A stretch of DNA of 64,000 nucleotides. Origin: a virus (taxonomy: Duplodnaviria > Caudoviricetes). Below, one piece after another: positions 1-64,000 of the stretch (the first letter of the stretch is position 1; the number at the start of each line of letters is the position of its first letter). The position numbers were made by a program, and so were the translations under genes. The DNA lies in the IMG/VR virus record IMGVR_UViG_3300013382_000001, positions 34,185 through 98,184 of that record; one strand, 5' to 3'. Below the pieces are notes generated by a model. The model did no database searches and had not been told where the DNA came from. It saw only the letters and a list, made by a program, of their open reading frames with translations.

Positions 1-484
1 TGCCGACGAAGAATTAAATGCAGGAGATGCGGCTAATTTTATTATTAGCCAAATGAAAGCATTTAATCTTGAGGCTCAAGATGCCGAACATATTATCGAC
101 AGTTTAAATAATGTGTCAAATAATACAGCTGTTAGTTCAGCCGACTTAGCAACTAACATTGGAAAAGCATCTGCTGCATTGGCAGTAGGTGGAAACACAT
201 ATGAAGATGTTCTTAGTTTAATGACGGCAGGCGTTGAGATTACCCGTTCTGGCGCAAAAGTTTCAAGAGCATTGGTATCAGTACAATCTCGTTACAATCA
301 AACTATAGACGAAACATCTTCAACAGGTCAAAAACTTATTGAATGGTATAATAAACATAATATCGCAATTAAAGACCAAGAAGGACAACAAAGAAAGCTT
401 TATGACACATTAAGTGATGTATCAAAGATATGGAATGACCTTAGTAAAGATGAACAACTTTACTATCTTAATATCCAAGCGGGT
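1..484 (+). CDS. Tail tape measure protein, exon 1 (5' end outside window)
   Basis: TP901-like tape measure sequence (AFNLEAQDAEHIIDSLNNVSNNTAVSSADLA...GVEITRSGAKVSRAL). The frame is open from the window edge and ends ...NIQAG at U484, the predicted 5' splice site. Confidence 0.88.
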
Positions 485-830
485 GAATTGCGCCCCTTCA
501 AGGTGAATTGCTGGAAGCCTTAAAGTTTTATTTACTACAACATAAGCATGAAATAAAGCTAAGTGTGAATGTTATAAAAAACAATAAAAATATATAGGTA
601 ATCAGCAGCCAAGCTCCGAACAGGAGAAGGTTCAGAGACTATTCCAATGGCGAGGTAAATGCTCGCAATAGAAGTACGACCACAAAGCTAGTGGTGGGTG
701 AGATTCCCTTAAATGGAAGTGCCTTGACACGAAAGTGAAGATATAGTCCGAACTTATAGGAAACTATAAGGAAGAAAGTTTTATAAATAAAACTTTCTTT
801 GGCTAATGTAGCGAATTAGCTTAACAATTG
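485..830 (+). ncRNA. Group I self-splicing intron (no ORF) in tape measure gene
   Basis: Core elements in order: P aattgctggaa, Q aatcagcagcc, R tcagagactat, S aagatatagtcc (P7 gactat/atagtc). The exon ends in U, pairing with gccc in P1. The intron ends in G830. ttgc can pair with exon-2 gcaa (P10). Splicing gives in-frame NIQAG|ANQTQNLSAIL. Confidence 0.9.
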
Positions 831-3800
831 GCAAATCAAACACAAAATTTGAGTGCCATTCTTCAAAATTTTGACCAAGTTTTAAATGCACATGATTTAG
901 CATTGAATGCATCGGGTTCGGCTGTGACAGAAAATGCTCGTGCAATGGAGAATCTTAACAAAAAGATTGATAACTTAAAAGCGTCTTGGTCTGAAATAGT
1001 TCTTGCATTTGTAAATTCTGAGGCAATTGGCAACATTCTTGATAAAGTTAGTTCTGCACTTCGTGATATTGCAAATAATGAAGCAGCAATTAACACAATT
1101 GTAACTCTTGTTAAAACTTTACTTCTTTTAGCAGGTTCTAAAGCTATAGTAGACTTTTTTAGTGGAGTAAAAGCATCAGTAGTACAGTTGCTTCCTAAGA
1201 TTACAGAATTTATCACAAAATTGACCGCAGTGAAGGCTGTTTTGATAGGTGCTGAAACAGCAACAGGTACATTAGGTACAGCATTTTTGGGTTTAGTTAC
1301 ACCTCTTGGGGTAGTTATAGGTTTACTTTCTGTTCTTGCTATAGGTATTGCTGCTTATAACAAGGTTCAAAAAGCACCATCAGAACGCCTTGAAAAAGAT
1401 AAAAAGACCCTTGAAGATACTAAGGAAAAATATACTGAAATCAAGAAAGAATACGACGAACTTCTTAGCCGTCAAAAGACTCTAAACTCTCAAGGTAAAG
1501 ACCTTAATGACGCAGAAAAAAAGCGTTTGGAATTACTCGAACAACAAACAAAGGAACTCGAAGAACAAGAAAAGCAACAGATGGCAAATGTTGCCGCAAG
1601 TACCGTTGGCACATTACAATATACCCAAACAGGAACTAAGACTGTTAGAAAAGGGCAAGAATTTGCTGTTGTTGATACAGAAGAAGTTTATAAAGGTCAA
1701 AAGGCATTTGATGCAATGGCTAATGCGATTGCCGAAGCCACGGAGCAATACGAAAAAGGCGAAATTACACTTAATGATTATAATGGTCGGACAGGCGAAT
1801 TAAAAGAACAACTTGATACAGTTTATGATTCGTATTTGGAAGTTATTCGTTCGGGTGGCGAGCTTAATGAACAAGACCAACTTAACTATGTCACACTTGT
1901 TAATTTAAAGGCGGCATGGGTTGATGCCGAAGGTGCATCAAGCGCTTATGCTCAAGCATTAGCTAAAGTTTCGCCCAATACAAATGAAGCAATACAATTA
2001 ACTGACTTATATAGTGATTCTTTGGTGCGTGTAGGGAATCAATATTATTTCGTTACACAAGCCGCAAAAGATGCTGCAATAAAGCAGCTCTCAACAGAAA
2101 TTTCTTTAACAAAGAATGTGCTCGAACAAGTACAAACAAGGATTGCAGCTCGTGCATTAGAATATGATTCGATTGTGCAATTTAATAAAGAGGCTTTAAA
2201 ACACGCTTCTCCAACTAGTGCGGGGCAATTTTACGAGAGCAATCAAGGGCAAGCAGTTCAAAAATATTATAAATTAAAACGAAACCTTGAAAAGCTGAAA
2301 AATATTAAAGTTAAAAGTAACAGTATAGATGACACAAAGTCTCCGAACAAAGATACGACAAAAGGCAGGGGTAGCTCATCGGGTGGCGGTAGTTCCTCAT
2401 CTGACACTTCTCAAAAATCCCGTGAACTTCTTGAAAAATATAAAAAAGAATTAGAGGAATATCAAGAAGCACAAGAAGATGCTTATAAAAAAGGTGAAAT
2501 CTCAGCTTCTAAATATTATTCTAATATTCAAAAGAAGGGTAAAGCCCTTTGGCAAGATCTAAAAAAGCGTGGCAAAGATTATGCAGATTCGGCTCAATCT
2601 ATGTTTGACGCTTATGTGAGTGCTAATTCTAATTCAGTTAAAGAGATTTTCTCCGAGCTAGATTATCGTTACAAAGAAGGCGATCTTACAGGTAGACAAT
2701 ACTACAATAATCTTTGGAAATATGCTAATAAGTTCTACAAGAATGGAAAGCTTTCTTTTGATGAATATAGAGATTATGTATCTAAGGGCTATGACGCTTT
2801 ATTTGACCAACTTGAAGATAATTATAATGATGGTACAATTAGTGCTGAAAAATATCAAGAACAAGTAAAAAAGGCTCAATCTGACGCAAGTGAAGCAATT
2901 CGTAACGCAACTAAAAAGGGTTTAATTGATAAATCTGTAGCCAGTGAAGTTTACAATCTTTTAGTTAAGCGTGGGGCAGAAGCGGCAAATAGTGTTGCTA
3001 AGGCACTTCATGATTCTATGGTTAAGGCTGCAAAAGAGGCTGTTGCGGAAGCTGAAGCTGAACTTGAAAAGGCTCAAAAGAGACAAACTCAAGCCGAAAC
3101 CTATATTAGTGCTTTGCAATTTTGGTCTGACGAAGAGCAAGAACGAATTGACAAGGTTATTGATGGTTACAATGACGAGATTGATAAACTTCAAGAACAA
3201 CTTGATTTACTTGATGAACAAAATGATGCATTAGACAAGCAAGCAGAGCGGGTAGAACTTGTGAATGCTTTAGAAAATGCGAAAAAGAAAAAAGTTCGTA
3301 TATATGATGCAAAATATGGCTGGGCATGGGGTGAAGATAAAAAGGCTGTATCTGAGGCTCAAACCGCTCTTGATGAGTTCGATAAAGAGCAAGCACGACA
3401 AAAAGAAAAAGACGCTATCAATGCCGAAATTAAAGCTCTTGAGGAACTGATTAAGAAAAAAGAAGCTGAAAAGCAAGCATATCAAGATGTAATTGATGAA
3501 CAAACAAAAGCCCTTAATCGTTATAATATAGAAGCTCAACTTGGTGTCACTATTGAAGAAGCCATATTCCAAGATAGAATTGAAAATTTTGATAATTGGA
3601 AAAATTCGTATATTAGTGGCATACATGAAGTTATTTCTGCTATTGAGGCTGTTAATGACGCTCAAAGTAGAGTTGATTTTTCGCAGTCTGAACTTGATAG
3701 AATTGAAGCTGAAGAAGCCCCAGAGATTAAAACAGGTAAAACTTCAACCACTGGTGCAGGATATCAATATACTGACGATATGTCGAAGCAAGAAAAGCGT

Positions 3801-4268
3801 AACGCTGCTGTTCGTGCTAATATTGAAATGCGTAAAGCACAAGGGTATGAAGTTACTGAATGGTATGATTCAAATGGTGATTTGCACTATAAAGCTTCAA
3901 GTACGAAAACTTCCAAGAGTAATGTTAAATCTGGTGATGCAACCAATCTAAAGAAGAACAAACGTGCCTCTGGCGATGTTTCAATTCCTAAATCTGGAGT
4001 TTATAATGTAAACGAACTTGGAGACGAGCTTATCGTACCACCAAAAGGTAATTTCGATTATCTTAAAAAGGGTACTGGGGTAGTTCCTGCTAACTTAACA
4101 AGAAATCTCATGGATTGGGGTAAGTTTAATCCTAAAAATTTACTTGGTAAACAAATGTCAAGCGTTACGAACGACCATTCGATTACAATTCAAAATCTTA
4201 CAGTGCAATCGGATAACGCAAAAGATTTCGTAAGACAATTACAAAATCTTGCAATTGTTAAACAATAA
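831..4268 (+). CDS. Tail tape measure protein, exon 2
   Basis: Long alpha-helical/coiled-coil ORF with hydrophobic segments, in frame with exon 1 after splicing. The ORF-track TTG start at 828 is the intron end. Confidence 0.88.
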   Translation, partial: ANQTQNLSAILQNFDQVLNAHDLALNASGSAVTENARAMENLNKKIDNLKASWSEIVLAFVNSEAIGNILDKVSSALRDIANNEAAINTIVTLVKTLLLLAGSKAIVDFFSGVKASVVQLLPKITEFITKLTAVKAVLIGAETATGTLGTAFLGLVTPLGVVIGLLSVLAIGIAAYNKVQKAPSERLEKDKKTLEDTKEKYTEIKKEYDELLSRQKTLNSQGKDLNDAEKKRLELLEQQTKELEEQEKQQMANVAASTVGTLQYTQTGTKTVRKGQEFAVVDTEEVYKGQKAFDAMANAIAEATEQYEKGEITLNDYNGRTGELKEQLDTVYDSYLEVIRSGGELNEQDQLNYVTLVNLKAAWVDAEGASSAYAQALAKVSPNTNEAIQLTDLYSDSLVRVGNQYYFVTQAAKDAAIKQLSTEISLTKNVLEQVQTRIAARALEYDSIVQFNKEALKHASPTSAGQFYESNQGQAVQKYYKLKRNLEKLKNIKVKSNSIDDTKSPNKDTTKGRGSSSGGGSSSSDTSQKSRELLEKYKKELEEYQEAQEDAYKKGEISASKYYSNIQKKGKALWQDLKKRGKDYADSAQSMFDAYVSANSNSVKEIFSELDYRYKEGDLTGRQYYNNLWKYANKFYKNGKLSFDEYRDYVSKGYDALFDQLEDNYNDGTISAEKYQEQVKKAQSDASEAIRNATKKGLIDKSVASEVYNLLVKRGAEAANSVAKALHDSMVKAAKEAVAEAEAELEKAQKRQTQAETYISALQFWSDEEQERIDKVIDGYNDEIDKLQEQLDLLDEQNDALDKQAERVELVNALENAKKKKVRIYDAKYGWAWGEDKKAVSEAQTALDEFDKEQARQKEKDAINAEIKALEELIKKKEAEKQAYQDVIDEQTKALNRYNIEAQLGVTIEEAIFQDRIENFDNWKNSYISGIHEVISAIEAVNDAQSRVDFSQSELDRIEAEEAPEIKTGKTSTTGAGYQYTDDMSKQEKRNAAVRANIEMRKAQGYEVTEWYDSNGDLHYKASSTKTSKSNVKSGDATNLKKNKRASGDVSIPKSGVYNVNELGDELIVPPKGNFDYLKKGTGVVPANLTRNLMDWGKFNPKNLLGKQMSSVTNDHSITIQNLTVQSDNAKDFVRQLQNLAIVKQ

Positions 4269-4299
4269 TTATACCCCCTTATTGGGGGTATAAATTTTT
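4269..4299 (+). terminator. Hairpin / putative intrinsic terminator after tape measure gene
   Basis: Perfect stem ttataccccc-ttatt-gggggtataa followed by attttt. Confidence 0.55.
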
Positions 4300-4319
4300 A
4301 TAGAAAGGGGAAATTAGAT

Positions 4320-6221
4320 ATGCTTTTTCAACCTTCATATCCACAGCCCTATTTTTCCGATGTAGATGGCACAAAAGAATCTACATTTTCATGTTACATA
4401 AACGCAGATAGTAATACTCAAGTATCTGCTTATCAATTAAAAATTAATAATTTGGGTGGCGATGAGGTTTATAGTTCGGGGCGTATTATTTTGCCGACAT
4501 CCCTATATGGCAATCAGCAATTAAACATTAATTTGCCAATAGACCAATTGTCTAATGGGGAAGATTATACTTGGAGTGTAGATTTATATGAAGACGATGC
4601 CGATATATGGATAACAAGTGGAATTATGACATCATTTCCTGTTACGGGCACATCGTCAACTATGGATTTAAGAATTAACTCACTTATTGAAGTTGGAATG
4701 GTCGTTGCCAATAACAATCAAAGAGCAATTATTACGGGTATCGATACAACTAGCAATGACTATATGAAAGTCACGATTAGTCCAACTATTGTGCTTAATT
4801 CTTCAAATCCGTCATATACAATTTATGACAATAAGATTCAATCAAATGATTATTATTTTCGAGCAAGAACGACTCCAACTTTAACTTTAGAAGCAGTTCC
4901 ACATCAAATTGCTTCAAAAGCGTATACTTTTAAGGCTAATTATTCTCAGCTTGAAAATGTGGGATATAAATATTTCGAGTGGACAATTTATGATTCGGTC
5001 GGAAACGCCCTAAATCAAAGTGGGCAAATCAATGTGGGTGAAATTATTTACACATTCGATGGTTTTTTAAATAATACAACTTATGGTATTGGTTTAACAG
5101 TAGAAAATCAAGATGGTACGGTAATGACATTGCAGCCGATATATTTTGATGTATTATATGATTTACCATCTCTTGAAAATACACCGAAAGCAGAGGTTGT
5201 TTGCAATAAAGATGCAATTATGTTAACATGGAATCCGTTGCTTATTAACAACGGGGTGGCAACAAATACAAATGGTGATATATCACCATGGTATGACTTT
5301 GTAAATAATGAACCATACACAGGAGGCTCAAGTGTTAATATTCATCAAAATAGTTCTGTTTCGTGGGCAATAGGTTCTGAAAGTTCACCCGTTCTTATTC
5401 CTTATGAATCCACAACTTATTTTTATTGGCACACAGCGGACATCAATTTTCGAGGGCTTGTATATGAACAAAAGGGCGAATATGTAAATTTATTAGCTAT
5501 GAATACAATTGCCCCTACTAGTGCAAGCAAAGGGGATAAATATTATAATCTCAAGGATATGCTGATATATACGGCTGTTGATACTAATATTTGGGGTATT
5601 ACAGGTGAAAATCCGAAAAGTGAATTAATTTATTACTTATCTTCTAACAAGACAAAATATGTGTGGAATGGTGTCGATATGATAAATACCGATTATTCTG
5701 AACCCACTTATACAATAAGATACAATGCAGGTATTTTTACTTATACAATCCATAATGGAGATGTTAATAAGACAGGACAAATTAAAGTTGCAGATGTTGG
5801 CGAACAATGGTTGTTACAACCAAGAGACACACTTAAGACCGCAATGTATATATGGGACAGCAACAAAAAATGGGATGACACACTTTATTGGACGGAAACG
5901 ACACAATCAACTTTAACCGATAATTGGTTCAAAATAACTTTATTGCCGACAGAGATACAAATCAAAACTCTTGTCTCTAATACAATTACTTTTTATATCC
6001 GTGATAAATCGAGTCCATTTTACGCAGATAGGGGAATGACTTGGGATACATGGGTTGAGAGTACATATAGTCAAGCCTATCTGGGAGATATAGAGTTTTC
6101 TGTTGATAAGATTAAAAATAAAGTTATAGCTACAACTCCAGCCGACGTTTGGTATATACAATATAATGACAATGATGTTACTCCATCTGATATCATTATT
6201 GATAAGGCTTTTTATAGTTAG
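4320..6221 (+). CDS. Tail/baseplate structural protein (beta-rich) with C-terminal 'GMTWxxWxxSxY' module
   Basis: Directly follows the tape measure gene; beta-strand-rich composition. The last ~80 aa resemble the ORF at 53611-53880. Confidence 0.6.
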   Translation: MLFQPSYPQPYFSDVDGTKESTFSCYINADSNTQVSAYQLKINNLGGDEVYSSGRIILPTSLYGNQQLNINLPIDQLSNGEDYTWSVDLYEDDADIWITSGIMTSFPVTGTSSTMDLRINSLIEVGMVVANNNQRAIITGIDTTSNDYMKVTISPTIVLNSSNPSYTIYDNKIQSNDYYFRARTTPTLTLEAVPHQIASKAYTFKANYSQLENVGYKYFEWTIYDSVGNALNQSGQINVGEIIYTFDGFLNNTTYGIGLTVENQDGTVMTLQPIYFDVLYDLPSLENTPKAEVVCNKDAIMLTWNPLLINNGVATNTNGDISPWYDFVNNEPYTGGSSVNIHQNSSVSWAIGSESSPVLIPYESTTYFYWHTADINFRGLVYEQKGEYVNLLAMNTIAPTSASKGDKYYNLKDMLIYTAVDTNIWGITGENPKSELIYYLSSNKTKYVWNGVDMINTDYSEPTYTIRYNAGIFTYTIHNGDVNKTGQIKVADVGEQWLLQPRDTLKTAMYIWDSNKKWDDTLYWTETTQSTLTDNWFKITLLPTEIQIKTLVSNTITFYIRDKSSPFYADRGMTWDTWVESTYSQAYLGDIEFSVDKIKNKVIATTPADVWYIQYNDNDVTPSDIIIDKAFYS

Positions 6222-6238
6222 AACTAAGGAGGTATTTT

Positions 6239-7093
6239 ATGACATTTTCATATAATAAAGCAACTTTATATGGACAGAGTTATGTTGATTACCTCTGGAT
6301 TAAAAATAAAGTTGACACACAAACAGAAATAGATTCTACATTATCGTATACTTATAAACCCGCATGGGATAATGATACTTTGTTATTGGCAAATTTTGAC
6401 AATACGTTAGGTGGAGGAAATATTCCATCTTTGACTGATAATATTCTTTATTGGCAAATCTACCGTAAACAACCGGAAGATACAACCTTAACTTTTGTGT
6501 GTAAAGTACCTGCATCACAATATCGATTAATAGATTTTAATGTTTTAAATAATGCTGAATATCAATATACTATCTTTGCTGAAACCGAAACGACTATTTC
6601 TGCGCCATTTGAGCAAGTAGGTTATATTACAACAAATTGGTGGAATTGGTCGCTCGTGGGTTTGCAAGAAAGCGAGACAACAGGTTTATATTATGCCGAC
6701 AATGATAATATTTGGTTGTTTGATACCGAATTAGCTAGCTCGGGTTTAGATCAAAATATTGCAAAATATGTTATGGATAATTTTACGCGTTATCCATCAA
6801 TCTCAAGTGGTGTAAAAAATTATATGACAGGTTCGCTAACAGCATTTCTTAGTAATGTAGATGTAAAAGTTGGTAAATATGAAGATACGGTTGCTCAATA
6901 CAATGCCTTTGTTACATTTATTGCGCAGCCTACCCTAAAATTATTACGGGATAGAAAAGGTAATGGATGGATTGTTTCGACAACTGATGCTAATGCACAA
7001 TACATTGATGAATCACCACAACAAATTACGAGAGTGTCTTTTGGTTTTACACAATTAAATGATATAGATAGTATTAATATAATAGGAGGATAA
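6239..7093 (+). CDS. Tail/baseplate protein (distal-tail-like)
   Basis: Position in tail module, AAGGAGG RBS, FN3-like segment (WQIYRK...DFNV.NNAEYQYTI). Confidence 0.55.
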   Translation: MTFSYNKATLYGQSYVDYLWIKNKVDTQTEIDSTLSYTYKPAWDNDTLLLANFDNTLGGGNIPSLTDNILYWQIYRKQPEDTTLTFVCKVPASQYRLIDFNVLNNAEYQYTIFAETETTISAPFEQVGYITTNWWNWSLVGLQESETTGLYYADNDNIWLFDTELASSGLDQNIAKYVMDNFTRYPSISSGVKNYMTGSLTAFLSNVDVKVGKYEDTVAQYNAFVTFIAQPTLKLLRDRKGNGWIVSTTDANAQYIDESPQQITRVSFGFTQLNDIDSINIIGG

Positions 7094-7095
7094 GA

Positions 7096-8292
7096 ATGGC
7101 TGATATTAGCTTTAATCAAATTAATCCCCAAAGATATATTACACTTGTAAAAGACCAAGCGATACGTCCACGTTTTCGCTTAAATTTACTATATCAAGAT
7201 GAAAGTATTAGAGAAGATATTACTCCTTATATTATTGATGGGTCGGGTAGCTTGCAAATTCAATATGCGCAAGGCAAACGCAGAAGTTTAAATTTTACCT
7301 TAAATAACGAAACAGGGCAATTTACTCCTGTGGATATGAATAGCAAAATATGGGTTAATACAAAATTTAAGCTTGAACTTGGTATGGAATTTGCAAATGG
7401 TGATATTGTATGGAATAACGCAGGAATTTTTGTTGTTGGTAATCCAAGCGCAATAAGACAAGGTGGACAAACAACAATGGATATACAATGTTATGATAAA
7501 TTTGCTTTGCTTGATGGAACACTCGGGGGCACTCTTGAAGCGACCTATGAAATTGATGCAGATGAAAAAATTTATAATATTGTAGTTGATACATTGACTC
7601 AAGATAATGGCAATGGTTATCCGATTGATTTAAAACCTGTTTTGTTTGATAATTCACTTATTGACGAAAAAACAGTTTACGCCTTATCTAAAGCTGCGAA
7701 TGAATCGCTTGGGGCAATTTTGATTGAACTTGCAGATATGATTGCTTGTGATATTTACTATAACGAAGAAGGAAATCTTGTAATTGATTCGGGAATCAAG
7801 GATATTGCTCAAGTGAATAAACCTACACTTTGGACTTTTTCCGACGAAGAGTTTTCTTATATTTCTAATACCGTGACGTATGACTTTACGAAACTCCGCA
7901 ATAGGGTAACGGTTGTAGGGTCAAATGTGAATGGTGATAATATATATGTAGCAACATCTGAGAATACCAACCCTCGTTCGTCAAGTAGAATTGAGGTTGT
8001 GGGGATTAGAAATTATTATTTAGAAGATGCAAATATATATTCAGACTACTTGGCTCAATCAAGGGCTGATTATGAGCTTAACAAACTTTCAATATTGCAA
8101 CAAACAATACAAATATCAAGTACTTTTATGATACATTTAGATGTAAATAATTGTATTGCTCTTGAGGACAATTTCTTTAATTATTACGACTCAAGATTTA
8201 TTATTCAATCAATTTCAATTCCTTTATCAACAAGGTCACAAATTTCGATTGAATGTACGAATATTGCAAGTTTACCATATTATCCAAGCTAA
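7096..8292 (+). CDS. Baseplate hub / Tal-like protein
   Basis: Pattern typical of hub proteins (RRSLNFTL, CYDKFALLDG, DIYYNEEGNL, RNRVTVVG); position in tail module. Confidence 0.6.
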   Translation: MADISFNQINPQRYITLVKDQAIRPRFRLNLLYQDESIREDITPYIIDGSGSLQIQYAQGKRRSLNFTLNNETGQFTPVDMNSKIWVNTKFKLELGMEFANGDIVWNNAGIFVVGNPSAIRQGGQTTMDIQCYDKFALLDGTLGGTLEATYEIDADEKIYNIVVDTLTQDNGNGYPIDLKPVLFDNSLIDEKTVYALSKAANESLGAILIELADMIACDIYYNEEGNLVIDSGIKDIAQVNKPTLWTFSDEEFSYISNTVTYDFTKLRNRVTVVGSNVNGDNIYVATSENTNPRSSSRIEVVGIRNYYLEDANIYSDYLAQSRADYELNKLSILQQTIQISSTFMIHLDVNNCIALEDNFFNYYDSRFIIQSISIPLSTRSQISIECTNIASLPYYPS

Positions 8293-8303
8293 AGGAGGAT
8301 AAC

Positions 8304-8585
8304 ATGAATAATGAAGAAATGCAAACACTCATAGATATTATGAAGCAAGTTGCAAGAACAGAATGTAAAAAAATTCTAAAAGAAAATAATATAGAAACAA
8401 TTATGTATGGAAAAGTTATCGCCTCCACAAGTAAAGGATATACAATTCAAATTGCAGGAGGCGATAAGCCATACACTGGTCTTAAAAATAAAAGCAATAG
8501 TTCTATTTCTATTGGAGATTCCGTTATTGTAAAAGCAATTAATGGAAACGCAGGAAATGGTTATATTGCAGTCAAAATGGGATAG
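8304..8585 (+). CDS. Small baseplate protein (possible OB-fold spike-like)
   Basis: AAGGAGG RBS before ATG 8304; GKVI...GDSVIV pattern following the hub gene. Confidence 0.5.
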   Translation: MNNEEMQTLIDIMKQVARTECKKILKENNIETIMYGKVIASTSKGYTIQIAGGDKPYTGLKNKSNSSISIGDSVIVKAINGNAGNGYIAVKMG

Positions 8586-8599
8586 AAAGGAGGATTTAT

Positions 8600-8953
8600 A
8601 TGGCATGGACAAATATTGCTAATGGCGATAATACAGGCGATATACTTAATAAGATTAATGGTATTGGGGCATACTTAGCAAGTGCAACAGAGATAATAGA
8701 AAATTATCAAATTCCAACTTCTGCGTGGGTTAATGATTCAACTTATACAGATTTTCCATATAAAGCCGATATCCCATTTAGTGCTTGTACTCCTAATCAT
8801 ATCCCATATGTTCATTTTGGAATTGACCAAGAGATAAGTGGAAGTTATATTGGTGCTACAAGCGGAGATGGAAAGGTGAGTATATGGAGTGATAAGAAAG
8901 AATCTTTTATAATTCCATATATATTACTTTTTGAAGGGAGTGATAATATATGA
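8600..8953 (+). CDS. Tail fibre adaptor-like protein, copy 1
   Basis: IPTSAWVNDS...FPYKADI...IPYI domain shared with 8950-9309 and the C-terminus of 15112-16350. Confidence 0.55.
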   Translation: MAWTNIANGDNTGDILNKINGIGAYLASATEIIENYQIPTSAWVNDSTYTDFPYKADIPFSACTPNHIPYVHFGIDQEISGSYIGATSGDGKVSIWSDKKESFIIPYILLFEGSDNI

Positions 8954-9309
8954 GTTTAGATTGGAAAAATATTGCAGATGGTGACATTGCAAGTTCGGTT
9001 AGAACGAAATTAAATAACTTAGGGCAATATGCAAGTGATTTAATCTCAATTATTGAAAATACAACTATTCCAACTTCAACATGGGTTAGTGATACTACAC
9101 ATTCACCTTTAGCTTTTAAGGCAACGATTCGTATAAGTGACATAAGTAATACCGATATTGCAGTTATTCTTTTTTCACAAGTTGACCAATCAACCTACAA
9201 TTATGCAGGAGGCGAAACAGGGAATGGAATTCTTACGATTTACGCGCTTACAAAACCAACTGAAACAATTACAATTCCGCAAATCCTAGTATTTAAGGGG
9301 GTGTCATAA
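8950..9309 (+). CDS. Tail fibre adaptor-like protein, copy 2 (tandem paralogue)
   Basis: WKNIADGD / IPTSTWVSD / KPTETITIPQI aligns end to end with the preceding ORF. Confidence 0.55.
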   Translation: MSLDWKNIADGDIASSVRTKLNNLGQYASDLISIIENTTIPTSTWVSDTTHSPLAFKATIRISDISNTDIAVILFSQVDQSTYNYAGGETGNGILTIYALTKPTETITIPQILVFKGVS

Positions 9310-10631
9310 TGGCGAATGGTTGGACAAATGCAAATAATTTTAAACCATGGACGCAATATGAATTTACTCCAGGAACAGAGGATATTATAATTCCGAAAGG
9401 TAGTTATTTAAGTCAGACTATTAAAGTACATGGTGATTCAAATTATGCATCGTGTAATATTGTACAAGGTGAAAGTGTGGGCGATATTCCATATGGATCT
9501 GCAAATACACCTGTGCGCAATTTTCCATGTGGAGAATTTTATTCTAAAAACTCTTCTTTCCCATGTGGATGTATTGATATACAATATAATCAGTCGTTTC
9601 TTTCAACAAAAGAGGCTACCTTTAACAACCATGTCATAAAATGCGATGAAACGGGGGTTTATTGGATATTTATCGTCAACAGCAAAACAACAATCAATGA
9701 TAAAAATGCATATAGAAGTGAAGATTCTGGAGCTACTTGGACTCCTATTCGGACACAGCTGGATGATCTTACTAAGAGTGCATTAGATTATGTAATAATT
9801 AATAATATAAATTATTGGCTTGTCTCTGGTGTTGATTGGATAGATGAAGATCCAACCGATACTGTATGCTCGTATTCAACTGATTACGGCAACACATGGG
9901 AAGTAGGTCGCTATGATAAAAATGTAAAAGCATCATATTTTATAATAGGATGTCCCGGAAAAACAGATGAATTTCCATTTATGGGCATTATTAAGACTGT
10001 CGATAATCAAATCGATATTATACAATCCAGAGATTGCGAACAATGGACAAAAGTACAAACATTAACTGTTTCTGATACAACACAGCCATTAGACATGATA
10101 TGGGATAAAAACCAAAAATGTTATTATATTTTAATGGCAGGCAACTTATATAAGAATGGTCAACTTATGAATATATCAATACCCGAATCCGATTTGGTAA
10201 CACAAATAGTTTTGGGAAGAGAAACCGATCATTTGTATGCAGTAATACCCAATGGTTTATATGATATAAATACTACAACAAATGCAATTTCTGTGTCAAA
10301 AACTTTACAAGAGTATTTGAGTAATATTGCTACACTCGGTATAAATCATACAGAATGGATAACTAGAGTGGAATATTTTAATTCGGTATTCTTTTTAATA
10401 GGAAGTTCTGAAACGCCTTACATACTAGAATATTGGGTAGAAGGTAGTTCGATAGGGCTTGTGTCAACATCGTTTGCATCTAATTGCTGTTGGATGCACG
10501 CGTCCAGCAACAAAATATATACTTCATATCGGGTATTGGTGCAGTCAATTTATGAAAGCGGTCGTTATCACTATCCGAGCAAATTTCCTATGTTAACACA
10601 GTGCGACATTACCATAAAAGGAGAGATATAA
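9309..10631 (+). CDS. Putative receptor-binding tail-tip protein with Asp-box (BNR) beta-propeller
   Basis: Asp boxes RSEDSGATW, YSTDYGNTW, QSRDCEQW; N-terminal TPGT...G.Y...GD.N fibre motif. Confidence 0.6.
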   Translation: MANGWTNANNFKPWTQYEFTPGTEDIIIPKGSYLSQTIKVHGDSNYASCNIVQGESVGDIPYGSANTPVRNFPCGEFYSKNSSFPCGCIDIQYNQSFLSTKEATFNNHVIKCDETGVYWIFIVNSKTTINDKNAYRSEDSGATWTPIRTQLDDLTKSALDYVIINNINYWLVSGVDWIDEDPTDTVCSYSTDYGNTWEVGRYDKNVKASYFIIGCPGKTDEFPFMGIIKTVDNQIDIIQSRDCEQWTKVQTLTVSDTTQPLDMIWDKNQKCYYILMAGNLYKNGQLMNISIPESDLVTQIVLGRETDHLYAVIPNGLYDINTTTNAISVSKTLQEYLSNIATLGINHTEWITRVEYFNSVFFLIGSSETPYILEYWVEGSSIGLVSTSFASNCCWMHASSNKIYTSYRVLVQSIYESGRYHYPSKFPMLTQCDITIKGEI

Positions 10632-12035
10632 ATGATAAGTAAATGTAATCTTAATCAATGTGCAAAAAAAATTTCAGGTATATCTTTTTATCCTACAAGA
10701 GAGACAACTTATGTGCCAGCTCGTTCTTCATATTTACAAGATAATGGTATAGTCAAAAAAGTTATTAATTTAAACACATTGAGTATTATTAAGAATAAAA
10801 CAATTTTTGGTGTTTCAGGGAGTGTTCAGACTTATCAGTATAAAATTGCTTCTCACTCTTCATATGTAGGTGGTGTAACTGTCGCAGATTATAGCGTAAT
10901 TCACAAGGGAGGAGATACAGAATATAGGAGTATTACCCCTATATCTCGTCAACCCCAACAAATATCTTTTTCTACAGCACCATGTTACCCCACAAAAATG
11001 GGGTGTGTTTTTTCTGATTATATTACAAAGAACTTACAGCTTTTAGGAGTCAAAAATAATTATATATATATGCTCAATGATAATCAATGGATTATTTGTC
11101 AAATAAGAAATACAGAAACTTATACGTGGCAAAAAAACATAAACATAATTGATACTTCTACCATTAGAGCATACTGCGATGATACAGGTCTTTATTTGTA
11201 TGCTGATAATATTTTAAGGAAATACGCCGTTGATGATGGTAATGTAACATGGACAAAACAAATGGCTATAGATTATTTCAAAGTTACTCAGGATAGTATC
11301 GTTATTGCTTTATCTGCTAATAATGTGTATTATATTGATTCAAATTCGGGCAATATATTACATACCTACAAACAATCCTTTTTTTCTGTTGGTAGAGATA
11401 ACATATCCATTGATTGGATTTCGGGTTATGTGGTCATGCATAATATCTCTAACAACAATCAAGCATATAGAGTCATTGTCCTTAATAAAGATGGTGAGGT
11501 TTTGTATAATTTAACAAGTGGGTTTCCATTTCTCTATGATAACATACAAACAATTGCGATTTTATCAAATCAAAAACTGGTTGTCGTTTATAAAGCTATA
11601 GATACATATGGTAATATAACACACACGATGGGGGCATTAATAACCTTGTCAACATTAACATATACTCTTTTAGACTATGATTATACGCCTTATCAAACGA
11701 TTTGTAGCGACGACATTCAGGAAGTGGTTTCTCCAAATGGTAATGGCATATATACTGTTTTGTCTACAGGTTCGGCTACTGGTTTGGAAAATAAAATTAT
11801 AGTTACGAGAATGCAAATTACAAACGGTAGAGCAGGATTCAATCAAATATTAGAGAATAAGGTTACACAAAATCTACCTTTTATGCCTTCTTGCTGTTTT
11901 GATAACAACAAAATATATTATATTGCAAATGACGAAGCTAATTCACAAACAAATCGAATTATGGGGATGTGTGATAATTATGGCTGTGCAACATATTTTA
12001 TAGATACTGTTTATATATTAGATAGATATGATTAA
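10632..12035 (+). CDS. Putative receptor-binding tail-tip protein (beta-propeller-like)
   Basis: N-terminus resembles that of 9309-10631 (PT.ET...P...SYL...NL...I.K.KTIFGVSG). PQQ-like motifs AVDDGNVTW and IDSNSGNIL. Confidence 0.5.
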   Translation: MISKCNLNQCAKKISGISFYPTRETTYVPARSSYLQDNGIVKKVINLNTLSIIKNKTIFGVSGSVQTYQYKIASHSSYVGGVTVADYSVIHKGGDTEYRSITPISRQPQQISFSTAPCYPTKMGCVFSDYITKNLQLLGVKNNYIYMLNDNQWIICQIRNTETYTWQKNINIIDTSTIRAYCDDTGLYLYADNILRKYAVDDGNVTWTKQMAIDYFKVTQDSIVIALSANNVYYIDSNSGNILHTYKQSFFSVGRDNISIDWISGYVVMHNISNNNQAYRVIVLNKDGEVLYNLTSGFPFLYDNIQTIAILSNQKLVVVYKAIDTYGNITHTMGALITLSTLTYTLLDYDYTPYQTICSDDIQEVVSPNGNGIYTVLSTGSATGLENKIIVTRMQITNGRAGFNQILENKVTQNLPFMPSCCFDNNKIYYIANDEANSQTNRIMGMCDNYGCATYFIDTVYILDRYD

Positions 12036-12054
12036 ATAGCAAGGGGGTAAATAT

Positions 12055-12414
12055 ATGATTGGATTCTAGTTTGTTGTCTACGGCTCTGCCACTAAACAGT
12101 GAAACTGTAGAACTACCTGCGTATGACGCGGATATCAAACCGAATACCTTTGTGTCGATTGCAGATACGCAAGCAGATTCTTGGATTACAGAGCTTCAAG
12201 ACAACACAATAGTAGAAGACAGTAGCTCTAATGATGCAACGCAAGCACAATTTTTCAGTATAGACACAACGCATTTTGCATTGATGTATTTCACAAACAG
12301 TTATACATTGTAAAAATTGCAAAGGTCAATACAGACGGAACATGTGAAATTATACACACCTTCTCTGACAACAGTAGTTATAATTACACAAACAAAATAG
12401 ATGAAGTAGAATAG
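12055..12414 (+). pseudogene. Frameshifted, truncated tail-tip-like gene
   Basis: RBS aagggggt, then ATG ATT GGA TTC TAG. The body is in another frame (12059-12313), and the tail returns to the leader frame (YIVKIAKVNTDG...EVE*). Confidence 0.5.
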
Positions 12415-12423
12415 GAGGAAAAA

Positions 12424-12837
12424 ATGTCATGCGTAAATTTACTTATTAGCCACAATATAATCATTCAAGGTTCAACCCCAACTCTCTGTCTTCACCTTGA
12501 TTATGATATATCAGACCCACAGACAGAGGAAGAGGCAGAATATAAAGATTATTATGACACGACCGTAATTATCAAATATAGCCTTACTGATTATCTTTAT
12601 TATACATCTCAAAACGACCTCACAATTCTGCCCGATGTTATTGATGAAGAATCATGTTCGTGTGAGTGTCAACAAGGATGCACGATTTTTCTTGATTTAT
12701 CTCAAGAAGATACAATTAAATTCAAGAAGCAAATTTATATACAAGTTATTGCCAAGAATAAAAATAGCGGAGCTGTGTTGGAAACATTTGAAGTTCCGAT
12801 TAATATATGTAGAAAATTAGATAGGAAGGTGATATAG
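12424..12837 (+). CDS. Tail-associated protein (BppU N-terminal-like)
   Basis: IIQGSTPTL...LSQEDT.KF....IQV pattern; AGGAGG RBS. Confidence 0.45.
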   Translation: MSCVNLLISHNIIIQGSTPTLCLHLDYDISDPQTEEEAEYKDYYDTTVIIKYSLTDYLYYTSQNDLTILPDVIDEESCSCECQQGCTIFLDLSQEDTIKFKKQIYIQVIAKNKNSGAVLETFEVPINICRKLDRKVI

Positions 12838-13199
12838 TGGGAAATTGTAATTGTGGGTCAAATACAACGAATATGTGTATTCCCAATAAGCCTCTAAATG
12901 ATTCATACAATTATAATAATTTACGAAATAAACCCGAAATCAATGGTGTTTCCCTTATGGGAAAACAGACATCGGTTGATTTAGGGCTTTATGGGGAAGG
13001 AAATCCCGAAACATATGCATTTGAACAGAAAGTTGCAAGTGCGCTCTGGCACATTGAACATAATTTGAAAAAGTTTCCAAGTGTAACTGTTGCTGATTCC
13101 GCAGGTAATATTGTAGTCGGTGAAGTTATATATATAGATGAGGGAGCTTTAGAGATTGCTTTTAGTGGTGCTTTTAGTGGCATTTGTTATTTAAACTAA
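12837..13199 (+). CDS. Tail fibre-associated small protein
   Basis: YNNLRNKPEINGVSL and WHIEHNLKKFPSVTV motifs, typical of fibre/collar proteins. Confidence 0.55.
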   Translation: MGNCNCGSNTTNMCIPNKPLNDSYNYNNLRNKPEINGVSLMGKQTSVDLGLYGEGNPETYAFEQKVASALWHIEHNLKKFPSVTVADSAGNIVVGEVIYIDEGALEIAFSGAFSGICYLN

Positions 13200-13223
13200 T
13201 TTTTATTTAGGAGGAAACCCCTT

Positions 13224-15089
13224 ATGAAATTTTTAACATCTATTAACTTATTACAGAACGAATTACAAAATGCAGTTATTCAACCTTTAGCTGTTGCACC
13301 AGAAAACCCAGTTGAGGGTCAAATTTATTATAATTCTACAAAGAAAACTCTCGAACAGTATGATGGAGCTAATTGGAATGTAGTAGGTAAAGAATATACA
13401 TTACCGACAGCAAGTGCTGACGTTCTTGGTGGTATCAAAGTTGGTGCAGGATTACAGATTTCTGACCAAGGCACTCTTTCCACAACTGGTGGCGGTGTTG
13501 CTGATTCCGTTGAATGGACAGGCGTACTTGATACACCGACCGATTTAGCAGGATATGGAATTACTGACGCTAAGATTGAAAATGGTGTAATCACATTAGG
13601 TAAAACCACAATTACACCTGTAACAACTGTAAATGGTAAGACTGGCAATACAGTTACACTTACAGCTGCGGATGTTAAGGCACTTGCTGATGATACTACT
13701 TATGTGGAATCTGTTGACGGACAAAGTGGAGTAGTTACGACAAATGCTGTTAAGTATACAACTCAAACTTTAACTGATGAACAGAAGCAACAGGCAAGAA
13801 CAAATATCGGAGCAGGAACTTCGAGCTTTGATGGCGATTATAATAGCTTATCTAACACGCCAACTATCGATACAGCTTTAAGTGCAACTTCTACGAACGC
13901 TGTTGAAAACAAAGCTGTGACAGCTGAACTTAACAAGAAATATGATGAAACTAATCAACCACCATATCCTGTAACAAGTGTAGCTGGTAAGACTGGTGCA
14001 GTTACGCTTGCTAAAGGCGATGTTGGTTTAGGTAATGTTGCAAATGTTCTCCAATATTCTGCTGATAACGAACCGCCTTATCCTGTAACAAGTGTTGATG
14101 GTGAAACGGGTGCGGTTGTACTGAGCGATGTTAAGTATACAGAACAGACTTTAAGTGAAGCTCAGAAGACTCAAGCAAGAACTAATATTGGTGCAGGCAC
14201 AAGCTCCTTCTCTGGCAGTTATAATGACTTAGATGATAAGCCAACTGTTGATACTGCTATGAGTGCAGACTCCACAAATGCAGTTCAGAACAAGGTTATC
14301 AAAGCTTATGTTGATGGTATTGTAGCAGCAAGCCAAGGTATTGTTTATAAGGGAACAATTAATAAGACGGATGATATTCCTACAACTTATAATGTTGGCG
14401 ACCTCTATATGATTGCAACCGCAGGTACTTATGTAGGACAAGTATGTGAAGTTGGAGATTTGATGATTGCTGTTGTAGAAAGGAAAGGTACAGGTAACCA
14501 AAATTCTGACTGGGATGTTATTCAGACGAATATTGATGGTGCAATCACTGAAATTACTGGTGACGCTCCGATTTCTGTAACTGGAACAGGTGCAAGTAGA
14601 GAAATTGCTCTTGCTGATTCTGGTGTAACAACTGGTGGATATGGTGATACTGCTAATCAAACTCCTGCATTTGGTGCAACATTCAAAGTTCCAAGCTTTA
14701 CAGTTGACCAATATGGTAGATTGACAGCAGCAGGTGAACACACAGTAACCATTCCGGCAACTGTTGCAACAGATACGGTAGCAGGTATTATGAGTGCCGC
14801 AGACCACAAGAAATTAACTAATGGTCTTGCTGATATTGGAACATTAAAAACTGATGTAGAGACACTTAAGGGCAAAGATGTAACTAAATATGTTGTTACT
14901 ATTCCAACAGGACAAACAACTGCAACTGCTACGATTGCGGAAAGTGTTGATGTTCTTTCTGTGATCGCTACAAATAATACAACAGGTGAAGAAGTAATGA
15001 TTGATAGTTCTGTAAGTGGCACAACATTTACAGCTTCTATTGCTAAATCTGTTGGTTATGCTGTAAAGGTAGTTGTTACTGTATTATAA
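13224..15089 (+). CDS. Long tail fibre protein with internal repeats
   Basis: Repeated VTSVxGKTGAVxL and QTL...QARTNIGAGTSSF.G.YN.L...PT.D units; LPTAS..VLGGIKVG; VDQYGRLT. Confidence 0.75.
   Translation: MKFLTSINLLQNELQNAVIQPLAVAPENPVEGQIYYNSTKKTLEQYDGANWNVVGKEYTLPTASADVLGGIKVGAGLQISDQGTLSTTGGGVADSVEWTGVLDTPTDLAGYGITDAKIENGVITLGKTTITPVTTVNGKTGNTVTLTAADVKALADDTTYVESVDGQSGVVTTNAVKYTTQTLTDEQKQQARTNIGAGTSSFDGDYNSLSNTPTIDTALSATSTNAVENKAVTAELNKKYDETNQPPYPVTSVAGKTGAVTLAKGDVGLGNVANVLQYSADNEPPYPVTSVDGETGAVVLSDVKYTEQTLSEAQKTQARTNIGAGTSSFSGSYNDLDDKPTVDTAMSADSTNAVQNKVIKAYVDGIVAASQGIVYKGTINKTDDIPTTYNVGDLYMIATAGTYVGQVCEVGDLMIAVVERKGTGNQNSDWDVIQTNIDGAITEITGDAPISVTGTGASREIALADSGVTTGGYGDTANQTPAFGATFKVPSFTVDQYGRLTAAGEHTVTIPATVATDTVAGIMSAADHKKLTNGLADIGTLKTDVETLKGKDVTKYVVTIPTGQTTATATIAESVDVLSVIATNNTTGEEVMIDSSVSGTTFTASIAKSVGYAVKVVVTVL
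13750..14310 (+). repeat. Internal duplicated fibre repeat units
   Basis: Two copies of VKYT.QTL...QARTNIGAGTSSF.G.YN.L...PT.DTA.SA.STNAV.NK, and two PPYPVTSV units (tatcctgtaacaagtgt twice). Confidence 0.75.
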
Positions 15090-15111
15090 TATGACTTAAA
15101 AAGGAGGGTCT

Positions 15112-16350
15112 TTGACCATGAAAAATTTAGGGGCAATTTCAGACCCGAAAGACATAATTACAAAAGAATATTTAGATGAGGGTATTGGCAAAACTGTCAA
15201 TACCCTTGAAGATAATGTACAAATGGCTGAAAGTGATATTGAGTCACTTCAGACTGATGTTGGCACATTACAAACAGATAATACTGCAACAAAGGCAGCT
15301 GTTAAAACCTTACAAGATACATATGTGCCGAATACCAGGAAGGTGAATGGTAAGGCGCTTGATGTCGATATAGAATTAACTGCTTTCGATGTAGGTACTC
15401 AACCCGCTGAATGGGAGTGGAAGGGCGACCGTGCTTATGGCTTGGTTATCGGCACAGGAAGCGGACACGACGTTGAAATAGGTCAAATGACAGTGGAAAC
15501 GACCGAAGATAGTTATGTTGCTTATTATTATGGTCGTTATGTGGATAATTCTTATATTAAGACATCTTTTGATTCTGCATCAAGTTATCGAGCTGTTGAA
15601 GTATCAATCGAGCCGACTACTGATATGGGGATTGTTAATAAAAAGTTTTTAGAAACTCAACTTGCGAATATATCTATTCCAACAAAAACCTCACAGCTCA
15701 CTAATGATAGTGGGTTCCTTACTTCTGCCCCAGTCACTAGTGTAAACAGTAAGACAGGGGCTGTGAAACTTACGGCTTCTGATGTGGGGGCATTATCGTT
15801 AAATGACGGTGGTTCAGTTGGTGGTGGCGTTACCTTCAATGGTAGCGTTATTATAAATGGTGGTGTTAGTCTTAATGGTGTTTTAAAGACAGATATAGAT
15901 TTGGCAAATGCTCATATGTTAAAAAATGGAACAATAGAAAATGTTACCTTTAAAGAATGTACACTAAGTAGCGATTTTAATACAGGCGGTTATTCCATTG
16001 CAGGTCTTCCAACTCCTACATCCAGTTCTGAAGCTACCAATAAAGAATATGTTGATGGTCTTGCTATTCACACAGTTTTATCCACATCCGTTCCGACTAC
16101 AGCATGGGTAACTAACACTAACTCTCAAGCCACAACTCAAGAAAAAACGGATTTTCCATTTATGGCAACCATATCCATTTCGGGTATGACTACGAATTTT
16201 GGTGTTGATGTGTTATTGACTTATGATGACCAAATAAGTGGTAATTTCTGTTCATGTGTATATTCTACATCTGGTGGCGTTATTATTGAGGCTAAGGAAA
16301 AACCAACTACTACAATCACAATTCCTGTGATTCGTTATTGGAAATCTTGA
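15112..16350 (+). CDS. Tail fibre protein with C-terminal adaptor-like domain
   Basis: VPNTRKVNGKAL, IPTKTSQLTNDSGF, ATNKEYVD fibre motifs; C-terminal VPTTAWV...DFPFMATI...KPTTTITIP. Confidence 0.72.
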   Translation: MTMKNLGAISDPKDIITKEYLDEGIGKTVNTLEDNVQMAESDIESLQTDVGTLQTDNTATKAAVKTLQDTYVPNTRKVNGKALDVDIELTAFDVGTQPAEWEWKGDRAYGLVIGTGSGHDVEIGQMTVETTEDSYVAYYYGRYVDNSYIKTSFDSASSYRAVEVSIEPTTDMGIVNKKFLETQLANISIPTKTSQLTNDSGFLTSAPVTSVNSKTGAVKLTASDVGALSLNDGGSVGGGVTFNGSVIINGGVSLNGVLKTDIDLANAHMLKNGTIENVTFKECTLSSDFNTGGYSIAGLPTPTSSSEATNKEYVDGLAIHTVLSTSVPTTAWVTNTNSQATTQEKTDFPFMATISISGMTTNFGVDVLLTYDDQISGNFCSCVYSTSGGVIIEAKEKPTTTITIPVIRYWKS

Positions 16351-16375
16351 TAAAAACAACAAAAAAAAGGAGTAC

Positions 16376-16778
16376 ATGATTATGATAGGACGGGCTAATA
16401 TATTAAATAATGTTTCGGGGGGGGGGGGGGGGGGATCATTGTTGATATCAAAAAGGATATAGACCTTCCAATCAAAGTTGATTTTATACCAACATTTGTT
16501 GGTATAAATGATAAAACATATAGTGGGTAACTCTTTCGAGATTTATATTAGGTTGTAGTGATGTATACATTATAAATACTGATTTACCTCAAAGTATTTT
16601 GTCGGAAGATGTTCATATATCTTATAAATTTACTGACGCGTTAGATTATAGAACTAAAATGATTTGGGTGTATTCAACCACATCTCAAATGTTGAATAGG
16701 TATATCGATAACGGATCTATATATTCAATATCGCCTATGTCTGATATAGATTTCTTACTTATATGTCAAACGAATTAA
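16376..16778 (+). pseudogene. Poly-G interrupted tail-tip-like gene (MIGRANILNNVSGGG...), currently out of frame
   Basis: AAGGAG RBS; leader, then G18 (16417-16434). Continuation GIIVDIKK...TYSG lies in the -1 frame. A further shift at ggg 16525-16527 leads to VTLSRFILG...ICQTN*. Confidence 0.6.
16417..16434 (+). repeat. G18 homopolymer
   Basis: Directly visible. Confidence 0.9.
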
Positions 16779-16799
16779 ATTAATAAAAGGAGGTATTAA

Positions 16800-17696
16800 A
16801 TGGCTAAATTTTGCGGAGGCTTCAAGTTTAACCCAACAAGCCTCAAGTTGATAAAGGGGATTCTTTGCCTTTCCGATGCTCAAGATGCCGATATAACAAA
16901 AGCCGTGACTGGCTGCGGGCAGATGTGGGATGGAGAGACATTTAAAATTGTAAAAGTCGATGGTTATAAACCATGCATTACATTGAAAACAAATGGTCAT
17001 CCTGTTCAAAATATACTTATAGGAAATTGCGGTATTAGTTTGGATGGTGAATTCTTTATGAAGGACTCATCCACACAAGCCGTTAGTGTAGTCAACGGTT
17101 ATATTTTGAAGATTACAGTTATTCCATCATCTGCACAAGTTGTAGTAATGAACGAAGCTCAAGAGGTCATTCAGCCAACAGGCATTAATACATACACTTT
17201 GAGTGACATTGATGCAAAATATAGTGTGACTGTCAGTGAAAAAGGATATATTGGACAAAGTAGAACAATTGTGAATAATCAAAACCAGAGTTTGATTTTG
17301 ATGTTAAGTAATGTTCTGTCACTTTACAATGGTAGCATTGATATTCAAAACAAGGCGACTTATGGCGATGTAGACCAATATGTAGTATCGTTCCCTACTC
17401 CAATTGCATTTGAAACAGGTCAACAATATCAAGTAACCTTTGATCATAAAAAATATATTGTGACAGCGCAAAGTGCAGCAAACACTGATGTAACAGGTTC
17501 TTATACGCTTGTATATTTAGGTACTACAAATGGTGATATTAAAATTGGTACAGCTGGAACAATTGAGAATCCATCCTTCACTGATTATCCATTTATGTTG
17601 AAAACTAAGATAGATGATAAAGGTGAATTAGAATCTACATCGATTTCTGCTACTAAAGCAGGTAATTATGAACTTAAAATTATTCCATGGGAATAA
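16800..17696 (+). CDS. Hypothetical virion-associated protein (Ig/PEGA-like segment)
   Basis: AAGGAGG RBS; LKITVIPSSAQVVV...YSVTVSEKGY pattern. Confidence 0.5.
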   Translation: MAKFCGGFKFNPTSLKLIKGILCLSDAQDADITKAVTGCGQMWDGETFKIVKVDGYKPCITLKTNGHPVQNILIGNCGISLDGEFFMKDSSTQAVSVVNGYILKITVIPSSAQVVVMNEAQEVIQPTGINTYTLSDIDAKYSVTVSEKGYIGQSRTIVNNQNQSLILMLSNVLSLYNGSIDIQNKATYGDVDQYVVSFPTPIAFETGQQYQVTFDHKKYIVTAQSAANTDVTGSYTLVYLGTTNGDIKIGTAGTIENPSFTDYPFMLKTKIDDKGELESTSISATKAGNYELKIIPWE

Positions 17697-17725
17697 AAAG
17701 ACAGAGAATCAACTCTGTCTTTTTT
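17695..17725. terminator. Bidirectional intrinsic terminator between convergent modules
   Basis: aaaaagacagag-aatcaa-ctctgtcttttt, with A and T tails on either side. Confidence 0.8.
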
Positions 17726-17907
17726 CGGATTCATTTAGATTCTATAATTGTTACATCTTTTATAGCATTTTCCTCTTTGGTCTTATGCCCCCATCATGCG
17801 ATTATTTCGCCCTAATACAATATGGACTATTATCTGCAAAAGCAAATAATGCAACATCTGGTTTACATAAACGGCATGTTTTACATACGCACGCATTGTT
17901 ATGAATG

Positions 17908-18390
17908 CTAATGGAGTTTTTTATCTGTTGGCAGTTTGACACCATTAGTACTACCGAATCCCCCATCTTTTCGTTCGCTATCAATCGTCATAATTTCTTC
18001 TTCTGTATATTCTTCAATCACTTTTTTTGGATTCGGAATAAGTACCCCTTGTGCAATTGCTTGAGTCAGATCAAGATTATAAGGTTTGTCTGTTGTGTTC
18101 TCTAAGCACACAATTATTTCCCCTCTATACCCACTATCAATAACGCCTGCTCTAAGTGCAATACCTTGTGAACCAAGTGAACTACGTTCCTTGAGAATCA
18201 TGCTATATTCTTTATCCATAGCCATAATAATACCAGTCGACAACTTTGCCACCATATGTGGTTCGAGCGTATATTGTAATTGAGACTGATTAAAATAGTA
18301 AAAATCTAATCCTAAATCTTCTTCCCTCCCTGTTGGAATTGTTGCTGTAGGTAAGCACTTAGCGAACTTAATTGTAGTAACATCTCTCAT
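17908..18390 (-). CDS. dut: dUTPase (trimeric type)
   Basis: GLDF, RSSLG, GVIDSGYRGEI, IAQG, RKDGGFGST motifs. Confidence 0.92.
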   Translation of the reverse strand: MRDVTTIKFAKCLPTATIPTGREEDLGLDFYYFNQSQLQYTLEPHMVAKLSTGIIMAMDKEYSMILKERSSLGSQGIALRAGVIDSGYRGEIIVCLENTTDKPYNLDLTQAIAQGVLIPNPKKVIEEYTEEEIMTIDSERKDGGFGSTNGVKLPTDKKLH

Positions 18391-19048
18391 AAAATTCGTT
18401 ATCCTCCTGTTCTTTCTTTATTTCTCGAATTGTATCAGCGTAAGCTTCGGCTGCATTAATACAAAATCTTACCAAACCATCATTAAATTCATTCCATGTG
18501 TAGTCACATATTGTTGTGGTATTCCATGGTTGTAAAATTTTAATAACGGCAAATGGTGGATTTTGCTTTAGCATAAACTTTTCTAGCGTTTCTGGTTTAT
18601 CATCAATGACGATATCTGCATCAAGCCTCCACTTTTCTTTCATGCAGATAATTTGGCTTGGTTTGATAAACGGAAACAACTCAAAAAAGCGGTTTAATTT
18701 AGCTGTAGCCGTTTTATAATGGGTATCCGTACAAATTATTAAGTCGATATTTTTGTGGGCATTGAGTGTATTTAACGCAGTTTTGATGGTTGGTGAAACA
18801 GTAATATTCTGCCAAAAGATATCATCAGCTAAAACATCCCAGAATAATTTTTTATTACTCGGATTAAGACGCTCTTCAATATCCCAAGAAGTTACCATTG
18901 ATTTATTGAGTGACTTATCGTGTTCATCGTCTAAAATAGCGTACTTATAACTTTGTGCCCGTCGTTTTTTATAAGTTGTAATCCAGTTTTCCACTAAATC
19001 CCATATACAATCATCAATATCTATCATTATGGTAATTTTGTCATACAT
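18368..19048 (-). CDS. 5'(3')-deoxyribonucleotidase (NT5C-like HAD)
   Basis: IDIDDC motif I and IVIDDKP motif IV. Confidence 0.8.
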   Translation of the reverse strand: MYDKITIMIDIDDCIWDLVENWITTYKKRRAQSYKYAILDDEHDKSLNKSMVTSWDIEERLNPSNKKLFWDVLADDIFWQNITVSPTIKTALNTLNAHKNIDLIICTDTHYKTATAKLNRFFELFPFIKPSQIICMKEKWRLDADIVIDDKPETLEKFMLKQNPPFAVIKILQPWNTTTICDYTWNEFNDGLVRFCINAAEAYADTIREIKKEQEDNEFYERCYYN

Positions 19049-19653
19049 TTTTTTTCTCCTTGATAATAATGGTCTAATTCTGCCATGCTCATAAGATGGT
19101 AAATTTGAAGCCCGGCCTTTTCAATAGTGTCATTTAAATTGTTAGTAACTGCAAATGTATATTGCAAATTATCAAATTTTTTAACATCGTTTGTAATTCT
19201 AGCTCCGATAGTTTCGTCATCATCTCCTCTTATCTCCATACGTGCAGCACGAACATAAACACTTGCATAAAGATATATAGTTAAAAGCTCTTTATTTAAC
19301 CCATATTTTTCTTTATATTGTTTCAGAGTTTCAATTCCATCAGGGTCAATAATATAAATGTCTGAATTTTCAACTTGTTCTTTTGTTGCACAATATTTAT
19401 ATCCGTCAAATTCTGTATAGGCAACCTTATCCTCGAGAGCCTCAAATTCCTCTTCTGATATAAAAATATGTCCTTTTTCACCCTCAAATCTTGGTGGACG
19501 TGTGGTATAAGATTCTAAAACCTTCATATCAAAATTTTGTGCTACAAAGTTTGCAATCGATGTTTTACCACATCCCGATTCTCCGACAAGTAATGTCAAT
19601 ACTTTTTTATCATGATTTCTCATAATAATATTAACCATTTTTTGACTAATCAT
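19027..19653 (-). CDS. Guanylate kinase-like protein
   Basis: GESGCGKT P-loop, SYTTRPPR, E.GH.F. Confidence 0.85.
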   Translation of the reverse strand: MISQKMVNIIMRNHDKKVLTLLVGESGCGKTSIANFVAQNFDMKVLESYTTRPPRFEGEKGHIFISEEEFEALEDKVAYTEFDGYKYCATKEQVENSDIYIIDPDGIETLKQYKEKYGLNKELLTIYLYASVYVRAARMEIRGDDDETIGARITNDVKKFDNLQYTFAVTNNLNDTIEKAGLQIYHLMSMAELDHYYQGEKKCMTKLP

Positions 19654-19662
19654 AATTCCTCC

Positions 19663-20004
19663 TTAATCTTCCCATTCTTCCACTAAAATTAAGATTGTAT
19701 TGTATTCATCATCATTTGTAGCAGGGTTAAAATAAATTCCAACAATATCTTTGAAGGTAATTGCTCCTAAAAAATCCCTTTCTTTATTGCATATTGTTAT
19801 GCCTTCAGTTTTTAAAACAGTTAAATATGATTCAATCATATCTTTATGAATACGAGTGGCGAAATAATACTCTTTAAATTCAACATCATTTGCATTAATA
19901 TATTTAACTAAATAATAATTATCTACATTCATCATCTTTTCCACCTTCTTTCTTGCGATAATGTTCAAGCCATGCTTTTTCTTGAATTGTGTGTTCCATT
20001 CCAT
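19663..20004 (-). CDS. Hypothetical protein (start may be downstream)
   Basis: ORF in operon context. Confidence 0.45.
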   Translation of the reverse strand: MEWNTQFKKKHGLNIIARKKVEKMMNVDNYYLVKYINANDVEFKEYYFATRIHKDMIESYLTVLKTEGITICNKERDFLGAITFKDIVGIYFNPATNDDEYNTILILVEEWED

Positions 20005-20170
20005 AGAAAGCTTTATAATTCAACCAATAATAGTGTTGCAAATCATATTCATCTTGACTTAAAGTAATGAAATTTACATTTCTTTGTGCGCAAAATTCCT
20101 CAAAAGTCTTAGCAATCTTAGCTTTGAATTGTTTGTTGTTTTTCTTGCGTTTATTGTGACTGTAGCTCAT
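19919..20170 (-). CDS. Hypothetical protein
   Basis: AAGGAGG RBS; upstream TTGACA promoter-like site. Confidence 0.55.
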   Translation of the reverse strand: MSYSHNKRKKNNKQFKAKIAKTFEEFCAQRNVNFITLSQDEYDLQHYYWLNYKAFYGMEHTIQEKAWLEHYRKKEGGKDDECR

Positions 20171-20234
20171 ATTGTACCTCCTTTATTTTGTCACGAATAT
20201 TAATAATAAACGAGACAATTTGTCAAGGGAAAGA

Positions 20235-20642
20235 TTATTTATCTTTCCCTTTTTTCTTATGCGCTTTACGGACATCTTTAAGTTCAACCCAATGATTCTT
20301 GTCGTTGCGATAATCCTTAAGTTCCCAGTCATTGAACAACTTAGCCACTTCATCATTGCTCATGAGCTTCTTCAGTACACAAAACGCCAAGCCTGCATCT
20401 GGGTTGTAAAGGGTATCCTTTGGGCATACATTACGAGTTTCTGTACCATCGCTCCAAAAGACGATTGTGGCAGGATTATTGTAAAGAATTCTTTCAATAT
20501 AAACTTTGTTACCTAATACTCCATATACATCTTTTACATAAATTGGTGATAAAGTGCCTCCATATTCTGCTTTTTCTAATGGTTTAGTGTAAATAATTTC
20601 ATCCTTCATTTTGTTCTCCTTTCTTCTTATCCCATTTATCAT
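20235..20642 (-). CDS. Conserved phage hypothetical protein
   Basis: I.YNNPATIVFWSDGT.T...C...D.Y....G motif; probable start at MKDE. Confidence 0.65.
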   Translation of the reverse strand: MINGIRRKENKMKDEIIYTKPLEKAEYGGTLSPIYVKDVYGVLGNKVYIERILYNNPATIVFWSDGTETRNVCPKDTLYNPDAGLAFCVLKKLMSNDEVAKLFNDWELKDYRNDKNHWVELKDVRKAHKKKGKDK

Positions 20643-21216
20643 ATAACCATGTATTATATATTTTATACCGCTCTTGGATATTTGTCAAGTCAATTTTTAC
20701 AAATGGCAACCACTTTTCTACCATTTTGCAGCAATTCATCTCACAACATCCACACCGATACACACAATTGGGAATCATCATATCGGCAATCAACGGTTCA
20801 ATTTTATGCAACTCATACTTAAACTCTTCCCAAAGTTCCCTTGTTTCTTTACTCGCTTGGAAACACAATCTTTTTCTGCTCGTGTCAATTAAGTGTTGCA
20901 CATTTAACTCACAACGCATAGATACAGGGGAATCTTGGGGTAGAGTATGTCTATCTACCCCTGTCCGATCAGTGCGCTGTGTCTGTACGAACTTTTCCCA
21001 TTTGTGTCGAACAAGATGTGTCGCTACCCATGTTGGAATATTCTCAAAGTCTACGCGAATGATTAAATCACGAATTGGAGAATGTTCGGCGGTCAAGATT
21101 GATTGCTTAAATTTATCACTTGGTTCTTTGGTAAGAGGCGGTTTGCTGACTGTAAATCGACAATCATTAAGTACCTCATTCCATGAGCCTTTTAAGTTAA
21201 TATTAGTTATTTTCAT
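20599..21216 (-). CDS. thyX: Flavin-dependent thymidylate synthase (ThyX-like)
   Basis: EHSPIR, ATHLVRH, RLCFQA..ETR, P.CVYR.GC motifs. Confidence 0.7.
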   Translation of the reverse strand: MKITNINLKGSWNEVLNDCRFTVSKPPLTKEPSDKFKQSILTAEHSPIRDLIIRVDFENIPTWVATHLVRHKWEKFVQTQRTDRTGVDRHTLPQDSPVSMRCELNVQHLIDTSRKRLCFQASKETRELWEEFKYELHKIEPLIADMMIPNCVYRCGCCEMNCCKMVEKWLPFVKIDLTNIQERYKIYNTWLYDKWDKKKGEQNEG

Positions 21217-21464
21217 ATCAATACCTCGCCCTTATGTTCAGACTTATCGTTCTTTTCAAAATGTAAGGTAATATCTATACTACCATCATCATTTTTTACA
21301 ATGTCGTGGTCTGTGATAGTATATAACTTTGACACTCGTTCTGGAATATATTCTTTTGCCCACGAGTAAACTTTAGCAGTACTTGGATTGAGGTCATGGG
21401 TTACAAGAACATAGCCAAGAATAAGAGCAAGGATGATGATAATAATTATTAAGATTTTTTTCAT
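21213..21464 (-). CDS. Small membrane-anchored protein
   Basis: N-terminal hydrophobic helix; GGAGG RBS. Confidence 0.55.
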   Translation of the reverse strand: MKKILIIIIIILALILGYVLVTHDLNPSTAKVYSWAKEYIPERVSKLYTITDHDIVKNDDGSIDITLHFEKNDKSEHKGEVLI

Positions 21465-21474
21465 TTAGACCTCC

Positions 21475-22989
21475 TTAATCGCATTTACTATAGCCACATG
21501 CTTTGCAAAGATTACATCCGCCCTCGAACACTAATGGTTCGCCACATTCTGGGCATATAGGTTTAAGTGGTTTGATGTGTCCTTCTTCGTTGCCATCAAC
21601 ATATTTATCTTCTTCTTGTGTTACAGGGGAACTAATTGTCAATGGTTTTTCTTCGTATTCTTCTAAATCGAAATCTGCAAAACAGCGTTCTTTAATCTTG
21701 TCACATAAGTCCTCTAATGCATATCCAATAGCACTTGGACAACTTGAGCCTTTGCTTGTGTCATGTTTTTTATTAGTACGAGATACATAAGCCGTGCAAG
21801 GTTTAATTGATTTACATTGGTCAATAATATCCTCAACAGACACTCCTGCTCTAAGTGCTAATGACATAAGACGAGAAATAAGTTGAAGATTTCTTTCGCA
21901 TGAGCCGCTAGACCCTACATTGATAAATGTTTCCATTGGCTCACCTGTTAATTCATCAAAATATGTTTCAAAATGAATTGAGCCACAACCTGTTTGCAGC
22001 TTACGCTTCGCACCAATAAGGTCATCAGATACAGATAAAATCGTACCACGAGAAAGTTTTGTCTTGGGTTTTTCGTTTTGTTCTGTTTCTTTGTCATCTT
22101 GAGTTGTCAAAATCCCAAGTCTCTTACATCCATCTCGAAAAATTGTTACACCTTTTAAGCCACAGCTCCAAGCATACAAGTATAGTTCTTCAATCTCTTC
22201 TTGAGTGGTTTCCTTTGGAAGATTTACAGTAGAGCTAATTGCAGTATCAATATGTTTTTGAATAACTGCTTGTGTCTTAATTCTATCTCTCCAATGGATA
22301 TCAGCACTCGACACAAAATAATCTGGGAGTTCACCCATGTTGCCTGTAATTCTGCGATATTCTTTTACAATATTTGAAGCAATTTTATATGATTCATTCA
22401 AATTGTCAGTTCTACGAGTGTAAGATAAAGCGAACTCAGGCTCTATCCCGCCCGAGCCACCGACCATTGTACTAATACTCCCGTTGGGAGCGATAGATAA
22501 AAGAGTACAATTCCTAAAATATAATGCACCTCTTTCTTTTAAATTTTGGGGTGCGTGATTCTGAAATATTCTTGAATTTTGAACTAAATAACCATTAAAT
22601 CTAGGATAGTTACCATTTTTTTCTCCTCTATCATTATTCGATACAATTGCTTCAGCCATCATAAACATGAATAAATCATCTGTAAATCGGATAGCATCCT
22701 CACTGCCATATTTTAAACCTAATGCCATGAGCATATGTGCGTAATTAAATACGCCAAGCCCAATATTTCGCCAATCATAAGCATTTGCCTTATACGTATC
22801 TAATTCTTTTGGTAATCTTGGAGCATTTTCTTCAATAATGTCATCAAGAGCATTTGAAGCAATATTAATGGCTTTTTTAAACTCTACAAAATCAAAGTAA
22901 GCATTAGGTGTAAATTTTTCTTTAACAAATTCATATAGATTCAATGAACCTAAATTACAGCAAGTCTTTGCTTTAAGTGGTTGTTCTCC
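21475..22989 (-). CDS. nrdJ: Class II (B12-dependent) ribonucleotide reductase, exon 2
   Basis: GEQPL..CNLGSLNL, R.IGLG, SIAPNGSIS, SGGIEP, AISSTVNLP; TSCPD-like SSCPSAIG domain; C-terminal CPECG..EGGC..C..CGYSKC. Confidence 0.9.
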   Translation of the reverse strand, partial: GEQPLKAKTCCNLGSLNLYEFVKEKFTPNAYFDFVEFKKAINIASNALDDIIEENAPRLPKELDTYKANAYDWRNIGLGVFNYAHMLMALGLKYGSEDAIRFTDDLFMFMMAEAIVSNNDRGEKNGNYPRFNGYLVQNSRIFQNHAPQNLKERGALYFRNCTLLSIAPNGSISTMVGGSGGIEPEFALSYTRRTDNLNESYKIASNIVKEYRRITGNMGELPDYFVSSADIHWRDRIKTQAVIQKHIDTAISSTVNLPKETTQEEIEELYLYAWSCGLKGVTIFRDGCKRLGILTTQDDKETEQNEKPKTKLSRGTILSVSDDLIGAKRKLQTGCGSIHFETYFDELTGEPMETFINVGSSGSCERNLQLISRLMSLALRAGVSVEDIIDQCKSIKPCTAYVSRTNKKHDTSKGSSCPSAIGYALEDLCDKIKERCFADFDLEEYEEKPLTISSPVTQEEDKYVDGNEEGHIKPLKPICPECGEPLVFEGGCNLCKACGYSKCD

Positions 22990-23889
22990 CAAGTACAACC
23001 ATAAACTTTAGACTATATCTTATCCCTCAACTTTACTTGCTAGGGCAATCGCACTTATAGAGTTTTGAAACTTCCAATCTTCTTCATTCATCCATTTTGG
23101 TCGTTTCTCGTATCCCAGATATAACTTATAAATCATACTTGGAACAATATATGGTTTGATTAAATTTATGAATTTACAATAATCTTTTGTTCTTAATCTG
23201 ATTCTATAACTATTGTTTCTTTTTATTGGACAAAATTCTATATCAAACTTTCTATGTATTTCCTTACATATCATATTTATATTTTCTAAAGAATATCTAT
23301 CTGTGCAAATATCAACTCTTCTATTTTTGATATGTCCACTTTGAATACCTACCAAACAAATATATCCATCTGACATATACCAATTCGCTATTCCGTTTGG
23401 AGTCAACCAATTTATCGCATTTTTTGTTATTATTCTGTGTTTATAGTCATCATAAAAATTATGATATTTTTTTGCGAAATATGGGTGTGCGCTAATAACA
23501 AACTCCCAACTCTCTTTATGGGTGATATTATGCATGTCAGTATAAGATTTATAGTGTTTAATATAGCTATTAAATGTATTACATGAATTAATATCCTCAT
23601 ATAATTTATAAATAAAATCTCTATAAATAGATTTTATCCTAAATGCTCTTTTAGTGACACCAGAATCAATATGTCCATCTCCAATAATCAAACCTGTTAA
23701 ATATCCTTTTAACTCACTTGTATTCATTTGCGTTATAACCTCCTATAACTTTGCTATTTAAACTCTAACTTAGTCGTTGAACCTTATTCTGTATTTCAAC
23801 AGAATCTTGGCTGCTGATTAGCTGTCGCTTTCCAGCAATTCACGATTGATTATTTCATAAAATTACTTTTATGCCGTGCAGATTGGTTT
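22990..23889 (-). mobile_element. Group I intron with homing endonuclease, in nrdJ
   Basis: P1 ccgtgU/gcacgg, P aattgctggaa, Q aatcagcagcc, R ttcaacgacta, S agatatagtct, terminal G. Splicing restores NPC|GEQPL. Confidence 0.92.
23020..23727 (-). CDS. LAGLIDADG homing endonuclease (double motif)
   Basis: YLTGLIIGDGHI and GIANWYMSDGYI; own GGAGG RBS; located between intron elements R and S. Confidence 0.88.
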   Translation of the reverse strand: MNTSELKGYLTGLIIGDGHIDSGVTKRAFRIKSIYRDFIYKLYEDINSCNTFNSYIKHYKSYTDMHNITHKESWEFVISAHPYFAKKYHNFYDDYKHRIITKNAINWLTPNGIANWYMSDGYICLVGIQSGHIKNRRVDICTDRYSLENINMICKEIHRKFDIEFCPIKRNNSYRIRLRTKDYCKFINLIKPYIVPSMIYKLYLGYEKRPKWMNEEDWKFQNSISAIALASKVEG

Positions 23890-24684
23890 ACACGGATTGC
23901 AAGTTTCTATGCTATATTCGTCATCAAACTCTAAGAAATTATGGTTTCTAAATTCATCAACAAAGATACACCCTGGCTCTCCATAATCCCATACAACTTT
24001 CATCATAAGTTTGTATAAGTCAATAGGCACAATATCATATTCTACAATGTGTCCATTGTAATCGTATTTTTTATGGAATGTTTTTACCGTTCCATCATAA
24101 TAATATTCTTGAACAGCTGTCATAAACTCATCATCAATTTCCATAGAAAGATTCGCTTTTGTGACAGCATCTAAATCTGTTTTAAGCTTGATAAAGCTTT
24201 CAGCCTCTTTATGGTTGATGTCTAAGCTAATCATCAATGCACCTTTTCTTGCGCCACCTTGTGAAGTTCCCTTTGTCACAGTATTGAACATTTCAATAAA
24301 TGGGATAATACCATCAGATTCATAATTATCACCGATTTTAGTTCCTTTTGGTCTAAGTTTCGACATTGAGATGCCTTGCCCGCCTTGATATTTAAAAGTA
24401 ATGCCAACTTCTTTTAGGACATCCATAATTCCTGCATAGTCATCTGGAACGTATCCTGCACTGAAGCAATTATAAAAATTTCCACTGTTAGGAATGCCAC
24501 GATTTGCAAGAACTCTTCCTCCAAATAAAAATTTTTTATCCTTGATTAATTGTCTAAGTTTTTCATTGTTACCACTTACCCTATCAAGCCATTTATCGAA
24601 TGTCTCATTGTTATATTGATATTTTTTATGCCAAATATCTTGTCCAATTTGGTTATCTTCTCCTAGCCATTCTTCTATTCTCAT
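23890..24684 (-). CDS. nrdJ: Class II ribonucleotide reductase, exon 1
   Basis: FGGRVLAN, NCF, GGGQG, LRPKG, QGGARKGALM, GEPG; ends at TCNPC. Confidence 0.9.
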
Positions 24685-25253
24685 CTACATCCCTCCAATT
24701 CTCTCGCCACTACTGGGCGAATTTGTGTTTTAATTTTATATGAAACTGCTTGAACGGATATTCCTTTCATTGCAGCAATTTCAACGCAATTATATCCTTG
24801 TCTAAGGAGCTGAAATAATTCTAAGTGAGTGATTTTGCTATTAGAATTATAGACTTTATTGCTTAGCTTCTTTTCGATATTATTAAATGCTTGACTAAGC
24901 TCTAACTGATTATATTGTTTTTCTTCTTCACCATATAATTCTTGCAGTTCAAATTCATCTCCACCTTCGTTCCGCAAAAGTTTATCAAAAGACACTATCT
25001 GGATGTCTTTAGGAGTGGTTTTACGCTTTTGGCTACGAATATATTTATATTTCCCATTATCAAGAGCCTTGCGAACTAATGTAGATAATGCCCCTCTGTT
25101 TGAATCCCATGCACACACAGCATAACAATAATATTCGAGCAAAATATCAAGCCACTCATCTTCATTCAATCCATTATCATATAGATATTTATATACTAAT
25201 TTTATATTATCTTCTGCAATTTTGCGTTGTTCGTCGGTCATTTTTGTTCGCAT
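24681..25253 (-). CDS. Phage sigma-factor-like transcriptional regulator
   Basis: AEDNIKLVY (region 2-like), WDSNRGALST, C-terminal HTH GYNCVEIAAMKGISVQAVS. Confidence 0.7.
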   Translation of the reverse strand: MRTKMTDEQRKIAEDNIKLVYKYLYDNGLNEDEWLDILLEYYCYAVCAWDSNRGALSTLVRKALDNGKYKYIRSQKRKTTPKDIQIVSFDKLLRNEGGDEFELQELYGEEEKQYNQLELSQAFNNIEKKLSNKVYNSNSKITHLELFQLLRQGYNCVEIAAMKGISVQAVSYKIKTQIRPVVARELEGCR

Positions 25254-27607
25254 TATTTCACCTCCTCTGTCAATAATTCTTTAAGCCAAGTATCTCTAAG
25301 TCTTGTTTCATTTACCTTAAGAGCATTGCTAATCGTTGCAACATCACCAATCTCAACCAACATTTCTTTGGCTCTTGTGAGCGACATATAGCATAAATTC
25401 TTTGATAGCATCCGCTGATGACTTGGATGAGTTAAGAAAATAACCCCTTTAGCCTCACATCCTTGACTTGCGTGACTGGTACAAGCATATGAAAGAAGTA
25501 AATTTTCAAGGTCGGATTTACGATATACAATCATTTCTTCGTCAAATTGCACCCATACGTTACCTTTGTTATCAATATCTCGGATAAAGCCAATATCTCC
25601 ATTGTAAATTGTTGCTTCTTCAGGCTGTTGATTGTTTAAGGTTATAAGTTTATCTTCTGCTTCTAAGACTCTTTTATCATTAGCACCAAATTCGACTTTA
25701 AGTCTATCGATATCACCTTGCATTTGAACCGATGTTATCCAATGTCTAAACCCTTCTTCAGTTAAAGCATGATAGTTGTTCTTTTTGTTAATTACTTTGT
25801 CTCCTATATGATAGTTAAGCACCTCCATTGGAACTCCAAGTGACTTTGGCAATTTACGGCTTGCAATATCGTCAATTGGGTCTGCCGGATTATACTTTTT
25901 TTGAATCGCTTGATTGATAGCATAAGTACCGAACTCACCTTTGTTATATGGCGTAAGGATTAGAATATCCTTAGCACGATACTTTTTTCTAAGTTTATCA
26001 TACTCTTCCAAGACTTGTTCAAGTGGGCTATCATTTACTTGAACAAACTTATAATCTTTAATTTTACTTGCATTTTCGCAATTTAACTCGCCTGTACTTG
26101 TAAGGTATTCTTTCCCATTCCGAGCATCTGAGCCAACTGTAGCAATACCCCCAACACCATAACGGAATACCTTTGTGAGTTGCGCACATGGCACAATATG
26201 TGAATCCATAAGGTCTTGAACTAGATTGCCACATTGAATTGAGGCAAGTTGTGCAGAATCAAATACAAGGATGATTTTACTGCAATCTTCAATATTATTA
26301 AGTAGTGTTGAAAATAAGTTTACATCTACCATTGACACCTCATCAATTACAACTACATCTGTATCGATCATTACACCACTTGCTAATTTGCGGTGAATTG
26401 TATTTGCTGCTCGACCTGTTGTTTCGCGAAGACGCTTAGCTGCAATCCCACTTGGAGCAAGAAGAGTGTAAGATTTGTCATTATCTTCAAGTAAGTCAAT
26501 AAGGGCTTTAACAGAACTTGATTTCCCACTACCTGAACTGCCAATCAACATGCTAAAATCATATTTACATATCAGTTCCAAAATACCCATTTGCTCATTA
26601 GTAAGTGTAATACTATCATTGGAACGATACTTTTCAATATCAACACTCCAAATTTGAGCATTGTTGTTTCTATTTTTTATCGTCTGTGCAATATTACATT
26701 CTGATAAATATGTTGCCATGAGCGACAACTTTTTTGCACCTTCATCATAGTAAATTTTAGCACTTTTTTGCACCAAATCTACAATATATTCATTGAGTTT
26801 TGGATTATATTGATTAATTACACTTGCAATATCGGCAGCATCAATTCTTGTGTTACCATCCTCTTCATTACACTCAAGTAGATAACAAGTTAGATACAGA
26901 CATCTCGCTTCAGAATCTTCCCACTTCTCATCGTGTTCACATATTGCCCTATCTGTATTTTGAAAATCTCGCCCAAGTACATCTATCAGTACCTCGTATG
27001 GCTTGTTATCAATCATGTATTGAGCATTTTTAAGCGTTGAATAAGCCGAGCAAAGTTCCCCACATTCCGAAAATGAAAGTGCATAATCGAGGTTATCAAG
27101 GTGGAGTTTATAATATTTAAACCGCTCATTGACCTTATTGATATACCCTTTTAATCGAATCTCGGCTACATTATGGATATTCTTGTAGTCAATTTTATCC
27201 TGTTCACCCATAAGCACTAAACGAATAAAGTTCGGATATGCCTCATGCACATATTGGGCTTGGCTATTAGTCATAAAAGATTTAAGCATTTCAGCTTCTT
27301 GTTCATCGGTCATTTCCTCGATGTCATCTATGTTAAAATCTTCTATCTCTGGGAAGCCTATTAACCAATATTCATAGCCATATGAACCCGTCTTCTCTTC
27401 GATTTCAATAGTGTATTCCTCTCCCACCTCAAGCAGGCTCAAATCACCTTTTAACGTAAAATTCCCATACTTATTGAGGTGTATCTTATCCATATCTGTA
27501 TTAGCTGGCACACACCCATAGATAGAGAATGTACCATCTGCATTTGTAAATACATTGCGTACTACTTTACAACGGATTTTTATTTTCATGTCTACTCCTT
27601 TCTCCAT
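25253..27607 (-). CDS. RecD2-like SF1B helicase
   Basis: GSSGSGKS, LAPSGIAAKRL, DEVSMVD, LTKVFR, GDKVI, NGDIG, YACTSHASQGCE, Y..LTRAK. Confidence 0.88.
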   Translation of the reverse strand: MEKGVDMKIKIRCKVVRNVFTNADGTFSIYGCVPANTDMDKIHLNKYGNFTLKGDLSLLEVGEEYTIEIEEKTGSYGYEYWLIGFPEIEDFNIDDIEEMTDEQEAEMLKSFMTNSQAQYVHEAYPNFIRLVLMGEQDKIDYKNIHNVAEIRLKGYINKVNERFKYYKLHLDNLDYALSFSECGELCSAYSTLKNAQYMIDNKPYEVLIDVLGRDFQNTDRAICEHDEKWEDSEARCLYLTCYLLECNEEDGNTRIDAADIASVINQYNPKLNEYIVDLVQKSAKIYYDEGAKKLSLMATYLSECNIAQTIKNRNNNAQIWSVDIEKYRSNDSITLTNEQMGILELICKYDFSMLIGSSGSGKSSSVKALIDLLEDNDKSYTLLAPSGIAAKRLRETTGRAANTIHRKLASGVMIDTDVVVIDEVSMVDVNLFSTLLNNIEDCSKIILVFDSAQLASIQCGNLVQDLMDSHIVPCAQLTKVFRYGVGGIATVGSDARNGKEYLTSTGELNCENASKIKDYKFVQVNDSPLEQVLEEYDKLRKKYRAKDILILTPYNKGEFGTYAINQAIQKKYNPADPIDDIASRKLPKSLGVPMEVLNYHIGDKVINKKNNYHALTEEGFRHWITSVQMQGDIDRLKVEFGANDKRVLEAEDKLITLNNQQPEEATIYNGDIGFIRDIDNKGNVWVQFDEEMIVYRKSDLENLLLSYACTSHASQGCEAKGVIFLTHPSHQRMLSKNLCYMSLTRAKEMLVEIGDVATISNALKVNETRLRDTWLKELLTEEVK

Positions 27608-27615
27608 CTATGGGT

Positions 27616-27644
27616 AGTATAACATAGGTCTAAGAGTGTGTCAA
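27616..27644 (-). promoter_or_regulatory. SigA-type promoter
   Basis: TTGACA-17 nt-TATACT. Confidence 0.75.
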
Positions 27645-27647
27645 GTG

Positions 27648-28955
27648 TTATTTTTCAAAATCTACTCTTTCTAATGCTTTTTCAAAGGCACCGATTCCAC
27701 TAAATAAACTTATGACATTCATCCCTGTTATAAAGTCATTAGGATAAGCATCGTGTAAACATTTGTATATCTCTTCAAGCACATTTACGACAATAGAGTT
27801 ACCTGCTTGTTTGTAGAGCTGTGAATTACTATTAACCTTTTTGGCTCTCTCAAAGTCCTCATCGCTAAATACCATAAGTCTATAACATTCTTTTGGAGTA
27901 AGTTTACGGATTCGGAAATCTTTTGGCGTTAATACTTTGGGTTGTCTATTTCCACCTTCCATTGTGTTAAGTGTTGGGGATAAACCATCTGAACCATAAA
28001 CCCTACGAATCTGCTCATTTCCCTTTATATCTAATAATCCAAGCATTTGAATTTTATTATGCTCATTTTCACATAATTCACTCACACTAAATGCTGACTT
28101 ATTTGTATCTATCTGTGGTGTATTGATAAAAAACTGGTCTACTTTATCTTGTTTAATGTAGTACCTCTCTTCAACCTCATTTTCAAGAAAATCTCTTAAT
28201 CTTAATCCATTATCAAAAGGTTTCGGGAATAAACTCGTATCATTTCTATCATAATACTTATTATGTGTGATGTGTCCTGTATAATTTTGGTTATTATCAA
28301 CATCTTCACGCACAGAAATAGCATAAATACGCTCTCTATTCTGTGGAATATCATAATTTTTCGCATTTAACACTTGATAATAAGTATTATACCCCATATT
28401 TTTCATCTCATCAACATAAGTATCAAATACAGGTTTGTGTTTTTTAGATAAGACATTTTTAACGTTCTCCCAAATAACGAATTTTGGTTTACAATGTCTG
28501 ATAATCTCGACCGAATTCCATAAGAGGCTTGAACGAGTTCCAGAACTCTTTACTCCACCATGCTGCTTACCGGAAATTGAAAAACTTTGACAAGGCGATC
28601 CGTGTGTAATCAAGTCAATATTGGTTGGCAGTTTATCAATATCAATCTGTGTAATATCACCAAGATTTAATCTTTCATCTACTCCATGTATAGCACAATA
28701 ACTCTTTACCGCATACTTATCAAATTCACAAAAATTCACTAAATTATAATTCATTTTATACTCCTTATATTCTTTTTTATTATCTTTGCCATTTGTATGA
28801 CTATCTTTTAGGAGTACCCCCCCCCCCCCCGAGCAGCATATCCCACCACAGTTTGCTGTAGTTAGTGTAGTACAAATACCATGAGATAAATCAATTAAAT
28901 CATATGGCGCAAACACACTTGGAATTTTGCCATACTTATCTATCATTTCTTTCAT
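27648..28955 (-). CDS. Circularly permuted C5-cytosine DNA methyltransferase (internal start 28754), with poly-G-linked N-terminal module
   Basis: Motifs II (FCEFD), IV (GSPCQSFS), VI (WENV), VIII (QNRERIY), IX (RKLTPKEC), X (KQAGNS), then motif I (SLFSGIGAFE) at the C-terminus. AAGGAG RBS precedes MNYNL. Confidence 0.88.
   Translation of the reverse strand: MKEMIDKYGKIPSVFAPYDLIDLSHGICTTLTTANCGGICCSGGGGVLLKDSHTNGKDNKKEYKEYKMNYNLVNFCEFDKYAVKSYCAIHGVDERLNLGDITQIDIDKLPTNIDLITHGSPCQSFSISGKQHGGVKSSGTRSSLLWNSVEIIRHCKPKFVIWENVKNVLSKKHKPVFDTYVDEMKNMGYNTYYQVLNAKNYDIPQNRERIYAISVREDVDNNQNYTGHITHNKYYDRNDTSLFPKPFDNGLRLRDFLENEVEERYYIKQDKVDQFFINTPQIDTNKSAFSVSELCENEHNKIQMLGLLDIKGNEQIRRVYGSDGLSPTLNTMEGGNRQPKVLTPKDFRIRKLTPKECYRLMVFSDEDFERAKKVNSNSQLYKQAGNSIVVNVLEEIYKCLHDAYPNDFITGMNVISLFSGIGAFEKALERVDFEK
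28817..28830 (-). repeat. G14 homopolymer (coding strand)
   Basis: C14 on + strand. Confidence 0.9.
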
Positions 28956-28973
28956 CTTTCTTTCAATCCATAT

Positions 28974-31900
28974 TTATTCTTCCTCCACATCTACATAAGC
29001 ACTAAGTATATATTCAAACTCCCCACTTAGCACCCATTTGTCATTAACTTTTTTTCTTTTTTCCTTCGGCTTAAACACGCACTTCATAATACCGCCCATC
29101 ACATATTTGCCGATATTATCTTTTGGTAACGGATGCTCTTCAAAGTATTTCTTATCCATCTTACATTCAATCACACCACCATCATAGAGCCGATAAAGTT
29201 TAACAAATGGTGTGCCATACTTATTGACTTCGACCCCTTGTAGCGCAAAATAATTCATCGGTGCGCTAAGTGTAGTGAGCATTGTATATCCCATAATCTC
29301 GATTTGGTTTTGGATAAGGGCATATTCACTATCTGGTGGAATGGCATGTTGAGCGAATATCTTGCGACAAAGTGCAAGGTTGTCAAGCTGCGAATATTGT
29401 TTTGCGGTTTCTTTATCGAAACAACCTTCAACATCAAAGTCGCATGGCTTCTTGAGCGTCTTCTTTGTACCATAGGTGTTGTAGATTTCCTTAGCTATGG
29501 TGAGCTGGTTAATTGTGCCAAATTGGGCAAAGTAGCCGATACGGATAAGTTTGTCAAGTTGTGTTTTGTTAATGCTTAAAGATTTAGCATTAGTCAAGAT
29601 ATCAAAGAAATCTTGCGGTTGTTCATTTTGTGCATACTCGTATAAGTTGTCACCAATTTGAATATTCATGTCTTTAATTGAGCCAATGCCTTTATAAATT
29701 GAATTTTCGCTTTTATCCATCCAAAAGTCGCCTTTTGATTTACCAAATACAGGAGGTAAAATCTTGAATCCTTGTTTAATTGCATAATTTGTAATCGCTT
29801 GGCTTTTAAGTTTGTCTGTTTGGTAAATATTAAAAGCAACAGTCAAGAACTCCAATGGATGATAATATCTTAACCATCCAACCGCATATCCAATCATCGA
29901 GTATGGCAAAGCATGGTTTTCTGAAAATAGATACGAGCTTGCGTCTTCAATAACTTGTATAAAGTTTACAATAAGTCGTTCGGATTCTTCTTTGCTAACG
30001 CCATACTTTTCAAGCATCGTTTTTATGAAACCTTCTTTGATTTGTGGAATAAACTTGTCAGTGCCGGTCTTCTTCGCGAAGCCACGTCTGACTACGTCTG
30101 CCATACCCATTGTATATCCACAAAATTGATGTAGAAAGTTGATAATTTGCTCTTGGTATACTAAGTACCCAAGTGTAGGTGCAAGCAATTTATTCAATGC
30201 TTCATGTCCATTATCTCTATATATTCCTTGTGCCAACTCGTCACGATAACTTGCTCCTGCGGGTCGAATTGCACCATTACCTACCGACATAAGGTCAAGG
30301 TATGAAAAGTTTGAGTTAAGTTTTTTAATCTTTTCAACTGTTTCATCAGAAAAGAGCTGTTTTAAGTACGCTTGTGATGAATCACTCTCCCACTGGAATA
30401 TACAAGTTGTATCTTCTCTAATACTATCCCATACTTTTTTATCATTAAAGTCAATGTTTTCTGGTAACAGTCTATCAATACCAAGCAAATCACATGTTTG
30501 ATTGATTAAACCCACCGCATCCAATCCCAAACAATCCAGCTTAACATAGTTTAACGAATCAATCTCTTTCATATTAAGCTGCGATACTGGTCGACTATTA
30601 TTAGCTACCGAACACAACCCCACACTGTCATCGAGTGGTATTGGCGATACAATACAAGCACTTGGGTGAGTACCGATTGATACGATTGTTCCTTGAATAA
30701 GATCTACATAACGGAAGATTTCTGGATATTGCTGGCGATATTTTTCTTCATTGATCTCAATGTTATTGGTGATTTCGTTGGCTTCTTGTGGTGTCATATC
30801 AAAAGCTCTAGCCACATCTTTGAACGCACCTTTGAGGGCTACGGTATTAAAGGTAATGATTTCTGAACAATACAACCCTTGTTTTGCATAAAGCAAATCT
30901 CGAACCTTATCTCTATCAGTGTCAAACCAATCAGTATCAATATCAGCAAGCGAAACTCTTTCCACATTCATAAAACGATCGAAGTTAAGATGCCATTCAA
31001 TCGGATCTACGTGTGTAATGCCAAGTAAATAACATATCAACGATCCAGAACACGACCCCCTTGAATAACCATACCCAACACCTTGTTTGCGTAATTCACC
31101 CTTATACATTTCTTCAAGCAAGAAAAAGTTTTGAGATTTGTTATGTCGAATAGCTTTTAATTCGTATTCGATCTCGTCTTTATACTTTTGTGGGTTCGGC
31201 TTAGAGTCTATGCCTCTCCACTTCCACCCTTCAGCAATCTTTTCAAGTAACACTTTATCTGAATCTTCGTACAACTTAGGATACTTAAAGCCTCTATCAA
31301 GCTCAAACGATTCAACCATATTTGCTACTTTATTCGTATTTTCTAAGGCTTGCAACACAACTTCTCGTGGTATGACACCTTGTTCCTCAAACATCTTTAC
31401 AAGTTCATCATAAGTACGCCATACCATATCGAACTCACCTTCGTTATCAAAGAACACCTTTTTTGAGCGTTGTAATAACAATCTAGCGTCCGCATGTTCT
31501 TCGTTAAGTGCATGGGTGTCTGTGCCTACAAGCAGTTGTAAGTTATACTTTTGCGACAAATCATAAAGTAATTTGTTATACTCTGTTTGTCTTGGACTTG
31601 GATGTTGTGCAATCTCTAAGAAACAGCGTTCTCGATTTGTTATATAAAACTGTAATAATGCAAATTTCAATTCTGGGTCATTCGATGCAAAGATGCCCCC
31701 TAAACACCCAGACGAAACAATAACATTGTCACTTGTGTTTGTAAGTTCTGCAAACGTGATTCTTGGAGCGAAGTAATAATGCCCGTCGGTTCGATTAAAC
31801 GATATACTTGAGAGTTTATTAAGCTCTTTTACACCATCATAGTTTTTAGCAATAAGCAAACAATGGTAGTTGTCTCTAACTTTTTCTTCGAGTGACTTAG

Positions 31901-32138
31901 TGATATAAAATTCAGCTGCGTGTATATATTTTAATCCTGCTTTTTCGCATGCTTCTTTTTTGTGGAGCCATTCAAAGAACGATCCGTGTTCGCTGAATGC
32001 CAATGCTGTCATACCACACTCTTTGGCTTTGTCGATATAATTGGTGTATTTAGTAACAGAATCAATATTAGTTACTCCATTTGACAACATTGTATGACAA
32101 TGTAATACTGTATAATTTTTACTGCAACCAATCATCAT
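28974..32138 (-). CDS. dnaE: DNA polymerase III alpha subunit
   Basis: PHP domain HCHT, SEHG, DTH; RGS..GSLICYLLGIT; ADIDTD; KLDCLGL; FQWES; YQEQ; Y.FSENHA. Confidence 0.93.
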   Translation of the reverse strand: MMIGCSKNYTVLHCHTMLSNGVTNIDSVTKYTNYIDKAKECGMTALAFSEHGSFFEWLHKKEACEKAGLKYIHAAEFYITKSLEEKVRDNYHCLLIAKNYDGVKELNKLSSISFNRTDGHYYFAPRITFAELTNTSDNVIVSSGCLGGIFASNDPELKFALLQFYITNRERCFLEIAQHPSPRQTEYNKLLYDLSQKYNLQLLVGTDTHALNEEHADARLLLQRSKKVFFDNEGEFDMVWRTYDELVKMFEEQGVIPREVVLQALENTNKVANMVESFELDRGFKYPKLYEDSDKVLLEKIAEGWKWRGIDSKPNPQKYKDEIEYELKAIRHNKSQNFFLLEEMYKGELRKQGVGYGYSRGSCSGSLICYLLGITHVDPIEWHLNFDRFMNVERVSLADIDTDWFDTDRDKVRDLLYAKQGLYCSEIITFNTVALKGAFKDVARAFDMTPQEANEITNNIEINEEKYRQQYPEIFRYVDLIQGTIVSIGTHPSACIVSPIPLDDSVGLCSVANNSRPVSQLNMKEIDSLNYVKLDCLGLDAVGLINQTCDLLGIDRLLPENIDFNDKKVWDSIREDTTCIFQWESDSSQAYLKQLFSDETVEKIKKLNSNFSYLDLMSVGNGAIRPAGASYRDELAQGIYRDNGHEALNKLLAPTLGYLVYQEQIINFLHQFCGYTMGMADVVRRGFAKKTGTDKFIPQIKEGFIKTMLEKYGVSKEESERLIVNFIQVIEDASSYLFSENHALPYSMIGYAVGWLRYYHPLEFLTVAFNIYQTDKLKSQAITNYAIKQGFKILPPVFGKSKGDFWMDKSENSIYKGIGSIKDMNIQIGDNLYEYAQNEQPQDFFDILTNAKSLSINKTQLDKLIRIGYFAQFGTINQLTIAKEIYNTYGTKKTLKKPCDFDVEGCFDKETAKQYSQLDNLALCRKIFAQHAIPPDSEYALIQNQIEIMGYTMLTTLSAPMNYFALQGVEVNKYGTPFVKLYRLYDGGVIECKMDKKYFEEHPLPKDNIGKYVMGGIMKCVFKPKEKRKKVNDKWVLSGEFEYILSAYVDVEEE

Positions 32139-32487
32139 ACCATTCTACCTCAACCAATCCTTGATTTAATAAACTCTCTACATATACAAGTGTGTAAATT
32201 CGTTGCTTTTCGTGCCAAAATACATTATTTTTTTGAATAACATAAGCATTAAACAAATTATTTATAATAGCATCAATATCACGATTACTTAATGTTGAAT
32301 GATACTGAATAATACTTCTTAAAATGTCAACAATATCTTCCTCGGTTTCTGTCCATTCGCACACGACAAATTCTTCGTCTTTTGGAATTACTTGACCGCA
32401 TCTATAATGTGACATACAAGCCAGCTTACTCGTATTAACAAAATCACGGTTTACCTTAACAACGATTCTGGCGTTACGCTTTCCCAC
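32119..32487 (-). CDS. Hypothetical protein
   Basis: ORF in operon context with GGAGG RBS. Confidence 0.5.
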   Translation of the reverse strand: MGKRNARIVVKVNRDFVNTSKLACMSHYRCGQVIPKDEEFVVCEWTETEEDIVDILRSIIQYHSTLSNRDIDAIINNLFNAYVIQKNNVFWHEKQRIYTLVYVESLLNQGLVEVEWYDDWLQ

Positions 32488-32711
32488 GATTCTCCCTCCT
32501 CAAGCTCTAAATAATAGAAACAACTGTAATCTCCCACATCAAACTTTATTCTACCGTCTTCTACCCAATATCGAATATAATAAGATGTAAAATGAGGATA
32601 ATGTTGTTTTATATCTTTTTTAATAGCCCTAAAAATTTCTTTCTCGTCATTAAAGCTCAACCCACTCTTTACATCTCGCCAACCTTTCGACCCTTTAAAT
32701 CTTAATCGCAT
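32451..32711 (-). CDS. Hypothetical protein
   Basis: SYYIRYW....KFDVGD motif seen in phage small proteins. Confidence 0.55.
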   Translation of the reverse strand: MRLRFKGSKGWRDVKSGLSFNDEKEIFRAIKKDIKQHYPHFTSYYIRYWVEDGRIKFDVGDYSCFYYLELEEGESWESVTPESLLR

Positions 32712-32977
32712 ACTTCCTCCATAAAATAGATACTATTTTGTGTAGTAATTATTTTTTCGTGAATATTTTTATTAGTATATTCTTCACAAGATACAATTTT
32801 ACTTGTTACAAACCCCGTATAACCATCATCATTTGCAACAAATATCATACACGAAGCATTTTCACTTATGGTACAAAATTGTAAATATCCTATTTTACCC
32901 ATACAATTAACGCTACTTTTATCAGTTTTTAATTCACCTGTCAATGTGCGAATAGATGCAATTTTATATTTTGTCAT
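32702..32977 (-). CDS. Hypothetical protein
   Basis: TS.I...T.NSIY motif; RBS. Confidence 0.55.
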   Translation of the reverse strand: MTKYKIASIRTLTGELKTDKSSVNCMGKIGYLQFCTISENASCMIFVANDDGYTGFVTSKIVSCEEYTNKNIHEKIITTQNSIYFMEEVCD

Positions 32978-32986
32978 TTCTTCCTC

Positions 32987-33268
32987 CTATAAATTAAAAT
33001 TTTCGTTTTTTACAAATTTTGTCTCTTTTTCCGCTTCCATCTTAGCTTTTTCTTCTGCTTGCTTTTTCCTGATTTCTTGTTGAGTAGCCTTCACATTGTC
33101 AACATCTATGAATGCTTTGCATATCATTACCAGAAACCAAAATACCATTGTTGCGATTATTACCCATCCATATTCCATTTGACTGATTAAGGCATAATCT
33201 AAAAATAATGGAGGTAAAACTAATAAACAAAAATAGCCAATAAACATTTTAATCCTCCTTGTAGTCAT
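32987..33268 (-). CDS. Small membrane protein
   Basis: Two hydrophobic helices. Confidence 0.5.
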   Translation of the reverse strand: MTTRRIKMFIGYFCLLVLPPLFLDYALISQMEYGWVIIATMVFWFLVMICKAFIDVDNVKATQQEIRKKQAEEKAKMEAEKETKFVKNENFNL

Positions 33269-33473
33269 TATATATATAAAAATAATGGTCGCCTTTCACT
33301 TCGGTTTCTTGTGAAATTTTGTCAAATATATGCTCTTGACCACAAAGTACGAGTAAAGCACATACACTCATTAATAAGCTAAAAATCCACCATACATTTT
33401 CTTCTCCAAACACAAAGTAAAATATTGGAAAAATCCATATACAACCGATTAAACCTCCAAATATTTTAGCCAT
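33249..33473 (-). CDS. Small membrane protein
   Basis: Two hydrophobic helices; RBS. Confidence 0.5.
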   Translation of the reverse strand: MAKIFGGLIGCIWIFPIFYFVFGEENVWWIFSLLMSVCALLVLCGQEHIFDKISQETEVKGDHYFYIYNDYKED

Positions 33474-33512
33474 TTTATTTACCTCTCTTTCTTGGTTGTT
33501 TTTGTTATAAGT

Positions 33513-33541
33513 ATATTAACACATCATTCCCCATATGTCAA
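33513..33541 (-). promoter_or_regulatory. SigA-type promoter
   Basis: TTGACA-17 nt-TAATAT, immediately after a hairpin (ataggg...ccctat, 33541-33568). Confidence 0.6.
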
Positions 33542-33656
33542 TAGGGAAGTTACAAAAAACTCCCCTATTTTTTTATATATCATCTGGATATACATATAAA
33601 GTTATTAAGGCTATAATTATCCCACAAGCAAATCCAATGCCGAACATATGAACCTC

Positions 33657-35057
33657 CTATGAAAAATAGGCTTTTGTATCACTTTGAGTGCAAATTACTC
33701 TTGAGGTACGATTATTTTTTTCGAGTTTGACTTTTAGGTCTTTAGCAAACTTAATCTTACCCTCTTGCTCACCATGTACAAGATAAAGCTTGTTATAATT
33801 AATTGCGGTATAATATTTAAGTAATTCATTATAGTCACAATGAGAACTTAATGAAGTCCAAACTTTAGGTAAAGCTAAATATTGAATCTTTTTACCATCA
33901 ATTTTCACCTCTTTAAACCTACCTTGTCTAAGCTGTCCTGCAATAGAGTTTGGTGTAGCATATCCTGTAAAAATAATTGCATTATGAGCATTACCCATAC
34001 ACTCTTTACACCAAAACCTTGCACGACCTCCACTAAGCATACCGCCACCTGCAATTACAATCATTGGCTCTTGGATTTTGCTGAAATGAATACTGTCCTT
34101 AAAATCTGTGATAAAATATACATCTTCCCAATTTTTTATTTTTTTCCAAAGCTCAAAGTCTTTTTTAATTAATTTATCCCATATTTGATTAATAGAAATA
34201 CCTAATGGGGTATCAACTAAAATCTTGACAGGAGCACGACCATCAAAATGTTCATATAACATAGCCAAAACATCTTGTAATCGATTAAGTGAAAAGGTTG
34301 GTAAGATAATCTTAGATTTTTTCTCAATAATAAAGCTTAAGGAGCTATCTAATTTATCTAAGTCCTTTTGTCTGCTTGTTGAATAATATTCTCTACTTGA
34401 GTTAGCATAAGTACACTCGCCCACTACCATATCACATCGTGGCAGCATATCTAAATCATCGAGCCAATAACGAGATTTATAGTTGCTAATATCACCAGTA
34501 AATCCAATTCGATACATACGAACTTTGTCATAATATTCCATGAACACTTGTCTTGCACCCACAATATGCTGGGCGTTGATATAGGTAAAATTAACATTAT
34601 CATTGAGCCTAATTCTATCATATAGCTCACATTCAACAATGTGCTTCAAAGCCACACCTGCATCATCCTGTGTGTATAATGGTGTCCAACCAAATCGTTC
34701 TTGTTCTTGATTGAATATTTTTACACTATCCTGCCACATAAGAGTCAATAAACCTTTTGTTCCCATCGGTATATAGGTCGGACAATCTGCACCTTCGGCA
34801 TAAAGCTTGGGAATTAACCCACAATGGTCAATGTGACAATGAGTCAGAATAATTCCGTCAAGTTTTTTAGGTTTAATAGACTTATGTCGTTTCATATTAA
34901 AAGCGTGATCTTCTTCGTCTTTGCCTGTCTGCCTCATACCATAGTCAATAAGAAAATGATACTGTAAGAATCGAACCAAGTTTGCAGACCCCGTAACTTC
35001 TGTAGCATTATAACCACAAAACTCAATATATCCATTTTTTAGGACTTTTGTATCCAT
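33657..35057 (-). CDS. Metallo-beta-lactamase / beta-CASP nuclease
   Basis: EVTGS, THCHIDH, HIVGA, FTGDI, ECTY, GMLSGG, SSHCD, LVHGE. Confidence 0.88.
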   Translation of the reverse strand: MDTKVLKNGYIEFCGYNATEVTGSANLVRFLQYHFLIDYGMRQTGKDEEDHAFNMKRHKSIKPKKLDGIILTHCHIDHCGLIPKLYAEGADCPTYIPMGTKGLLTLMWQDSVKIFNQEQERFGWTPLYTQDDAGVALKHIVECELYDRIRLNDNVNFTYINAQHIVGARQVFMEYYDKVRMYRIGFTGDISNYKSRYWLDDLDMLPRCDMVVGECTYANSSREYYSTSRQKDLDKLDSSLSFIIEKKSKIILPTFSLNRLQDVLAMLYEHFDGRAPVKILVDTPLGISINQIWDKLIKKDFELWKKIKNWEDVYFITDFKDSIHFSKIQEPMIVIAGGGMLSGGRARFWCKECMGNAHNAIIFTGYATPNSIAGQLRQGRFKEVKIDGKKIQYLALPKVWTSLSSHCDYNELLKYYTAINYNKLYLVHGEQEGKIKFAKDLKVKLEKNNRTSRVICTQSDTKAYFS

Positions 35058-35067
35058 AAAAATTCTC

Positions 35068-35358
35068 CTATTTGTTTTCTGTTAAAATATCCCATAGTTT
35101 TTCAAGTGTTAATTCATCGTCGGCTTCACCAAAATCTTTTGACCAACAAAAATATGGGAGCAAATTATCTTTGTCATTAAGCAAATCTGCTAACATTAAC
35201 AACATATCGGTTGATAAATCACGAAATTGTCTGCCATCGAGCGACACGCCATATTCAGATAACCCTTGTGTTGTCCTCCACATTGCTTCAATATTGCCCA
35301 TAATGCGTGAAAATTCACTAAATCCAAGCTCTTTTGATGTATTTATATATTCTTTCAT
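35068..35358 (-). CDS. Hypothetical protein (paralogue of next gene's N-terminus)
   Basis: LL..L.NDK......CW..DFG...LWD shared. Confidence 0.6.
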   Translation of the reverse strand: MKEYINTSKELGFSEFSRIMGNIEAMWRTTQGLSEYGVSLDGRQFRDLSTDMLLMLADLLNDKDNLLPYFCWSKDFGEADDELTLEKLWDILTENK

Positions 35359-35360
35359 GA

Positions 35361-35867
35361 TTACTCCTTTACTTCATTATATAGTGTAAAAATATAATCT
35401 TCTTCGTTTTTATTGATAGAAATATATCTACCACTTACATAAATTGTTATGAGGCTATCCGTCATCTCTTCGACACTATAGATATTACCTGTTTTTAATA
35501 CGGTATCTTGGTCGATAAGAAAATTTTTCAACATAACAATTTTCTTTTGATTAGCGTCTTGTTTAATTAAATCCCATAACTTCTTTGTTGAATCTATTTT
35601 ATACTTCTTGCCATTTACCTCAACAATATTCAGCCCATCCTTATCTTTTCTACCAAAATCAACTTCCCAACAGTACCAACTAATCCATCCTTCTTTATCG
35701 TTTATCAATAAGGCTAACAATTTAACGATTTCATCTGCGATATCTGAAGCTGCGGTATAACAAATATCAATACCATATTCTGACATGGTATCTTCAAAAT
35801 CAGAAAATTCTTTTATTTTTTCGATAATTCCATCAAATTTTTTAAATGTTACCATATATCTTCCCAC
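35361..35867 (-). CDS. Hypothetical protein
   Basis: Shares NDK..WI.WYCWE.DFG motif with 35068-35358. Confidence 0.6.
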   Translation of the reverse strand: MGRYMVTFKKFDGIIEKIKEFSDFEDTMSEYGIDICYTAASDIADEIVKLLALLINDKEGWISWYCWEVDFGRKDKDGLNIVEVNGKKYKIDSTKKLWDLIKQDANQKKIVMLKNFLIDQDTVLKTGNIYSVEEMTDSLITIYVSGRYISINKNEEDYIFTLYNEVKE

Positions 35868-37534
35868 CTCTCTTCTACAATTTCAAATTTATCTATTTTA
35901 ACTTGAAGCTTTTCTTTGCCATTATAGCGATTAACCCCAAGAGAGCCAAGTAAATCTATGATTAACGGCTTTTTAGAGCCGATTGATAGTAATTCCTTAT
36001 CTCGATTAGAGGCAAAGAATTTTACATATTCCACATCCTTATAAACAAATTTAAGTGTAGTGCCATTGCCAAGAGGCTTAATATCAGAACTGCCGATTCT
36101 GATTCGTGGAATATAAAATTTTGGCGACTCGACCCCTGTTCCCCAACAACGAGCATATTCTTCCGTAATCCTAAACAACCATGTTGGAATATGGGATGGA
36201 TCAAGAGTAGATGCTACGGTAATTTCTTGGCTGTAATTAAGTTCAAGGGACTCCAAGTAATCAACTAATACCTTAGTATCACTTTTCTTCCAACATACAC
36301 CAAATGCATGTTCATGACCTTGAGCAAATACAATGTGTGGCGACGCTGCTATTTGTTCACGAATTGGAATAGGACTACGGCATGAACCTGTGCACAAGTC
36401 TCCATCTGTATGAACAAGTAGCACTGGCTTATTGTAATATTCCATAAGCTTATTAGCGATTAATCCTGTGTATGGAGTATTGTCACAGAAAATAATAACG
36501 ACTTTCCCGTAGTTATTTCCCGAGTTTGGCTCAAATATGAGCTTTTCATACATTTTCTTACAGGTTTCTCGTTGATAACGGTAACATCGTTCAATAGCCT
36601 TAATTACATTATCATAGTCGTCACGTATCTCACAAAATGCTTCAAATACCATTGCTTTAGTTTCTTGATCTTCGGAACGGCACACAGCATTAAGTTTTGG
36701 TGCAATATTCCATGCAATATCTTCAGGTGTAATACCATTAGTCTTTTTACAATATTTTTCGCACAAAACTCGTAAGAACGGGTTTGCTACATCTTTCCAT
36801 AAACCCCATTTATTGAACACAATGTTCTCTAAATTACGCATATCCATGACATCAGCTATATTGGCAAGGGCTACAAGGTCAAGATAGTAAGAATACTCAA
36901 TATCATCGAAACTCATACACAATGCTTGCCAAAACTTGAACACAACACCTGTCCCACATAAATCTTTATTGGTTCTATTTTCGAGTTGGTTATTAACAAT
37001 GATAAAGCCCGGAGACCTTTGCAAAATATCTAGCCATAACAAATACCCCTTATTCACTTCATGATGGTCAAGTATAACAACATTGATTTTAATATCAAGA
37101 AGAAAACTTATTTGTTTCAAATCGTTACTTCCTGCATCCGGAACAATCACCATAGATATATCATTTCGTGCAACGATTTGTTGCATAATTTCATCTGTTA
37201 AGCCATGGGTTTTATCAGAGTGATATAGGAACACAACATCTTCTGGCTGAAACCCAAACCTTTTTAGAATAAAGAAAGTCATGGTTGCAGAACATATTCC
37301 GTCAACATCACAATCTTGCACAATAGCTATCTTGGATTGAGTTTCCATTACTTTGTTTAAATACTCTTCAAACAACTTAACCTTTCTCCCGATGGCACTA
37401 TATTCTTCTACATTCCCAATATATCTACCAATCGGTTGCTTAAACTCCTCAACATCTTTAATCCCACAAGACAGAAAATAATCGTCAACAAATGTATCTT
37501 TATTCAGTTGTGGCACTAACTGCTTTACTTTCAT
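35849..37534 (-). CDS. recJ: RecJ-like DHH single-stranded DNA exonuclease
   Basis: DCDVDG, PDAGS, LDHH, LCGTGVVFK, ADVM, PKLNA..R, GSCR, GHEHAFG. Confidence 0.88.
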   Translation of the reverse strand: MKVKQLVPQLNKDTFVDDYFLSCGIKDVEEFKQPIGRYIGNVEEYSAIGRKVKLFEEYLNKVMETQSKIAIVQDCDVDGICSATMTFFILKRFGFQPEDVVFLYHSDKTHGLTDEIMQQIVARNDISMVIVPDAGSNDLKQISFLLDIKINVVILDHHEVNKGYLLWLDILQRSPGFIIVNNQLENRTNKDLCGTGVVFKFWQALCMSFDDIEYSYYLDLVALANIADVMDMRNLENIVFNKWGLWKDVANPFLRVLCEKYCKKTNGITPEDIAWNIAPKLNAVCRSEDQETKAMVFEAFCEIRDDYDNVIKAIERCYRYQRETCKKMYEKLIFEPNSGNNYGKVVIIFCDNTPYTGLIANKLMEYYNKPVLLVHTDGDLCTGSCRSPIPIREQIAASPHIVFAQGHEHAFGVCWKKSDTKVLVDYLESLELNYSQEITVASTLDPSHIPTWLFRITEEYARCWGTGVESPKFYIPRIRIGSSDIKPLGNGTTLKFVYKDVEYVKFFASNRDKELLSIGSKKPLIIDLLGSLGVNRYNGKEKLQVKIDKFEIVEERWEDIW

Positions 37535-38210
37535 GTCCTCTCCCTTCCATCACTTCTTTGTACCATTCGTCAAATTCCCTTACATTTCCATCGTTAAACA
37601 ATCCATCAAGAATCCGCACTCTATAAGTATGGCATGACTCCATAAACTCGTCAATTTCTTTCTTTACATCTTTACCACTAAGCTCTTCAATCAGTCTATC
37701 GACAAAGAACAACCTTTCTTTACATTCTCTGCGTTTCTGTAATACGCCAACCTCGAACTTGTACATTCGACAAATGTTCACCGCTGACATTTTAGGATGT
37801 TGCTCCTTGTAATGGTACAAATCTACCATAGCACGAGAAAGAATAACAAGTTGATTATTGAGTAAAACTTTTTCGTTTTCAAGGTTTTTAAGCATACTTT
37901 GATGATTGATTGCAGTATCCACTACATCGAATCCAAGCTCTCTCTCCCAATCACATTCCATTAAACGAGTATCTGTTCTTTTTTCAATTGTATCAATCGC
38001 AGTTCGCAAGTTTTCTTTAGGGCAATCCCCAACGAATTCAATTATTTTATAATCGCTAATGGGTTTTACAAGACAATTATTGATTACATTTTGCGCCTTT
38101 TGCTCCTCGTAACGATTAGCTTTAGACTTACTTGTAGTCCATGTGAATTTACCATTCTGGTCGAGTGTAATAAATTTTGTTTCGTCTAAATTTGATTTAA
38201 TAAACATCAT
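37500..38210 (-). CDS. Hypothetical coiled-coil protein
   Basis: DLYHY.E...RR..KE pattern; own promoter upstream. Confidence 0.6.
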   Translation of the reverse strand: MMFIKSNLDETKFITLDQNGKFTWTTSKSKANRYEEQKAQNVINNCLVKPISDYKIIEFVGDCPKENLRTAIDTIEKRTDTRLMECDWERELGFDVVDTAINHQSMLKNLENEKVLLNNQLVILSRAMVDLYHYKEQHPKMSAVNICRMYKFEVGVLQKRRECKERLFFVDRLIEELSGKDVKKEIDEFMESCHTYRVRILDGLFNDGNVREFDEWYKEVMEGRGHESKAVSATTE

Positions 38211-38233
38211 AAAAATCTCCTTTCTACGTGTTT

Positions 38234-38262
38234 ATTATATCAAATTCGATAAACGATGTCAA
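38234..38262 (-). promoter_or_regulatory. SigA-type promoter (consensus)
   Basis: TTGACA-17 nt-TATAAT with TG extension. Confidence 0.85.
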
Positions 38263-38265
38263 GAA

Positions 38266-39351
38266 TTATTTATAATTTACACCAATAAAATCTAATACGT
38301 GACCGATGCCAAGTCCATCTTTGCTTGGCTGCCATACACCATCTTCGTTATATTCGCCACCGTTAATACAATAATCGTACAATTTTGGGTGGGTTTCTTT
38401 TAATCCCTGAAACCTGTTTGGCTCTTTTTCAAGATGGCAACCAAACATACAAAAGACACACCCTGTTCTATTACGCCCTGTTGTATAATATGAATTGTTT
38501 TCGTCTGATTGAATATCTCCATATACGGAACAAATTTCTATATTATTTTCTTTGATATATTGTAATATATCTTGTTCTGTCCAAAACGACAATGGAGCAG
38601 ATTTTTTTGTTGTATTAAACGCATTACATCCTGTTCGCATCCATGCTTGTCTTCGTTGAAAAGATTCATCTGCCATGGTTCCAACCATAGGTTTTCTTTT
38701 TGTTTGAGTATCATAGTGATGAGCAGGTGCTTTTTTCATATTATAACAACATCTATTACTAATCAAAAAATCCGCATCTAAAAGATATTTATACTTACTA
38801 CAGTCAAATACTGATTTATTTTTCTGATCTGTCGGGAGTTTTCGTTTTCTATCGTTTGTCTCAATTCCTAATACTTTGCGCAAACACCCATAATCAAATA
38901 CATAATCGTTTAATTGTTCTTTTTGTGTAATTGGAGCCAATGCTCTTTTTCTTTCGCACTCTGTCAAAGAGTTAAGATATTTCTTAGCATATTCAATTTT
39001 TAATGCAACATCTTTTGATATAACTGGATAACCAACATCTGTTAAAATCTCTTTAAAACTTTTTTTTGGTCTAAGAATTTCCGTTGCATATCGTTTAGCG
39101 AATTCTTTAATCTCTGGAAATTCTAGCCCGGTATCAATAAACACAATAGGAACATCTTTTAATCCACATTGATTCCTTACTAAATCCATCAGCACTGTAC
39201 TGTCTTTTCCACCACTAAAACTTACATATACATCTCCTTCCCAATAATCATACCATTCTTGGATACGCCTACAAGACATTCTGATTTTGATGTCAAGTGG
39301 TAAACTCTGCATCTGTTTTAATTCATTTGCTGTGTGTCTTAGCTCTGCCAT
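38266..39351 (-). CDS. PAPS reductase family (PP-loop) protein
   Basis: SFSGGKDS, DTGLEFPE, CC..MKK.P, RTGCVFC; GGAGG RBS before MAEL at 39351. Confidence 0.82.
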   Translation of the reverse strand: MAELRHTANELKQMQSLPLDIKIRMSCRRIQEWYDYWEGDVYVSFSGGKDSTVLMDLVRNQCGLKDVPIVFIDTGLEFPEIKEFAKRYATEILRPKKSFKEILTDVGYPVISKDVALKIEYAKKYLNSLTECERKRALAPITQKEQLNDYVFDYGCLRKVLGIETNDRKRKLPTDQKNKSVFDCSKYKYLLDADFLISNRCCYNMKKAPAHHYDTQTKRKPMVGTMADESFQRRQAWMRTGCNAFNTTKKSAPLSFWTEQDILQYIKENNIEICSVYGDIQSDENNSYYTTGRNRTGCVFCMFGCHLEKEPNRFQGLKETHPKLYDYCINGGEYNEDGVWQPSKDGLGIGHVLDFIGVNYK

Positions 39352-40378
39352 ACAATTCCTCCCATACTTCTTTACCTTTATCGCTTGGCGAATCTTTCCA
39401 ATCCAGTTCACCAGTATCTTCTACAACAATAACTTCACCATAAGGCTTACACATTTTTACAATTTTATCTATATCCTTTTGCCATCTTGCTTTATCTTCT
39501 TCGCTGCCCCACTTATCTAAGCATACCACATATCGTTCAACCTCAAGTTCGATAAGTTGTCGAAGCTGCATTTTACTTAGATTACATCCAAACATAGCAA
39601 CCGCATTATTTTTCTCAAGTATGTTATCCAGCTGCATCACAGACTTTTCGCCCTCGAATAGCTTCACCTCATGCGTCTCCCGAATCGTATCTTGGTTTTG
39701 ATACAAGCCATATAGCAAGTTGCCAGTTGGTAGCCTGTATTCTCGTTCTAGCGTCCATATTGGTCGATACTTTCCAAGTTCAATGTCTTCTTCTCTCCAA
39801 AACCTGCCCCTTATACCTAACAATTCACCCTCTTTGTCTAAGATTGGGATAGTAGTGCAGTCAAGGAGTGGATAGTAACCAATATGATATTTACGCATTG
39901 TATCGACACTTATACCCTCTTTTATCCATGAGTAGGGGTATTTATCCACAAACCGATTTAAGTCGCTTAGGGGGTAGATTTGTGCATGTTTAGCCATAGT
40001 TTTAGTGTTGGTGAATAGCCGTAGATCATCTCTCCATGACAAGTTTTTCTTTGGATTGAACTCTGTTTTAGAAATGCCAAGTGTGCCTGTGATGTAATTA
40101 ACAATTTCACCAAAATAAAACTCGATATCTCGTAAGTTCCAGACTTCTTCAATAAGAGAGTATATATCGGCGTGCATTCCACAGCTATAACAATGAAACA
40201 TGCTATCATTGATATAATAATACAACTTAGCCTTGTGTTCATCAGCATTTAAGTGGTGACAAATTGATGTAAAAATCAAGTGGTCGTTATGTTCTTCTCG
40301 GAGTTCTGCACCTAAAGCCTCAAGCAGGGTTATAATGTCATCTGTATTTAATTGTTCCTTGATGGCTTTTGTGTTCAT
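39323..40378 (-). CDS. DNA primase
   Basis: CHH...FHCYSCG zinc finger; GIRGR; TOPRIM FEGEKSV...CLD; KDSP.D. Confidence 0.85.
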   Translation of the reverse strand: MNTKAIKEQLNTDDIITLLEALGAELREEHNDHLIFTSICHHLNADEHKAKLYYYINDSMFHCYSCGMHADIYSLIEEVWNLRDIEFYFGEIVNYITGTLGISKTEFNPKKNLSWRDDLRLFTNTKTMAKHAQIYPLSDLNRFVDKYPYSWIKEGISVDTMRKYHIGYYPLLDCTTIPILDKEGELLGIRGRFWREEDIELGKYRPIWTLEREYRLPTGNLLYGLYQNQDTIRETHEVKLFEGEKSVMQLDNILEKNNAVAMFGCNLSKMQLRQLIELEVERYVVCLDKWGSEEDKARWQKDIDKIVKMCKPYGEVIVVEDTGELDWKDSPSDKGKEVWEELYGRAKTHSK

Positions 40379-40390
40379 TGGTTCTCCTTA

Positions 40391-40528
40391 TTAAAATAAC
40401 AAAATTACACTATCTCCATCGTAATTTTCCGTTCATTCAACGACACAGTCATTTGCACGATAATCAAACCAAATTGATAAATCACCGTCAAATTTTGAGA
40501 GTTCTTTAATTGGCTCTTTAACTGTCAT
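40391..40528 (-). pseudogene. Small phage ORF remnant with in-frame TGA
   Basis: GGAGG RBS, MTVKEPIKELSKFDGDL...VVE*TENYDGDSVILLF*. Confidence 0.35.
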
Positions 40529-40534
40529 AATTAA

Positions 40535-41365
40535 CTACCTCCCATTTATTTCTTTAGTTTTATTACCGAAATTTAACATTTCATCTTTTGCTCTTTGATA
40601 AAAGTTGCGATCAATTTCAAATCCGTATGCATTCCGGTTGAGTTCGATTGCCGCCCGAAGTGTTGAACCGCTTCCACAGCACGGATCAATTACAACATCG
40701 CCCTCATCAGTAAATGTTTCAATCAGCTTTTTTAATAGCTTTACCGGCTTTTGTGCCGGATGTATTTTCGGTATATCCTTGCCGTCTTTCTCCCAAGTGA
40801 ACCAGTTGAATACCATATGCCCCGTTCCGCGAATGTTTTTCCCGTTTTCGTCAATTTGTAAGCCGTTTCTGAACTTCGGCAACTTGTCGCGGTACAAAAG
40901 CAATGCATATTCTGTTGCACCGACTACGCGCATATTTGCCTTTAACACTTGCGGGCTGTAATTCTTGATAAACACAAGGGGGATGTAGTTATTAAATCCA
41001 TGCTTTCTTGCCGCGTCTATCAGGATTGATTGCTGTTCAAAGGAACAAAATACAATCATGCATGGGCTGTTGCTACTTCGCCCTCTTCCCTGTTTTGATG
41101 TGTCCTCTTTTTTCATCATTTTGTGGCAAAAATGAAAATATTCGTAAAGGTTAAAATTGAAATCGGAATTGAATGCTGCTTTCTTTGCAAATTTGCTTTC
41201 GCCGTTTTTGTTGTCGCCGCCGTTGTACCACATCGGATTACTGCCGTAAAAGTTATTGCCGACATTGTACGGCACATCCGCAATAATTAACTGTGCGGGC
41301 GGTATTGCATATTTCTTATAATTCTGCATAGAATCTCTAATTATCTCACATTTTGCTTTATTCAT
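40535..41365 (-). CDS. N6-adenine/N4-cytosine DNA methyltransferase (beta class)
   Basis: Motif IV ADVPY precedes HPAQKP and motif I DPCCGSGST; GFEID; probable start MNKAK. Confidence 0.88.
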   Translation of the reverse strand: MNKAKCEIIRDSMQNYKKYAIPPAQLIIADVPYNVGNNFYGSNPMWYNGGDNKNGESKFAKKAAFNSDFNFNLYEYFHFCHKMMKKEDTSKQGRGRSSNSPCMIVFCSFEQQSILIDAARKHGFNNYIPLVFIKNYSPQVLKANMRVVGATEYALLLYRDKLPKFRNGLQIDENGKNIRGTGHMVFNWFTWEKDGKDIPKIHPAQKPVKLLKKLIETFTDEGDVVIDPCCGSGSTLRAAIELNRNAYGFEIDRNFYQRAKDEMLNFGNKTKEINGR

Positions 41366-41370
41366 TTTTA

Positions 41371-42069
41371 CTATCCTTTCCACTTAAATAATTTCTCAAC
41401 AATTTTAAAATTATTATTTTTGTTCACATCTAATTTTCTTTGTATCTCTTGTTCCCATATAACTTCAAAGTCATCAGGTGCAACTTGTTCGCTTATCAGC
41501 ACAATATGATCTTTTGATAATTCGCGCATATATTCCCAAAATTCTTTGCTGTCGAATTTACCAAGCGAATAGCCTGTTGTATTTGCATAGGGTGGATCTG
41601 CATAGATTACTGCACCTTTCGGTATCTCTACATCTTTATAATCCAAACAAGTAAATTTTGCATTTTTAACCCCTTCAAAATCTTTAAGCAGGCTCCTGTT
41701 TGCTCTTGCACAGTAGTTATTACCCTTTTTATTTCTTGCTAATCCACCAAACCACTTGCCTCCAAAACTACATCCGAATCCCACAAATCCGGTCAATGCA
41801 GGATTCTCGTCCTTGTGTTCGCGAATGTGCTTATATTCATCTTCTGTAATAACATCTGGTGGAGTCCAGCCATCTTGCAAACCTTGCCACATTGCAATTA
41901 AATATGGATGTTTATCATTGCAAATTTTGTTAGGAATATTTACTTTTGATTCAATAGAACAAGAGCCACAAAATAAACTAACTAATGTGTCACAGTTACT
42001 CTCTCTCTCTCTCTCGATGACCGCAACTATTTGTTTCGCTATTCTGCTCTTTCCACCTAAGTACCTCAT
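41371..42069 (-). CDS. Dam/D12-class adenine methyltransferase B, with (GA)n tract
   Basis: RYLGGKS, SLFCGSCS, ND, YADPPY, ISE; ERERES encoded by the GA repeat. Confidence 0.88.
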   Translation of the reverse strand: MRYLGGKSRIAKQIVAVIERERESNCDTLVSLFCGSCSIESKVNIPNKICNDKHPYLIAMWQGLQDGWTPPDVITEDEYKHIREHKDENPALTGFVGFGCSFGGKWFGGLARNKKGNNYCARANRSLLKDFEGVKNAKFTCLDYKDVEIPKGAVIYADPPYANTTGYSLGKFDSKEFWEYMRELSKDHIVLISEQVAPDDFEVIWEQEIQRKLDVNKNNNFKIVEKLFKWKG

Positions 42070-42127
42070 TTTCAATTACCTCCGCTATGCTTTTTGAAAT
42101 TCTTGATTTTCCACCTTGATATTGCAT
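41996..42127 (-). CDS. Alternative out-of-frame N-terminus for methyltransferase B (43 aa, MQYQGGKSRISKSIAEVI...RERERE*)
   Basis: GGAGGA RBS; homologous to MRYLGGKSRIAKQIVAVI; stop codon immediately after the GA tract. Confidence 0.75.
   Translation of the reverse strand: MQYQGGKSRISKSIAEVIENEVLRWKEQNSETNSCGHRERERE
41999..42015 (-). repeat. (GA)8G dinucleotide tract
   Basis: (CT)8C on + strand. Confidence 0.92.
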
Positions 42128-42839
42128 TGTTCCTCCACTTAAACAATTTTTCAACTCTGTCTGTTCGACTATTTTTATCTAACGTACATTTTAGTGTCTT
42201 GCTCCATATACATTCAAAATCGTCTGGCATCCAATACTCACTTACAAGAACGATATTATCCTTACTCATTTCTCTAGCCCAATCATAAAATCGTTCATAC
42301 GGAAAATCTTCAGTTGCGTATTTTGTTGATGAACGATATGGTATATCACAATAAATAACAAAATTTAAAACCTTTGCACTTTGCTCAAATGAACAACAAT
42401 CAAATTTTATGTCTGTTAAGTTTGGTGCTTGCTTGATAAGGTTACGAATTGCTTCGTTGCATAGATCTCTAGGTGTTACCCCATCTGCCTTATATCCTCT
42501 TGGATATCCACCCCACCATTTGCCACCGAACGAACAAAAACCAACTAATCCTACATACCAATCTGGGTAACTTTGCGGATTTGCTCGAACCGCTTTGTAC
42601 TCTTTCTCACTAATAGTAGCAGGGAATATAGATGTGTCATTTTGTGCTTGTTTGAGCAAAGCAATAAGGTATGGATGGATATCACTACCAAATTTATGAG
42701 AACATTGGATTTTGTCAATCATGTTAGCACCGCCGCACATCGGTTCCCAATAGTGAGTTATACCATTATCGTCTATGAACTTTTGTATAATCAGAGCAAG
42801 GTCTTTAGATAAACGGTTCTTGCTTCCTACATACCTCAT
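42072..42839 (-). CDS. Dam/D12-class adenine methyltransferase A
   Basis: RYVGSKN, EPMCGGA, YCDIPY, VSEY, EKLF; paralogue of methyltransferase B. Confidence 0.85.
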   Translation of the reverse strand: MRYVGSKNRLSKDLALIIQKFIDDNGITHYWEPMCGGANMIDKIQCSHKFGSDIHPYLIALLKQAQNDTSIFPATISEKEYKAVRANPQSYPDWYVGLVGFCSFGGKWWGGYPRGYKADGVTPRDLCNEAIRNLIKQAPNLTDIKFDCCSFEQSAKVLNFVIYCDIPYRSSTKYATEDFPYERFYDWAREMSKDNIVLVSEYWMPDDFECIWSKTLKCTLDKNSRTDRVEKLFKWRNNAISRWKIKNFKKHSGGN

Positions 42840-43014
42840 TACACATCCCCCATTTCTTGTATTTCTCTTATAACACTATTATAACAACATTATTCCCATT
42901 CTCCACATTCATCCGTGTTTGCTTGGCAATATTGACAAACTCTAACTTCTTTATCGGTATCTCTTTTTAAATCTTCATCTGGAATATCAATCCAACCGTT
43001 TAAAAACTTCATTT

Positions 43015-43425
43015 TTACTCCTCCGTTACAATATTGTCTAAGTGGAATGACAATAAGTCTAATAACTCTTTTGTGGACATCACGTCGATATTTTTTCCGT
43101 ATCGCCTGCATAATTTTTCTTGTTGTTGTGGAGTAAATATGTATGGTAAAGGAACGAGTTCTGCATTCGGTTCAGCATACAGTTCAATTTCATCCCCTTT
43201 GATTATATAACCACGATAGTTTGTTTTTTCAACTTTGATTAATCTTTCAGGGATATATGATTCATCATTTTCTTCTAATAATCCAACAACCGTATATACA
43301 TAACCTATATCGTCTTGGTCTGTGCGACCATATTCTCTACTATATCGGTCTGAAACTATTCTTATCTTATCACCCTTTTTATACTCGCGTCCGTTGTAAG
43401 TAAATTGTTCTTTCATTATTTTCAC
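43015..43425 (-). CDS. Hypothetical protein (SH3/KOW-like N-terminus)
   Basis: YKKGDKIRI pattern; promoter TTGACA-17-TAAGAT upstream (43446-43474). Confidence 0.5.
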   Translation of the reverse strand: MKIMKEQFTYNGREYKKGDKIRIVSDRYSREYGRTDQDDIGYVYTVVGLLEENDESYIPERLIKVEKTNYRGYIIKGDEIELYAEPNAELVPLPYIFTPQQQEKLCRRYGKNIDVMSTKELLDLLSFHLDNIVTEE

Positions 43426-43453
43426 CTTCTCGTGTTGTTATCACTATCTTACA

Positions 43454-44662
43454 CTATGTTGATAGGTTTGTCAAGAAATATTTATTACATAATTCTTGAT
43501 GCGTCTCGCAAAATTTTTCTAATGCAATCCATGTAGCGTTTTTCTTTCCACCATCTTGTAAATACCTTTCTATATCTCGTTTATATTTAGAATAGTCATT
43601 TCCCATGGCTCTGCATTTAACAAATGTAATAAAATCAAAAGTATTAAATAAAGACGGTTGGTTAGTCCATGCAGCAAGTTGAATATAAAGCCATTTATAT
43701 GGTGAATTGATATAATTCTCGTGCCTCATGACATACGAAAAACACTTTTTATCTTTTAGAATATAGATTCTTTCTAATACTTCCTCTATATCACGTTCCC
43801 AAAAATTGCTATCATATTTACCATCTCTATCAAACCCACAAAATACATAGAACTTCTTGTTGTGTCGTTTTCCTATAGATTCATTAAGAATGCCTAATTT
43901 TTTAACAATTTCATCTTTGTCTTTTATATTATCAAATGCAAAAATAAAGTCTCCGTCATATTTCCAACTAGCCATTTCTTGAGCTTTTTCTTGTGTAATC
44001 AAACGTTCATCTAATCCTTGCTTGAATTGAAATGGCTTATTACTAGTTTTAACATAATCTATAATATTATTCCAATTATTACAAGCAAAGAAGTTGTCAT
44101 CTAAAAAGCACAATTTCTTTCTGTTGGGATCTAAAAATTCTGACAAAGGAGAATGTTCAATACAACGATCATATTTACGATTCACACAAAACTCACATTT
44201 TCTAAAACATCCTCTTGTCAAAAATCCAATCGAGTAATTCTTATAATATTTAAACTCACTTGCCTTAACCCCTTGCTGAATACATTGCTCAATCCATTCA
44301 TTGTACAAATCATAATCCGGCATAATATGTTCAATTTCATATGGGAGATTTGGAGCATCTGCATAATAAAATCCAGTACCACCATATTCAACATTAGGCA
44401 AATTAAGAATTGGATGATCTTTATAAAACTCCATGCAATTTTGTTCTGTTTTATTTCCATTTTGCTCCTTGGGAAGTGTTGTTTTTATAAACACTTTTGA
44501 TATGTACACTTTATCATATTTATCAAGATTGTCATAAGACAGCAATAATGTGACCTTATCTCCTTTTGTTTTGTGGTAAGAAGATATTTTCATAGAGCAC
44601 AAATTTGGAAATCTATGTTTTGATTTTCCGACGATCTCCGCATCAATAATACCTATATTCAC
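43454..44662 (-). CDS. Radical SAM superfamily protein
   Basis: TRGCFRKCEFC CxxxCxxC, LDDNF, QGLD.RL; N-terminal FPNL..MKIS.YHK. Confidence 0.82.
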   Translation of the reverse strand: MNIGIIDAEIVGKSKHRFPNLCSMKISSYHKTKGDKVTLLLSYDNLDKYDKVYISKVFIKTTLPKEQNGNKTEQNCMEFYKDHPILNLPNVEYGGTGFYYADAPNLPYEIEHIMPDYDLYNEWIEQCIQQGVKASEFKYYKNYSIGFLTRGCFRKCEFCVNRKYDRCIEHSPLSEFLDPNRKKLCFLDDNFFACNNWNNIIDYVKTSNKPFQFKQGLDERLITQEKAQEMASWKYDGDFIFAFDNIKDKDEIVKKLGILNESIGKRHNKKFYVFCGFDRDGKYDSNFWERDIEEVLERIYILKDKKCFSYVMRHENYINSPYKWLYIQLAAWTNQPSLFNTFDFITFVKCRAMGNDYSKYKRDIERYLQDGGKKNATWIALEKFCETHQELCNKYFLTNLST

Positions 44663-46197
44663 ACTAACTCAACTCCCTCTAAAACTGTTCTATCAACTTG
44701 TATCGGCTCATTATCAGCATCCGTACAAAAATAATCTGTCAACCTACCTGTATTCCTATCTAAATGCTGCCATATCTTAATTGTAGCTCCATACATATTG
44801 TACCTGCCCTTATACACGCTTGTAACCATGTTAATGTTTATCTTGCCACCAAAGGGTGAATTGTCAATAAGTGGTGCGATAAGCTCAAGTTCTGACTTCT
44901 TTGGGAATAAACTCACAACACCTGTGTCTAGCTTATTTTTCATTTGTGTGCTACCAAAGACACAACTTTCATCAGCAGCTCCATTGCCAATCAGTTTTTC
45001 CTTGCCGTTGGTCTGCGTCATTGACATTAAACCAATATTGTATTCTTCAGCCATTTCTTTTAAGTCGGTTGCAATAGCCAAGAACATCATATCTTGTCTT
45101 CCGCTATTTCCAACCTTTTGCCTATATTCTTGCATGCAATTAGTATTATCAAAGATATAATCGAATATCCCATAAGTGCAACCATATTGTAGCACCATGT
45201 TTTTAATCGTATCTCTTATCGACCGCATTGTAAATTGTGGTAAGTTTATTAACCTTATACCACTATCTTTAAGTATTTCGCCTGCTTCTTCAACTTTTTG
45301 CTCTTCGTATTCTGTAAGTTGTCCACGCATAATACGATAACACTCAACATTTGAGATGTACGATAAAAACCTTGGCATTACCTCTTCCCATTGTTTCTGC
45401 TCTGTGTGTATATAGAATCCACGTCCTTGATATTGCGGATTATCAACATACTTATTTTTCTTGACATCCCATATCTTCTTACAACACACCAAACACAAAT
45501 CTCCAATCGCTTGAGCGGTTTTGCCTGTGCCACTTGGCATAGTACGCAAGATTAAATGTCCTCTCTGCCACCCTGCGGAAATTGTGGATAGATAAGGTGA
45601 ATTAAGCACGCAACCTGTAGCAGGAGCTTGTTTAAATAATTCAAGTAGTTCATGCGTATTTTCACCGACCCAACTTTCTTCAACCGGCGCTTGTTTACTA
45701 TACTCTGCTTTCATATGTACTTGAATTATGTCAAAGTGATTTAGTATTTCATCAATTGTCATTGAGTTGAGTTTCTGTTTTTGTTCAGCTTCATCTTGCC
45801 CCTCATCATAGATGTTATCCACATTAAACCCTTGAGTCTTATAATCTCGTACAAGAGAGTATTTTTTTACTTGGTCATAGTAATAATCAAAACTCTGTTT
45901 TCCATCGCTTACTGCTTCTTTAATGGCTTGAATAAATTCTCCGTAACTATTTTCTTTTAGAGTTTTAAGCATTGGTTTATATTTATCACTACTAAGCAAA
46001 AAAGCCGTGATAGTGTTTTCGTCAATTTCCTCACAACCACTTTCAGCAATAATTTCAATAGCCGAAAATAAGTAATAATGCCATAGAATTGGTTTAAAGT
46101 CAGCAGGTGATAATTTATATCGTGTATTGTAAAGAATTGATACATTATTCATTATCATACCAAGAGCCATTTGTGCAGCTATACGATTATAAATCAT
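44659..46197 (-). CDS. Replicative DNA helicase (DnaB-like)
   Basis: MPSGTGKT Walker A, HTEQ, FDYI, LK.MA..Y, TQTN, K.R. Confidence 0.82.
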   Translation of the reverse strand: MIYNRIAAQMALGMIMNNVSILYNTRYKLSPADFKPILWHYYLFSAIEIIAESGCEEIDENTITAFLLSSDKYKPMLKTLKENSYGEFIQAIKEAVSDGKQSFDYYYDQVKKYSLVRDYKTQGFNVDNIYDEGQDEAEQKQKLNSMTIDEILNHFDIIQVHMKAEYSKQAPVEESWVGENTHELLELFKQAPATGCVLNSPYLSTISAGWQRGHLILRTMPSGTGKTAQAIGDLCLVCCKKIWDVKKNKYVDNPQYQGRGFYIHTEQKQWEEVMPRFLSYISNVECYRIMRGQLTEYEEQKVEEAGEILKDSGIRLINLPQFTMRSIRDTIKNMVLQYGCTYGIFDYIFDNTNCMQEYRQKVGNSGRQDMMFLAIATDLKEMAEEYNIGLMSMTQTNGKEKLIGNGAADESCVFGSTQMKNKLDTGVVSLFPKKSELELIAPLIDNSPFGGKININMVTSVYKGRYNMYGATIKIWQHLDRNTGRLTDYFCTDADNEPIQVDRTVLEGVELV

Positions 46198-46343
46198 CTT
46201 CCCACCTTATCAATCGACCAATTAACACTTGGTATTTTACTAAGCTAATACACAAATATGTTGTTGCCCACTCATGAGCAATAGATACACTTATATCCCA
46301 ACAACTATCTGGAAGCCTATCTATCCTTGCTCCAAAATATGGT

Positions 46344-46883
46344 TTATACATTTTTACCACCTCTCCTCATCATATATTTTAGCACCTCTACACTACTTTT
46401 GCAAGCACTTTTTTGCACCACGTTGTCTTGCTTCATATTGTAAGATGCTTTTATAATTCGTTGCTTATCTTGCCAAAACCTTTCAGCATCATCATACACA
46501 TACTCCACAATGCCAATCCCTGTATCCCCATCGAATGAATTCCCAAGTGTGTCAACCCAATAACGCAACGAAAGTTCCATGCCTTTGTAGGTCAATGGCT
46601 TTTGTTTCCGTGTTGCAAAGTCTTTGATTTGCTTAAAGACAAATGCGGGAATGTTCTTGTCATATAACAAGTAAACATAATCAATTAGCTCCAACCTCGC
46701 ACGTTCTTTTGGGTCTGGTTGCATAGAAACTTGTGAGTTAATGGACTTTTGAGCGACTTTTTTACCATACTCGATAAAGTGTTCACTATTGCAAAAATAA
46801 AAGCCCCTACGATCTTTATCTTGGTACGAAGAGTCTCTATCAATCATTGCCCCACATAGTCTACACTTCACTTGCGATTTCAT
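46344..46883 (-). CDS. Zinc-finger protein (possible helicase-associated)
   Basis: MKSQVKCRLCG...YFC; GIGIVEYVYD; next to helicase gene. Confidence 0.55.
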   Translation of the reverse strand: MKSQVKCRLCGAMIDRDSSYQDKDRRGFYFCNSEHFIEYGKKVAQKSINSQVSMQPDPKERARLELIDYVYLLYDKNIPAFVFKQIKDFATRKQKPLTYKGMELSLRYWVDTLGNSFDGDTGIGIVEYVYDDAERFWQDKQRIIKASYNMKQDNVVQKSACKSSVEVLKYMMRRGGKNV

Positions 46884-47724
46884 ATGGAATCTCTCTTTCG
46901 TACAAGTATTGGTAGGAATAGTTAAATGGATAAAGCCAATAAACCTTAAAGGACTCTGCGATCTTTGCATATTTAAGACAAAGTTCCTTGAACTCTTTGC
47001 TAAGCTCCCCATTAAAATCTTCGTCTGTAAACCAATCGTAAAACCCATGTGGTCGTTCACAATCGTCATCCACAACATAAATGATCTCATAATCATTATA
47101 TGCACCATAGTCAAAAATGCGAGCTTTGCCATGAATAGGTTTATCATCGACTTGGGCATATTCGTTAATATATGGAATGATGTGTTGCTTGACCCAATGA
47201 AGGCTTAACTTGTCGAAAAATTTCTTAATTACCTTGTCTTTGAATCTTCTGAACTTGTACTTTAACCATTGAAAAAAAATCTCACATCCAGGTACATAAA
47301 TGCAATTATTCATGTATCCATAATAATCTTCTGCCCATGCTCGAATAGGATGTTTATGAATAAATTCGATTGAATTTAAAACATAAGTTATATCACAGAT
47401 ATAAAATCCATCATGGTCAAATCCATCTTCGTCATATACGTGCAACTCTTTTTTAATGTAACTCCAAGATGGCTTGAACTTATTAATCTTTTGTTCGTGT
47501 TGGCAAAAATAATTCACATCCACTCTATTTTTTTCGCCTCCCATATAGCTCCATAACCCAAACCGCCAACCCGGACACTCTTTGATATGAAAATCATTCC
47601 ACGTATCATCAAGTTCACCATCAAATTCAATCGTGTATTTTTCGCCAATCTTATCCAAAATACTCTGGGTCGCTGTCACACTCGTTAGTTTTGGTAACGG
47701 TTTCGACATACTCATCATCTCCAA
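46861..47724 (-). CDS. Hypothetical protein
   Basis: Long ORF in operon context; start uncertain. Confidence 0.5.
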   Translation of the reverse strand: MEMMSMSKPLPKLTSVTATQSILDKIGEKYTIEFDGELDDTWNDFHIKECPGWRFGLWSYMGGEKNRVDVNYFCQHEQKINKFKPSWSYIKKELHVYDEDGFDHDGFYICDITYVLNSIEFIHKHPIRAWAEDYYGYMNNCIYVPGCEIFFQWLKYKFRRFKDKVIKKFFDKLSLHWVKQHIIPYINEYAQVDDKPIHGKARIFDYGAYNDYEIIYVVDDDCERPHGFYDWFTDEDFNGELSKEFKELCLKYAKIAESFKVYWLYPFNYSYQYLYEREIPYEIASEV

Positions 47725-47983
47725 TCCACTCTAATGTATAACCACTTAAATCTACATCTGCGTGGTTGTACTCTAAAATCATTATACTATCCATTTCTTG
47801 GCGAACAATTACAACATATCCATTCTTAACAAGTGTATCAATCATGTCAATAATCGCCATTTTATACCCAGCGTAACTGTTATAGTTCTTCTCGCAAATA
47901 ACCATTGTTTCACATCTCTTGTTCATATTTGTTCCTTTTGTACCATACACAATTAGAATTTTCAACAATCGCAGCATCGTCAT
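47651..47983 (-). CDS. Hypothetical protein
   Basis: ORF; probable start MNKRC. Confidence 0.45.
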   Translation of the reverse strand: MTMLRLLKILIVYGTKGTNMNKRCETMVICEKNYNSYAGYKMAIIDMIDTLVKNGYVVIVRQEMDSIMILEYNHADVDLSGYTLEWIGDDEYVETVTKTNECDSDPEYFG

Positions 47984-48353
47984 TAAAGTAGAATTTTTCT
48001 ATATTTCTTGCCCCGACCCAATAGGCAAATTGATCGTCATGATAATCGTCATCCTTAGCTTCTTTTGGTATGACGATGATACAAGGCACAACACCATTTT
48101 TCATATCTTCTTTAGCATAGTCGCTATTATCACGCCAATCATCCTGTGGCTCAAGCACAACGGAATCGAATGGAAAACATACATCAATGTACTCCTTGAT
48201 ATATCTATCATACACTTCTCCTGCGTTGTGTTCATATGGAGCATCATTCCAATCATCACCCCAATAATCATTACAAAGGTCATCGCCAAAGTAAAAGCGA
48301 ACAAGATTACCTTTCTTTTCAAAATCAATAATTTTCATTTTTTCACCTACCAT
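47910..48353 (-). CDS. Conserved phage hypothetical protein
   Basis: YWGDDWNDAPYEHNAG motif. Confidence 0.6.
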   Translation of the reverse strand: MVGEKMKIIDFEKKGNLVRFYFGDDLCNDYWGDDWNDAPYEHNAGEVYDRYIKEYIDVCFPFDSVVLEPQDDWRDNSDYAKEDMKNGVVPCIIVIPKEAKDDDYHDDQFAYWVGARNIEKFYFNDDAAIVENSNCVWYKRNKYEQEM

Positions 48354-48850
48354 TCATATATTAAATATTCTCCGATGCGATCTATGCCAATTTCTTTACA
48401 GGCTTGTAATGCGACATTTCTTGAAGAAAACCAAACTTGTTTAATTTTGTAGCTTATATTAGAATGGACTGCTTGTGTTTTTATACAATCACCCCATCTA
48501 TCAGATTCATCAGCAAAGTATAAACAATATTTTACATCATCTTCAAACTCCTCATTATGTTGATCTGCATACTTCTTTAACAACATCTCCGTCTCGAGCA
48601 CACGAGCATAAGTTTCAGCTTCTTCCATAGTTTGAAAATAATTGTGAGAATAATACTTAAAGTTATTAGCCACTGGACATATGCCTTCCACTTCAAAACT
48701 AGGTGTACCTTCGCTTTTGACAAACCAATAATAATCTCCTATATCAGCCCTCCATCTCTTTCTCTTTTTGACTTTAATCCCAAGCTGCTTCAACTGTTCT
48801 TCTGTCAATTCGGCTTTCTGACCATTGATTACAATATAGTTCTCACTCAT
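48347..48850 (-). CDS. Hypothetical protein
   Basis: INGQKAELTEEQLKQLG, NYF.T.EEAE patterns; RBS. Confidence 0.6.
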   Translation of the reverse strand: MSENYIVINGQKAELTEEQLKQLGIKVKKRKRWRADIGDYYWFVKSEGTPSFEVEGICPVANNFKYYSHNYFQTMEEAETYARVLETEMLLKKYADQHNEEFEDDVKYCLYFADESDRWGDCIKTQAVHSNISYKIKQVWFSSRNVALQACKEIGIDRIGEYLIYEW

Positions 48851-48861
48851 TTTTACTCCTC

Positions 48862-49254
48862 CTAATCTATCGTAGCTACATCAACTGGAATCCACATCTT
48901 AGGATTGAAGTTCAATGTGTACTTATACTTCTCAACTTTCCCGGACGAAACGTCCTCAACTACATAGGTTACATTGTCGCTCAACCCAATGAAATGCTTA
49001 CTATATTCTCCGTTCTCATCTTCGACGATGACCTCTAATTGATTATCAGTTGTGTCGGCAGTGATCGACATCTTGCCTGTCATCTGAAATAAAACATCGC
49101 CTTGAATACAATTAATAACTGTAATCTGACGTACGTCATTAAATGCATCTGCTTCTTTTGATAAATTATACGAAACTCTATCAGATTCACGACATCCTGT
49201 AAACCCTAAAGTCATGGTCATTATCAATATTAATAAAATCATTTTTTTCTTCAT
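48862..49254 (-). CDS. Phage lipoprotein
   Basis: Signal peptide with lipobox LGFTGC; VSYNLSKEAD.F...R.ITVIN. Confidence 0.75.
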   Translation of the reverse strand: MKKKMILLILIMTMTLGFTGCRESDRVSYNLSKEADAFNDVRQITVINCIQGDVLFQMTGKMSITADTTDNQLEVIVEDENGEYSKHFIGLSDNVTYVVEDVSSGKVEKYKYTLNFNPKMWIPVDVATID

Positions 49255-49255
49255 T

Positions 49256-49507
49256 TCAACCCTCCATCTTATCTAAGTTTTCTCTTTCTAAGCATTTCTT
49301 ACAAAACTCCAATGTATCCTTTTTCGTGTGACTTTTAAGATAATCATACATAGTCCGCATTGCCACTTCATATCCTTGCACCATATGCTTGATATAGGTT
49401 TTGCGAACGTTATCTTTGTAAGCGTTCAAAATCATGTTTTCAACCTCGCCTTTTGTGTTCATTATGTACCTCAATTCCCGTAATCTCTTTGAATATTTTT
49501 GCGTCAA
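49256..49507 (-). CDS. Hypothetical protein
   Basis: ORF; start likely downstream (MNTKG or MILN). Confidence 0.45.
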   Translation of the reverse strand: MTQKYSKRLRELRYIMNTKGEVENMILNAYKDNVRKTYIKHMVQGYEVAMRTMYDYLKSHTKKDTLEFCKKCLERENLDKMEG

Positions 49508-50510
49508 AATTCGGAATTTCTTGAACAGTCTTTCGGTCTTTTTCCGACATTTCTTGCCACCAATTCGCCCATGCTTCTTGCATGGTATATTTTTTCAGAT
49601 AACCGCCAATCATTTCTTTTTCTGGATCCGCTTTCTTTTCTTCATCGGTGTATGGAATCCATTCTGTAAGAAGGAACGGAGCGTTGCATAGTGCGCTATA
49701 ATATCTGCTTCTATGGAAATCACGCAGGCTCATGCCGGACGGCTTGTTGAAAATTCTGATATTCATATCCGGTTCGGTGCAGAATACACCATTAGAGCCG
49801 TCTATTGTGTTCCCGTGACCGGTGTTCCAGTTACCGGTGTTCCAGTTACCGGTGTTCCAGTTACCGGTGTTCCAGTTACCGGTGTTGAACAATCCGGTGT
49901 TCCAGTTACCGGTGTTCTCGTTGCCGGTGTTCTCGTTGCCGGTGTTCCAGTTACCGGTGTTCTCGTTGCCGGTGTTCCAGTTACCGGTGTTCCAGTTACC
50001 GGTGTTCTCGTTGCCGGTGTTCCAGTTACCGGTGTTCTCGTTGCCGGTGTTCCAGTTACCGGTGTTCTCGTTACCGGTGTTCCAGTTACCGGTGTTCTCG
50101 TTGCCGGTGTTCCAGTTACCGGTGTTCTCGTTGCCGGTGTTCCAGTTACCGGTGTTCTCGTTGCCGGTGTTCTCGTTGCCGGTGTTGAACAATCCGGTGT
50201 TTCCGTTTACCATACCATTCATGGCAGCTAATTCATCGCCCTTAATCTCGCGAACGATTTTTATGTGATCGCTTCCACATTTCTGACCGTTAGTCACTTC
50301 TTCGCCTAAAACCTCGATTTCGAAGAATCTGTTTAGTTCTTTTTCGTTGCATGAATAATGCGCATGTACTTTCTGTAAGCTGTCGCAGTAATGGAAAACT
50401 GTATCGCTACATAATTCAATTTCCCCCTCATGTTCAATCTTGTACTCTTTGCCAATCTCAAACTGAAAGCCTCGGCATTTCATGTCCTTGTCCATTCCTT
50501 TAATTTTCAT
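49440..50510 (-). CDS. NTGxx pentapeptide-repeat phage protein
   Basis: N-terminal KG.D..M.CRGFQFE.G domain, NTGNW/NTGNE repeats, C-terminal IPNFDAKIFKEITGI. Confidence 0.85.
   Translation of the reverse strand: MKIKGMDKDMKCRGFQFEIGKEYKIEHEGEIELCSDTVFHYCDSLQKVHAHYSCNEKELNRFFEIEVLGEEVTNGQKCGSDHIKIVREIKGDELAAMNGMVNGNTGLFNTGNENTGNENTGNWNTGNENTGNWNTGNENTGNWNTGNENTGNWNTGNENTGNWNTGNENTGNWNTGNWNTGNENTGNWNTGNENTGNENTGNWNTGLFNTGNWNTGNWNTGNWNTGNWNTGHGNTIDGSNGVFCTEPDMNIRIFNKPSGMSLRDFHRSRYYSALCNAPFLLTEWIPYTDEEKKADPEKEMIGGYLKKYTMQEAWANWWQEMSEKDRKTVQEIPNFDAKIFKEITGIEVHNEHKRRG
49818..50205 (-). repeat. 15-bp tandem repeat array (ccggtgttccagtta / ccggtgttctcgttg variants)
   Basis: About 25 near-identical units visible. 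Confidence 0.92.
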
Positions 50511-50539
50511 CTTTTATCCTCCTTGATTTATTTTTCTTT

Positions 50540-50568
50540 ATTATAACTTGTATAATGCGAGTTGTCAA
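50540..50568 (-). promoter_or_regulatory. SigA-type promoter (consensus)
   Basis: TTGACA-17 nt-TATAAT. Confidence 0.8.
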
Positions 50569-50618
50569 GGGGTAAAATAAAAAATCTCCTAAAATTTTTA
50601 GGAGAAATTAAATATAGA

Positions 50619-50739
50619 TTAAACACAGAAGCCGAAGCACCCGCCCGACGTTTTCTTCGCCGTCCCGCTCCGCGCGCCCGATCCGCCTTCATTGTTCCAT
50701 CTCCCAGCCGGAAGGGAAAGCGTTCGTTAAACCTCTCAT
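50619..50739 (-). pseudogene. GC-rich collapsed remnant of an MxGxTNA-type tail-tip gene
   Basis: AGGAGGT RBS, MRGLTNAFPSG..., and in another frame ...AKKTSGGCFGFCV*; flanked by hairpins. Confidence 0.4.
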
Positions 50740-50761
50740 ATATAAACCTCCTAAAATCAAT

Positions 50762-50779
50762 GGGAGGGATAACCCTCCC
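50762..50779 (-). terminator. Hairpin after Sak4-like gene
   Basis: gggaggg-ataa-ccctccc. Confidence 0.55.
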
Positions 50780-50791
50780 TTATGTTAAAAA

Positions 50792-51808
50792 TTAAATGTT
50801 AATACCACGTTGAGTACAAAAATCTACAAATGTTGAATATAATGCACCAAGTTCCGCGACTTGTTCATCGGTAGCTTCGGTAAGTTTCTTACCAACACCA
50901 AGTTGCGACTCAATTTGTTCTGCAACATAGTCTGGATACATAGAAAATAATTTAGCAACGTATGGTTGTAAAAGTTGAATGTAATCTTCTTTAGTATAAT
51001 CCCCAACTACATTTTTTTCTTTAAAACTTACAAGACCTGCGCCTTCGTCTTCGGCTGTCTTAGCAATTGCTGTCTCAATTGCTTCGGTAAGATTTTCTGC
51101 AGTAAACTCTTTAATATAAGTTTGCATCATCGGATAACGAGATCGAGCAAATACCTTGTCGGTTTCTTTGCAAATAGCAGAAGAGTAAATTGTTTGTCCT
51201 GTCTCTTCATCAACTCCGTTTGCGTAAGTATAAATTACAAAGTCGCAAAGGTCACGGATGAATTTTGTGGAACCCTTTTCTTTATTTGATCCGTAAGGAA
51301 TAATTTTACCGTAAGTTGGTGAGTTCTTTGAATCGTCCACCATTTCATGGGAGATGAATACTACAGTGTATCCTTGTCTAGCTAGACGGTTAATTTGGTT
51401 CTTAAACCGGACTCTGGAAAATGCATACCCATTAGGGTTCTTGTCATCGGCATCTTGTACCATACCAACTTCTGCTACGCCATACATTTTGGCAACATTG
51501 TCTTCATTGATAGCAACCAGAGCTTCATCTGTGTCGATTACAATAGTTTGGAATGACTCTTTGGCTTTATCGTAATTCTTAACTAATTGGTCTACAATTT
51601 GTGTGAAATCATTCCATTCATTAATTGCGAACTTCGTAACAGCACGAGCATTGCCCCCTGCTTCAGCCATAAGGAGCATAGGTTTTAATAGCCTAGTACT
51701 TTGGTAGGTTTTTCCAGTATCATTCCCACCGTACAGCAGAATCTTTTGTCCTTCCAGCCCTTTAACCATACTCGTATCTTGTTTCGCAAAAATATCAATC
51801 TTAGCCAT
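50792..51808 (-). CDS. AAA_24 / Sak4-like NTP-binding recombination protein
   Basis: LYGGNDTGKT, TIVIDT, VFISHE, ARSR. Confidence 0.78.
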   Translation of the reverse strand: MAKIDIFAKQDTSMVKGLEGQKILLYGGNDTGKTYQSTRLLKPMLLMAEAGGNARAVTKFAINEWNDFTQIVDQLVKNYDKAKESFQTIVIDTDEALVAINEDNVAKMYGVAEVGMVQDADDKNPNGYAFSRVRFKNQINRLARQGYTVVFISHEMVDDSKNSPTYGKIIPYGSNKEKGSTKFIRDLCDFVIYTYANGVDEETGQTIYSSAICKETDKVFARSRYPMMQTYIKEFTAENLTEAIETAIAKTAEDEGAGLVSFKEKNVVGDYTKEDYIQLLQPYVAKLFSMYPDYVAEQIESQLGVGKKLTEATDEQVAELGALYSTFVDFCTQRGINI

Positions 51809-51819
51809 CTACTCACCCC

Positions 51820-52746
51820 CTACAGAAACGGATTCTTTTCAACTTCAAATGGGTTATTGTTACTCGGAGTTGTAGCCATTGCCTTTAAGCTCTGCTTACC
51901 ACCTTTTGCTTTAGGGATTTTGTTCTTAGATTCTTTCAAAATCTGCTCAAGTTCAACCTTACGCTCTTCGAGTAAGTTCTTAACATCTTTAAGGTCAATA
52001 TATAACTTTTCACCCTTATTATTTACTTGCTCTTCATTGACTGGATCTTCTCCACCAATCACCATCCATTCAACTCTTGTGAATCCTGTGTTAATATCAG
52101 CTTTTCTACCAAAGCCACCAGTAGTAGTAGTTTTCTTCTCGCCATATTCCGTGCTCTTAATTTCGACATAGAACGTTGCCAAAGAGCCAAGTCCATAATT
52201 TTCCTTAAATCCATCGGCAAGTTCCTCATCAACAATTAATGCATGTGGAAGTGCTTTTTCACCATAACCTACGCCAGTAACTTCAACGAGTAATCTACCT
52301 GTCTCTTCTTCATTTCTGTACTCAGGTACAATTTTTGTAACCATACCTTCAATTGCGCCTTCAAACTTTTCCTCTTCTGCCGGTTCGTTAAGGATCTTAA
52401 CACGATTTACATTAAAGCAATCAACACTTGCGATCTTGCCACTCTTTCCAACATAGTCATTAAATCTATTCGTTCGGATTTGCACCTCAATAGGAGTATC
52501 CGTACCACAAACTTGTAATTCTTTTACCATATCAAAGTCGCTATTGGATTTATGGTCTTCTCCTGCAAATTTATCTCTCATATAAACCTCGCAGGTATAT
52601 TCTCCATTTTCGACTCCAATTACAAATCGACCACGCACTGTGTTAAATTCTACGCCATCGTCAAATCTACCATCTACAATCTCTAACTTCTTATCTTTTA
52701 ATCTACCTACTGCTTTAAACTTACTAAATGTTTCTCTAATAGCCAT
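51820..52746 (-). CDS. Putative single-stranded DNA-binding protein
   Basis: Beta-rich, GGFG segment, C-terminal NPF...NPFL tail; lies between Gp157 and Sak4-like genes. Confidence 0.5.
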   Translation of the reverse strand: MAIRETFSKFKAVGRLKDKKLEIVDGRFDDGVEFNTVRGRFVIGVENGEYTCEVYMRDKFAGEDHKSNSDFDMVKELQVCGTDTPIEVQIRTNRFNDYVGKSGKIASVDCFNVNRVKILNEPAEEEKFEGAIEGMVTKIVPEYRNEEETGRLLVEVTGVGYGEKALPHALIVDEELADGFKENYGLGSLATFYVEIKSTEYGEKKTTTTGGFGRKADINTGFTRVEWMVIGGEDPVNEEQVNNKGEKLYIDLKDVKNLLEERKVELEQILKESKNKIPKAKGGKQSLKAMATTPSNNNPFEVEKNPFL

Positions 52747-52760
52747 ATTCTACCCTTTCT

Positions 52761-53045
52761 TTAATAAAAAAAATTCAATAAATCATTTACAATATTTGCA
52801 TATTCTGTTAATTTTATGGTTTTATTATCTATGATTTGCTTGCCAATTAAACCATAATCTTTTTCATATTCATGCTTAAGATTCATATATTTGTTAGCAG
52901 CATCACAAACTTCATCTAACCGTTCTTTTTTCTTTTGCTCCTTTTCGATACGCTCTTGTTCTTTGCGCTCAAGTTCAAGTTCATAATCACTTGCTTCTTC
53001 CTGAGTATTAAACTCTTTGCCATTTACTCTGTAAATTACTTCCAT
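52761..53045 (-). CDS. Hypothetical coiled-coil protein
   Basis: GKEF.T.EEA..YE motif. Confidence 0.55.
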   Translation of the reverse strand: MEVIYRVNGKEFNTQEEASDYELELERKEQERIEKEQKKKERLDEVCDAANKYMNLKHEYEKDYGLIGKQIIDNKTIKLTEYANIVNDLLNFFY

Positions 53046-53053
53046 ATTCTCTC

Positions 53054-53554
53054 CTATTTAAGTTGTAAGTTTTCCTTTTCAATAACTTGCACACCATCAA
53101 TTACAACACCCTGTTTCAAAATTGCATCTTTAAGCTTTGTTTTATTTGGATTTTCTTCGACCTTAATTGTCATATACTCTTGTGGGATTTTAGCTCCTTC
53201 AGCAATTTCAACCTGTTTTGACTTTCGGAATGAAAGGGCGACTCTTGGAGTTTCAAATTTCCTATCTCCGAATAAGAACATCGAGTTTGCAAGATAAGCT
53301 TTAAGTCGTTCGACTTTTTTTTCTTTAGTTTGCCTGCGCTCCTTAAGTGACTTTTCTTCAGCTTTGAGTTGGTCAATATCAGAAAGCAAATTCTTAATAT
53401 AACAACCTGTATTTTCAAGCTTTTGGTCGCGAGATAAGAGCAAATTGTCAATATCTGATTCTTCAAATAGAATCTCGCCCGTTTCCTCATCTACTACCAT
53501 ATCATTCTCTAAGAGTTGATATAGGTCTTTGTCGATTTCATATAATGTGCTCAT
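53054..53554 (-). CDS. Siphovirus Gp157 family protein
   Basis: MSTLYEID, K.EN....IKN, SFRKS..V, IP.EY, K..LK.A...G..I.G. Confidence 0.88.
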   Translation of the reverse strand: MSTLYEIDKDLYQLLENDMVVDEETGEILFEESDIDNLLLSRDQKLENTGCYIKNLLSDIDQLKAEEKSLKERRQTKEKKVERLKAYLANSMFLFGDRKFETPRVALSFRKSKQVEIAEGAKIPQEYMTIKVEENPNKTKLKDAILKQGVVIDGVQVIEKENLQLK

Positions 53555-53610
53555 AGATTACCTCCTTTACTATATTATATCCATAAATTACAATAAATTC
53601 AATAAAGTTT

Positions 53611-53927
53611 TTATGTCCAAGGAGCAACAGATGTTGCCTCATAGTTGCTACCAACGACAATAATATTAGTTGCAAGCTGTCTATTTCCATTTGTATCTGA
53701 TATAATCACATCTTTATAATTTGTAGTTTGAGCAGCATATCTTTTTCCATCATAATCAGTTCCTATAAAAAATTTATAAGAAGTACTATCTGCAACACCA
53801 ATATTATATTTACTATTTATCCAATTCTCCCATGTCATATTCTCATCAGCATAATAAGAACAGTTGTTTACACGAAATGCCCCCCCGAAACACTATTTTT
53901 CGATACCATATTTGTCATTCCTATCAT
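53611..53927 (-). pseudogene. Poly-G interrupted tail-tip-like gene (MIGMTNMVSKNSVSGG...), currently out of frame
   Basis: GGAGG RBS; ATGA overlap with upstream gene; G7 at 53880-53886. One extra G gives ...SGGAFRVNNCSYYADENMTWENWINSKYN... Confidence 0.68.
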
Positions 53928-54313
53928 TTTAATTCCTCCGTATTTAAACTTATTTTTAATCTTGGATAATACTCTTCCAGAACATATTTAGCTATAATTT
54001 TAATATTTGGTAATACTTGCTGATAACAATCAATTTTTTGCCAATTGTCACCATCAGCAAATAAACTATTAACAGCGATTTCATATTCACATCTCGACCA
54101 TTCTTGCCACTGAATAATGCGCCTAAGTTCTTCTGTAAAATCCTCAAAAGTCATTTTGTCTCGTTTGTATTTAACACATAACTCATTCGTCCGTTCACTG
54201 ACACGAATGTTGTTAAAGATGTTATATGGTACGATTTCTCGATTACGGTTGATATTTTCGTTGAGAACATACCATTCAAAATTTAATTGTTTCATTCTCC
54301 AGACCGCTCCCAT
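53924..54313 (-). CDS. Conserved phage hypothetical protein
   Basis: WYV...N.N...YNIF, WSRCEYE, KID.Y.Q motif. Confidence 0.6.
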   Translation of the reverse strand: MGAVWRMKQLNFEWYVLNENINRNREIVPYNIFNNIRVSERTNELCVKYKRDKMTFEDFTEELRRIIQWQEWSRCEYEIAVNSLFADGDNWQKIDCYQQVLPNIKIIAKYVLEEYYPRLKISLNTEELK

Positions 54314-54582
54314 TCCTTACAAGTGCTGCTTAAATCTGTATAAGAATTGTACTTGCAACAATACATTTTATTACAAGACCAAGCATAATTTGACCAAGCA
54401 CAATTCGTACACGTTTTATCTTTTAAATCTACATGAGCATGTAACTTTGCATCCATTTGTTGCAAACACTTTCTAATCTTGTCACATGCATCTTCCGCAG
54501 AAATATGACGCTTATCTACATCTACAAGTATTTCGCCGATAAGAAAGGTAACATGTTTATAAATCTTCTCTTTATTCGTCAT
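54292..54582 (-). CDS. Hypothetical Cys-rich protein
   Basis: CTNC...C...C..W tail. Confidence 0.5.
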   Translation of the reverse strand: MTNKEKIYKHVTFLIGEILVDVDKRHISAEDACDKIRKCLQQMDAKLHAHVDLKDKTCTNCAWSNYAWSCNKMYCCKYNSYTDLSSTCKEWERSGE

Positions 54583-54869
54583 TCTTCCTCACTCCAATCT
54601 ATAGCCTGTCCACATTTGTAGCAGTATTTATGCGGCAACCTTATGTAATGTTCGCAGTTAGGACACTCGCCCTCGCCCCAAAGCGGCTCTTTCGCTCCAA
54701 GCATATCGGCTGCACCTTTCGTAGGTAGCGGTTTCTTCGGAATCTGCTTCTCTATAGCAATATCTATTAACTCCTGTAATTCTCTGATGTTGGGATGGTC
54801 TATTTGCCCATTGTTTCTTATCTTTTTCACTTCTTCGTATGTCATTCGTCTTCCTCTTCCTTTCCCCAC
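54579..54869 (-). CDS. Zinc-ribbon phage protein
   Basis: AIEKQIPKKP...CPNC...YCYKCGQAIDWS. Confidence 0.7.
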   Translation of the reverse strand: MGKGRGRRMTYEEVKKIRNNGQIDHPNIRELQELIDIAIEKQIPKKPLPTKGAADMLGAKEPLWGEGECPNCEHYIRLPHKYCYKCGQAIDWSEEE

Positions 54870-55002
54870 TTGTCAAATAAAAATTCTATATCACACATAA
54901 AATCCAATATAGTTCTTTTTTCTATGTTTGTAAGATTGTCAAATTCTGTGGCTAACCCCTGCATAATACAATCGTTTATGATACTTATTACTTTACTTGT
55001 CT

Positions 55003-55194
55003 TCATTCCTGCTCACCTGCCCTTGTATTCCATTCGTTAATGACCTCTTTTAAGTTGTGACCGCTTGGATACCCATCATGTGACACGTGGCAATCAGGAT
55101 TGTTACATTTTGCCATATACATCATCCCACCGCTACTCCAATGTGCTATAATTGCTCTTTTGCCACATACAGGGCATGGTTTCAATTTGTTCAT
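55003..55194 (-). CDS. Lar-family (restriction alleviation-like) zinc-finger protein
   Basis: LKPCPVCG...C...C...WNTR. Confidence 0.65.
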   Translation of the reverse strand: MNKLKPCPVCGKRAIIAHWSSGGMMYMAKCNNPDCHVSHDGYPSGHNLKEVINEWNTRAGEQE

Positions 55195-55342
55195 TCCTGC
55201 TCACGCTCCTTTTGTACGTCTTTACTTTTTTTGAACTCCATGTGGTCACAATAATCAGGTTTCAATGATTTCTTCTTATTCCAGTTTGTGCATCCGCTGT
55301 AGGAAAATCTGCACCGATTGCATATTTTATAGTTGCTTTGCT

Positions 55343-55552
55343 TCATCCTTCTTTGTGCCCTTCAGTCCACTTCCGGACGATTTCAGTTGCTTCAAGGGGA
55401 TGACAAATTTCAAAAACACTACAAGCAATACCCACACCATTGTTGCAATTTGCCAATGGACATATGAAGCAGTCCACCTCTGTGCATTGTTCGCCTGTTC
55501 GCCCTAAGCTATCCAACATCCGTCTCTTTTCAACTAAATAATTAAATTCCAT
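55343..55552 (-). CDS. Cys-rich hypothetical protein
   Basis: C....C..CPL...C, HP.EA..IV..W. Confidence 0.55.
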   Translation of the reverse strand: MEFNYLVEKRRMLDSLGRTGEQCTEVDCFICPLANCNNGVGIACSVFEICHPLEATEIVRKWTEGHKEG

Positions 55553-55952
55553 TGTCCACCTCCGCTAGTTTTGCATAAAACCACCACTCTGTCTTGTCAC
55601 CAGTATATGAAGTTTGTCCGTTAGCCCATGCATAGACATGATCGTTATCGTATTTAGCAAAATGCATTTTGTGCCATTCATCGTCTACTATGTCGCGTCT
55701 TACCAGAATCGGCGTATCAACCGGTACTTTCGACCATTTAACGCTCAGCTCGATGTATTCAGCATCAGCCCACTTCAATGTTTTTTCGCCGCAAACGGAA
55801 CTAGATCCAAATTTGCATCTATGGCACGCAAATCCGTTACATGTACAAATTTCATTTGTATCTTTGTCAATTGCAATTCGTAGCCCTACTCTTGTAAGTT
55901 TTTCAATCCGTTCTTTATAATGTTTATAATTAGTCATACCTGTACCTCCCAA
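55542..55952 (-). CDS. Cys-rich hypothetical protein
   Basis: C....C..C.F, WSKVPVDTPILV, HFAKY, G.TS.T. Confidence 0.65.
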   Translation of the reverse strand: MGGTGMTNYKHYKERIEKLTRVGLRIAIDKDTNEICTCNGFACHRCKFGSSSVCGEKTLKWADAEYIELSVKWSKVPVDTPILVRRDIVDDEWHKMHFAKYDNDHVYAWANGQTSYTGDKTEWWFYAKLAEVDNGI

Positions 55953-56470
55953 GGTTTATCATCTTCCCATTTGATAAAATCAAATTTGCATTGAGGGAAA
56001 GTAATGTCTATAAATATATATTCTAAGTCTCGCTCTATCCACTCTATATCAGTTTTATTTGGCTTATTGGGATACCAATACAAAGTACCATTTTCATCTC
56101 TTGCAATCCAACCTCTGCCAAGCAACTTACATAACGCTTTTTCGTCGTCGGTTAAAACAACAGGCTCTTTATAATCTTGATATAAAAAATCTAATCTTTT
56201 CTCCCAACATAAACCATCGTCATTATCAAAAACACATCTCGGACACGAATCATTAGTGCAACTTATTACTTCGCCATCAACAACAGCAAATCTACCATCG
56301 TATGCTTTAATTTCTTCTTCATAAAATTCCCAATTCTTCATCTTATTCCATGCACCACCTTTGCCACCACATTTACATTTATTCTTATGCGGTACATATT
56401 CTTTCTTTTTAGTTAGGTTATACCCCATTTTATTAGCTTCGGTTTTTAATTCCTCATATGTCATCACCAA
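55934..56470 (-). CDS. Cys-rich hypothetical protein
   Basis: C....C..C.F, WIARDENG.L, F.FIKWED.KPW. Confidence 0.6.
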   Translation of the reverse strand: MVMTYEELKTEANKMGYNLTKKKEYVPHKNKCKCGGKGGAWNKMKNWEFYEEEIKAYDGRFAVVDGEVISCTNDSCPRCVFDNDDGLCWEKRLDFLYQDYKEPVVLTDDEKALCKLLGRGWIARDENGTLYWYPNKPNKTDIEWIERDLEYIFIDITFPQCKFDFIKWEDDKPWEVQV

Positions 56471-57054
56471 TTCTCCTCCATTCTTAACACAGCAACAATC
56501 TTACTATCCCATTCCTTAAATACCTTATTTACAAGTCCGTGCTTAGTCATACCTACTTGTTTCATCGGAGCAGATGTGCTATCAATCAAAAATTCTAACA
56601 CATGACCATCACTTGCATGAGCATAGTTAAGTTTGTCGGTATGTCTATTGGACTTAATATCGCCAATAATTACAGGTATTAACTCACCATTGTCTAAATG
56701 AATAATAAATTTGTCGCCTATATCGCCCCAATAACTGCCCATAGCCACAACATACCAGTTGCTCCGATATATTAAAAACCCTTGTTCATCTACACATACA
56801 TATGGGTCTTGTTGGAGTTTGTATTGCTTGCTTGCAGTGTTTGTAATGGCTCTATAATCCATATAAGTCATCTTTTGTGAGTTACCAGTTTCATGTGTCC
56901 ACATTTCGTAAAGTTCACATGAATACTCTGTTACCTTTTGGTTTGTATCGATTTCTGCATAAACCTGTGGGGCAAGAATTACTAAGAAAAAGATTAAAGT
57001 TATAGCAACAAGAATCAATGTGAATCGTTTATAAAACTTATCCTTCATATTCAC
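56464..57054 (-). CDS. Membrane-anchored/secreted protein, possible 3D/RlpA-like cell-wall domain
   Basis: N-terminal hydrophobic helix; YMDYRAIT, VAMGSY.G.IG, GDIK...HTD, EF.ID. Confidence 0.5.
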   Translation of the reverse strand: MNMKDKFYKRFTLILVAITLIFFLVILAPQVYAEIDTNQKVTEYSCELYEMWTHETGNSQKMTYMDYRAITNTASKQYKLQQDPYVCVDEQGFLIYRSNWYVVAMGSYWGDIGDKFIIHLDNGELIPVIIGDIKSNRHTDKLNYAHASDGHVLEFLIDSTSAPMKQVGMTKHGLVNKVFKEWDSKIVAVLRMEENW

Positions 57055-57487
57055 CCTCCTTAAAAATAATTGGCATAACTAATCCCACAATAATTTCTTG
57101 TTCGTATATATATATTGGAGATGCATCCCTATTCATTTGAGTTTTAAAAGTCGGATTGTCAAAATTCTTCAAAAACTTTTCATTAACATACTTATTCCCA
57201 ATTTTTACACAAGATATTTCTTTTTTTTGTCGTTCAACTTTACGATATTCATTTGACTTTTGTACCTCAGGCAAATTAATAGATGCTTGAAAATTTTCAA
57301 GATTGCTCATTTCCCTATTGCCAAGCATTTTTTCTACATCGAGTAAAAATGTATTTTTAGGGATGAAATACATAACATACCCATCTGTAGATATACCCAC
57401 AGTTTCTTCATCATAATACCCCATAAAAAGCTTTTCATCCTTTAATCTCGCCTTAATTACCTCGTTATAAATCTTCGCTAGTTTCAT
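57038..57487 (-). CDS. Hypothetical protein
   Basis: STDGY..., C-terminal GLVMPI (weakly beta-clamp-domain-like). Confidence 0.5.
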   Translation of the reverse strand: MKLAKIYNEVIKARLKDEKLFMGYYDEETVGISTDGYVMYFIPKNTFLLDVEKMLGNREMSNLENFQASINLPEVQKSNEYRKVERQKKEISCVKIGNKYVNEKFLKNFDNPTFKTQMNRDASPIYIYEQEIIVGLVMPIIFKEGEYEG

Positions 57488-57497
57488 TTTATACCTC

Positions 57498-58319
57498 CTA
57501 AAAATTCAATCCCATAACCGCATATCTTGCTGCTGTTGGGTTATTATCAATATATCTCTTTGTTGTTCTAATGTCTGCATGACCTGCAATTTCTTGTAAA
57601 ACTGGTAATGTTACGCCCTTTTCGGCTAATATACTAATCGTTGTATGTCTTGTTGAGTGGCAGCTAAAGTTTAAAGCTTCAACATTAATTCCTGCACGCT
57701 TGGCAAGAAGCTTAATTGTTTTATTGAAATTTTGCTCTTGCATTGGCTTGCCTTGATTACCGATGAAGAGGTTATCATATTCGCTTGACTTGCGGGTTTT
57801 AAGGTACTCGTTTACCGCAACTTTTGCGTCATCATTAAGATAACAATATCTAAACTTATTGCCTTTACCTATAACCTTGATTACACCCTCAGAGTTAAGG
57901 TCGTTGAGCTTAATATTTAACAATTCTCCAATACGCATACCTGTATGAAAAAGCACCATAAGCATTGCTTTTTCTCTTGGTGTACGAGATTGACGGACGA
58001 TTGCTTTAACTTGTTCTGTGTCAAGTGGGAGCTTCTTTTCGTTATTGACCTTTGGGGTCTTTTGCTTCTTGATTCTCATATAAGTTTCACTATCAATGTC
58101 GCCAAGGTCGAACAAAAATCCGATAAATCCACGAACTGCCATGATTTTCTGATATTGTGTAGCTCCTGCTTCACCTGCGATTGTAGACGTCCACGATAAG
58201 TAGGATTCAAGCGTGATAGTGGCACAAGTTGATAAGTAGGATTCAATGTTTCTACGATATGCTTTTTTGGTGTTTTCAGATTGTAATGTGCTAATGTATA
58301 AATTTAATTTGTTTTCCAT
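57498..58319 (-). CDS. Tyrosine recombinase (XerC/D-like)
   Basis: TGMRIGE, GKGNK.R, HSTRH, AGHADIRTT.RY catalytic residues. Confidence 0.92.
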   Translation of the reverse strand: MENKLNLYISTLQSENTKKAYRRNIESYLSTCATITLESYLSWTSTIAGEAGATQYQKIMAVRGFIGFLFDLGDIDSETYMRIKKQKTPKVNNEKKLPLDTEQVKAIVRQSRTPREKAMLMVLFHTGMRIGELLNIKLNDLNSEGVIKVIGKGNKFRYCYLNDDAKVAVNEYLKTRKSSEYDNLFIGNQGKPMQEQNFNKTIKLLAKRAGINVEALNFSCHSTRHTTISILAEKGVTLPVLQEIAGHADIRTTKRYIDNNPTAARYAVMGLNF

Positions 58320-58345
58320 TGTTTTGACCTCCTGTTGATATACTA

Positions 58346-58374
58346 AGTATAGCAGATAAGCTTTGGGATGTCAA
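58346..58374 (-). promoter_or_regulatory. SigA-type promoter for the recombinase
   Basis: TTGACA-17 nt-TATACT with TG extension. Confidence 0.78.
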
Positions 58375-58390
58375 GATATTTTTTTAATTT

Positions 58391-58780
58391 TTATAATAAT
58401 TCATATTCGGCATCTTCGTATGATGTAAAAAAATCATTATAGTAATCTGACACATATACATCTTTAAGTTCTTCACTATATTTTTTAATAATACTAAGTG
58501 TTATATAATCTTCATCGTCATAAAGTGCCTTATATAGTCCTACAACCTTACCTTCAACCACTTCGCTATTGTCAATAAAATACACAATATCACCGACAGC
58601 ACATGGAAACTCAATTAAGTGTCTTGATTCCTCTAAATCTTCGTAATGTTTAATTTTGTAGTATATATCATGCCATCTGGTTGGATTGTCCTCTGTCAAA
58701 GTAAAAAATTCATTAATTTCTTTTGATGTAATGATTACATCACCCTTCGTTAATCTTTGCATCCTTACTCTTACCTCCAC
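58391..58780 (-). CDS. Hypothetical phage protein
   Basis: RLT...YEDLEE...PC.VGD.VY...F..YEDAE. Confidence 0.6.
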   Translation of the reverse strand: MEVRVRMQRLTKGDVIITSKEINEFFTLTEDNPTRWHDIYYKIKHYEDLEESRHLIEFPCAVGDIVYFIDNSEVVEGKVVGLYKALYDDEDYITLSIIKKYSEELKDVYVSDYYNDFFTSYEDAEYELL

Positions 58781-58793
58781 ATATTACAACTTT

Positions 58794-59081
58794 CTAACAT
58801 TGTTCTTCACCTCCTAATGTATCCATAATTTCAAGCCCAACCGGGAGCCAACATGTTCTATCTAATAGCTTTTCCCCATCTGTATATGAATAAATTTCAT
58901 AGTCATATCGCTTGAGCAATGCAATTAATTCGCCATTTAACATAACAGACTCATAAATCTCATTTTGATATTTGTGAGTTCTTTCTGTATAGAAATTATC
59001 ATAATCAGATTCATCAATCTTACTTAGTATCTCTCCATAGTGCTGAATATCCCACCAAAGCTGCTTAATTTTATCGTTCAT
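58794..59081 (-). CDS. Hypothetical protein
   Basis: ORF in operon context. Confidence 0.45.
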   Translation of the reverse strand: MNDKIKQLWWDIQHYGEILSKIDESDYDNFYTERTHKYQNEIYESVMLNGELIALLKRYDYEIYSYTDGEKLLDRTCWLPVGLEIMDTLGGEEQC

Positions 59082-59586
59082 TTAATACGCCCCATTTCTT
59101 AATTATCTCGTTCAATTCAATCGGTTTGTATCCAATCCGCTCTACACTCACACAAGCAGCATTCATTGTTAAATCCTCGTATCGTAAATCATCATGCACA
59201 TGACCATAGATGTTAAAGAACGGACAATTTCTGTTCATAAACTCAAGCGGTGCATGAGATAATACGACAAAATCATGTATAATAATTGGATATGGTGATA
59301 CAAACTCAAATCCTGCCTCTCGATACCACTCTTGCCTATACCTATCGTGATTGCCCAAAATGAGCCTTTTTCGACCTCTAAGCGATTTAATTATAGATTT
59401 GGTATAATCCTTTGATTCAAGTGCAAAATCGCCTAAAACCCAAACTATGTCATCATTACCCACTGTCATGTTCCAATGATTGATAAGCGCATCGTCCATC
59501 TCTTCAACATTTTCAAATGGACGATTGCAATATTGAATTATATTTTTGTGACCGAAGTGGGGATCTGCTATTACGAACGTTTTCAT
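59071..59586 (-). CDS. Calcineurin-like metallophosphoesterase
   Basis: DPHFGH, LGD, GNHD, SHAP, YGHVH. Confidence 0.88.
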   Translation of the reverse strand: MKTFVIADPHFGHKNIIQYCNRPFENVEEMDDALINHWNMTVGNDDIVWVLGDFALESKDYTKSIIKSLRGRKRLILGNHDRYRQEWYREAGFEFVSPYPIIIHDFVVLSHAPLEFMNRNCPFFNIYGHVHDDLRYEDLTMNAACVSVERIGYKPIELNEIIKKWGVLNER

Positions 59587-59934
59587 GTTATCCTTTCTAA
59601 AATCGACTTAATGAAGTTTTAAGCGATTTTTATTCCTTTCTCGACTAATTTATTCACTTTTATATTTTCGTGGCTTAGAGAGTCGTTTCCCTATGATTAT
59701 CTCCTTTATTTTAGGTAAGCGTGTGGAAACGTGTGGAAAGTCGAGTGATCATTACACATATCCACAACACCTGCTTCGTTTGAGATTTTGGAAATCAATT
59801 TTAGTGTTTGTCGATAATGCGCTATATCGTAATCTGTTCTTTGTGGTCATTTAAGATGTAGCCTTGTAAATCTTTAAGAGCTTCAGGAACTTTACGATTA
59901 GCAATGAGCCACAAAATTACAGTTTGGTAATTCA

Positions 59935-60060
59935 ATTCCAAATCCGAATTTTCAATTTTAATTTTCGAGTCTGCATTTTAGTTTTCGTTTTTCAAATTTA
60001 ATTTTGAATTTTCATTTTCAATTTTCATTTTCGATTTTGATTTTCATTTTTGAATTTCAT
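59935..60060. repeat. Degenerate 6-bp periodic tract (TTTTCA / TTTTGA)
   Basis: ttttca attttc attttc gattttg attttc atttttg... visible. Confidence 0.7.
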
Positions 60061-60541
60061 CTCCATCTCTCCATTTCCATTCTAAAGTTGCAATTTTTTT
60101 TGCTATTTTACTTGCTTCTTTATAATCTCTATTTGTACGAGATGCCTCCCATTTGTTATATAATAGATTAAGACACCCATTATTCTTTGATTTATTACAC
60201 AATGGACAATTATCGCAAACACTATTTAATTCCACCTCATCCGCATCTCTGCTTAAGTTAAGTACATCATTATAAAAACAAGCGAAACAAAAATTATGGT
60301 CATTCATCATAGTTACATATCCGCTATGTTTTTGCCCAATGATTCTCGACTCTAAAAATTCATATTTATGTTTATCGGGATGTTCTGCAAGCCATTTCCA
60401 CATTTCTTTGTGCCAATCCGAAATAAGTTTACGCCTAAACATAACTTTACCATCATATGTTACTTGAATATCAGTGCCATATTCAGCTTTTGCCCATTTG
60501 GCATATTTACGTAGTTTTTGCATGTTGGTTAATGCTTTCAT
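60044..60541 (-). CDS. Cys-rich hypothetical protein
   Basis: H..MW.WLA, CFAC, CDNCPL..C; AGGAGGAG RBS. Confidence 0.6.
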   Translation of the reverse strand: MKALTNMQKLRKYAKWAKAEYGTDIQVTYDGKVMFRRKLISDWHKEMWKWLAEHPDKHKYEFLESRIIGQKHSGYVTMMNDHNFCFACFYNDVLNLSRDADEVELNSVCDNCPLCNKSKNNGCLNLLYNKWEASRTNRDYKEASKIAKKIATLEWKWRDGDEIQK

Positions 60542-60573
60542 TTTATTTGTCTCCTCCTTATTGATTTTGCTAT

Positions 60574-60602
60574 ATTATAACCGATATTGGTATGTATGTC
60601 AA
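60574..60602 (-). promoter_or_regulatory. SigA-type promoter (consensus) starting the leftward early region
   Basis: TTGACA-17 nt-TATAAT. Confidence 0.82.
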
Positions 60603-61493
60603 TAGAAAAATAAAAAAATTAATGGTAAGTATGATGACTGATTGATTATTATATTATATTTTAGACTAAATGATACTTACCGATTATACTTCTGGGCAAA
60701 TGTTTGTTTCGTTAATGGGAAATTTTTTATCTCCTATTTTTCCCAAAATTTGAAAATCAAACCATGTAAGACAATTTATTGTATTATTTACAGTAATTTA
60801 CATAAATGGAAATAGCTTATAAAATTGTTGCTTCCTCACATTTTTACCAACAATTTACAATGGTAATTTTTACCTGCAAAATCCTAACAAAAAAGGAAGC
60901 GATTTCCACTCGCTCCCGTTGGTAAAATTTTACTGTAATTTTTTTGCAAGGTGAGTGTTTGCGCCAAAGCTCCCATTTTTTGGCATTCCTATAAACTACC
61001 TGCGCATTTACAGTATAATTTCGTCTTATTATTTTTTCTTACGTCAATTATAGTATAGCACAAAATTTAAAAAATGCAAGCATTTTTTTTCATACAATTT
61101 ATAGGTATTGATCTGGATGCAGCAATTACCACTGTAATAATTTTACTTGTAATATTTGATACTTAAAAGCATATATAATACCAAAAAATAGGAGCTTTAT
61201 TTTGCGTTTTAAGCGACTTTTTTTGAAGTTTGATATAATTATACCTAGTAATCATGTAATTTTATACATAATTTATTATATAAAAATATTGATCTTTCAA
61301 TGTTTTAGGTTATAATTATACAAAAAATTGTATAATACACGCAATATAAAAGAAAATATATATAAAAAAAATAGGTGCGCATTGTATTAAAATAAAAACA
61401 TTAAAAGTCAACTAAAATTTTAAAAAAGTAATTGACTTTTTTCAAAAACTATATTACTATTATAATAACAAAAAACAAAATATATAAAACAAA
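60603..61493. other. AT-rich non-coding strand-switch region (candidate origin/terminus/control region)
   Basis: No ORF of 60 aa or more; divergent transcription on each side; repeated TTACWGTAA-like palindromes. Confidence 0.55.
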
Positions 61494-61508
61494 TTGAGGA
61501 GGTACAAC

Positions 61509-62165
61509 ATGACATTATCAACTATTAAAAAACAAATTATTGCCGAAAATAAAAATCGGTGTAAAACGACCCTGGAGGCAATCGAAACTAGGGAGGAAAT
61601 ACTGCAACGCGAAAGTACAGCAACACGCTGGAAACAATATCAGCAACATTATATTACGTATCCAGAAATAATGCGATATACCACTGAACGCATCGAACGG
61701 AAATATCAAAAAATATTAGATACACAATTAAAACAATTAGCAGAAATCGAAAACGCCGAAAGCCCAGAAGAAATTGTAATCCGGGTTGACTGGATAAAAT
61801 CCAAAACATGGGGCTATAACCCGCATGCAGAAATAACCGATGGTAAAAATAAATATTTCAGTAATGCTAGTGGCTGCGGCTATGACAAACGGACAGCGGC
61901 GATTGCGCAAGCTGCTAACCAGTCAAACAGGATTTTGCATATTTTAGCAGAAAAAAAAGAGTTCGAGCTGAAGAACGGGGAAACAGGTTCTAATCATAAT
62001 TTAATCGGATACGGTTCTGGGTACAATGCAATTCCGAATTTAGAGGGCGGTGTAGGCATTTCCAGTTTTAGGAATATATTTGAACGTTGCGGCTATGTTT
62101 GGCACGAATATAGCGGCACAACATATGATTTATATATTTTGACAAAAAAAGAAAGTGAGGCATAA
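61509..62165 (+). CDS. Conserved phage hypothetical protein
   Basis: GAGGAGG RBS before ATG 61509; KSKTWGYNP, ASGCGYDK, EGGVG. Confidence 0.65.
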   Translation: MTLSTIKKQIIAENKNRCKTTLEAIETREEILQRESTATRWKQYQQHYITYPEIMRYTTERIERKYQKILDTQLKQLAEIENAESPEEIVIRVDWIKSKTWGYNPHAEITDGKNKYFSNASGCGYDKRTAAIAQAANQSNRILHILAEKKEFELKNGETGSNHNLIGYGSGYNAIPNLEGGVGISSFRNIFERCGYVWHEYSGTTYDLYILTKKESEA

Positions 62166-62170
62166 AAAAA

Positions 62171-62509
62171 ATGAAAAGTAAAACATTAAAACAATATATT
62201 GAAACTGCAATAGACAACAATAATTTTTATTCACGTGGTATTTGTAGTACAGTGTCAATCTGTATTGCGTTTCCGGAAACTAATTTCCACGGTGATATTA
62301 TTGATCAAAAAATCTGGGATATGCAATGTGACACATGCGGCGCGAATGTAGTATATACATGGGTATATACGGGCAAAATTTTAAAAGCAAGACGCCAAGT
62401 AGTAAAATATGGGAAGAAACAGGGCACGTGTGATGGAGGAGACTTGGTACCATATATTACAAAATGTGGCAGAAAATATTGGTTAGATGAGTTTATTATG
62501 AGCGTGTAA
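62171..62509 (+). CDS. Hypothetical protein
   Basis: RBS; ...PY.T..GR.Y.LDEF. Confidence 0.55.
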   Translation: MKSKTLKQYIETAIDNNNFYSRGICSTVSICIAFPETNFHGDIIDQKIWDMQCDTCGANVVYTWVYTGKILKARRQVVKYGKKQGTCDGGDLVPYITKCGRKYWLDEFIMSV

Positions 62510-62526
62510 GCAGGAGGGAACAAAGC

Positions 62527-62709
62527 ATGAAACGGCAGCAAGTAACCATGATGCAAATTGTAAAAAGTTTACAAACGATAAAAGCCGAAAGCCTATTAAA
62601 TGACGGCGTAAAACTACAGATTGAATATATACCCAAAACGGCAGAAATTAAACTGTTTACGGTTAGGACGAAAAAAATCCATGCAGGAAATGGAAATATT
62701 ACAGAATAG
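62527..62709 (+). CDS. Hypothetical protein
   Basis: GGAGGG RBS. Confidence 0.45.
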   Translation: MKRQQVTMMQIVKSLQTIKAESLLNDGVKLQIEYIPKTAEIKLFTVRTKKIHAGNGNITE

Positions 62710-62718
62710 GAGAGAAAA

Positions 62719-62985
62719 ATGAGTAACGATAAATTATTATTTACAAGAAAATACAATGGGGAAACATATAAATTCTATTTGTGTACTATGCTTTCATGGA
62801 TTGATGGGCAACCGAAAAAATATCTGTCAATTGAAACGCCTGCAAAATGTTTCGGCTATCCGGATCATGTACATTTCGATAATAACGGGAGCCCCTATAC
62901 GCTGCATCGTTATTTACAACCGTGGATTTTAAAAAAAATCAAAGAGGCAGTTATTAAAATGGGCTATGAGGAATATATGTTTTAA
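62719..62985 (+). CDS. Hypothetical protein
   Basis: AGGAG RBS. Confidence 0.5.
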   Translation: MSNDKLLFTRKYNGETYKFYLCTMLSWIDGQPKKYLSIETPAKCFGYPDHVHFDNNGSPYTLHRYLQPWILKKIKEAVIKMGYEEYMF

Positions 62986-63316
62986 GAGAATAGAAGCAGT
63001 TAAAAAGTATTTCAGAAAAAATGGTAAAATATAATAATAAAATTTATAAAAAAGAATGGCAAGCAATAACTATTGCATGTATCCAAATTGCAGGAGGAGC
63101 AGTCTTGTTAGGCGTTGGAATGTTTGGCACAATGTTTCTGCTCTGGATAATGGGGTAAAATATAAATGAATGGAATCGGTGAAATGAGCCGAAATATAAG
63201 AATGTGTCAGATTGAATATATACCAAAACAACTTATGATTGTTCTGGGCAGATGGTATTAGTTGTAGGAACGGCGGTATGTATGTTTGTCGTTGCGTACG
63301 GGATGCAGTAAAAGGG

Positions 63317-63345
63317 AAAACGCTTGCAAGTGCAGGCGTTTTTTT
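63317..63345 (+). terminator. Intrinsic terminator
   Basis: aaaacgcttgca-ag-tgcaggcgttttttt. Confidence 0.7.
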
Positions 63346-63378
63346 ATTGGAGAAAATTAAAAAAGTTTGAAAAGGGGA

Positions 63379-63407
63379 TTGACAAAAGCAAATGTTTATG
63401 ATAAAAT
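63379..63407 (+). promoter_or_regulatory. SigA-type promoter
   Basis: TTGACA-17 nt-TAAAAT with TG extension. Confidence 0.75.
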
Positions 63408-63418
63408 AAGAATATAAA

Positions 63419-63685
63419 TTGAAGGAGGGGAAAATGATATATTATTTATGTAAAGAAGCGTTTTTAACGCTTGAAAGAAAGCATAGAAGAGAAGCAGGGC
63501 TTAAAATTTTAACGCCTGCGGAAGAAAACAAAAGATATGAAATGTTTTTTGTCGGAGAAACGTATCCATTGACAGAAAGTGACGCGATTTTAGTAGATAA
63601 CAGTATTTACCAGACAATGCAATACCTTCAAAACGAAGGTTTTGACACTTGTAATTCTGAGATTTGCAAAAGGGAAATTGCTTAG
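63419..63685 (+). CDS. Hypothetical protein in its own promoter-terminator cassette
   Basis: AAGGAGG RBS (probable start MIYY); flanked by promoter and terminator. Confidence 0.55.
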   Translation: MKEGKMIYYLCKEAFLTLERKHRREAGLKILTPAEENKRYEMFFVGETYPLTESDAILVDNSIYQTMQYLQNEGFDTCNSEICKREIA

Positions 63686-63710
63686 AAGAGGCGCAAGCCT
63701 CTTTTTTTTT
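63686..63710 (+). terminator. Intrinsic terminator
   Basis: aagaggc-gcaa-gcctc followed by a long T-run. Confidence 0.8.
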
Positions 63711-64000
63711 ATGCGTCAAATAGTATTGAAAACTAGATAGTGTGGTTAGGGATATTATATGTAGTGGTATGTATTATAATATAATATAATATATATAATT
63801 ATATATATAACAGATAGCTGGGCGTTGCTATAAATGACAAGCTTTAAAATCGTTCGTGCTTTGGGGTATGGGGTGAATGGGTGATAATGTTTGGGAGGGG
63901 TCGAACATTACGCCTCGTTAACGTATGCCGCTTTGATTTTTAACACATTCCGTAATGGTTGAAAATTCAACTTTTGTAAGAATCTGACAGCCAAATTTAG

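Follow-up and report, generated by a model that had tools for sequence, protein, structure and literature searches.

A few cultured phages are already known to fit their tails with separately encoded, exchangeable receptor-binding proteins (RBPs). In the dual-RBP podophages KP32, KP34, K1-5/K1E/SP6 and G7C, a T4gp10-like branching domain and an N-terminal docking peptide have been modelled (PMC6872550), and this kind of system has been validated experimentally (PMC13352976). BppU and BppL form the holder–RBP pair of the baseplates of the lactococcal P335-type siphophages TP901-1 and Tuc2009 (PMC4742702, PMC3186816). The gp37 fibre of T2/T6/S16-type phages carries at its end a separately encoded adhesin, gp38 (PMC3157838, PMC12032242).

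The inspection of a 64,000 nt stretch of DNA from a gut virus of the Caudoviricetes (hereafter the window) showed the gene order tape measure, two baseplate genes, a Tal-like gene (phrog_1887), a 93-aa gene, adaptors and tips. A previous reading of the letters alone (the sequence-only reading) had described three copies of one adaptor domain in this region, and all three were found where it had placed them. The domain, termed here the socket, spans ∼85 residues. Small adaptor 1 (8600..8953, + strand; 117 aa) consists of the N-terminal sequence MAWTNIANGD, a short helix and the socket β-sandwich, while small adaptor 2 (8950..9309, + strand; 119 aa), whose gene overlaps that of adaptor 1 by 4 nt, contains the motif MSLDWKNIADGD, a helix (residues 14–29) and the β-sandwich (residues 31–119). 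The third socket forms the last ∼95 residues (about 16063–16347) of a tail fibre (15118..16350, + strand; 410 aa from the ATG at 15118, the ORF list beginning at a TTG at 15112 and giving 412 aa). The two adaptors were 36% identical (BLASTP, E 2e-24) and matched the end of the 412-aa fibre ORF with E values of 2e-8 and 2e-7, respectively; a whole-genome HMM search recovered exactly these three copies. Adaptor 2 corresponds to PHROG 23587, a family annotated as of unknown function, and its AlphaFold2 model (pLDDT 86) has a loose N-terminus. Both small adaptors share a conserved N-terminal motif of their own, W-T/K-N-I-x-N/D-G-D/E, that the earlier reading had missed. Since in related phages this motif comes after socket-ending genes, the small adaptors look like parts that lengthen a chain, not like primary sockets.

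The genes following the sockets had been said to start with similar short leaders, and the starts quoted at 9309 (MANGWTNA), 10632 (MISKCNL), 12055 (MIG-) and 16382 were all present in the sequence. Tip 1 (9309..10631, + strand; 440 aa), the start of which overlaps the stop codon of adaptor 2, contains the canonical leader MANGWTNA followed by a BNR/Sortilin-like β-propeller; its orthologues in L004, L006 and L102 retain MANGWTNA(N/K)NFK. Tip 2 (10632..12035, + strand; 467 aa) has the weak leader MISKCNLN followed by a PQQ/BamB-like β-propeller, and its orthologues start with MITNINN, MNISTNIN or MMANTLLTNLN; MISKCN fits the leader pattern poorly, as the sequence-only reading had itself allowed. 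The assignment of both tips as propellers is moderately supported, by weak Pfam matches (BNR_2/Sortilin and PQQ_2) and by Atlas structures of BNR/Sortilin and PQQ/BamB propellers (TM about 0.5–0.58). The third tip gene is a remnant (12055..12411, + strand) that starts with ATG ATT GGA and reads MIGF-stop, the stop coming after four codons and being followed by open stretches in other frames; relative L102 has at this position an intact 426-aa tip starting with MKGLTNILVQGG. The poly-G gene that had been proposed as the tip of the third socket (16382..16778, + strand) is not intact either. It starts with MIGRANILNNVS, followed by a G18 tract (16417–16434) encoding a glycine linker, after which the frame is lost; a second frame change is needed near 16530, and the two corrections together yield a mini-tip of about 130 aa. 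No relatives of the broken tips at 12055 and 16382 were found in related phages or in the window, and the sequence of the G18 gene had no exact match in virus and metagenome collections, so that the breakage may reflect real slippage or deletion or else an assembly fault.

The two leaders noticed elsewhere in the window, MIGMTNM and MRGLTNA, do exist and are preceded by strong Shine-Dalgarno sequences, but they lie on the minus strand in ORFs of only 19 and 16 codons, respectively. The MIGMTNM gene (MIGMTNMVSKNSVSGG; 53611..53927, − strand) loses its frame in a G7 tract (about 53880–53886), where one extra G would extend it to about 105 aa; given this tract and its good ribosome-binding site, the idea that it is a spurious short ORF was dropped. 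The MRGLTNA start (50689..50739, − strand) is probably a remnant. The pattern M[IAR]G.[TA]N occurred three times in the window versus 0.07 expected. Leader genes far from any socket are those at genome positions 3246 and 4306 and at window position 53927. Tip 1 is thus the only canonical intact tip of this phage and tip 2 a probable one, those at 12055, 16382 and 53927 being broken or frame-shifted. The leader similarity looks thin from the window alone, and solid once comparative sequence data are added.

With a cut-off of E ≤ 1e-3, a profile search for the socket retrieved representatives of 2,259 clusters. In 139 of the 149 representatives examined the domain ended ≤8 residues from the C-terminus, and small socket proteins of 113–150 aa contained little else. 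The domain is conserved across the family, unlike the tips encoded downstream. Neither the three window copies nor 49 family members had a Pfam match, and no sequence relative was found in the PDB. A nucleotide search of positions 8000–17800 against GenBank phages and a protein search with adaptor 2 gave no match, while the socket domain of another family member matched only a Methanomassiliicoccales virus MAG. Searching for related loci with a single adaptor as the query yielded none, and with alignment A2 yielded one. Fold searches with the adaptor model gave a best Z of 4.9 and a best Foldseek E of 0.085; since both are weak, no fold family is claimed for the socket. These weak matches point to the C-terminal β-sandwiches of tailspikes, so that a knob at the fibre end would fit as well as a docking platform.

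To characterize what follows a socket, 80 virus loci were picked by the presence of the socket domain alone, the majority of them from one large metagenome data set. The next gene started with M-x(1,2)-G-x-[T/V/S]-N in 72 of them, at a distance of about -22 to +15 nt from the socket gene. After dereplication, the leader was found downstream in 18 of 23 socket clusters and was absent in five. Among 2,565 other ORFs the motif occurred 19 times, several of these being further tips in series. Enrichment of MxGxTN starts beside adaptor-domain genes was the test that the sequence-only reading had set for itself, and with this enrichment its modular reading, a socket followed by a leader-bearing tip, holds. 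The leader-bearing tips fell into 21 clusters at 50% identity, with the leader as their sole common feature; its consensus is M-(A)-[I/V/L]-G-[R/K]-T-N-[A/V], frequently followed by a run of glycines. Genome bins with the labels Bifidobacteriaceae, Treponema, Acutalibacteraceae, Methanomicrobiales and Thermoplasmata also showed the pairing, and both the pairing and its breadth are therefore established. After some sockets other starts were seen, such as MTLPQLMFRxWDG (archaeal bins) or those of holin-like genes. A reverse search, with a DNA pattern combining a ribosome-binding site and MIGRTN, identified six loci, four directly behind a socket and two with a socket on the same strand about 2 kb upstream. 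A literature search with the leader strings found no paper.

The small gaps between socket and leader genes, and a tip-gene ribosome-binding site that often lies within the final codons of the socket (TGG AGG TGA, encoding W-R-stop), could mean that the junction is kept as a recombination joint for the exchange of cassettes or for coupled translation, the peptide itself not binding the socket; cassette exchange does occur in the region of the fibre end and tip. This explanation is improbable. Synonymous codons are freely used at the conserved leader positions (for example, AAC 17 times and AAT 13 times for Asn, and all four Gly codons), indicating that it is the peptide, not the nucleotide sequence, that is conserved; selection on the leader therefore acts at the protein level. 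Further, the motif is kept inside fused proteins, where no restart of translation is needed, leader genes remote from sockets retain the peptide, and the exchange point found in L099 (see below) is in mid-fibre, not at the junction.

A different possibility is that the leader docks elsewhere on the virion, such as on the baseplate or a fibre shaft, with the socket acting only as a fibre-end trimerization or stability module and adjacency reflecting no more than shared gene order. Leader genes located 2–40 kb from any socket would agree with this, as would L080–L086, where the socket lies inside proteins of 1,008–1,417 aa and a leader gene nevertheless comes next. We consider it a poor candidate, however, as the pairing holds across 18 socket clusters with unrelated upstream parts, including the near-bare sockets of 113–150 aa, and as pieces bearing both a leader and a socket in series would be hard to account for; in addition, a change of socket class is accompanied by a change of leader class in L099 and L100. 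The last socket residues and the leader subtype showed no simple co-variation in 23 pairs. In three archaeal loci, a small sample, the endings ...IRR(N/E/D) and ...VH(K/Q)G pair with different leaders.

Serial arrangements were found in two relatives. In L098 a socket and stop codon are followed by a protein that starts with MIGRTNAGAGKT, contains an Ig domain and ends in a second socket, after which comes a gene starting with MIGRTNAGGGKT. In L104 a fibre ending in a socket precedes a small adaptor starting with MAFNWTNISNGE, followed by a 711-aa DUF6273 tip starting with MAQGMVNVILGG. Natural fusions also occur. In P0079 the socket runs straight into a DUF6273-type tip, with no leader in between, while P0018, P0157, P0219, P0196 and P0034 retain G-K-G-[I/L]-T-N-A between the socket and the next domain. 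In the single-chain AlphaFold2 model of the tandem fusion P0034 the leader-like G-L-T-N-A linker is disordered (pLDDT below 50). Cassette exchange between near-identical phages is evident in L099 and L100, which share 99.3% identity with the window as far as position 15783; beyond this point fibre end and tip are jointly replaced by a fibre ending in ...LNIKVVR-stop and a gene with the leader MGDCFIVRRGG. Looking for further examples of this second class of socket (ending in ...KVVR-stop, with an MGD... leader next) yielded only two cases.

The domains carried by the tips include F5/8-type-C, Ig-like and DUF6273. In L004, a diversity-generating retroelement targets the tip that follows the third socket (MAKGMTNAICISGGG), with a variable repeat at 17552–17704, a template repeat at 18084–18236 and an adjoining RVT_1 gene at 18362–19450 (coordinates of L004, the only relative in which it was found); the two repeats differ only at template adenines. 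The genome of the window phage contains no reverse transcriptase gene of its own. The L108 gene order is PhageMin_Tail (tape measure), SPP1_Dit, Sipho_Gp37 (Tal), a socket protein and a protein starting with MLGRTNTGGG, the last two occupying the holder/RBP slot of siphophage baseplates.

Genes lying directly downstream of a fibre gene and translationally coupled to it are typical of fibre–chaperone pairs, and the leader proteins might accordingly be tail-fibre assembly chaperones (such as Tfa of lambda, Mu and P2, or T4 gp38) that would bind the C-terminal domain of the fibre solely for its folding, the socket, with its resemblance to the C-terminal β-sandwiches of tailspikes and RBPs, then being the receptor-binding knob. 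Some of the downstream proteins are indeed small (86–140 aa). Even so, we find this very unlikely: a receptor binder would be expected to vary, whereas the socket is conserved and it is the downstream proteins that are hypervariable past the leader, reach 711 aa, carry lectin-type, Ig-like and propeller domains and, in one case, are diversified by a retroelement. None of 12 tips (tips 1 and 2 of the window plus ten from relatives) matched a chaperone family in Pfam, and the downstream proteins, of 86–711 aa and mutually unrelated, had no Pfam or PHROG match to the Tfa/Caudo_TAP family. The leader-bearing proteins are receptor-binding in nature.

These observations are best explained by a two-part connector, which we regard as likely: a socket at the fibre end and a separately encoded, swappable receptor-binding tip that would dock into it through its N-terminal peptide. 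The socket, a β-sandwich of ∼85 residues, ends a fibre or baseplate holder protein or stands nearly alone behind a short helix. The plug would be the first 6–8 residues of the next gene product, usually followed by a flexible glycine-rich linker and then by any of several unrelated binding domains (propeller, discoidin, Ig-like, DUF6273 or a retroelement-diversified lectin-type end). Non-covalent binding of plug to socket would allow one fibre scaffold to take exchangeable receptor-binding tips, and pieces containing both would extend or branch the fibre. Tips in excess of the sockets might compete for assembly, as the sequence-only reading had proposed. Because many uncultured phages of bacteria and of archaea show the same pairing, the connector is probably a widespread and as yet unnamed means of clipping exchangeable host-recognition tips onto fibres. 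A more far-reaching proposal is that the connector is near-universal (in phages of Firmicutes, Actinobacteria and spirochaetes and in archaeal viruses, in chained or branched form) and that slippage in the G tracts of the plug genes makes the tail tip of the present phage phase-variable. Up to eight plug genes would then serve three sockets, with G18, G7 and G5 tracts, and a G9 tract in frame, all falling exactly in the glycine-linker codons; we hold this proposal to be doubtful, though less so than the alternatives discussed above.

In the genomes of uncultured phages, nothing is harder to predict than host recognition. A recognizable socket together with a seven-residue plug would flag the true receptor-binding genes of thousands of phages from the gut and the environment, even those remote from the tail module. 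The connector would account for the exchange of fibre ends and tips as cassettes and offers a simple rule, open to testing, for matching tips to fibres; being short and widely shared, the plug would also be a natural handle for studies of tip assembly and exchange in laboratory phage–host pairs.

To our knowledge, the N-terminus of BppL does not carry the M-x-G-x-T-N motif. BppU/BppL nevertheless resembles the present arrangement in that the socket and leader genes of L108 follow Dit and Tal in the same order (Dit, Tal, holder, RBP), and in that an RBP encoded by a gene of its own is proposed to sit on the C-terminal domain of the holder. A few distant members of the socket family had a faint N-terminal match to BppU_N, which was absent from the window proteins in Pfam searches, and no BppU chain was among the fold matches. 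As with gp37/gp38, the end of the fibre would be capped by a separate, highly variable, glycine-rich adhesin encoded directly downstream. However, gp38 attaches via a folded N-terminal domain rather than a heptapeptide, and the glycine run seen here looks like a linker, not like the polyglycine sandwich of gp38, with the possible exception of glycine-rich tips such as that of L106; the 12 tips scanned showed no Pfam match to the Gp38 attachment domain or glycine-rich motif sandwich. The Klebsiella and E. coli podophage systems have in common with the connector proposed here a docking domain on one protein, a short conserved peptide (down to seven residues) before a variable body on the other, modular exchange and several RBPs per virion; here, M-x-G-x-T-N precedes the variable bodies of 21 unrelated tip clusters. 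Relatedness to T4 gp10 found no backing in Pfam, the fold search listed neither gp10 nor G7C gp66, and the nearest related match was the N-terminus of CBA120 TSP4 (Z 3.4). Overall, the proposed connector appears analogous to the KP32/K1-5 branching domain with its conserved peptide, and to BppU/BppL. The podophage peptide differs between phage groups and the branch is N-proximal, whereas here one motif is common to at least 21 tip families of bacterial and archaeal viruses, a glycine linker is usual, the socket lies at the far C-terminus and pieces with plug and socket form chains. With respect to the systems described, the novelty lies in this particular socket–plug pair, in the size of its family (more than 2,000 sequence clusters), in its occurrence in archaeal viruses as well and in its use in chains.

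The window covers positions 34185 to 98184 of a virus record of 98,184 bp, which is complete and has direct terminal repeats. The recurrent domain belongs to a plus-strand tail module. There, the tape measure gene (828-4268) is followed by two baseplate genes, the gene for a Tal-like protein (7096-8292; phrog_1887), one coding for a 93-aa protein, and two short ones whose products have 117 and 119 aa (adaptor 1, 8600-8953; adaptor 2, 8950-9309). Two proteins of ~450 aa (tip 1, 9309-10631; tip 2, 10632-12035) are encoded after them and, on the same strand, a broken region, a pair of small genes, fibres of 621 aa and 410 aa (the latter at 15118-16350), another broken region of ~400 nt that contains a G18 tract, and a 298-aa gene. 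The two small genes (12424-13199; 137 and 120 aa, matching PHROGs without an assigned function) are conserved, and in all relatives they separate the tips from the long fibre.

The sequence-only reading had reported three copies of one domain, here called the socket, and all three were recovered: adaptor 1 matched adaptor 2 with an E-value of 2e-24 and 36% identity, and the end of the 410-aa fibre matched each adaptor with E-values of 2e-8 and 2e-7. An HMM search of the whole genome found no fourth copy. The AlphaFold2 model of adaptor 2 (pLDDT 86) has a loose N-terminus, a helix at residues 14-29 and a compact beta-sandwich at residues 31-119. Structures similar to this model were found at weak scores only (Z no better than 4.9, Foldseek E no better than 0.085); many were C-terminal sandwiches of phage tailspikes and receptor-binding proteins (RBPs). 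By sequence, the socket matched neither a Pfam family nor a protein of solved structure; PHROG 23587, which has no assigned function, matches it. When 1.84 billion cluster representatives were searched with a profile, 2,259 proteins matched at E<=1e-3 (1,042 at E<=1e-10). Among the best 149 of these 2,259, which are 83 to 1,380 aa long, the socket ends eight or fewer residues from the C-terminus in 139; two copies are present in 15. GenBank phage records contain almost no members of the family. We therefore take it to be a large and as yet unnamed family whose members are fibre-end domains of uncultured viruses.

Starts of the type M-x-G-x-T-N (the leader, or plug) had been noticed in genes next to the sockets, and their enrichment there was confirmed in 80 IMG/VR loci chosen solely by a conserved stretch of the socket domain. 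The open reading frame containing the domain was located and the start of the next gene read; it was M-x(1,2)-G-x-[T/V/S]-N in 72 loci, common versions being MIGRTNA, MIGKTNV, MAIGKTNAGG, MAVGRTNA, MLGKTNA and MYGITNA. Relative to the stop codon of the socket gene, the leader gene begins at roughly -22 to +15 nt, and the motif is very often followed by a glycine run. At possible starts of other ORFs in the same loci, the motif occurred in only 19 among 2,565, several of these being further tips in series (a tip being a leader-bearing protein). After dereplication at 70% identity, 18 of 23 socket clusters had a leader downstream and five did not; some sockets precede other conserved starts or holin-like genes instead, and some leader genes lie far from any socket. 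Searching in the opposite direction, with a DNA pattern that joined a ribosome-binding site to MIGRTN, returned six loci: in four the leader is directly behind a socket, and in two a socket lies ~2 kb upstream. The leader-bearing proteins form 21 clusters at 50% identity, the leader being their sole common feature. Its conserved positions vary synonymously (Asn AAC 17, AAT 13; Ile ATA, ATT or ATC; all four Gly codons), indicating that conservation acts on the peptide, not the RNA. Genome bins carry the pairing as well, both those labelled Bifidobacteriaceae, Treponema and Acutalibacteraceae (MIGRTNAGGGGGG, MAIGRTNVGGGGG) and those of Methanomicrobiales and Thermoplasmata (MAIGMTNA, MAIGPTNA), although viral contigs cannot be binned with full reliability. 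In many loci, L010, L016 and L038 included, the ribosome-binding site of the tip gene lies inside the last socket codons (TGC TGG AGG TGA, C-W-R-stop). The frequent W-R ending may be due in part to this overlap, which implies tight translational coupling.

Sockets and leaders also occur in chains. In locus L098, a socket-ending gene is followed by one for a 208-aa protein that starts MIGRTNAGAGKT and has an Ig-like domain ahead of a second, C-terminal socket; a gene starting MIGRTNAGGGKT comes directly after it. Both window adaptors are members of a subfamily, comprising 16 of the 149 representatives, that shares the conserved N-terminus M-A-F-x-W-T-N-I-x-N-G-E...R-x-K-L-N-x-L-G. A gene of this subfamily lies behind another socket-ending gene in L007, L105 and the window, and in L104 one stands between a socket-ending fibre and a 711-aa DUF6273 tip starting MAQGMVNVILGG. 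We read these small adaptors as probable extension pieces with their own plug variant. In L007 (3501-4508), a 335-aa, very glycine-rich protein, resembling the glycine-rich domains of fibre tips, is encoded between the fibre and the small adaptors. Fusions were also seen: in protein P0079 the socket is joined directly to a DUF6273-type tip without a leader, while P0018, P0157, P0219, P0196 and P0034 retain G-K-G-[I/L]-T-N-A between the socket and the next domain. In the AlphaFold2 model of the natural tandem P0034, both sockets are well folded and the G-L-T-N-A linker has a pLDDT <50.

Two independent assemblies, L099 and L100, are 99.3% identical to the window over 8000-15783; beyond 15783, the C-terminal half of the fibre and the tip are replaced together, by a fibre end ...LNIKVVR-stop and the leader MGDCFIVRRGG, a pairing also present in L006. 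This second fibre-end type, ...I-K-V-V-R-stop, precedes leaders of the form M-G-D-x-x-x-x-R-[R/K]-x-G-G (L099:16152-18086; L006:15457-17290). With only two examples found, it may be a parallel plug-and-socket pair. Within single loci of the archaeal bins L094, L095 and L096, ...IRR(N/E/D) sockets precede MAIG(M/P)TNA tips, and ...VH(K/Q)G sockets precede genes starting MTLPQLMFRxWDG. There are hints that the last residues of the socket might set partner choice.

Tips 1 and 2, earlier described as propeller-type, are both probably beta-propellers; the Pfam matches are weak (BNR/Sortilin for tip 1, PQQ_2 for tip 2) and their Atlas structure neighbours have TM scores of ~0.5-0.58. Other tips matched F5/8-type-C, Ig-like and DUF6273 families, with NANM (epimerase propeller-type) below threshold; Pfam detected no chaperone families in the tips scanned. 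In L004 (58% identity in adaptor 2), a 484-aa tip beginning MAKGMTNAICISGGG is encoded after the third socket. The last 153 nt of its gene form a variable repeat (17552-17704) that differs from a template repeat 532 nt downstream (18084-18236) at template adenines only, and a reverse transcriptase (RVT_1) gene follows, the whole lying within L004:16251-19450. Together, these predicted elements make up the complete signature of a diversity-generating retroelement. Such retroelements target receptor-binding proteins. No reverse transcriptase was found in the genome of the window. In L108, tape measure, Dit and Tal genes precede those for a 275-aa socket protein and a 329-aa protein starting MLGRTNTGGG, a pair that by gene order occupies the holder/RBP slot of siphophage baseplates.

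All the starts quoted in the sequence-only reading are present, but as a family inside the window alone they are weak: G-x-[T/A]-N is common to MANGWTNA and MIGRANI only, MISKCNL is a poor fit, and MIGF runs straight into a stop. MANGWTNA exactly matches the M-A-x-G-x-T-N-A form of other phages, and MIGRANILNNVS plus its glycine run the M-I-G-R-x-N form. MIGMTNM and MRGLTNA do have good ribosome-binding sites on the minus strand; the former, MIGMTNMVSKNSVSGG, reaches a G7 tract, where it is out of frame (one added G would extend it to ~105 aa), and the latter has 16 codons. Genome-wide, up to eight leader-bearing genes have ribosome-binding sites, versus three sockets. Those starting MLGKTNV (349 aa, outside the window, with an in-frame G9) and MANGWTNA (440 aa) are intact and MISKCNL (467 aa) is probable, while MKGFSN (genome 4306, outside the window, out of frame at a G5), MIGF (12055), MIGRAN (with the G18 and a second frame break), MIGMTN (with the G7) and MRGLTN are broken. 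The claimed surplus of tips over sockets, for which they might compete, holds numerically only if broken genes are counted. The remnant at 12055 occupies the position of the intact third tip of L102, which starts MKGLTNILVQGG. The G18 stretch stands where relatives have a 428-484-aa tip and two small accessory genes (~104 aa, and a CBM_5_12 gene of ~134 aa), both absent from the whole genome of the window. A conserved pair of ~104-115 aa and ~134 aa, the latter with a CBM_5_12-like end (...NVWEPGVYGW), follows the tip in L006 (17303-18005), L102, L106 and L108; in L004 a comparable CBM_5_12-like gene, with a faint Pfam match, lies at a greater distance downstream.

Four leader-bearing genes have a G homopolymer exactly at the glycine-linker codons: G18 (16417-16434), G7 (53880-53886, minus strand) and, outside the window, G5 (genome 4306) and an in-frame G9 (genome ~3379-3387). 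In three of the four genes, the reading frame is broken at the tract. Since this linker is encoded in other phages by mixed Gly codons, not homopolymers, the tracts set this AT-rich phage apart. Slippage at them could act as a switch and produce phase-variable tips, or they may reflect decay or errors of assembly; the G18 stretch was found in no second assembly.

The original observation thus stands, and its interpretation is supported in part: the pairing of socket and leader genes is strongly supported; that the leader docks into the socket is what we infer. The pair should help in annotating uncultured phages and in studying how they recognise their hosts. A full-text literature search for the leader strings found no paper. 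The docking principle itself is established for the T4gp10-like branching domain and its conserved peptide in KP32, KP34, K1-5/SP6 and G7C (PMC6872550), was recently validated by engineering (PMC13352976), and operates likewise in BppU/BppL (PMC4742702, PMC3186816) and gp37/gp38 (PMC3157838, PMC12032242). No gp10-like, BppU_N or Gp38 signatures were found in the window proteins, and their membership in these families is not supported. Compared with those systems, the socket here seems to differ in fold and sits at another position, the plug is a single motif spread over very many tip families and domains of life, and the connection involves a glycine linker and chained use.

Follow-up and report, generated by a model that had tools for sequence, protein, structure and literature searches.

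Two genes on opposite strands of a phage genome begin with similar short leader peptides and, a few codons on, meet a run of G that puts the rest of the coding sequence out of frame. Are these runs heritable on/off switches, and if so, what do they turn on and off? The source is an uncultured, large siphophage of Firmicutes type from animal gut, belonging to a low-GC Gram-positive-type lineage. Its genome of ~98 kb (34% GC) codes for its own DnaE-type polymerase, and the window, the whole stretch of DNA analysed here, covers 64 kb of it. The sequence-only reading had described both genes as broken at the G tract; as assembled, they are indeed out of frame there, at G18 on the plus strand (site 1) and at G7 on the minus strand (site 2). 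Both homopolymers are 5'-proximal and lie inside the ORF, the distance from the ATG being 12 codons for G18 and 14 for G7. Coordinates are collected in Table 1.

Table 1. Features at and around the two sites (positions in the window)
Feature	Positions	Strand	Remarks
Two stand-alone adaptor proteins	8600..9309	+	117 and 119 aa; share the fibre's C-terminal domain
Tail fibre gene	15118..16350	+	410 aa from ATG; weak PHROG tail / tail-fibre matches
Site-1 leader MIGRANILNNVS	16382..16416	+	SD 9 nt upstream
Site-1 G18 tract	16417..16434	+	Out of frame in window; in-frame lengths G16/G19 (1 mod 3)
Site-1 body, part a	16435..16530	+	31 codons (IIVDIKK...YSG) and stop TAA
Site-1 body, part b	16524..16778	+	84-codon open frame, -1 frame, without usable start
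Sipho_Gp157-family gene	53054..53554	-	Downstream of site 2; PF05565, E 2e-34
Site-2 body	53611..53879	-	Unnamed repeat domain of ~75 aa, in one copy
Site-2 G7 tract, OFF	53880..53886	-	Public alleles G7, G8, G9, G11, G12
Site-2 leader MIGMTNMVSKNSVS	53887..53927	-	GGAGG 7 nt upstream; 41 nt identical in 20/20 contigs
Upstream early gene	53924..54313	-	129 aa, no family

Length alleles and the body domain at site 2

Length alleles were read from the consensus contigs of public assemblies. For site 2 the series comprises 20 public contigs from several data sets, all representing one clone, together with the window, giving 21 copies. Around the run, 300 nt upstream and 560 nt downstream (~900 nt) are identical, one contig carrying two SNPs. 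Variation in tract length, which the sequence-only reading had expected, was looked for among these public copies and is present on identical DNA from G7 to G12, with six copies at G7, five at G8, seven at G9, two at G11 and one at G12. Lengths also vary within single accession series, such as SRR1747030/34/38, which carry G7, G8 and G9, respectively. Since the 21 otherwise identical copies differ only in run length, the consensus sequences support a real, heritable on/off switch in the site-2 G run.

G8 opens a 105-aa frame, as had been predicted, and G11 is likewise in frame, with a product of 106 aa; the resulting linkers are SGGA (G8) and SGGGA (G11), and both products are found in public records. 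In the window allele (G7), a stop follows after 19 codons, and the lengths other than the ON ones stop after 19-27 codons. Gene callers split or truncate the locus, for which products of 75, 94, 105 and 106 aa are recorded. The existence of two site-2 backgrounds, with an upstream gene of either 76 or 123 aa, was considered and rejected: the DNA is identical and the gene calling differs.

Site 2 lies where it had been placed, among early genes on the strand opposite to site 1 and outside the tail module. Its ATG overlaps the TGA of the 129-aa early gene that precedes it, and no adaptor gene stands 5' of it; Lar-type restriction-alleviation and Gp157 genes are found nearby. In five relatives the site-2 gene is absent, and the Gp157 gene comes immediately after the 129-aa early gene. 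By this gene order, the site-2 gene is a lineage-specific insertion between the two.

The body domain, of the type ITFTIDG..Y.AE.GMTW.EW.NS.YN, belongs to a repeat-domain family with 54 matches at E<=1e-3. The site-2 body retains all of the family's invariant residues and, judged by these, is intact rather than decayed. As the site-2 contigs are one clone, conservation of the body among them is uninformative on selection. No family for the site-2 protein was found in Pfam or PHROGs, and an identity with DUF6273, a lead from the ESM Atlas, was dropped when hmmscan gave no confirmation. The structural model of the protein has a pLDDT of 78.8 with a disordered leader, a single-sequence fold being useless (pLDDT 36). 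In the model the body is beta-grasp-like (Z 5-6, rmsd 2.5-4.1 Å, 62-88 aligned), and Foldseek returned no match to the model at E<=0.001 in the PDB and BFVD. The domain is found in the receptor-binding modules of other phages, where one homologue sits with LRR_5, Mtd_N, beta-helix and DUF6273 genes, and in pilin-like (extracellular) surface proteins. Its bacterial relatives come from MAGs of uncultured gut Bacilli, 'Tenericutes', Clostridia and Erysipelotrichaceae, which is a hint only as to the host.

The leader family and the G tracts that follow it

The likeness of the two leaders noted earlier, MIGRAN..VSGG at site 1 and MIGMTN..VSGG at site 2, holds and extends to a wider family of N-terminal peptides with the pattern M-x-G-x-[TSA]-N ... 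V-S-G-G. At the DNA level, the two sites have in common ATGATAGGA, followed after 6 nt by AATAT, and GTTTC immediately 5' of the G run. The bodies behind them are unrelated, as had been thought, with no BLASTP similarity between them. In this phage the peptides MIGRAN, MIGMTN, MKGFSN, MLGKTN, MANGWTN and MAWTNI stand on unrelated bodies, and relatives have MARGWTNS, MAQGWTNS and MKCSTN. Leaders of the family also head large propeller proteins and adaptor proteins of the tail module, and leader-bearing genes lie directly 3' of adaptor domains both here and in relatives (MANGWTN, MARGWTNS, MAQGWTNS).

The combination of leader and G run occurs beyond the two sites. A third leader gene at genome position 4306 carries MKGFSNIIEKVSSSGG followed by G5 and is likewise out of frame, as is MKCSTNIYSTGG followed by G6 in a relative (L005), while an unrelated contig in which TGA encodes W has a leader, a G9 run and the same domain as the site-2 body, in frame. 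A scan of viral and metagenome contigs with the exact pattern of the site-1 leader gave no match, nor did a degenerate pattern of leader plus G run in viral contigs. These occurrences support a real family of N-terminal peptides carried by otherwise unrelated proteins.

Long G runs are exceptional in this DNA. About 0.13 G runs and 0.48 C runs of at least 7 are expected in 64 kb, and G18, C14 and C7 were observed; the chance expectation for G18 in the window is ~2e-10. The whole 98-kb genome has two further such tracts, a G14 in a methyltransferase gene and a G9 in a propeller gene whose opening leader belongs to the same family as those of sites 1 and 2. The methyltransferase tract is G12 in one sequencing run, and methyltransferase genes with tracts at the 5' end are present in this phage and in one relative; by analogy, they look like phasevarion-type switches.

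Site 1, the fibre and its adaptor domain

Site 1 follows the fibre gene, in agreement with the earlier placement, and the C-terminus of that fibre carries an adaptor domain. As assembled, the site-1 ORF stops after 26 codons; 6 nt upstream of the ATG at 16382 there is a second one in the same frame, at 16376. Parts a and b of the body are separated by a second break, GGG-TAA at 16525-16530 (GGG 16525-16527), and the GGG is fixed: the window and each of the seven further contigs spanning the break have G3. Because this break separates part b, an in-frame run, even at G16 or G19, yields 48 aa at most, and a ~130-aa protein is not restorable by the G run alone. The switch with a Gly linker proposed in the sequence-only reading stands at site 2, where in-frame changes of length are tolerated (G8 and G11); the restoration of site 1 by its run alone falls. 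With 48 aa as its best product, site 1 looks degraded; it is probably a decaying copy, longer and more unstable. For part b no homologue with a length of 46-147 aa was found, and its only matches, to PHROGs of unknown function, are weak. Across assemblies the site-1 run measures G12 (L052), G17 (L051) and G18 (window), values that are less reliable at these lengths; in L051 the A that follows the G17 is missing, which puts the 48-aa ORF in frame. Several contigs end or begin within the run, and the lengths of such truncated runs (14-29 G) are not reliable. Among the Logan contigs of four sequencing runs from one study, compared with positions 16000-29200, none spans the G18 run.

The fibre has an N-terminal coiled coil and a C-terminal adaptor domain of ~95 aa (about residues 315-410), to which both stand-alone adaptor proteins and the fibres of relatives can be aligned. 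The N-termini of the stand-alone adaptors read MAWTNI and MSLDWKNI, and that of the gene after them (9309) reads MANGWTN. Complex prediction for three copies of the fibre adaptor with the site-2 protein gave a score of 0.51, the best of three controls scoring 0.00, with at least 72% of contacts in agreement between runs and a partner pLDDT of at least 54. In the calibration, 58 of 80 solved complexes and 2 of 110 mismatches passed the mark; scores up to 0.60 include 7 of the 80 solved complexes and both mismatches, passes in the band of 0.51 being more often wrong than right. The prediction gives weak support to a putative docking of the site-2 leader on the adaptor domain of the fibre.

Interpretation and relation to known systems

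The reading that we favour, and hold to be fairly probable, is a family of genes built from a leader, a linker encoded by a G run and a variable body, switched by slippage, whose leader docks on the adaptor. In such a gene plan the short N-terminal leader would be followed by the G run coding for Gly and then by the body. Replication slippage would alter the length of the run, one length class in three joining leader to body. At site 2, ON (G8, G11) and OFF (G7, G9, G12) alleles do coexist in nature on otherwise identical DNA. The leader would serve as a docking peptide for the adaptor domain of the fibre and of the two small adaptor proteins, and the switch would decide whether an accessory surface-type (beta-grasp-like) domain hangs on the tail. 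Site 1 would be a second, longer and more unstable copy with an added fixed frameshift in this clone. The putative tail-tip and host-range roles that had been suggested for the products are plausible. A broader version, in which a universal docking leader and G-run switch linkers make up a plug-in tail, bursts carry differing tail decorations, the early-region gene is included and the OFF leader-only peptide may cap the adaptor, is conceivable and rather doubtful.

Neutral noise is an unlikely explanation, in which dispensable moron genes or pseudogene remnants carry G runs whose length drifts without any adaptive role. The distribution of frames is roughly random: ON forms account for 7 of the 21 measured copies and for 11 of ~40 contigs on record (~29 OFF), about a quarter, near the one-in-three expectation from drift alone. 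The second fixed break at site 1, the leader genes with G5 and G6 that are off too, and the lack of site 2 in five relatives also suit this explanation. Against it, the site-2 body keeps every invariant residue of its domain family, the plan of leader, G run and body is met again in unrelated phages, even at the edge of the same domain, and long G runs, very rare at 34% GC, are nevertheless located just 3' of start codons.

The same switch could also control a product with no place in the tail, either a protein targeted to the capsid for ejection or an early-region counter-defence protein turned off where host defence senses it, as described for T2 agt; this seems to us quite unlikely. A common leader on unrelated bodies would also fit a targeting signal like that of the T4 internal proteins, and site 2 is in the early region close to the restriction-alleviation and Gp157 genes. 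In addition, phage contingency loci that evade defence have been described (bioRxiv 10.1101/2025.10.21.683753). However, in the tail module leaders of the same type stand on large propeller proteins and on adaptor proteins, directly after adaptor domains, the body domain is known from extracellular proteins and receptor-binding modules, and the complex prediction weakly supports docking on the fibre.

Sequencing or assembly error, with true lengths that are uniform and in frame, is very improbable: long G runs are difficult for short-read chemistry, and contigs break at G18 and end in unreliable partial runs, but at site 2 G7, G8 and G9 each occur in 5-7 independent assemblies with perfect flanks, from different assemblers and accession series, and runs so short are read reliably. 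Translational coupling, in which a separate tiny leader gene would control re-initiation at the body start through a stop position set by the run, is scarcely credible and was rejected, since the first internal ATG lies inside the domain (M31 of the site-2 body, the first in frame, falls after the first two strands), while homologues begin the domain directly after the Gly run and fused forms of 105 and 106 aa are on record.

The favoured reading, a docking leader joined by a G-run linker to a variable body, has parallels in several systems. Multi-tailspike phages (SP6/K1-5, G7C, CBA120 and Klebsiella KP32-type phages) use adaptors and N-terminal anchors, and there too short conserved N-terminal peptides head differing proteins encoded beside an adaptor-bearing protein. 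Unlike in those phages, the adaptors here have no sequence or fold link to theirs, and binding is weakly predicted; to our knowledge, tailspike anchor systems use no repeat-tract switch. The capsid targeting sequences of T4 internal proteins are conserved leaders of ~10 aa on unrelated, fast-evolving small proteins. The leaders here resemble them in that respect, whereas no prohead-protease site or capsid link was seen and large proteins of the tail module carry the leader too.

The switch principle itself is already known from Fletchervirus poly-G tracts and T2/T4 contingency loci. Campylobacter phages of the genus Fletchervirus have, according to the accounts that cite the work, hypermutable poly-G in receptor-binding protein genes (Sorensen et al. 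2021, Cell Rep 35:109214; cited in PMC12823448, bioRxiv 10.1101/2025.10.21.683753). The two cases share G runs of similar length (7-11) in phage genes, on/off control and mixed progeny. They differ in that the present phage is a Firmicutes-type gut siphophage, the run is a linker at a fixed place between a leader and unrelated small bodies, one copy is located among early genes and the receptor-binding role is putative. Contingency loci in T2, T4 and other phages (Gomez, Barrick, Waters, bioRxiv 10.1101/2025.10.21.683753), are likewise simple-sequence repeats that reversibly frameshift ORFs of accessory or hypothetical genes as a form of bet-hedging. Most of the tracts in those phages are short (6 or more), spread over the genes and detected in reads at low frequency, whereas the runs here are long, placed at the 5' end behind a common leader and variable at the consensus level between samples. 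In bacteria, poly-G contingency loci of Campylobacter, Haemophilus and Neisseria and phase-variable methyltransferases (e.g. PMC4889913) also use a 5'-proximal homopolymer as a three-frame on/off switch; the tracts here, in contrast, are in a virus with its own DnaE-type polymerase.

Published phage poly-G switching comes mainly from Campylobacter phages and recently from T-even phages; the natural allele series from G7 to G12 on identical DNA extends the principle to an uncultured gut phage. It also warns annotators that gene callers split or truncate such G-run genes. The common leader, G-run linker and swappable body form a distinct, repeatable design, and if the leader docks on the fibre adaptor, the phage would have a simple means of varying its tail decoration without invertases or retroelements, and sequence could then help to predict variable host recognition.

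Length alleles at site 2

Inspection of the window bore out the two loci singled out by the sequence-only reading, a leader followed by a G run that leaves the gene out of frame at each (see the table). The leaders are homologous, as proposed: ATGATAGGA, an AATAT six bases further on and a GTTTC abutting the run are common to both sites at the DNA level. The bodies, the protein parts after the run, are unrelated, with no BLASTP similarity between site 1 and site 2. By chance, this window would hold about 0.1-0.5 runs of at least seven G or C; it has three, and the rest of the genome two more.

A search with the site-2 body alone retrieved a 105-aa protein identical to the predicted G8 product, in agreement with the length claimed for it, in a cluster that also includes 106-, 94- and 75-aa forms. 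The forms are encoded on 20 contigs that were compared, drawn from seven accession series (ENA, Logan, JGI). Their 41-nt leader does not differ; the flanks (300 nt upstream, 560 nt downstream) equal the window in 19 of the 20, the other having two SNPs. Apart from these SNPs, the G run is the sole difference among the 20 contigs and the window, with lengths of G7 (six, window counted), G8 (five), G9 (seven), G11 (two) and G12 (one), as read in consensus contigs and hence between assemblies. The length varies even inside a single accession series (SRR1747030/34/38, with G7/G8/G9).

Sequencing or assembly error is untenable here, because G7-G9 are read reliably and each length occurs in five to seven assemblies. 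Since G8 and G11 both give leader-SGG(G)A-body, in-frame changes of linker length are tolerated. With G9, the body frame opens only at a GTG without SD, which explains the 94-aa calls of gene callers. These length-only alleles support site 2 as a real on/off switch.

In five relatives (Gp157 88-89% identical), a 124-126-aa gene immediately precedes the Gp157 gene; compared with them, the site-2 leader gene is an insertion of ~370 nt between the early gene and the Gp157 gene. With a Lar-type restriction-alleviation gene and a YorF-family member in the vicinity, the product could conceivably act in early infection or counter-defence. The receptor binding and host-range bet-hedging first proposed for the leader genes are unproven.

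Features of the window, of the source genome (G000:C1) and of related contigs
Feature	Position	Strand	Description
Site 1 leader gene	ATG 16382	+	MIGRANILNNVS, G18 at 16417-16434; 26 codons, then stop
Site 2 leader gene	ATG 53927	-	MIGMTNMVSKNSVS, G7 at 53886-53880; stop after 19 codons
Third leader gene, outside the window	G000:C1:4306-4609		MKGFSNIIEKVSSSGG + G5, out of frame; G4/G7 opens 84 codons
BNR-type propeller gene	G000:C1:3246-4295		starts MLGKTN; in-frame G9 at 3379-3387; third leader gene directly after
Leader gene of relative L005	3005-3371		MKCSTNIYSTGG + G6, out of frame; G5/G8 opens ~110 codons
Small body homologue, TGA=W contig L045	138-392		G9, in frame, after leader MSRRLLLAGQTS
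Small body homologue, TGA=W contig L049	941-1195		G6 at gene junction
G14 tract	28817-28830	-	67-codon N-terminal extension of permuted C5 methyltransferase
Relative L015, run 1	1501-1513		G13 within SAM-binding motif (MKILDLYCKAGGG...) of one methyltransferase; out of frame
Relative L015, run 2	2585-2593		G9 just ahead of DLPYG motif, second methyltransferase; out of frame
Tape-measure, tail and fibre genes	1-17.7 kb	+	
Replication and nucleotide-metabolism genes		-	

Site 1, the leader family and the adaptor domain

At site 1, where the in-frame lengths are G16/G19, one contig has G12, in the same OFF frame as G18, and another has G17 minus the following A, which joins the leader to 31 further codons (48-aa ORF). 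Several contigs of the same clone start or end inside the run. A second break, AGT GGG TAA (16525-16530), stands between this 31-codon stretch and an 84-codon open frame, which was recently coding, as such a length is improbable by chance at 34% GC. The window has G3 at this break, as do all seven other contigs covering it. The on/off switch claimed for both sites is plausible here, but the G run by itself cannot restore the site-1 gene in this clone. The homologue search found no detectable relatives of the site-1 body.

Around 16254-16787, contigs of sequencing runs X1 and X4 share the window's sequence only from 16486 or 16787 on, or only to 16254, and run into unlike sequence beyond; strains occurring together seem to carry another cassette 3' of the fibre gene.

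By its sequence, the leader belongs to a peptide family heading several genes. Two further small genes, the third leader gene and that of relative L005 (see the table), combine such a leader with Gly-Gly and a G run. Larger proteins share the start type (MLGKTN, MANGWTN, MISKCN; MARGWTNS/MAQGWTNS in relatives), and in the 99.6-kb relative L005 the leader gene comes after a 120-aa MAQGWTNS gene, itself after the fibre. An adaptor domain of ~95 aa (IPTSAWV ... GATSGNG..TIW ... TIPxI) forms the C-terminal end of the fibre and also two small proteins (8600-8953, starting MAWTNI; 8950-9309, starting MSLDWKNI). In the tail module, genes with the leader, that of site 1 included, lie directly 3' of adaptor domains, which supports, by inference, the idea of a docking leader; the site-2 gene comes after a 129-aa early gene.

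Prediction of a complex of three fibre adaptors with the G8 protein scored 0.51 (best of three controls, 0.00), which is weak support: 58 of the 80 solved complexes attain the calibrated mark, as do 2 of the 110 mismatches, the band up to 0.60 holds only 7 of the 80 but both passing mismatches, and our run used its own alignments and 3+1 stoichiometry, unlike the calibration set. Contact agreement among runs was at least 72% and partner pLDDT at least 54. Docking of the leader on the adaptor domain is plausible.

The site-2 body domain and other G runs

An exhaustive HMMER search with the site-2 body gave 54 proteins at E<=1e-3, mostly long ones in which a ~75-aa repeat (core ITFTIDG..Y.AE.GMTW.EW.NS.YN) occurs 2-8 times; no Pfam or PHROG family covering the domain was found. 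The repeat (P0009-P0060; L061-L084) is common in multi-repeat and pilin-like proteins of uncultured low-GC gut bacteria. Modelled with the HMMER-derived alignment, the site-2 protein reached a pLDDT of 78.8, with residues 1-12 disordered. Its structure matches were only of beta-grasp type (Z 5-6, tied rows including ubiquitin-like domains, the transcobalamin beta domain and the InlB B-repeat), and they indicate a fold class, not a function.

A phage module of LRR_5, Mtd_N, beta-helix and DUF6273 genes also encodes an 84-aa homologue; bacterial copies form the C-termini of pilin-like proteins in low-GC gut MAGs, one with an N_methyl motif; and on the TGA=W contigs both G runs sit at the N-terminal boundary of the repeat domain, a recurrence in another lineage. 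Because of these homologues, the body is predicted to be an extracellular domain of recognition-module type, and the domain has acquired a G run at its start repeatedly.

G runs also occur in methyltransferase genes. At the G14 site, a contig of run X4, with a depth of 9, reads G12, and GGG 28842-28844, which lies 12 nt upstream in the gene, has lost one nucleotide; the net change is -3 and the frame is kept. In the X1 contig, 1108 other letters stand between 28573 and 28599, and third positions have changed at many places over 28421-28760, which indicates that the methyltransferase 5' region has diverged in that strain. Relative L015 (IMG/VR 3300013383_000054), from a metagenome that also gave a G8 site-2 contig, has both its runs at 5' ends of methyltransferase genes; four other relatives have no runs of at least seven.

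The phage and known systems

The window covers bases 34185-98184 of the 98,184-bp source contig, which has ends overlapping by ~90 bp, giving a circular assembly (GC 34%) of a large siphophage-type genome. Its DnaE is nearest to that of Clostridioides phage pCD1602_4 (50% aa identity), and the phages of the annotated collection include no near relative at the DNA level. The ribonucleotide reductase gene (21475-24684, minus strand) is split into two ORFs of 271 and 507 aa by a 235-aa LAGLIDADG-like ORF (23020-23727), probably an intron or intein-type insertion. One clone, without differences over 1.3 kb or more (window 53000-54400, L025-L044), is present in seven accession series drawn from different archives; this gut phage is widespread and very uniform.

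According to the citing accounts, Fletchervirus switches receptor-binding genes by poly-G (Sorensen 2021, cited in PMC12823448 and bioRxiv 10.1101/2025.10.21.683753). The latter, a 2025 preprint, describes contingency loci for T2/T4 as well as other phages and also lists poly-G tracts in a methylase gene of BPP-1 and in a PB1-like baseplate gene. Our literature search found no published description of the shared-leader, G-linker, variable-body design.

Follow-up and report, generated by a model that had tools for sequence, protein, structure and literature searches.

The phage genome analyzed here carries a natural circularly permuted C5-cytosine DNA methyltransferase gene, in which motif I follows motif X at the C-terminus. 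The explanation that best accounts for the observations jointly, to which we give a probability of about 0.8, is an active natural permutant of the SPR/SPbeta-type lineage, which arose by duplication and bears a module that is switched by a G tract. This module, whose attachment appears to be conditional, is a more unusual part than the permutation. The window, which is the whole 64,000-nucleotide stretch of DNA that was analyzed, belongs to the record of a complete virus (98,184 bp with direct terminal repeats). The gene is located in the middle of that genome, between the genes for a DnaE-type PolIII alpha subunit (28974..32138) and a RecD-like SF1 helicase (25253..27607). The carrier is a virulent-type phage genome, and the phage is described as gut-type.

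Motif order, fold and known counterparts

The gene forms one open frame of 435 amino acids plus stop on the minus strand (Table 1). Identical or near-identical products of 433-436 amino acids are present in other samples. The original prediction gave the interval 27648-28754, which is exactly the 368-residue core beginning with its own ATG (28752-28754), but left out 67 in-frame codons upstream (28755-28955). It also placed a ribosome-binding site ahead of the core start, where we found the sequence AAGGAG. In one relative (P0006), the G tract is out of frame and the gene is called as a 368-residue protein.

Table 1. Features of the permuted methyltransferase gene, in window positions
Feature	Positions	Strand	Description
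Full frame	27648..28955	-	Target-recognition domain (TRD)-like N-terminal module, then Gly tract, then permuted C5 methyltransferase
N-terminal extension, 67 codons	28755..28955	-	TRD-like type D module and charged linker
G14 homopolymer (C14 on the plus strand)	28817..28830	-	Gly-Gly-Gly-Gly; in-frame join of extension and core
Shine-Dalgarno AAGGAG	28761..28766	-	6 nt ahead of the core ATG
Core enzyme, 368 aa	27648..28754	-	Separate start codon; motif order II to X, I
Motif II, beta2 and acidic residue E77	28710..28742	-	Start of the core; aligns from M.HhaI 39; nearly invariant in 62 homologues
Motif IV, catalytic Cys122 (G-S-P-C-Q)	28578..28601	-	P121 and C122 invariant
Motif VI, E-N-V, residues 163-165	28455..28475	-	From M.HhaI alignment and homologue alignment
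Motif VIII, Q-N-R-E-R	28323..28343	-	From M.HhaI alignment and homologue alignment
Variable region with resident TRD	27918..28292	-	TL motif at residue 328
Motif IX	27873..27914	-	Residue 350
Motif X, G-N-S helix	27780..27809	-	Residue 385
X-to-I linker, about 12 residues	27723..27758	-	Old C-terminus to old N-terminus; P405 invariant
Motif I: beta1, F-x-G-x-G loop, helix alphaA	27663..27722	-	Residues 412-431

The motifs are arranged in the order II-III-IV-VI-VIII-TRD-IX-X-I. Residues 69-398 match positions 21-320 of the PF00145 profile with an E-value of 3.6e-69 (234 bits against a cut-off of 22). When the last 30 residues were used as a separate query, PF00145 alone was matched, at profile positions 1-23 (E 0.009), and the match was placed at residues 412-434. 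Profile positions 1-23 thus come after positions 21-320, and the canonical linear order I to X is absent. A phmmer search against the PDB aligned residues 76-396 with M.HhaI 39-314 and residues 409-431 with M.HhaI 9-31. The order II to X followed by I, which the original prediction had claimed, is confirmed by the Pfam match, the search with the C-terminus only, and the alignment to M.HhaI that had been suggested with it, in which both segments align in permuted order.

The P-C of the catalytic motif IV, E-N-V of motif VI, R-x-R of motif VIII, FxGxG of motif I, and motifs IX and X are all there. The break is located in the alphaA/beta2 loop between motifs I and II, with an overlap of a few residues between both ends, and four further residues follow the motif I segment before the stop. 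The motif positions support the breakpoint as predicted, which differs from that of M.BssHII, where IX and X were moved to the N-terminus. A new terminus at motif II does exist in the core, but it is not simply free in this phage: it is preceded by the in-frame TRD-like extension, which appears to be conditionally fused. The permuted gene gives the sole PF00145 match in the complete 98-kb genome; therefore, motif I has no second source in the genome.

The AlphaFold model of the core, calculated with the homologue alignment, superimposes on M.HhaI (1fjx_A) with a Z score of 21.8 and an rmsd of 3.0 Å over 274 residues, and its predicted architecture is the two-domain fold of M.HhaI. At the C-terminus, pLDDT values are 84-93 for the strand (412-417) and the helix (423-430), and 91-97 for the equivalent strand-helix of a relative (L007). 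Sequential structure aligners cannot display the tail strand within the sheet; homology and the confidence values suggest that it fills the beta1 slot between beta2 and beta4. The chain would start at beta2 (motif II) and pass through the catalytic motifs, the resident TRD, and motifs IX and X. The conserved 12-residue linker would then lead to beta1, the FxGxG loop, and alphaA, which would fold back into the center of the Rossmann sheet and complete the AdoMet pocket. From the sequence, we infer that the enzyme is active in cytosine-C5 DNA methylation, and the phage genome is probably methylated by it against host restriction.

The same topology has a counterpart among engineered enzymes. Albert et al. 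(2018, PLoS One; PMC5944983) permuted M.MpeI and M.SssI and obtained ten active topologies. Among 20,677 REBASE entries, which they searched for an order with X preceding I, they found 27 natural permutants, all of them broken in the variable region (M.BssHII, M.Alw26I, M2.Eco31I, M.Esp3I, and M2.BsaI are named), and the authors concluded that nature favors breaks that keep both domains intact (PMC5944983). Two of the constructs, cp35M.MpeI and cp33M.SssI, were active in vivo and protected plasmids, and cp35M.MpeI was poorly soluble (PMC5944983). As in the phage enzyme, these constructs have their new N-terminus after the motif I helix and motif X joined to motif I. Residues 63..406 of our model align to M.MpeI 29..392, which places M68 near M.MpeI residue 34. 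The phage enzyme can therefore be designated as the natural counterpart of cp35M.MpeI, whose break between motifs I and II we deduced from this alignment. The engineered permutants are laboratory constructs and CG-specific, whereas the phage family is natural and widespread and possesses a conserved 12-residue linker and terminal modules. Natural enzymes broken between motifs I and II were not reported in the literature that we searched, and our results support the II-X-I topology being new for nature. It is not new in principle, because laboratory constructs of the same topology were active in vivo.

The natural type H permutants (M.BssHII and others) share with the phage enzyme the fold and the succession of X and then I in one chain. 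In type H, however, the break lies in the variable region, motifs IX and X come first, and the two domains remain intact. The phage enzyme is broken between beta1/alphaA and beta2, inside the AdoMet-binding half. Its N-terminus is not in the variable region, and motifs IX and X follow II-VIII. The plant enzymes DRM2 and NtDRM also have motif X directly followed by motif I, and residues 349-431 align to NtDRM 174-250 (E 6e-5). The DRM order is VI-X and then I-V with the break between V and VI, whereas the phage enzyme has II-V before VI, and only the X-to-I junction is common. DRM is a eukaryotic enzyme that acts as a dimer in RNA-directed DNA methylation.

The closest cultured relatives are the multispecific enzymes of Bacillus phages (M.SPRI, SPbeta group, M.H2I, and M.Rho11sI), with 38-42% identity over residues 72-406. 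They share with the phage enzyme modular TRDs with a TL motif as well as core and TRD kinship, which places the latter, as judged by sequence, in the SPR/SPbeta-type lineage of phage methyltransferases. The SPR/SPbeta enzymes have the order I-X and hold all TRDs between motifs VIII and IX, whereas the phage enzyme has one TRD there and one TRD-like module at the N-terminus. Its variable region contains a single TL module, compared with four to five tandem modules in canonical metagenomic relatives (P0091 and P0097). The resident TRD is of a type that canonical multispecific relatives (P0097 and P0111) also have in their variable region.

Distribution and origin of the permuted family

Among the best 120 protein clusters, approximately 42 have the permuted order (50-99% identity, contigs of ~95-104 kb from ENA, Logan, and NCBI), and the remainder are canonical. 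The IMG/VR loci contain 63 distinct ORFs in permuted order, with 38-47% identity and mostly on contigs of ~150 kb. The order II-X-I therefore recurs in a survey of phage homologues, as had been proposed with the original prediction. It is carried by two phage clades (designated as the 100-kb and 150-kb clades) with 38-99% identity overall. When 62 permuted sequences are aligned, little or no variation is seen in the catalytic motifs, the linker, and motif I. The invariant residues include the catalytic Cys, ENV, GNS, and P405 of the linker, as well as S416, F418, S419, G420, G422, and E425 of motif I.

The unusual order alone and the long homopolymer in the region could raise the suspicion of an assembly artefact, or of an inactive pseudogene with an irrelevant C-terminal motif I. 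Both are very improbable. The same order was found in more than 100 independent contigs from four sources (ENA, Logan, JGI, and NCBI), and the record, which is complete and has terminal repeats, carries the gene in mid-genome; both points speak against an artefact. The gene has no internal stops and all catalytic residues are invariant in the 62 homologues, which speaks against a pseudogene. Because the order is conserved and under selection in many independent assemblies, the permuted arrangement is neither an artefact nor a dead gene. The linker common to the permuted relatives argues for a single origin of the permutation. The tblastn searches with the whole protein and with the X-linker-I piece revealed no cultured phage with the permuted order, and the few matches that ran from X into I came from Bacillus phages in which two canonical genes abut. 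A search for near-identical DNA in phage records gave only a weak match to the polymerase.

The first residue of the motif I segment is a Met, which is conserved in the 100-kb clade and corresponds to the position of the canonical start codon. This Met is probably a fossil start codon. Most likely, tandem methyltransferase genes were fused in frame and then trimmed at both ends, a route shown by directed evolution (Peisajovich et al. 2006, as cited in PMC5944983). Duplication, fusion, and trimming predict intermediates of the type seen in Bacillus phage BC-VP and in P0113. In BC-VP (Herelleviridae; L081, 74133-77103), three canonical methyltransferase genes abut in one frame with single stops between them, and P0113 is an in-frame fusion of a canonical metagenomic relative with a second C5 methyltransferase. 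These arrangements are plausible precursor states. Two other routes were considered and rejected. RNA circularization or splicing that restores the canonical order does not fit, because relatives have tails of different length after alphaA, all of them closed by an ordinary stop. An intein-related rearrangement does not fit either, because the inteins of the relatives are located at the catalytic Cys and not at the junction.

C5 methyltransferases are a textbook case of topology evolution by duplication and trimming. The published view that we found is that nature breaks them only in the variable region, from which a family broken inside the cofactor-binding half departs. A large natural family indicates that a topology so far reached only by design is viable and selected. 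For split or permuted methyltransferase tools in targeted methylation, the family is a source of natural linkers and termini.

Several permuted relatives show further peculiarities. Many of them (P0021, P0023, P0026, P0027, P0030, P0032-P0036, and P0121) contain an intein in motif IV with Pfam matches to Hint, intein-splicing, and LAGLIDADG families, and the catalytic Cys is the +1 residue of the downstream extein. In the alignment, the P0031 product is scrambled over part of the sequence between motifs VI and VIII, and the gene on its contigs (L096 and L097) fits the database product only when TAG is read as Gln; it could be a frameshifted copy or come from a phage with stop-codon reassignment. 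L015:5995-7392 and most ORFs of the 150-kb clade have a TTG start codon and a zinc-ribbon-like CxxC...CxxC insert of ~35 residues between motifs IV and VI.

The N-terminal module and its G tract

The type D module contains a T-L-T-T motif within residues 25-38, which resembles the end of a target-recognition domain. A phmmer search of the 67-residue extension against 1.8 billion representatives retrieved its own clade and low-complexity noise only, and a Pfam search of the extension gave nothing. An HMM of type D matches small frames after motif I in the 150-kb clade with E-values of 1e-3 to 6e-11, and in canonical variable regions it gives no more than motif-level, non-significant matches.

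The module is joined to the core through the G14 tract. The window has a GC content of 35% and three G/C runs of at least 7 nucleotides, and the expected count of runs of at least 14 is 5e-6. The tract is thus a simple repeat in a coding frame far longer than expected by chance, which is one property of phase-variable loci. The second property, variation of the tract length among near-identical genomes with both in-frame and out-of-frame states, was also observed. Among proteins with at least 98% identity, G12 (three samples) and G9 (two samples) are in frame, and G13 and G11 are out of frame. In diverged contigs (60-75% identity), G6 and G9 occur in frame, and G6, G7, and G10 occur out of frame. 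Over the clade, 10 contigs are in the ON state and 7 are OFF, and all 17 have an open frame upstream of the tract. In the window, an additional G is found nine bases upstream of the tract, and with it G14 brings the frame back as a second, compensating one-base change. Long G runs are error-prone in short-read assemblies, but assembly error does not readily account for the G6 and G7 states or for the replicated G9, G10, and G12 states.

An out-of-frame tract ends the upstream ORF after no more than ~5 codons, and gene calling then gives a gene of 50-54 amino acids. In every genome read, a Shine-Dalgarno sequence of the core (AAGGAG or GAGGAG) is located 6-8 nt before its own ATG. Because the core keeps its own ribosome-binding site and start, the tract appears to toggle the fusion of the module and not the enzyme itself. 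In the ON state, as in this phage, the module would be fused to the core, and in the OFF state it would be a separate peptide of ~50 residues; the core would be translated from its own ribosome-binding site in both. In the phasevarion methyltransferases (modA and the homopolymers of Helicobacter and Campylobacter), an in-frame repeat also varies in length among close relatives and sets ON and OFF, but there the repeats switch the whole enzyme off. The G14 locus differs in that only the fusion of an accessory module would be switched, and in its phage carrier.

The dN/dS ratio of the module is 0.09-0.32 where dS is measurable, as calculated over 35 codons among lineages some of which have saturated dS, and it is equally low in OFF genomes. 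The module is thus under purifying selection in ON and OFF genomes alike. In four relatives, the module is cleanly deleted, indicating that it is accessory and dispensable. The deletions could also mean that the core is a real permutant but the module and G tract are a decaying relic of the duplication, with length changes as neutral slippage in junk. It would agree with such decay that AlphaFold neither folds nor docks the module (pLDDT 21-40), and that its canonical TRD counterpart was not found. We nevertheless consider a relic quite unlikely, given the low dN/dS in both states, the open frame in all 17 contigs, the compensating change that restores the frame in the window, and strong selection on homologous modules in the sister clade (omega 0.06-0.25 in close pairs). 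AlphaFold was run on the full protein and on a naturally fused relative that bears two extra modules, and in both models the terminal modules and the resident TRDs alike are of low confidence and unplaced.

In relatives, the ATG of the extension directly follows the stop of PolIII alpha, behind a GGAGGA box in the end of that gene. This proximity, the ribosome-binding site retained by the core, and the undocked module in the models would also fit a selected leader or small protein with a role other than target recognition. Such a leader could couple translation of the methyltransferase to the polymerase gene or control the level or timing of the enzyme, with the G tract tuning expression. We regard this as unlikely, since the peptide sequence itself is conserved with a T-L/I-T-T motif typical of TRD ends, and its homologues in the sister clade stand in arrays with modules that are 50-62% identical to TRDs of canonical multispecific variable regions.

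In the window (28953-28975), the position of the relatives' ATG is occupied by ATA, and the first ATG is found six codons further, at 28955. Because the abutting ATG is replaced, this phage may produce less of the long form. In another contig (L089:1197-1553), an upstream ORF of 118 amino acids runs from the polymerase stop and encodes a type C TRD module ahead of type D, which indicates that N-terminal arrays can hold several modules. The only other long G/C homopolymer of the window is a G18 run at 16417-16434, and a C7 run is present at 53880. Slippery repeats seem to be used at several loci of this phage.

Modules of the sister clade and their possible role

In the 150-kb clade, the main frame ends ~25 codons past motif I, and a -1 frame without a start codon runs on for 51-197 codons and encodes one to three modules. 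Gene callers miss such start-less frames, which are therefore absent from protein databases. Several of the module types are 50-62% identical to variable-region segments of the canonical relatives with four to five modules (blastp E 1e-12 to 1e-17), and omega is ~0.02-0.2 for types A and C, which indicates strong selection.

The junction consists of an in-frame A_AAT_TTT heptamer, a spacer of 5-6 nt, and a hairpin of 11 bp whose loop contains the stop codon, as exemplified by L042:7513-7566 with a 6-nt spacer (loci L004-L080). The heptamer is present in 61 of the 71 distinct loci, is accompanied by the hairpin at 5-6 nt in 52, and additionally by a -1 ORF (51-197 codons with no Met in the first 25) in 50. 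In the hairpin, 98.2% of the alignment cells are paired with five compensatory pairs, values that none of 500 shuffles reached, and the folding energy is -19.5 kcal/mol (z -4.7). The element has the sequence features of a candidate -1 programmed ribosomal frameshift signal, which belongs to the 150-kb clade and not to this window. The features required of such a signal are an X_XXY_YYZ heptamer in frame, a spacer of 5-9 nt, a stable structure behind it, and a following ORF that lacks a start codon. Two loci have an in-frame fusion of the module, and one has a C9 tract instead.

In circular order, both clades put extra TRD-type modules between motif I and motif II. The two sites of attachment are one spot in space, i.e. 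the opened loop, and attachment appears from the sequences to be conditional in both. We tentatively propose, at somewhat less than even odds, that the termini in the motif I/II loop serve as a docking port for optional target-recognition modules, giving multispecificity under the control of recoding and mixed methylation. Modules would be attached at the N-terminus through a hypermutable G tract in the 100-kb clade, and at the C-terminus through a -1 frameshift signal, a C tract, or a plain in-frame fusion in the 150-kb clade. Each phage or burst would then contain the core enzyme and a set fraction with added specificity, and the TRDs would act from outside the classical variable region. The mixed methylation would hedge escape from host restriction against exposure to methyl-dependent nucleases. 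The modules may alter target choice. If they do so, TRDs can function while attached at a distance from their classical site, and phages diversify their own epigenetic camouflage through slippage and frameshifting.

A pair of related loci in the 150-kb clade differs in the length of the junction tract, which is C9 in L050:7396-7465 and C5 in L048:7486-7555. In this subclade, the C-tract length sets whether the frame reads through from motif I into the TRD module or stops.

Follow-up and report, generated by a model that had tools for sequence, protein, structure and literature searches.

In bacterial pathogens, phase-variable DNA methylases are a textbook example of on/off switching; that phages, too, carry hypermutable repeats has been recognized only recently. 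The concept closest to the locus described here is that of licA in Haemophilus influenzae, in which a repeat likewise lies early in the coding sequence, close to its 5′ end, and is preceded by several start codons. In the original work on licA, the starts reportedly lie in different frames and the number of repeats picks the one that is in frame, giving more than two expression states. The licA repeat is a tetranucleotide, and its alternative starts add a few unimportant residues and change the level of expression, whereas the phage DNA methylase considered here carries a dinucleotide or homopolymer repeat and each of its starts brings a diverged, conserved 19-codon element of the catalytic domain. 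Because each start supplies its own full cassette, the products would be two different proteins, unlike those of licA.

Among bacterial methyltransferases, phase variation has been described for Type III mod and Type I hsdM/hsdS genes, which form phasevarions (PMC5909438, PMC7383803), and for the (AG)n tract of Mycoplasma bovis mod, where switching is nonbinary and leaky off states are rescued by frameshift suppression (bioRxiv 10.64898/2026.04.01.715767). The likeness to the present locus is that a simple repeat, including AG/GA, within the open reading frame (ORF) of a methylase shifts the frame and thereby switches methylation genome-wide. Phasevarions have, however, been described as on/off devices of chromosomal restriction-modification systems in bacteria, whereas the gene examined here belongs to the Dam family of a phage, lies where no restriction partner was seen, and has a second productive frame that is hard-wired by a duplicated N-terminal cassette. 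A stochastic switch between methylation patterns is also known from the Type I hsdS shufflons (bioRxiv 10.1101/2020.06.18.137471), a likeness that would apply if the isoforms proposed below differ in specificity. The shufflons work by site-specific or homologous recombination of duplicated target-recognition domains, whereas the selection proposed here is that of a reading frame, by repeat slippage.

Contingency loci have also been reported in phages. Campylobacter Fletchervirus phages carry poly-G tracts in receptor-binding genes (Sorensen 2021, as cited in PMC12823448), and a study of T2/T4 contingency loci mentions in passing that a phage "thymine methylase" gene (BBP-1) contains a tract of poly-G (bioRxiv 10.1101/2025.10.21.683753). 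These loci resemble ours in having hypermutable repeats in phage genes, and their use in bet-hedging is the one that we propose for ours. They differ in that tail and receptor-binding genes are mainly affected, with on/off or truncation outcomes, and a dual-start design has not been described for them. The structurally characterized Escherichia coli Dam (EcoDam) and T4 Dam (PDB 2G1P, 1YFL) share with our enzyme the D12-class fold, an N-terminal aromatic-x-G-G-K element, an FxGxG-like motif I and DPPY; they are only about 20% identical to it and larger than its 232 amino acids, and neither has a repeat or alternative N-termini. In the literature searched, we found no description of a methylase switch in which a repeat chooses between duplicated N-terminal modules.

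The locus lies in IMGVR_UViG_3300013382_000001, a complete 98,184-bp virus genome with direct terminal repeats. The analyzed part of this genome, a stretch of 64 kb, is referred to as the window; the methylase genes and their features described below are on its minus strand. Three consecutive DNA methylase genes are found there. MTase A (42072..42839) is a Dam-like, D12-class paralogue of 255 amino acids that is 40% identical to MTase B. MTase B, opened by the ATG at 42069 and ending at 41371, is a PF02086 enzyme of 232 amino acids. MTase C (40535..41365) is situated directly downstream and was assigned to N6_N4_Mtase (PF01555) by its Pfam match. Besides these two further methylases, the neighbors of MTase B include two proteins without a Pfam match, and a nonexhaustive look at the neighborhood revealed no restriction gene.

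The original prediction, made from the DNA sequence, held that MTase B has two starts, each with a Shine-Dalgarno sequence and an MxYxGGKSRI N-terminus, and this is what the sequence contains. The distal start, B, follows the Shine-Dalgarno sequence GGAGGA at 42131..42136 and opens cassette B (ATG at 42127-42125; 58 nt, 42070..42127), a copy of the N-terminus beginning MQYQGGKSRI that was delineated from the sequence and from its pN/pS. The Shine-Dalgarno sequence of the proximal start, GGAGGT at 42078..42083, lies inside cassette B and is made by that cassette's own Ala-Glu-Val codons. The proximal start, A (ATG at 42069-42067), opens cassette A (42016..42069), the MRYLGGKSRI copy that is in frame with the rest of the enzyme. 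Both cassettes precede a 17-nt slippery tract, (GA)8G, at 41999..42015, after which comes the common catalytic body of MTase B (41371..41998), with motif I (LFCGSCS), DPPY and the stop codon TAG at 41373-41371.

The distance between the two ATGs is 58 nt, which corresponds to a frame offset of +1. At the present tract length, (GA)8, the body shares its frame with ATG-A and is shifted by 1 relative to ATG-B, so that start B opens an ORF of only 43 codons, closed by the TAA at 41996..41998 right after the tract. Addition of one GA unit brings B into frame and takes A out, and addition of two units or loss of one leaves both out. The frame arithmetic is thus in agreement with what had been predicted, namely, that A is joined to the body at present, that one extra GA swaps the two starts and that the third length class is off. 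Read in the B frame, cassette A becomes a stop-free linker of about 19 to 20 amino acids. The (GA)8G tract itself can be read without a stop codon in all three frames, each of which encodes alternating Glu and Arg.

The tract at 42015-41999 is an uninterrupted repeat within a coding sequence and is long enough to slip, as is usual for phase-variable genes. As reported for licA, the repeat is preceded by starts in different frames, both of which are open into it, an arrangement that was also found in all 10 loci examined. Only three long simple repeats are present in the window, the other two being G18 at 16417-16434 and C14 at 28817-28830 (G14 on the minus strand). Since long repeats are this rare in 64 kb of DNA with a G+C content of 35%, (GA)8G is no chance feature.

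We propose that the gene is probably a three-state contingency locus acting on a phage Dam-family methylase, a reading that rests on sequence comparison. The locus would encode an orphan Dam-family methylase with one catalytic body and two diverged N-terminal YxGGK cassettes (motif X), each with its own ribosome-binding site, which precede a (GA)n tract and differ from each other by one frame. With every step of replication slippage, the tract would gain or lose 2 nt, so that successive lengths cycle through three states. In state A, that of the window at (GA)8, the proximal cassette would be fused to the body, yielding the short enzyme of 232 amino acids. In state B, the distal cassette would be fused to the body via a disordered linker of about 20 amino acids, encoded by cassette A out of frame, yielding a long enzyme of about 252 amino acids. 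In the off state, neither cassette would be in frame with the body. A repeat of GA or poly-G would lend itself to this function, since it is free of stop codons and specifies the same linker, hydrophilic or of glycine, whichever frame is read.

The overlap of MTase A with cassette B, which had also been predicted, is present: the gene runs from 42839 to 42072, and its final 20 codons cross cassette B in the third frame. In the relatives L011 and L001, MTase A ends earlier, as KLFKWRG* and KLFKWKG*, respectively, so that MTase A of the window has a C-terminal extension of 20 codons (42072-42131). In L011, the stop codon overlaps ATG-B (TAATG), and the window has lost that stop; the overlap is therefore, judging from this comparison, incidental. 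We considered the C-terminal part of MTase A as a component of the switch and rejected it, since its frame closes at the TGA at 42074-42072, ahead of cassette A, and since MTase A of L011 stops before ATG-B.

Both Dam-like paralogues belong to the D12 class: with a PF02086 cutoff of 22 bits, MTase B scored 65.3 bits and MTase A scored 38.7 bits. The closest relative of MTase B with a solved structure was, by sequence, T4 Dam (E value of 1.5e-8). The motifs YLGGK, LFCGSCS and YADPPY occur in the order typical of alpha-class enzymes and showed no variation across two alignments, one of 75 and one of 55 sequences.

AlphaFold models were obtained for the short isoform of the window (pLDDT of 83) and for a natural long isoform, P0004 (pLDDT of 79). 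The model of isoform A matched EcoDam (2g1p_B) with a Z score of 16.6 and a root mean square deviation of 3.0 over 205 aligned residues, and that of isoform B matched 7m6b, T4Dam and EcoDam with Z scores of 14.8 to 15.7. In both models, which had a Dam-like fold, about 205 residues could be aligned with EcoDam, T4 Dam and DpnM, the alignment starting at residue 3. In the short isoform, the first helix was predicted to span residues 7 to 21 and the first strand residues 28 to 31, with the residues encoded by the repeat in the loop between them (22 to 27). The repeat is thus predicted to encode part of a surface loop that connects the first helix to the strand that binds SAM. In the long isoform, the helix spanned residues 7 to 28, residues 26 to 42 fell below a pLDDT of 50, and the first strand comprised residues 46 to 49. 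The models are consistent with the distal cassette forming the N-terminal helix at its usual position and with the extra segment being looped out.

We next consider how common this arrangement is. Scans of viral and metagenome contigs yielded 91 distinct loci of the same methylase family, with protein identities of 53 to 100%, and all were classified by one uniform script. Two YxGGK starts were found in 59 of these loci and a single start in the remaining 32. The tandem YxGGK double start, a search for which had been proposed, therefore recurs among Dam homologues, and 53 of the 59 loci with two starts also have a long repeat before motif I, as opposed to 5 of the 32 loci with one; the lineages compared are not phylogenetically independent, so that this and the other tests should be read as strong indications rather than as formal probabilities. 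The combination of the 58-nt offset with a repeat recurred in relatives of 60 to 100% protein identity. The repeats of the double-start loci were either GA tracts of 15 to 31 nt or poly-G tracts of G7 to G13, and tract length is thus variable, as the original prediction demands.

Among the 53 double-start loci with a repeat, 33 were in state A, 7 in state B and 10 in the off state, and 3 had both starts in frame; these states were read from consensus contigs of metagenomes, in which misassembly at the repeats could account for some of them. In the three loci with both starts in frame, a second repeat is located between the two copies. Off-state loci (L019, L026 and L145, for example) have retained their bodies as ORFs. 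The predicted allele with B in frame exists in nature, as full-length ORFs in 8 loci and in 52 of the best 120 protein clusters described below.

The consensus nature of the assemblies also bears on a first alternative, in which there is no switch, the GA run is a mere Glu/Arg-rich linker, and the frame differences are due to pseudogenes in decay or to misassembled repeats. Some relatives are indeed broken in the absence of any repeat: among single-start genes, L007 and L043 have a frameshift after codon 142, and L003, L015 and L040 are likewise broken, with L003 and L015 stopping after codon 62, at codon 63. These repeat-less genes suggest that the methylase is occasionally truly lost. We nevertheless regard the absence of a switch as very improbable, given that changes of state match differences in repeat length exactly between genomes that are 98 to 99.7% identical. 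For instance, L002 and L013 have a 22-nt tract and a 254-amino-acid ORF in state B, L012 has a 20-nt tract and is in state A, and only 2 of the 620 bases of the body differ between them. Similarly, L115 and L125 (state B) differ from L121 (state A) at 8 of 620 body bases. Furthermore, two types of repeat occupy the same loop, repeats are enriched in double-start loci, and the bodies of off-state genes stay open, none of which agrees with decay or misassembly.

Five relatives of one lineage (L092 to L095 and L120; for example, L092:3001-3804) have two repeats, a run of G8 to G10 between the cassettes and a GA tract after the second one, the latter being degenerate in L092 to L095 and 31 nt long in L120. 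Two repeats allow short, long, double-headed and off forms. In L092 to L094, a SAM synthetase gene is found directly upstream of the methylase, and in L092 to L095, a second PF02086 methylase is found downstream. In a sister clade of about 55% identity (L034 to L038; for example, L035:2501-3241), whose genes have only one start, a poly-G run of 4 to 9 occupies the corresponding position in the loop, and the frame is lost in some members. Sequence comparison suggests that an on/off switch arose independently in this clade at the same permissive site.

Three other searches added little to this collection. A family-alignment scan of genome contigs gave no confirmed relative, and the exact DNA pattern of the cassette junction matched only the contig that was already known. 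The public phage records contained just distant single-start Dam genes and a fragment, MT836958, in which a homologue of MTase A is present and MTase B is absent.

A second alternative is that the gene is an ordinary on/off phase-variable methylase, in which case the distal cassette would be a relic of duplication or recombination and the long B-type ORFs would be nonfunctional by-products. State A is the commonest (33 of 53 loci), and B could therefore be a tolerated minor form; moreover, single-start relatives work without a second cassette. To evaluate selection on the two N-termini, pN/pS was calculated from Nei-Gojobori pairwise sums for eight double-start lineages. For distal cassette B, the value was 0.29 in its own frame and 1.7 and 3.1 in the other frames. 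For proximal cassette A, it was 0.26 in its own frame and 0.96 and 1.81 in the others, the last of these being the B frame. Hence, by these ratios, each cassette is under purifying selection in its own frame and conserved as a protein, which is not expected of a relic. The linker of isoform B, that is, cassette A read out of frame, showed no sequence constraint (1.81) and was disordered in the model, as the on/off reading would have it.

In all of the 10 loci examined, the B frame crossed cassette A without a stop and the third frame was closed. Under shuffling of synonymous codons, the B frame would be expected to stay open with a frequency of 0.13 to 0.50 per locus. A B frame kept open in this way is what one would expect if translation from the distal start must read through. 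Translation signals were also retained at both starts: among 48 double-start loci, a Shine-Dalgarno core of at least 4 nt preceded 38 distal and 36 proximal starts, compared with 17% of random positions, and GGAGGT preceded 28 of the 48 proximal starts. Start B is thus conserved, being present in 59 of 91 loci, under purifying selection in its own frame and usually equipped with a Shine-Dalgarno sequence, as it should be if the original prediction is right.

The two cassette copies have only 30 to 37 of 54 nucleotides (56 to 69%) in common, and the duplication is therefore old and maintained rather than a fresh scar. The low similarity and the purifying selection on both copies led us to reject a recent recombination scar or tandem duplication, and the retention of so old a duplicate counts against the on/off reading as well. 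We also rejected a regulatory leader peptide as the main role of cassette B, because the cassette encodes a conserved element of the catalytic domain and is joined to the body in many natural genomes. Finally, state B is found in L091, which is closely related to the window and whose tract is short and interrupted. As judged from its sequence, this tract should be stable, so that the phage lineage appears to live with the long isoform only. A lineage locked in B and the tight association of the double start with the repeat are both at odds with B being a by-product, and we consider a simple on/off switch unlikely. The comparison instead supports the predicted three-state switch, with 33 A, 7 B and 10 off loci in nature and selection acting on both cassettes.

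Protein databases gave a similar picture. With a natural B-type protein as the query, 2,333 homologues were found at an E value of 1e-30 or less, and the best 120 clusters were classified. Fifty-two of these 120 contained long B-type ORFs, 52 contained short ones, and 8 had both motifs in one frame. The long B-type ORFs begin with the distal cassette, which is followed by a linker of about 20 amino acids and then by RE repeats or Gly. Single clusters at 90% identity mix short forms (230 to 236 amino acids), long forms (249 to 254 amino acids) and N-terminally truncated forms (173 amino acids), and the number of RE repeats varies within such clusters. The 173-amino-acid forms begin at an internal Met (MWxGLQ...) and occur in the clusters of P0001, P0036 and P0010 (P0123, P0152 and P0180, for example). 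From their sequences, we read these entries as gene-caller products of off-state alleles and not as real short proteins. In P0173 and P0101, both cassettes are directly in frame, so that YxGGKSRI appears twice in one protein. One cluster holds NCBI proteins of Ruminococcus that are encoded on contigs of up to 534 kb, which indicates that some members of the family are prophages; effects of these prophage members on the host are conceivable.

The remaining question is whether the two isoforms are equivalent. If they are, the second cassette would serve as a buffer against frameshifts, raising the fraction of tract lengths that yield an active enzyme from one-third to two-thirds. This possibility is a subcase of the three-state switch, from which it differs in payoff only. 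Both cassettes have the same YxGGKSRI core and are joined to the same body, the models of both isoforms have the same fold, and 43 of the 53 double-start loci with a repeat are in an on state, all of which would fit equivalent isoforms.

The two N-termini differ systematically at residue 2. Among the 59 double-start loci, the distal and proximal residues were Q and R in 47, R and Q in 10, H and R in 1, and K and R in 1; identical pairs, either Q/Q or R/R, were never found. In a maximum-likelihood tree of the bodies, the order of R and Q was flipped at least three to four times, with single- and double-start forms interleaved. Single-start relatives use the two residues about equally (R in 16 and Q in 15). 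A difference in all 59 double-start loci (R versus Q in 57), kept through repeated flips of the order, is not what a mere buffer would be expected to show, and neither is the even usage among single-start genes. The pattern points to a maintained difference rather than redundancy. We regard the buffer, in its strict form with equivalent isoforms, as a real possibility that falls somewhat short of being probable.

Because residue 3 aligns with W10 of EcoDam, residue 2 corresponds to EcoDam K9; it is thus residue 2 of these N-termini, and not the Lys of the GGK motif, that lines up with K9. In EcoDam, K9 and Y138 recognize the first base pair of the target, GATC, a contact that is not conserved across the Dam family (PMC4417163). 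It is plausible, from this correspondence, that the isoforms differ in target or flank preference. The stronger claim, that the repeat also switches specificity, with the isoforms methylating different or differently relaxed targets, is tentative, and we consider it possible but rather doubtful.

Within the three-state switch that we favor, we infer that slippage in the population is frequent and reversible, that both starts are translated, that isoform B is active, and that the payoff is bet-hedging. The phage would vary its DNA methylation and so hedge against hosts that have restriction systems or methylation-dependent nucleases. If specificity is switched too, each phage population would comprise three epigenetic types (pattern 1, pattern 2 and unmethylated), each of them adapted to hosts with a different set of restriction or methylation-dependent defenses, and frame selection would be a new way to switch a methylome without recombination.

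A single repeat in a phage gene would thus choose between two protein isoforms or none, by means of an essential N-terminal element that is duplicated in a second frame. The design is widespread, occurring with GA or poly-G repeats in dozens of gut phage and prophage lineages, and the switch would explain many of the "truncated" and "extended" Dam annotations in metagenome databases. It offers a concrete, testable case of a virus that may hedge its DNA methylation state against the defenses of its hosts.
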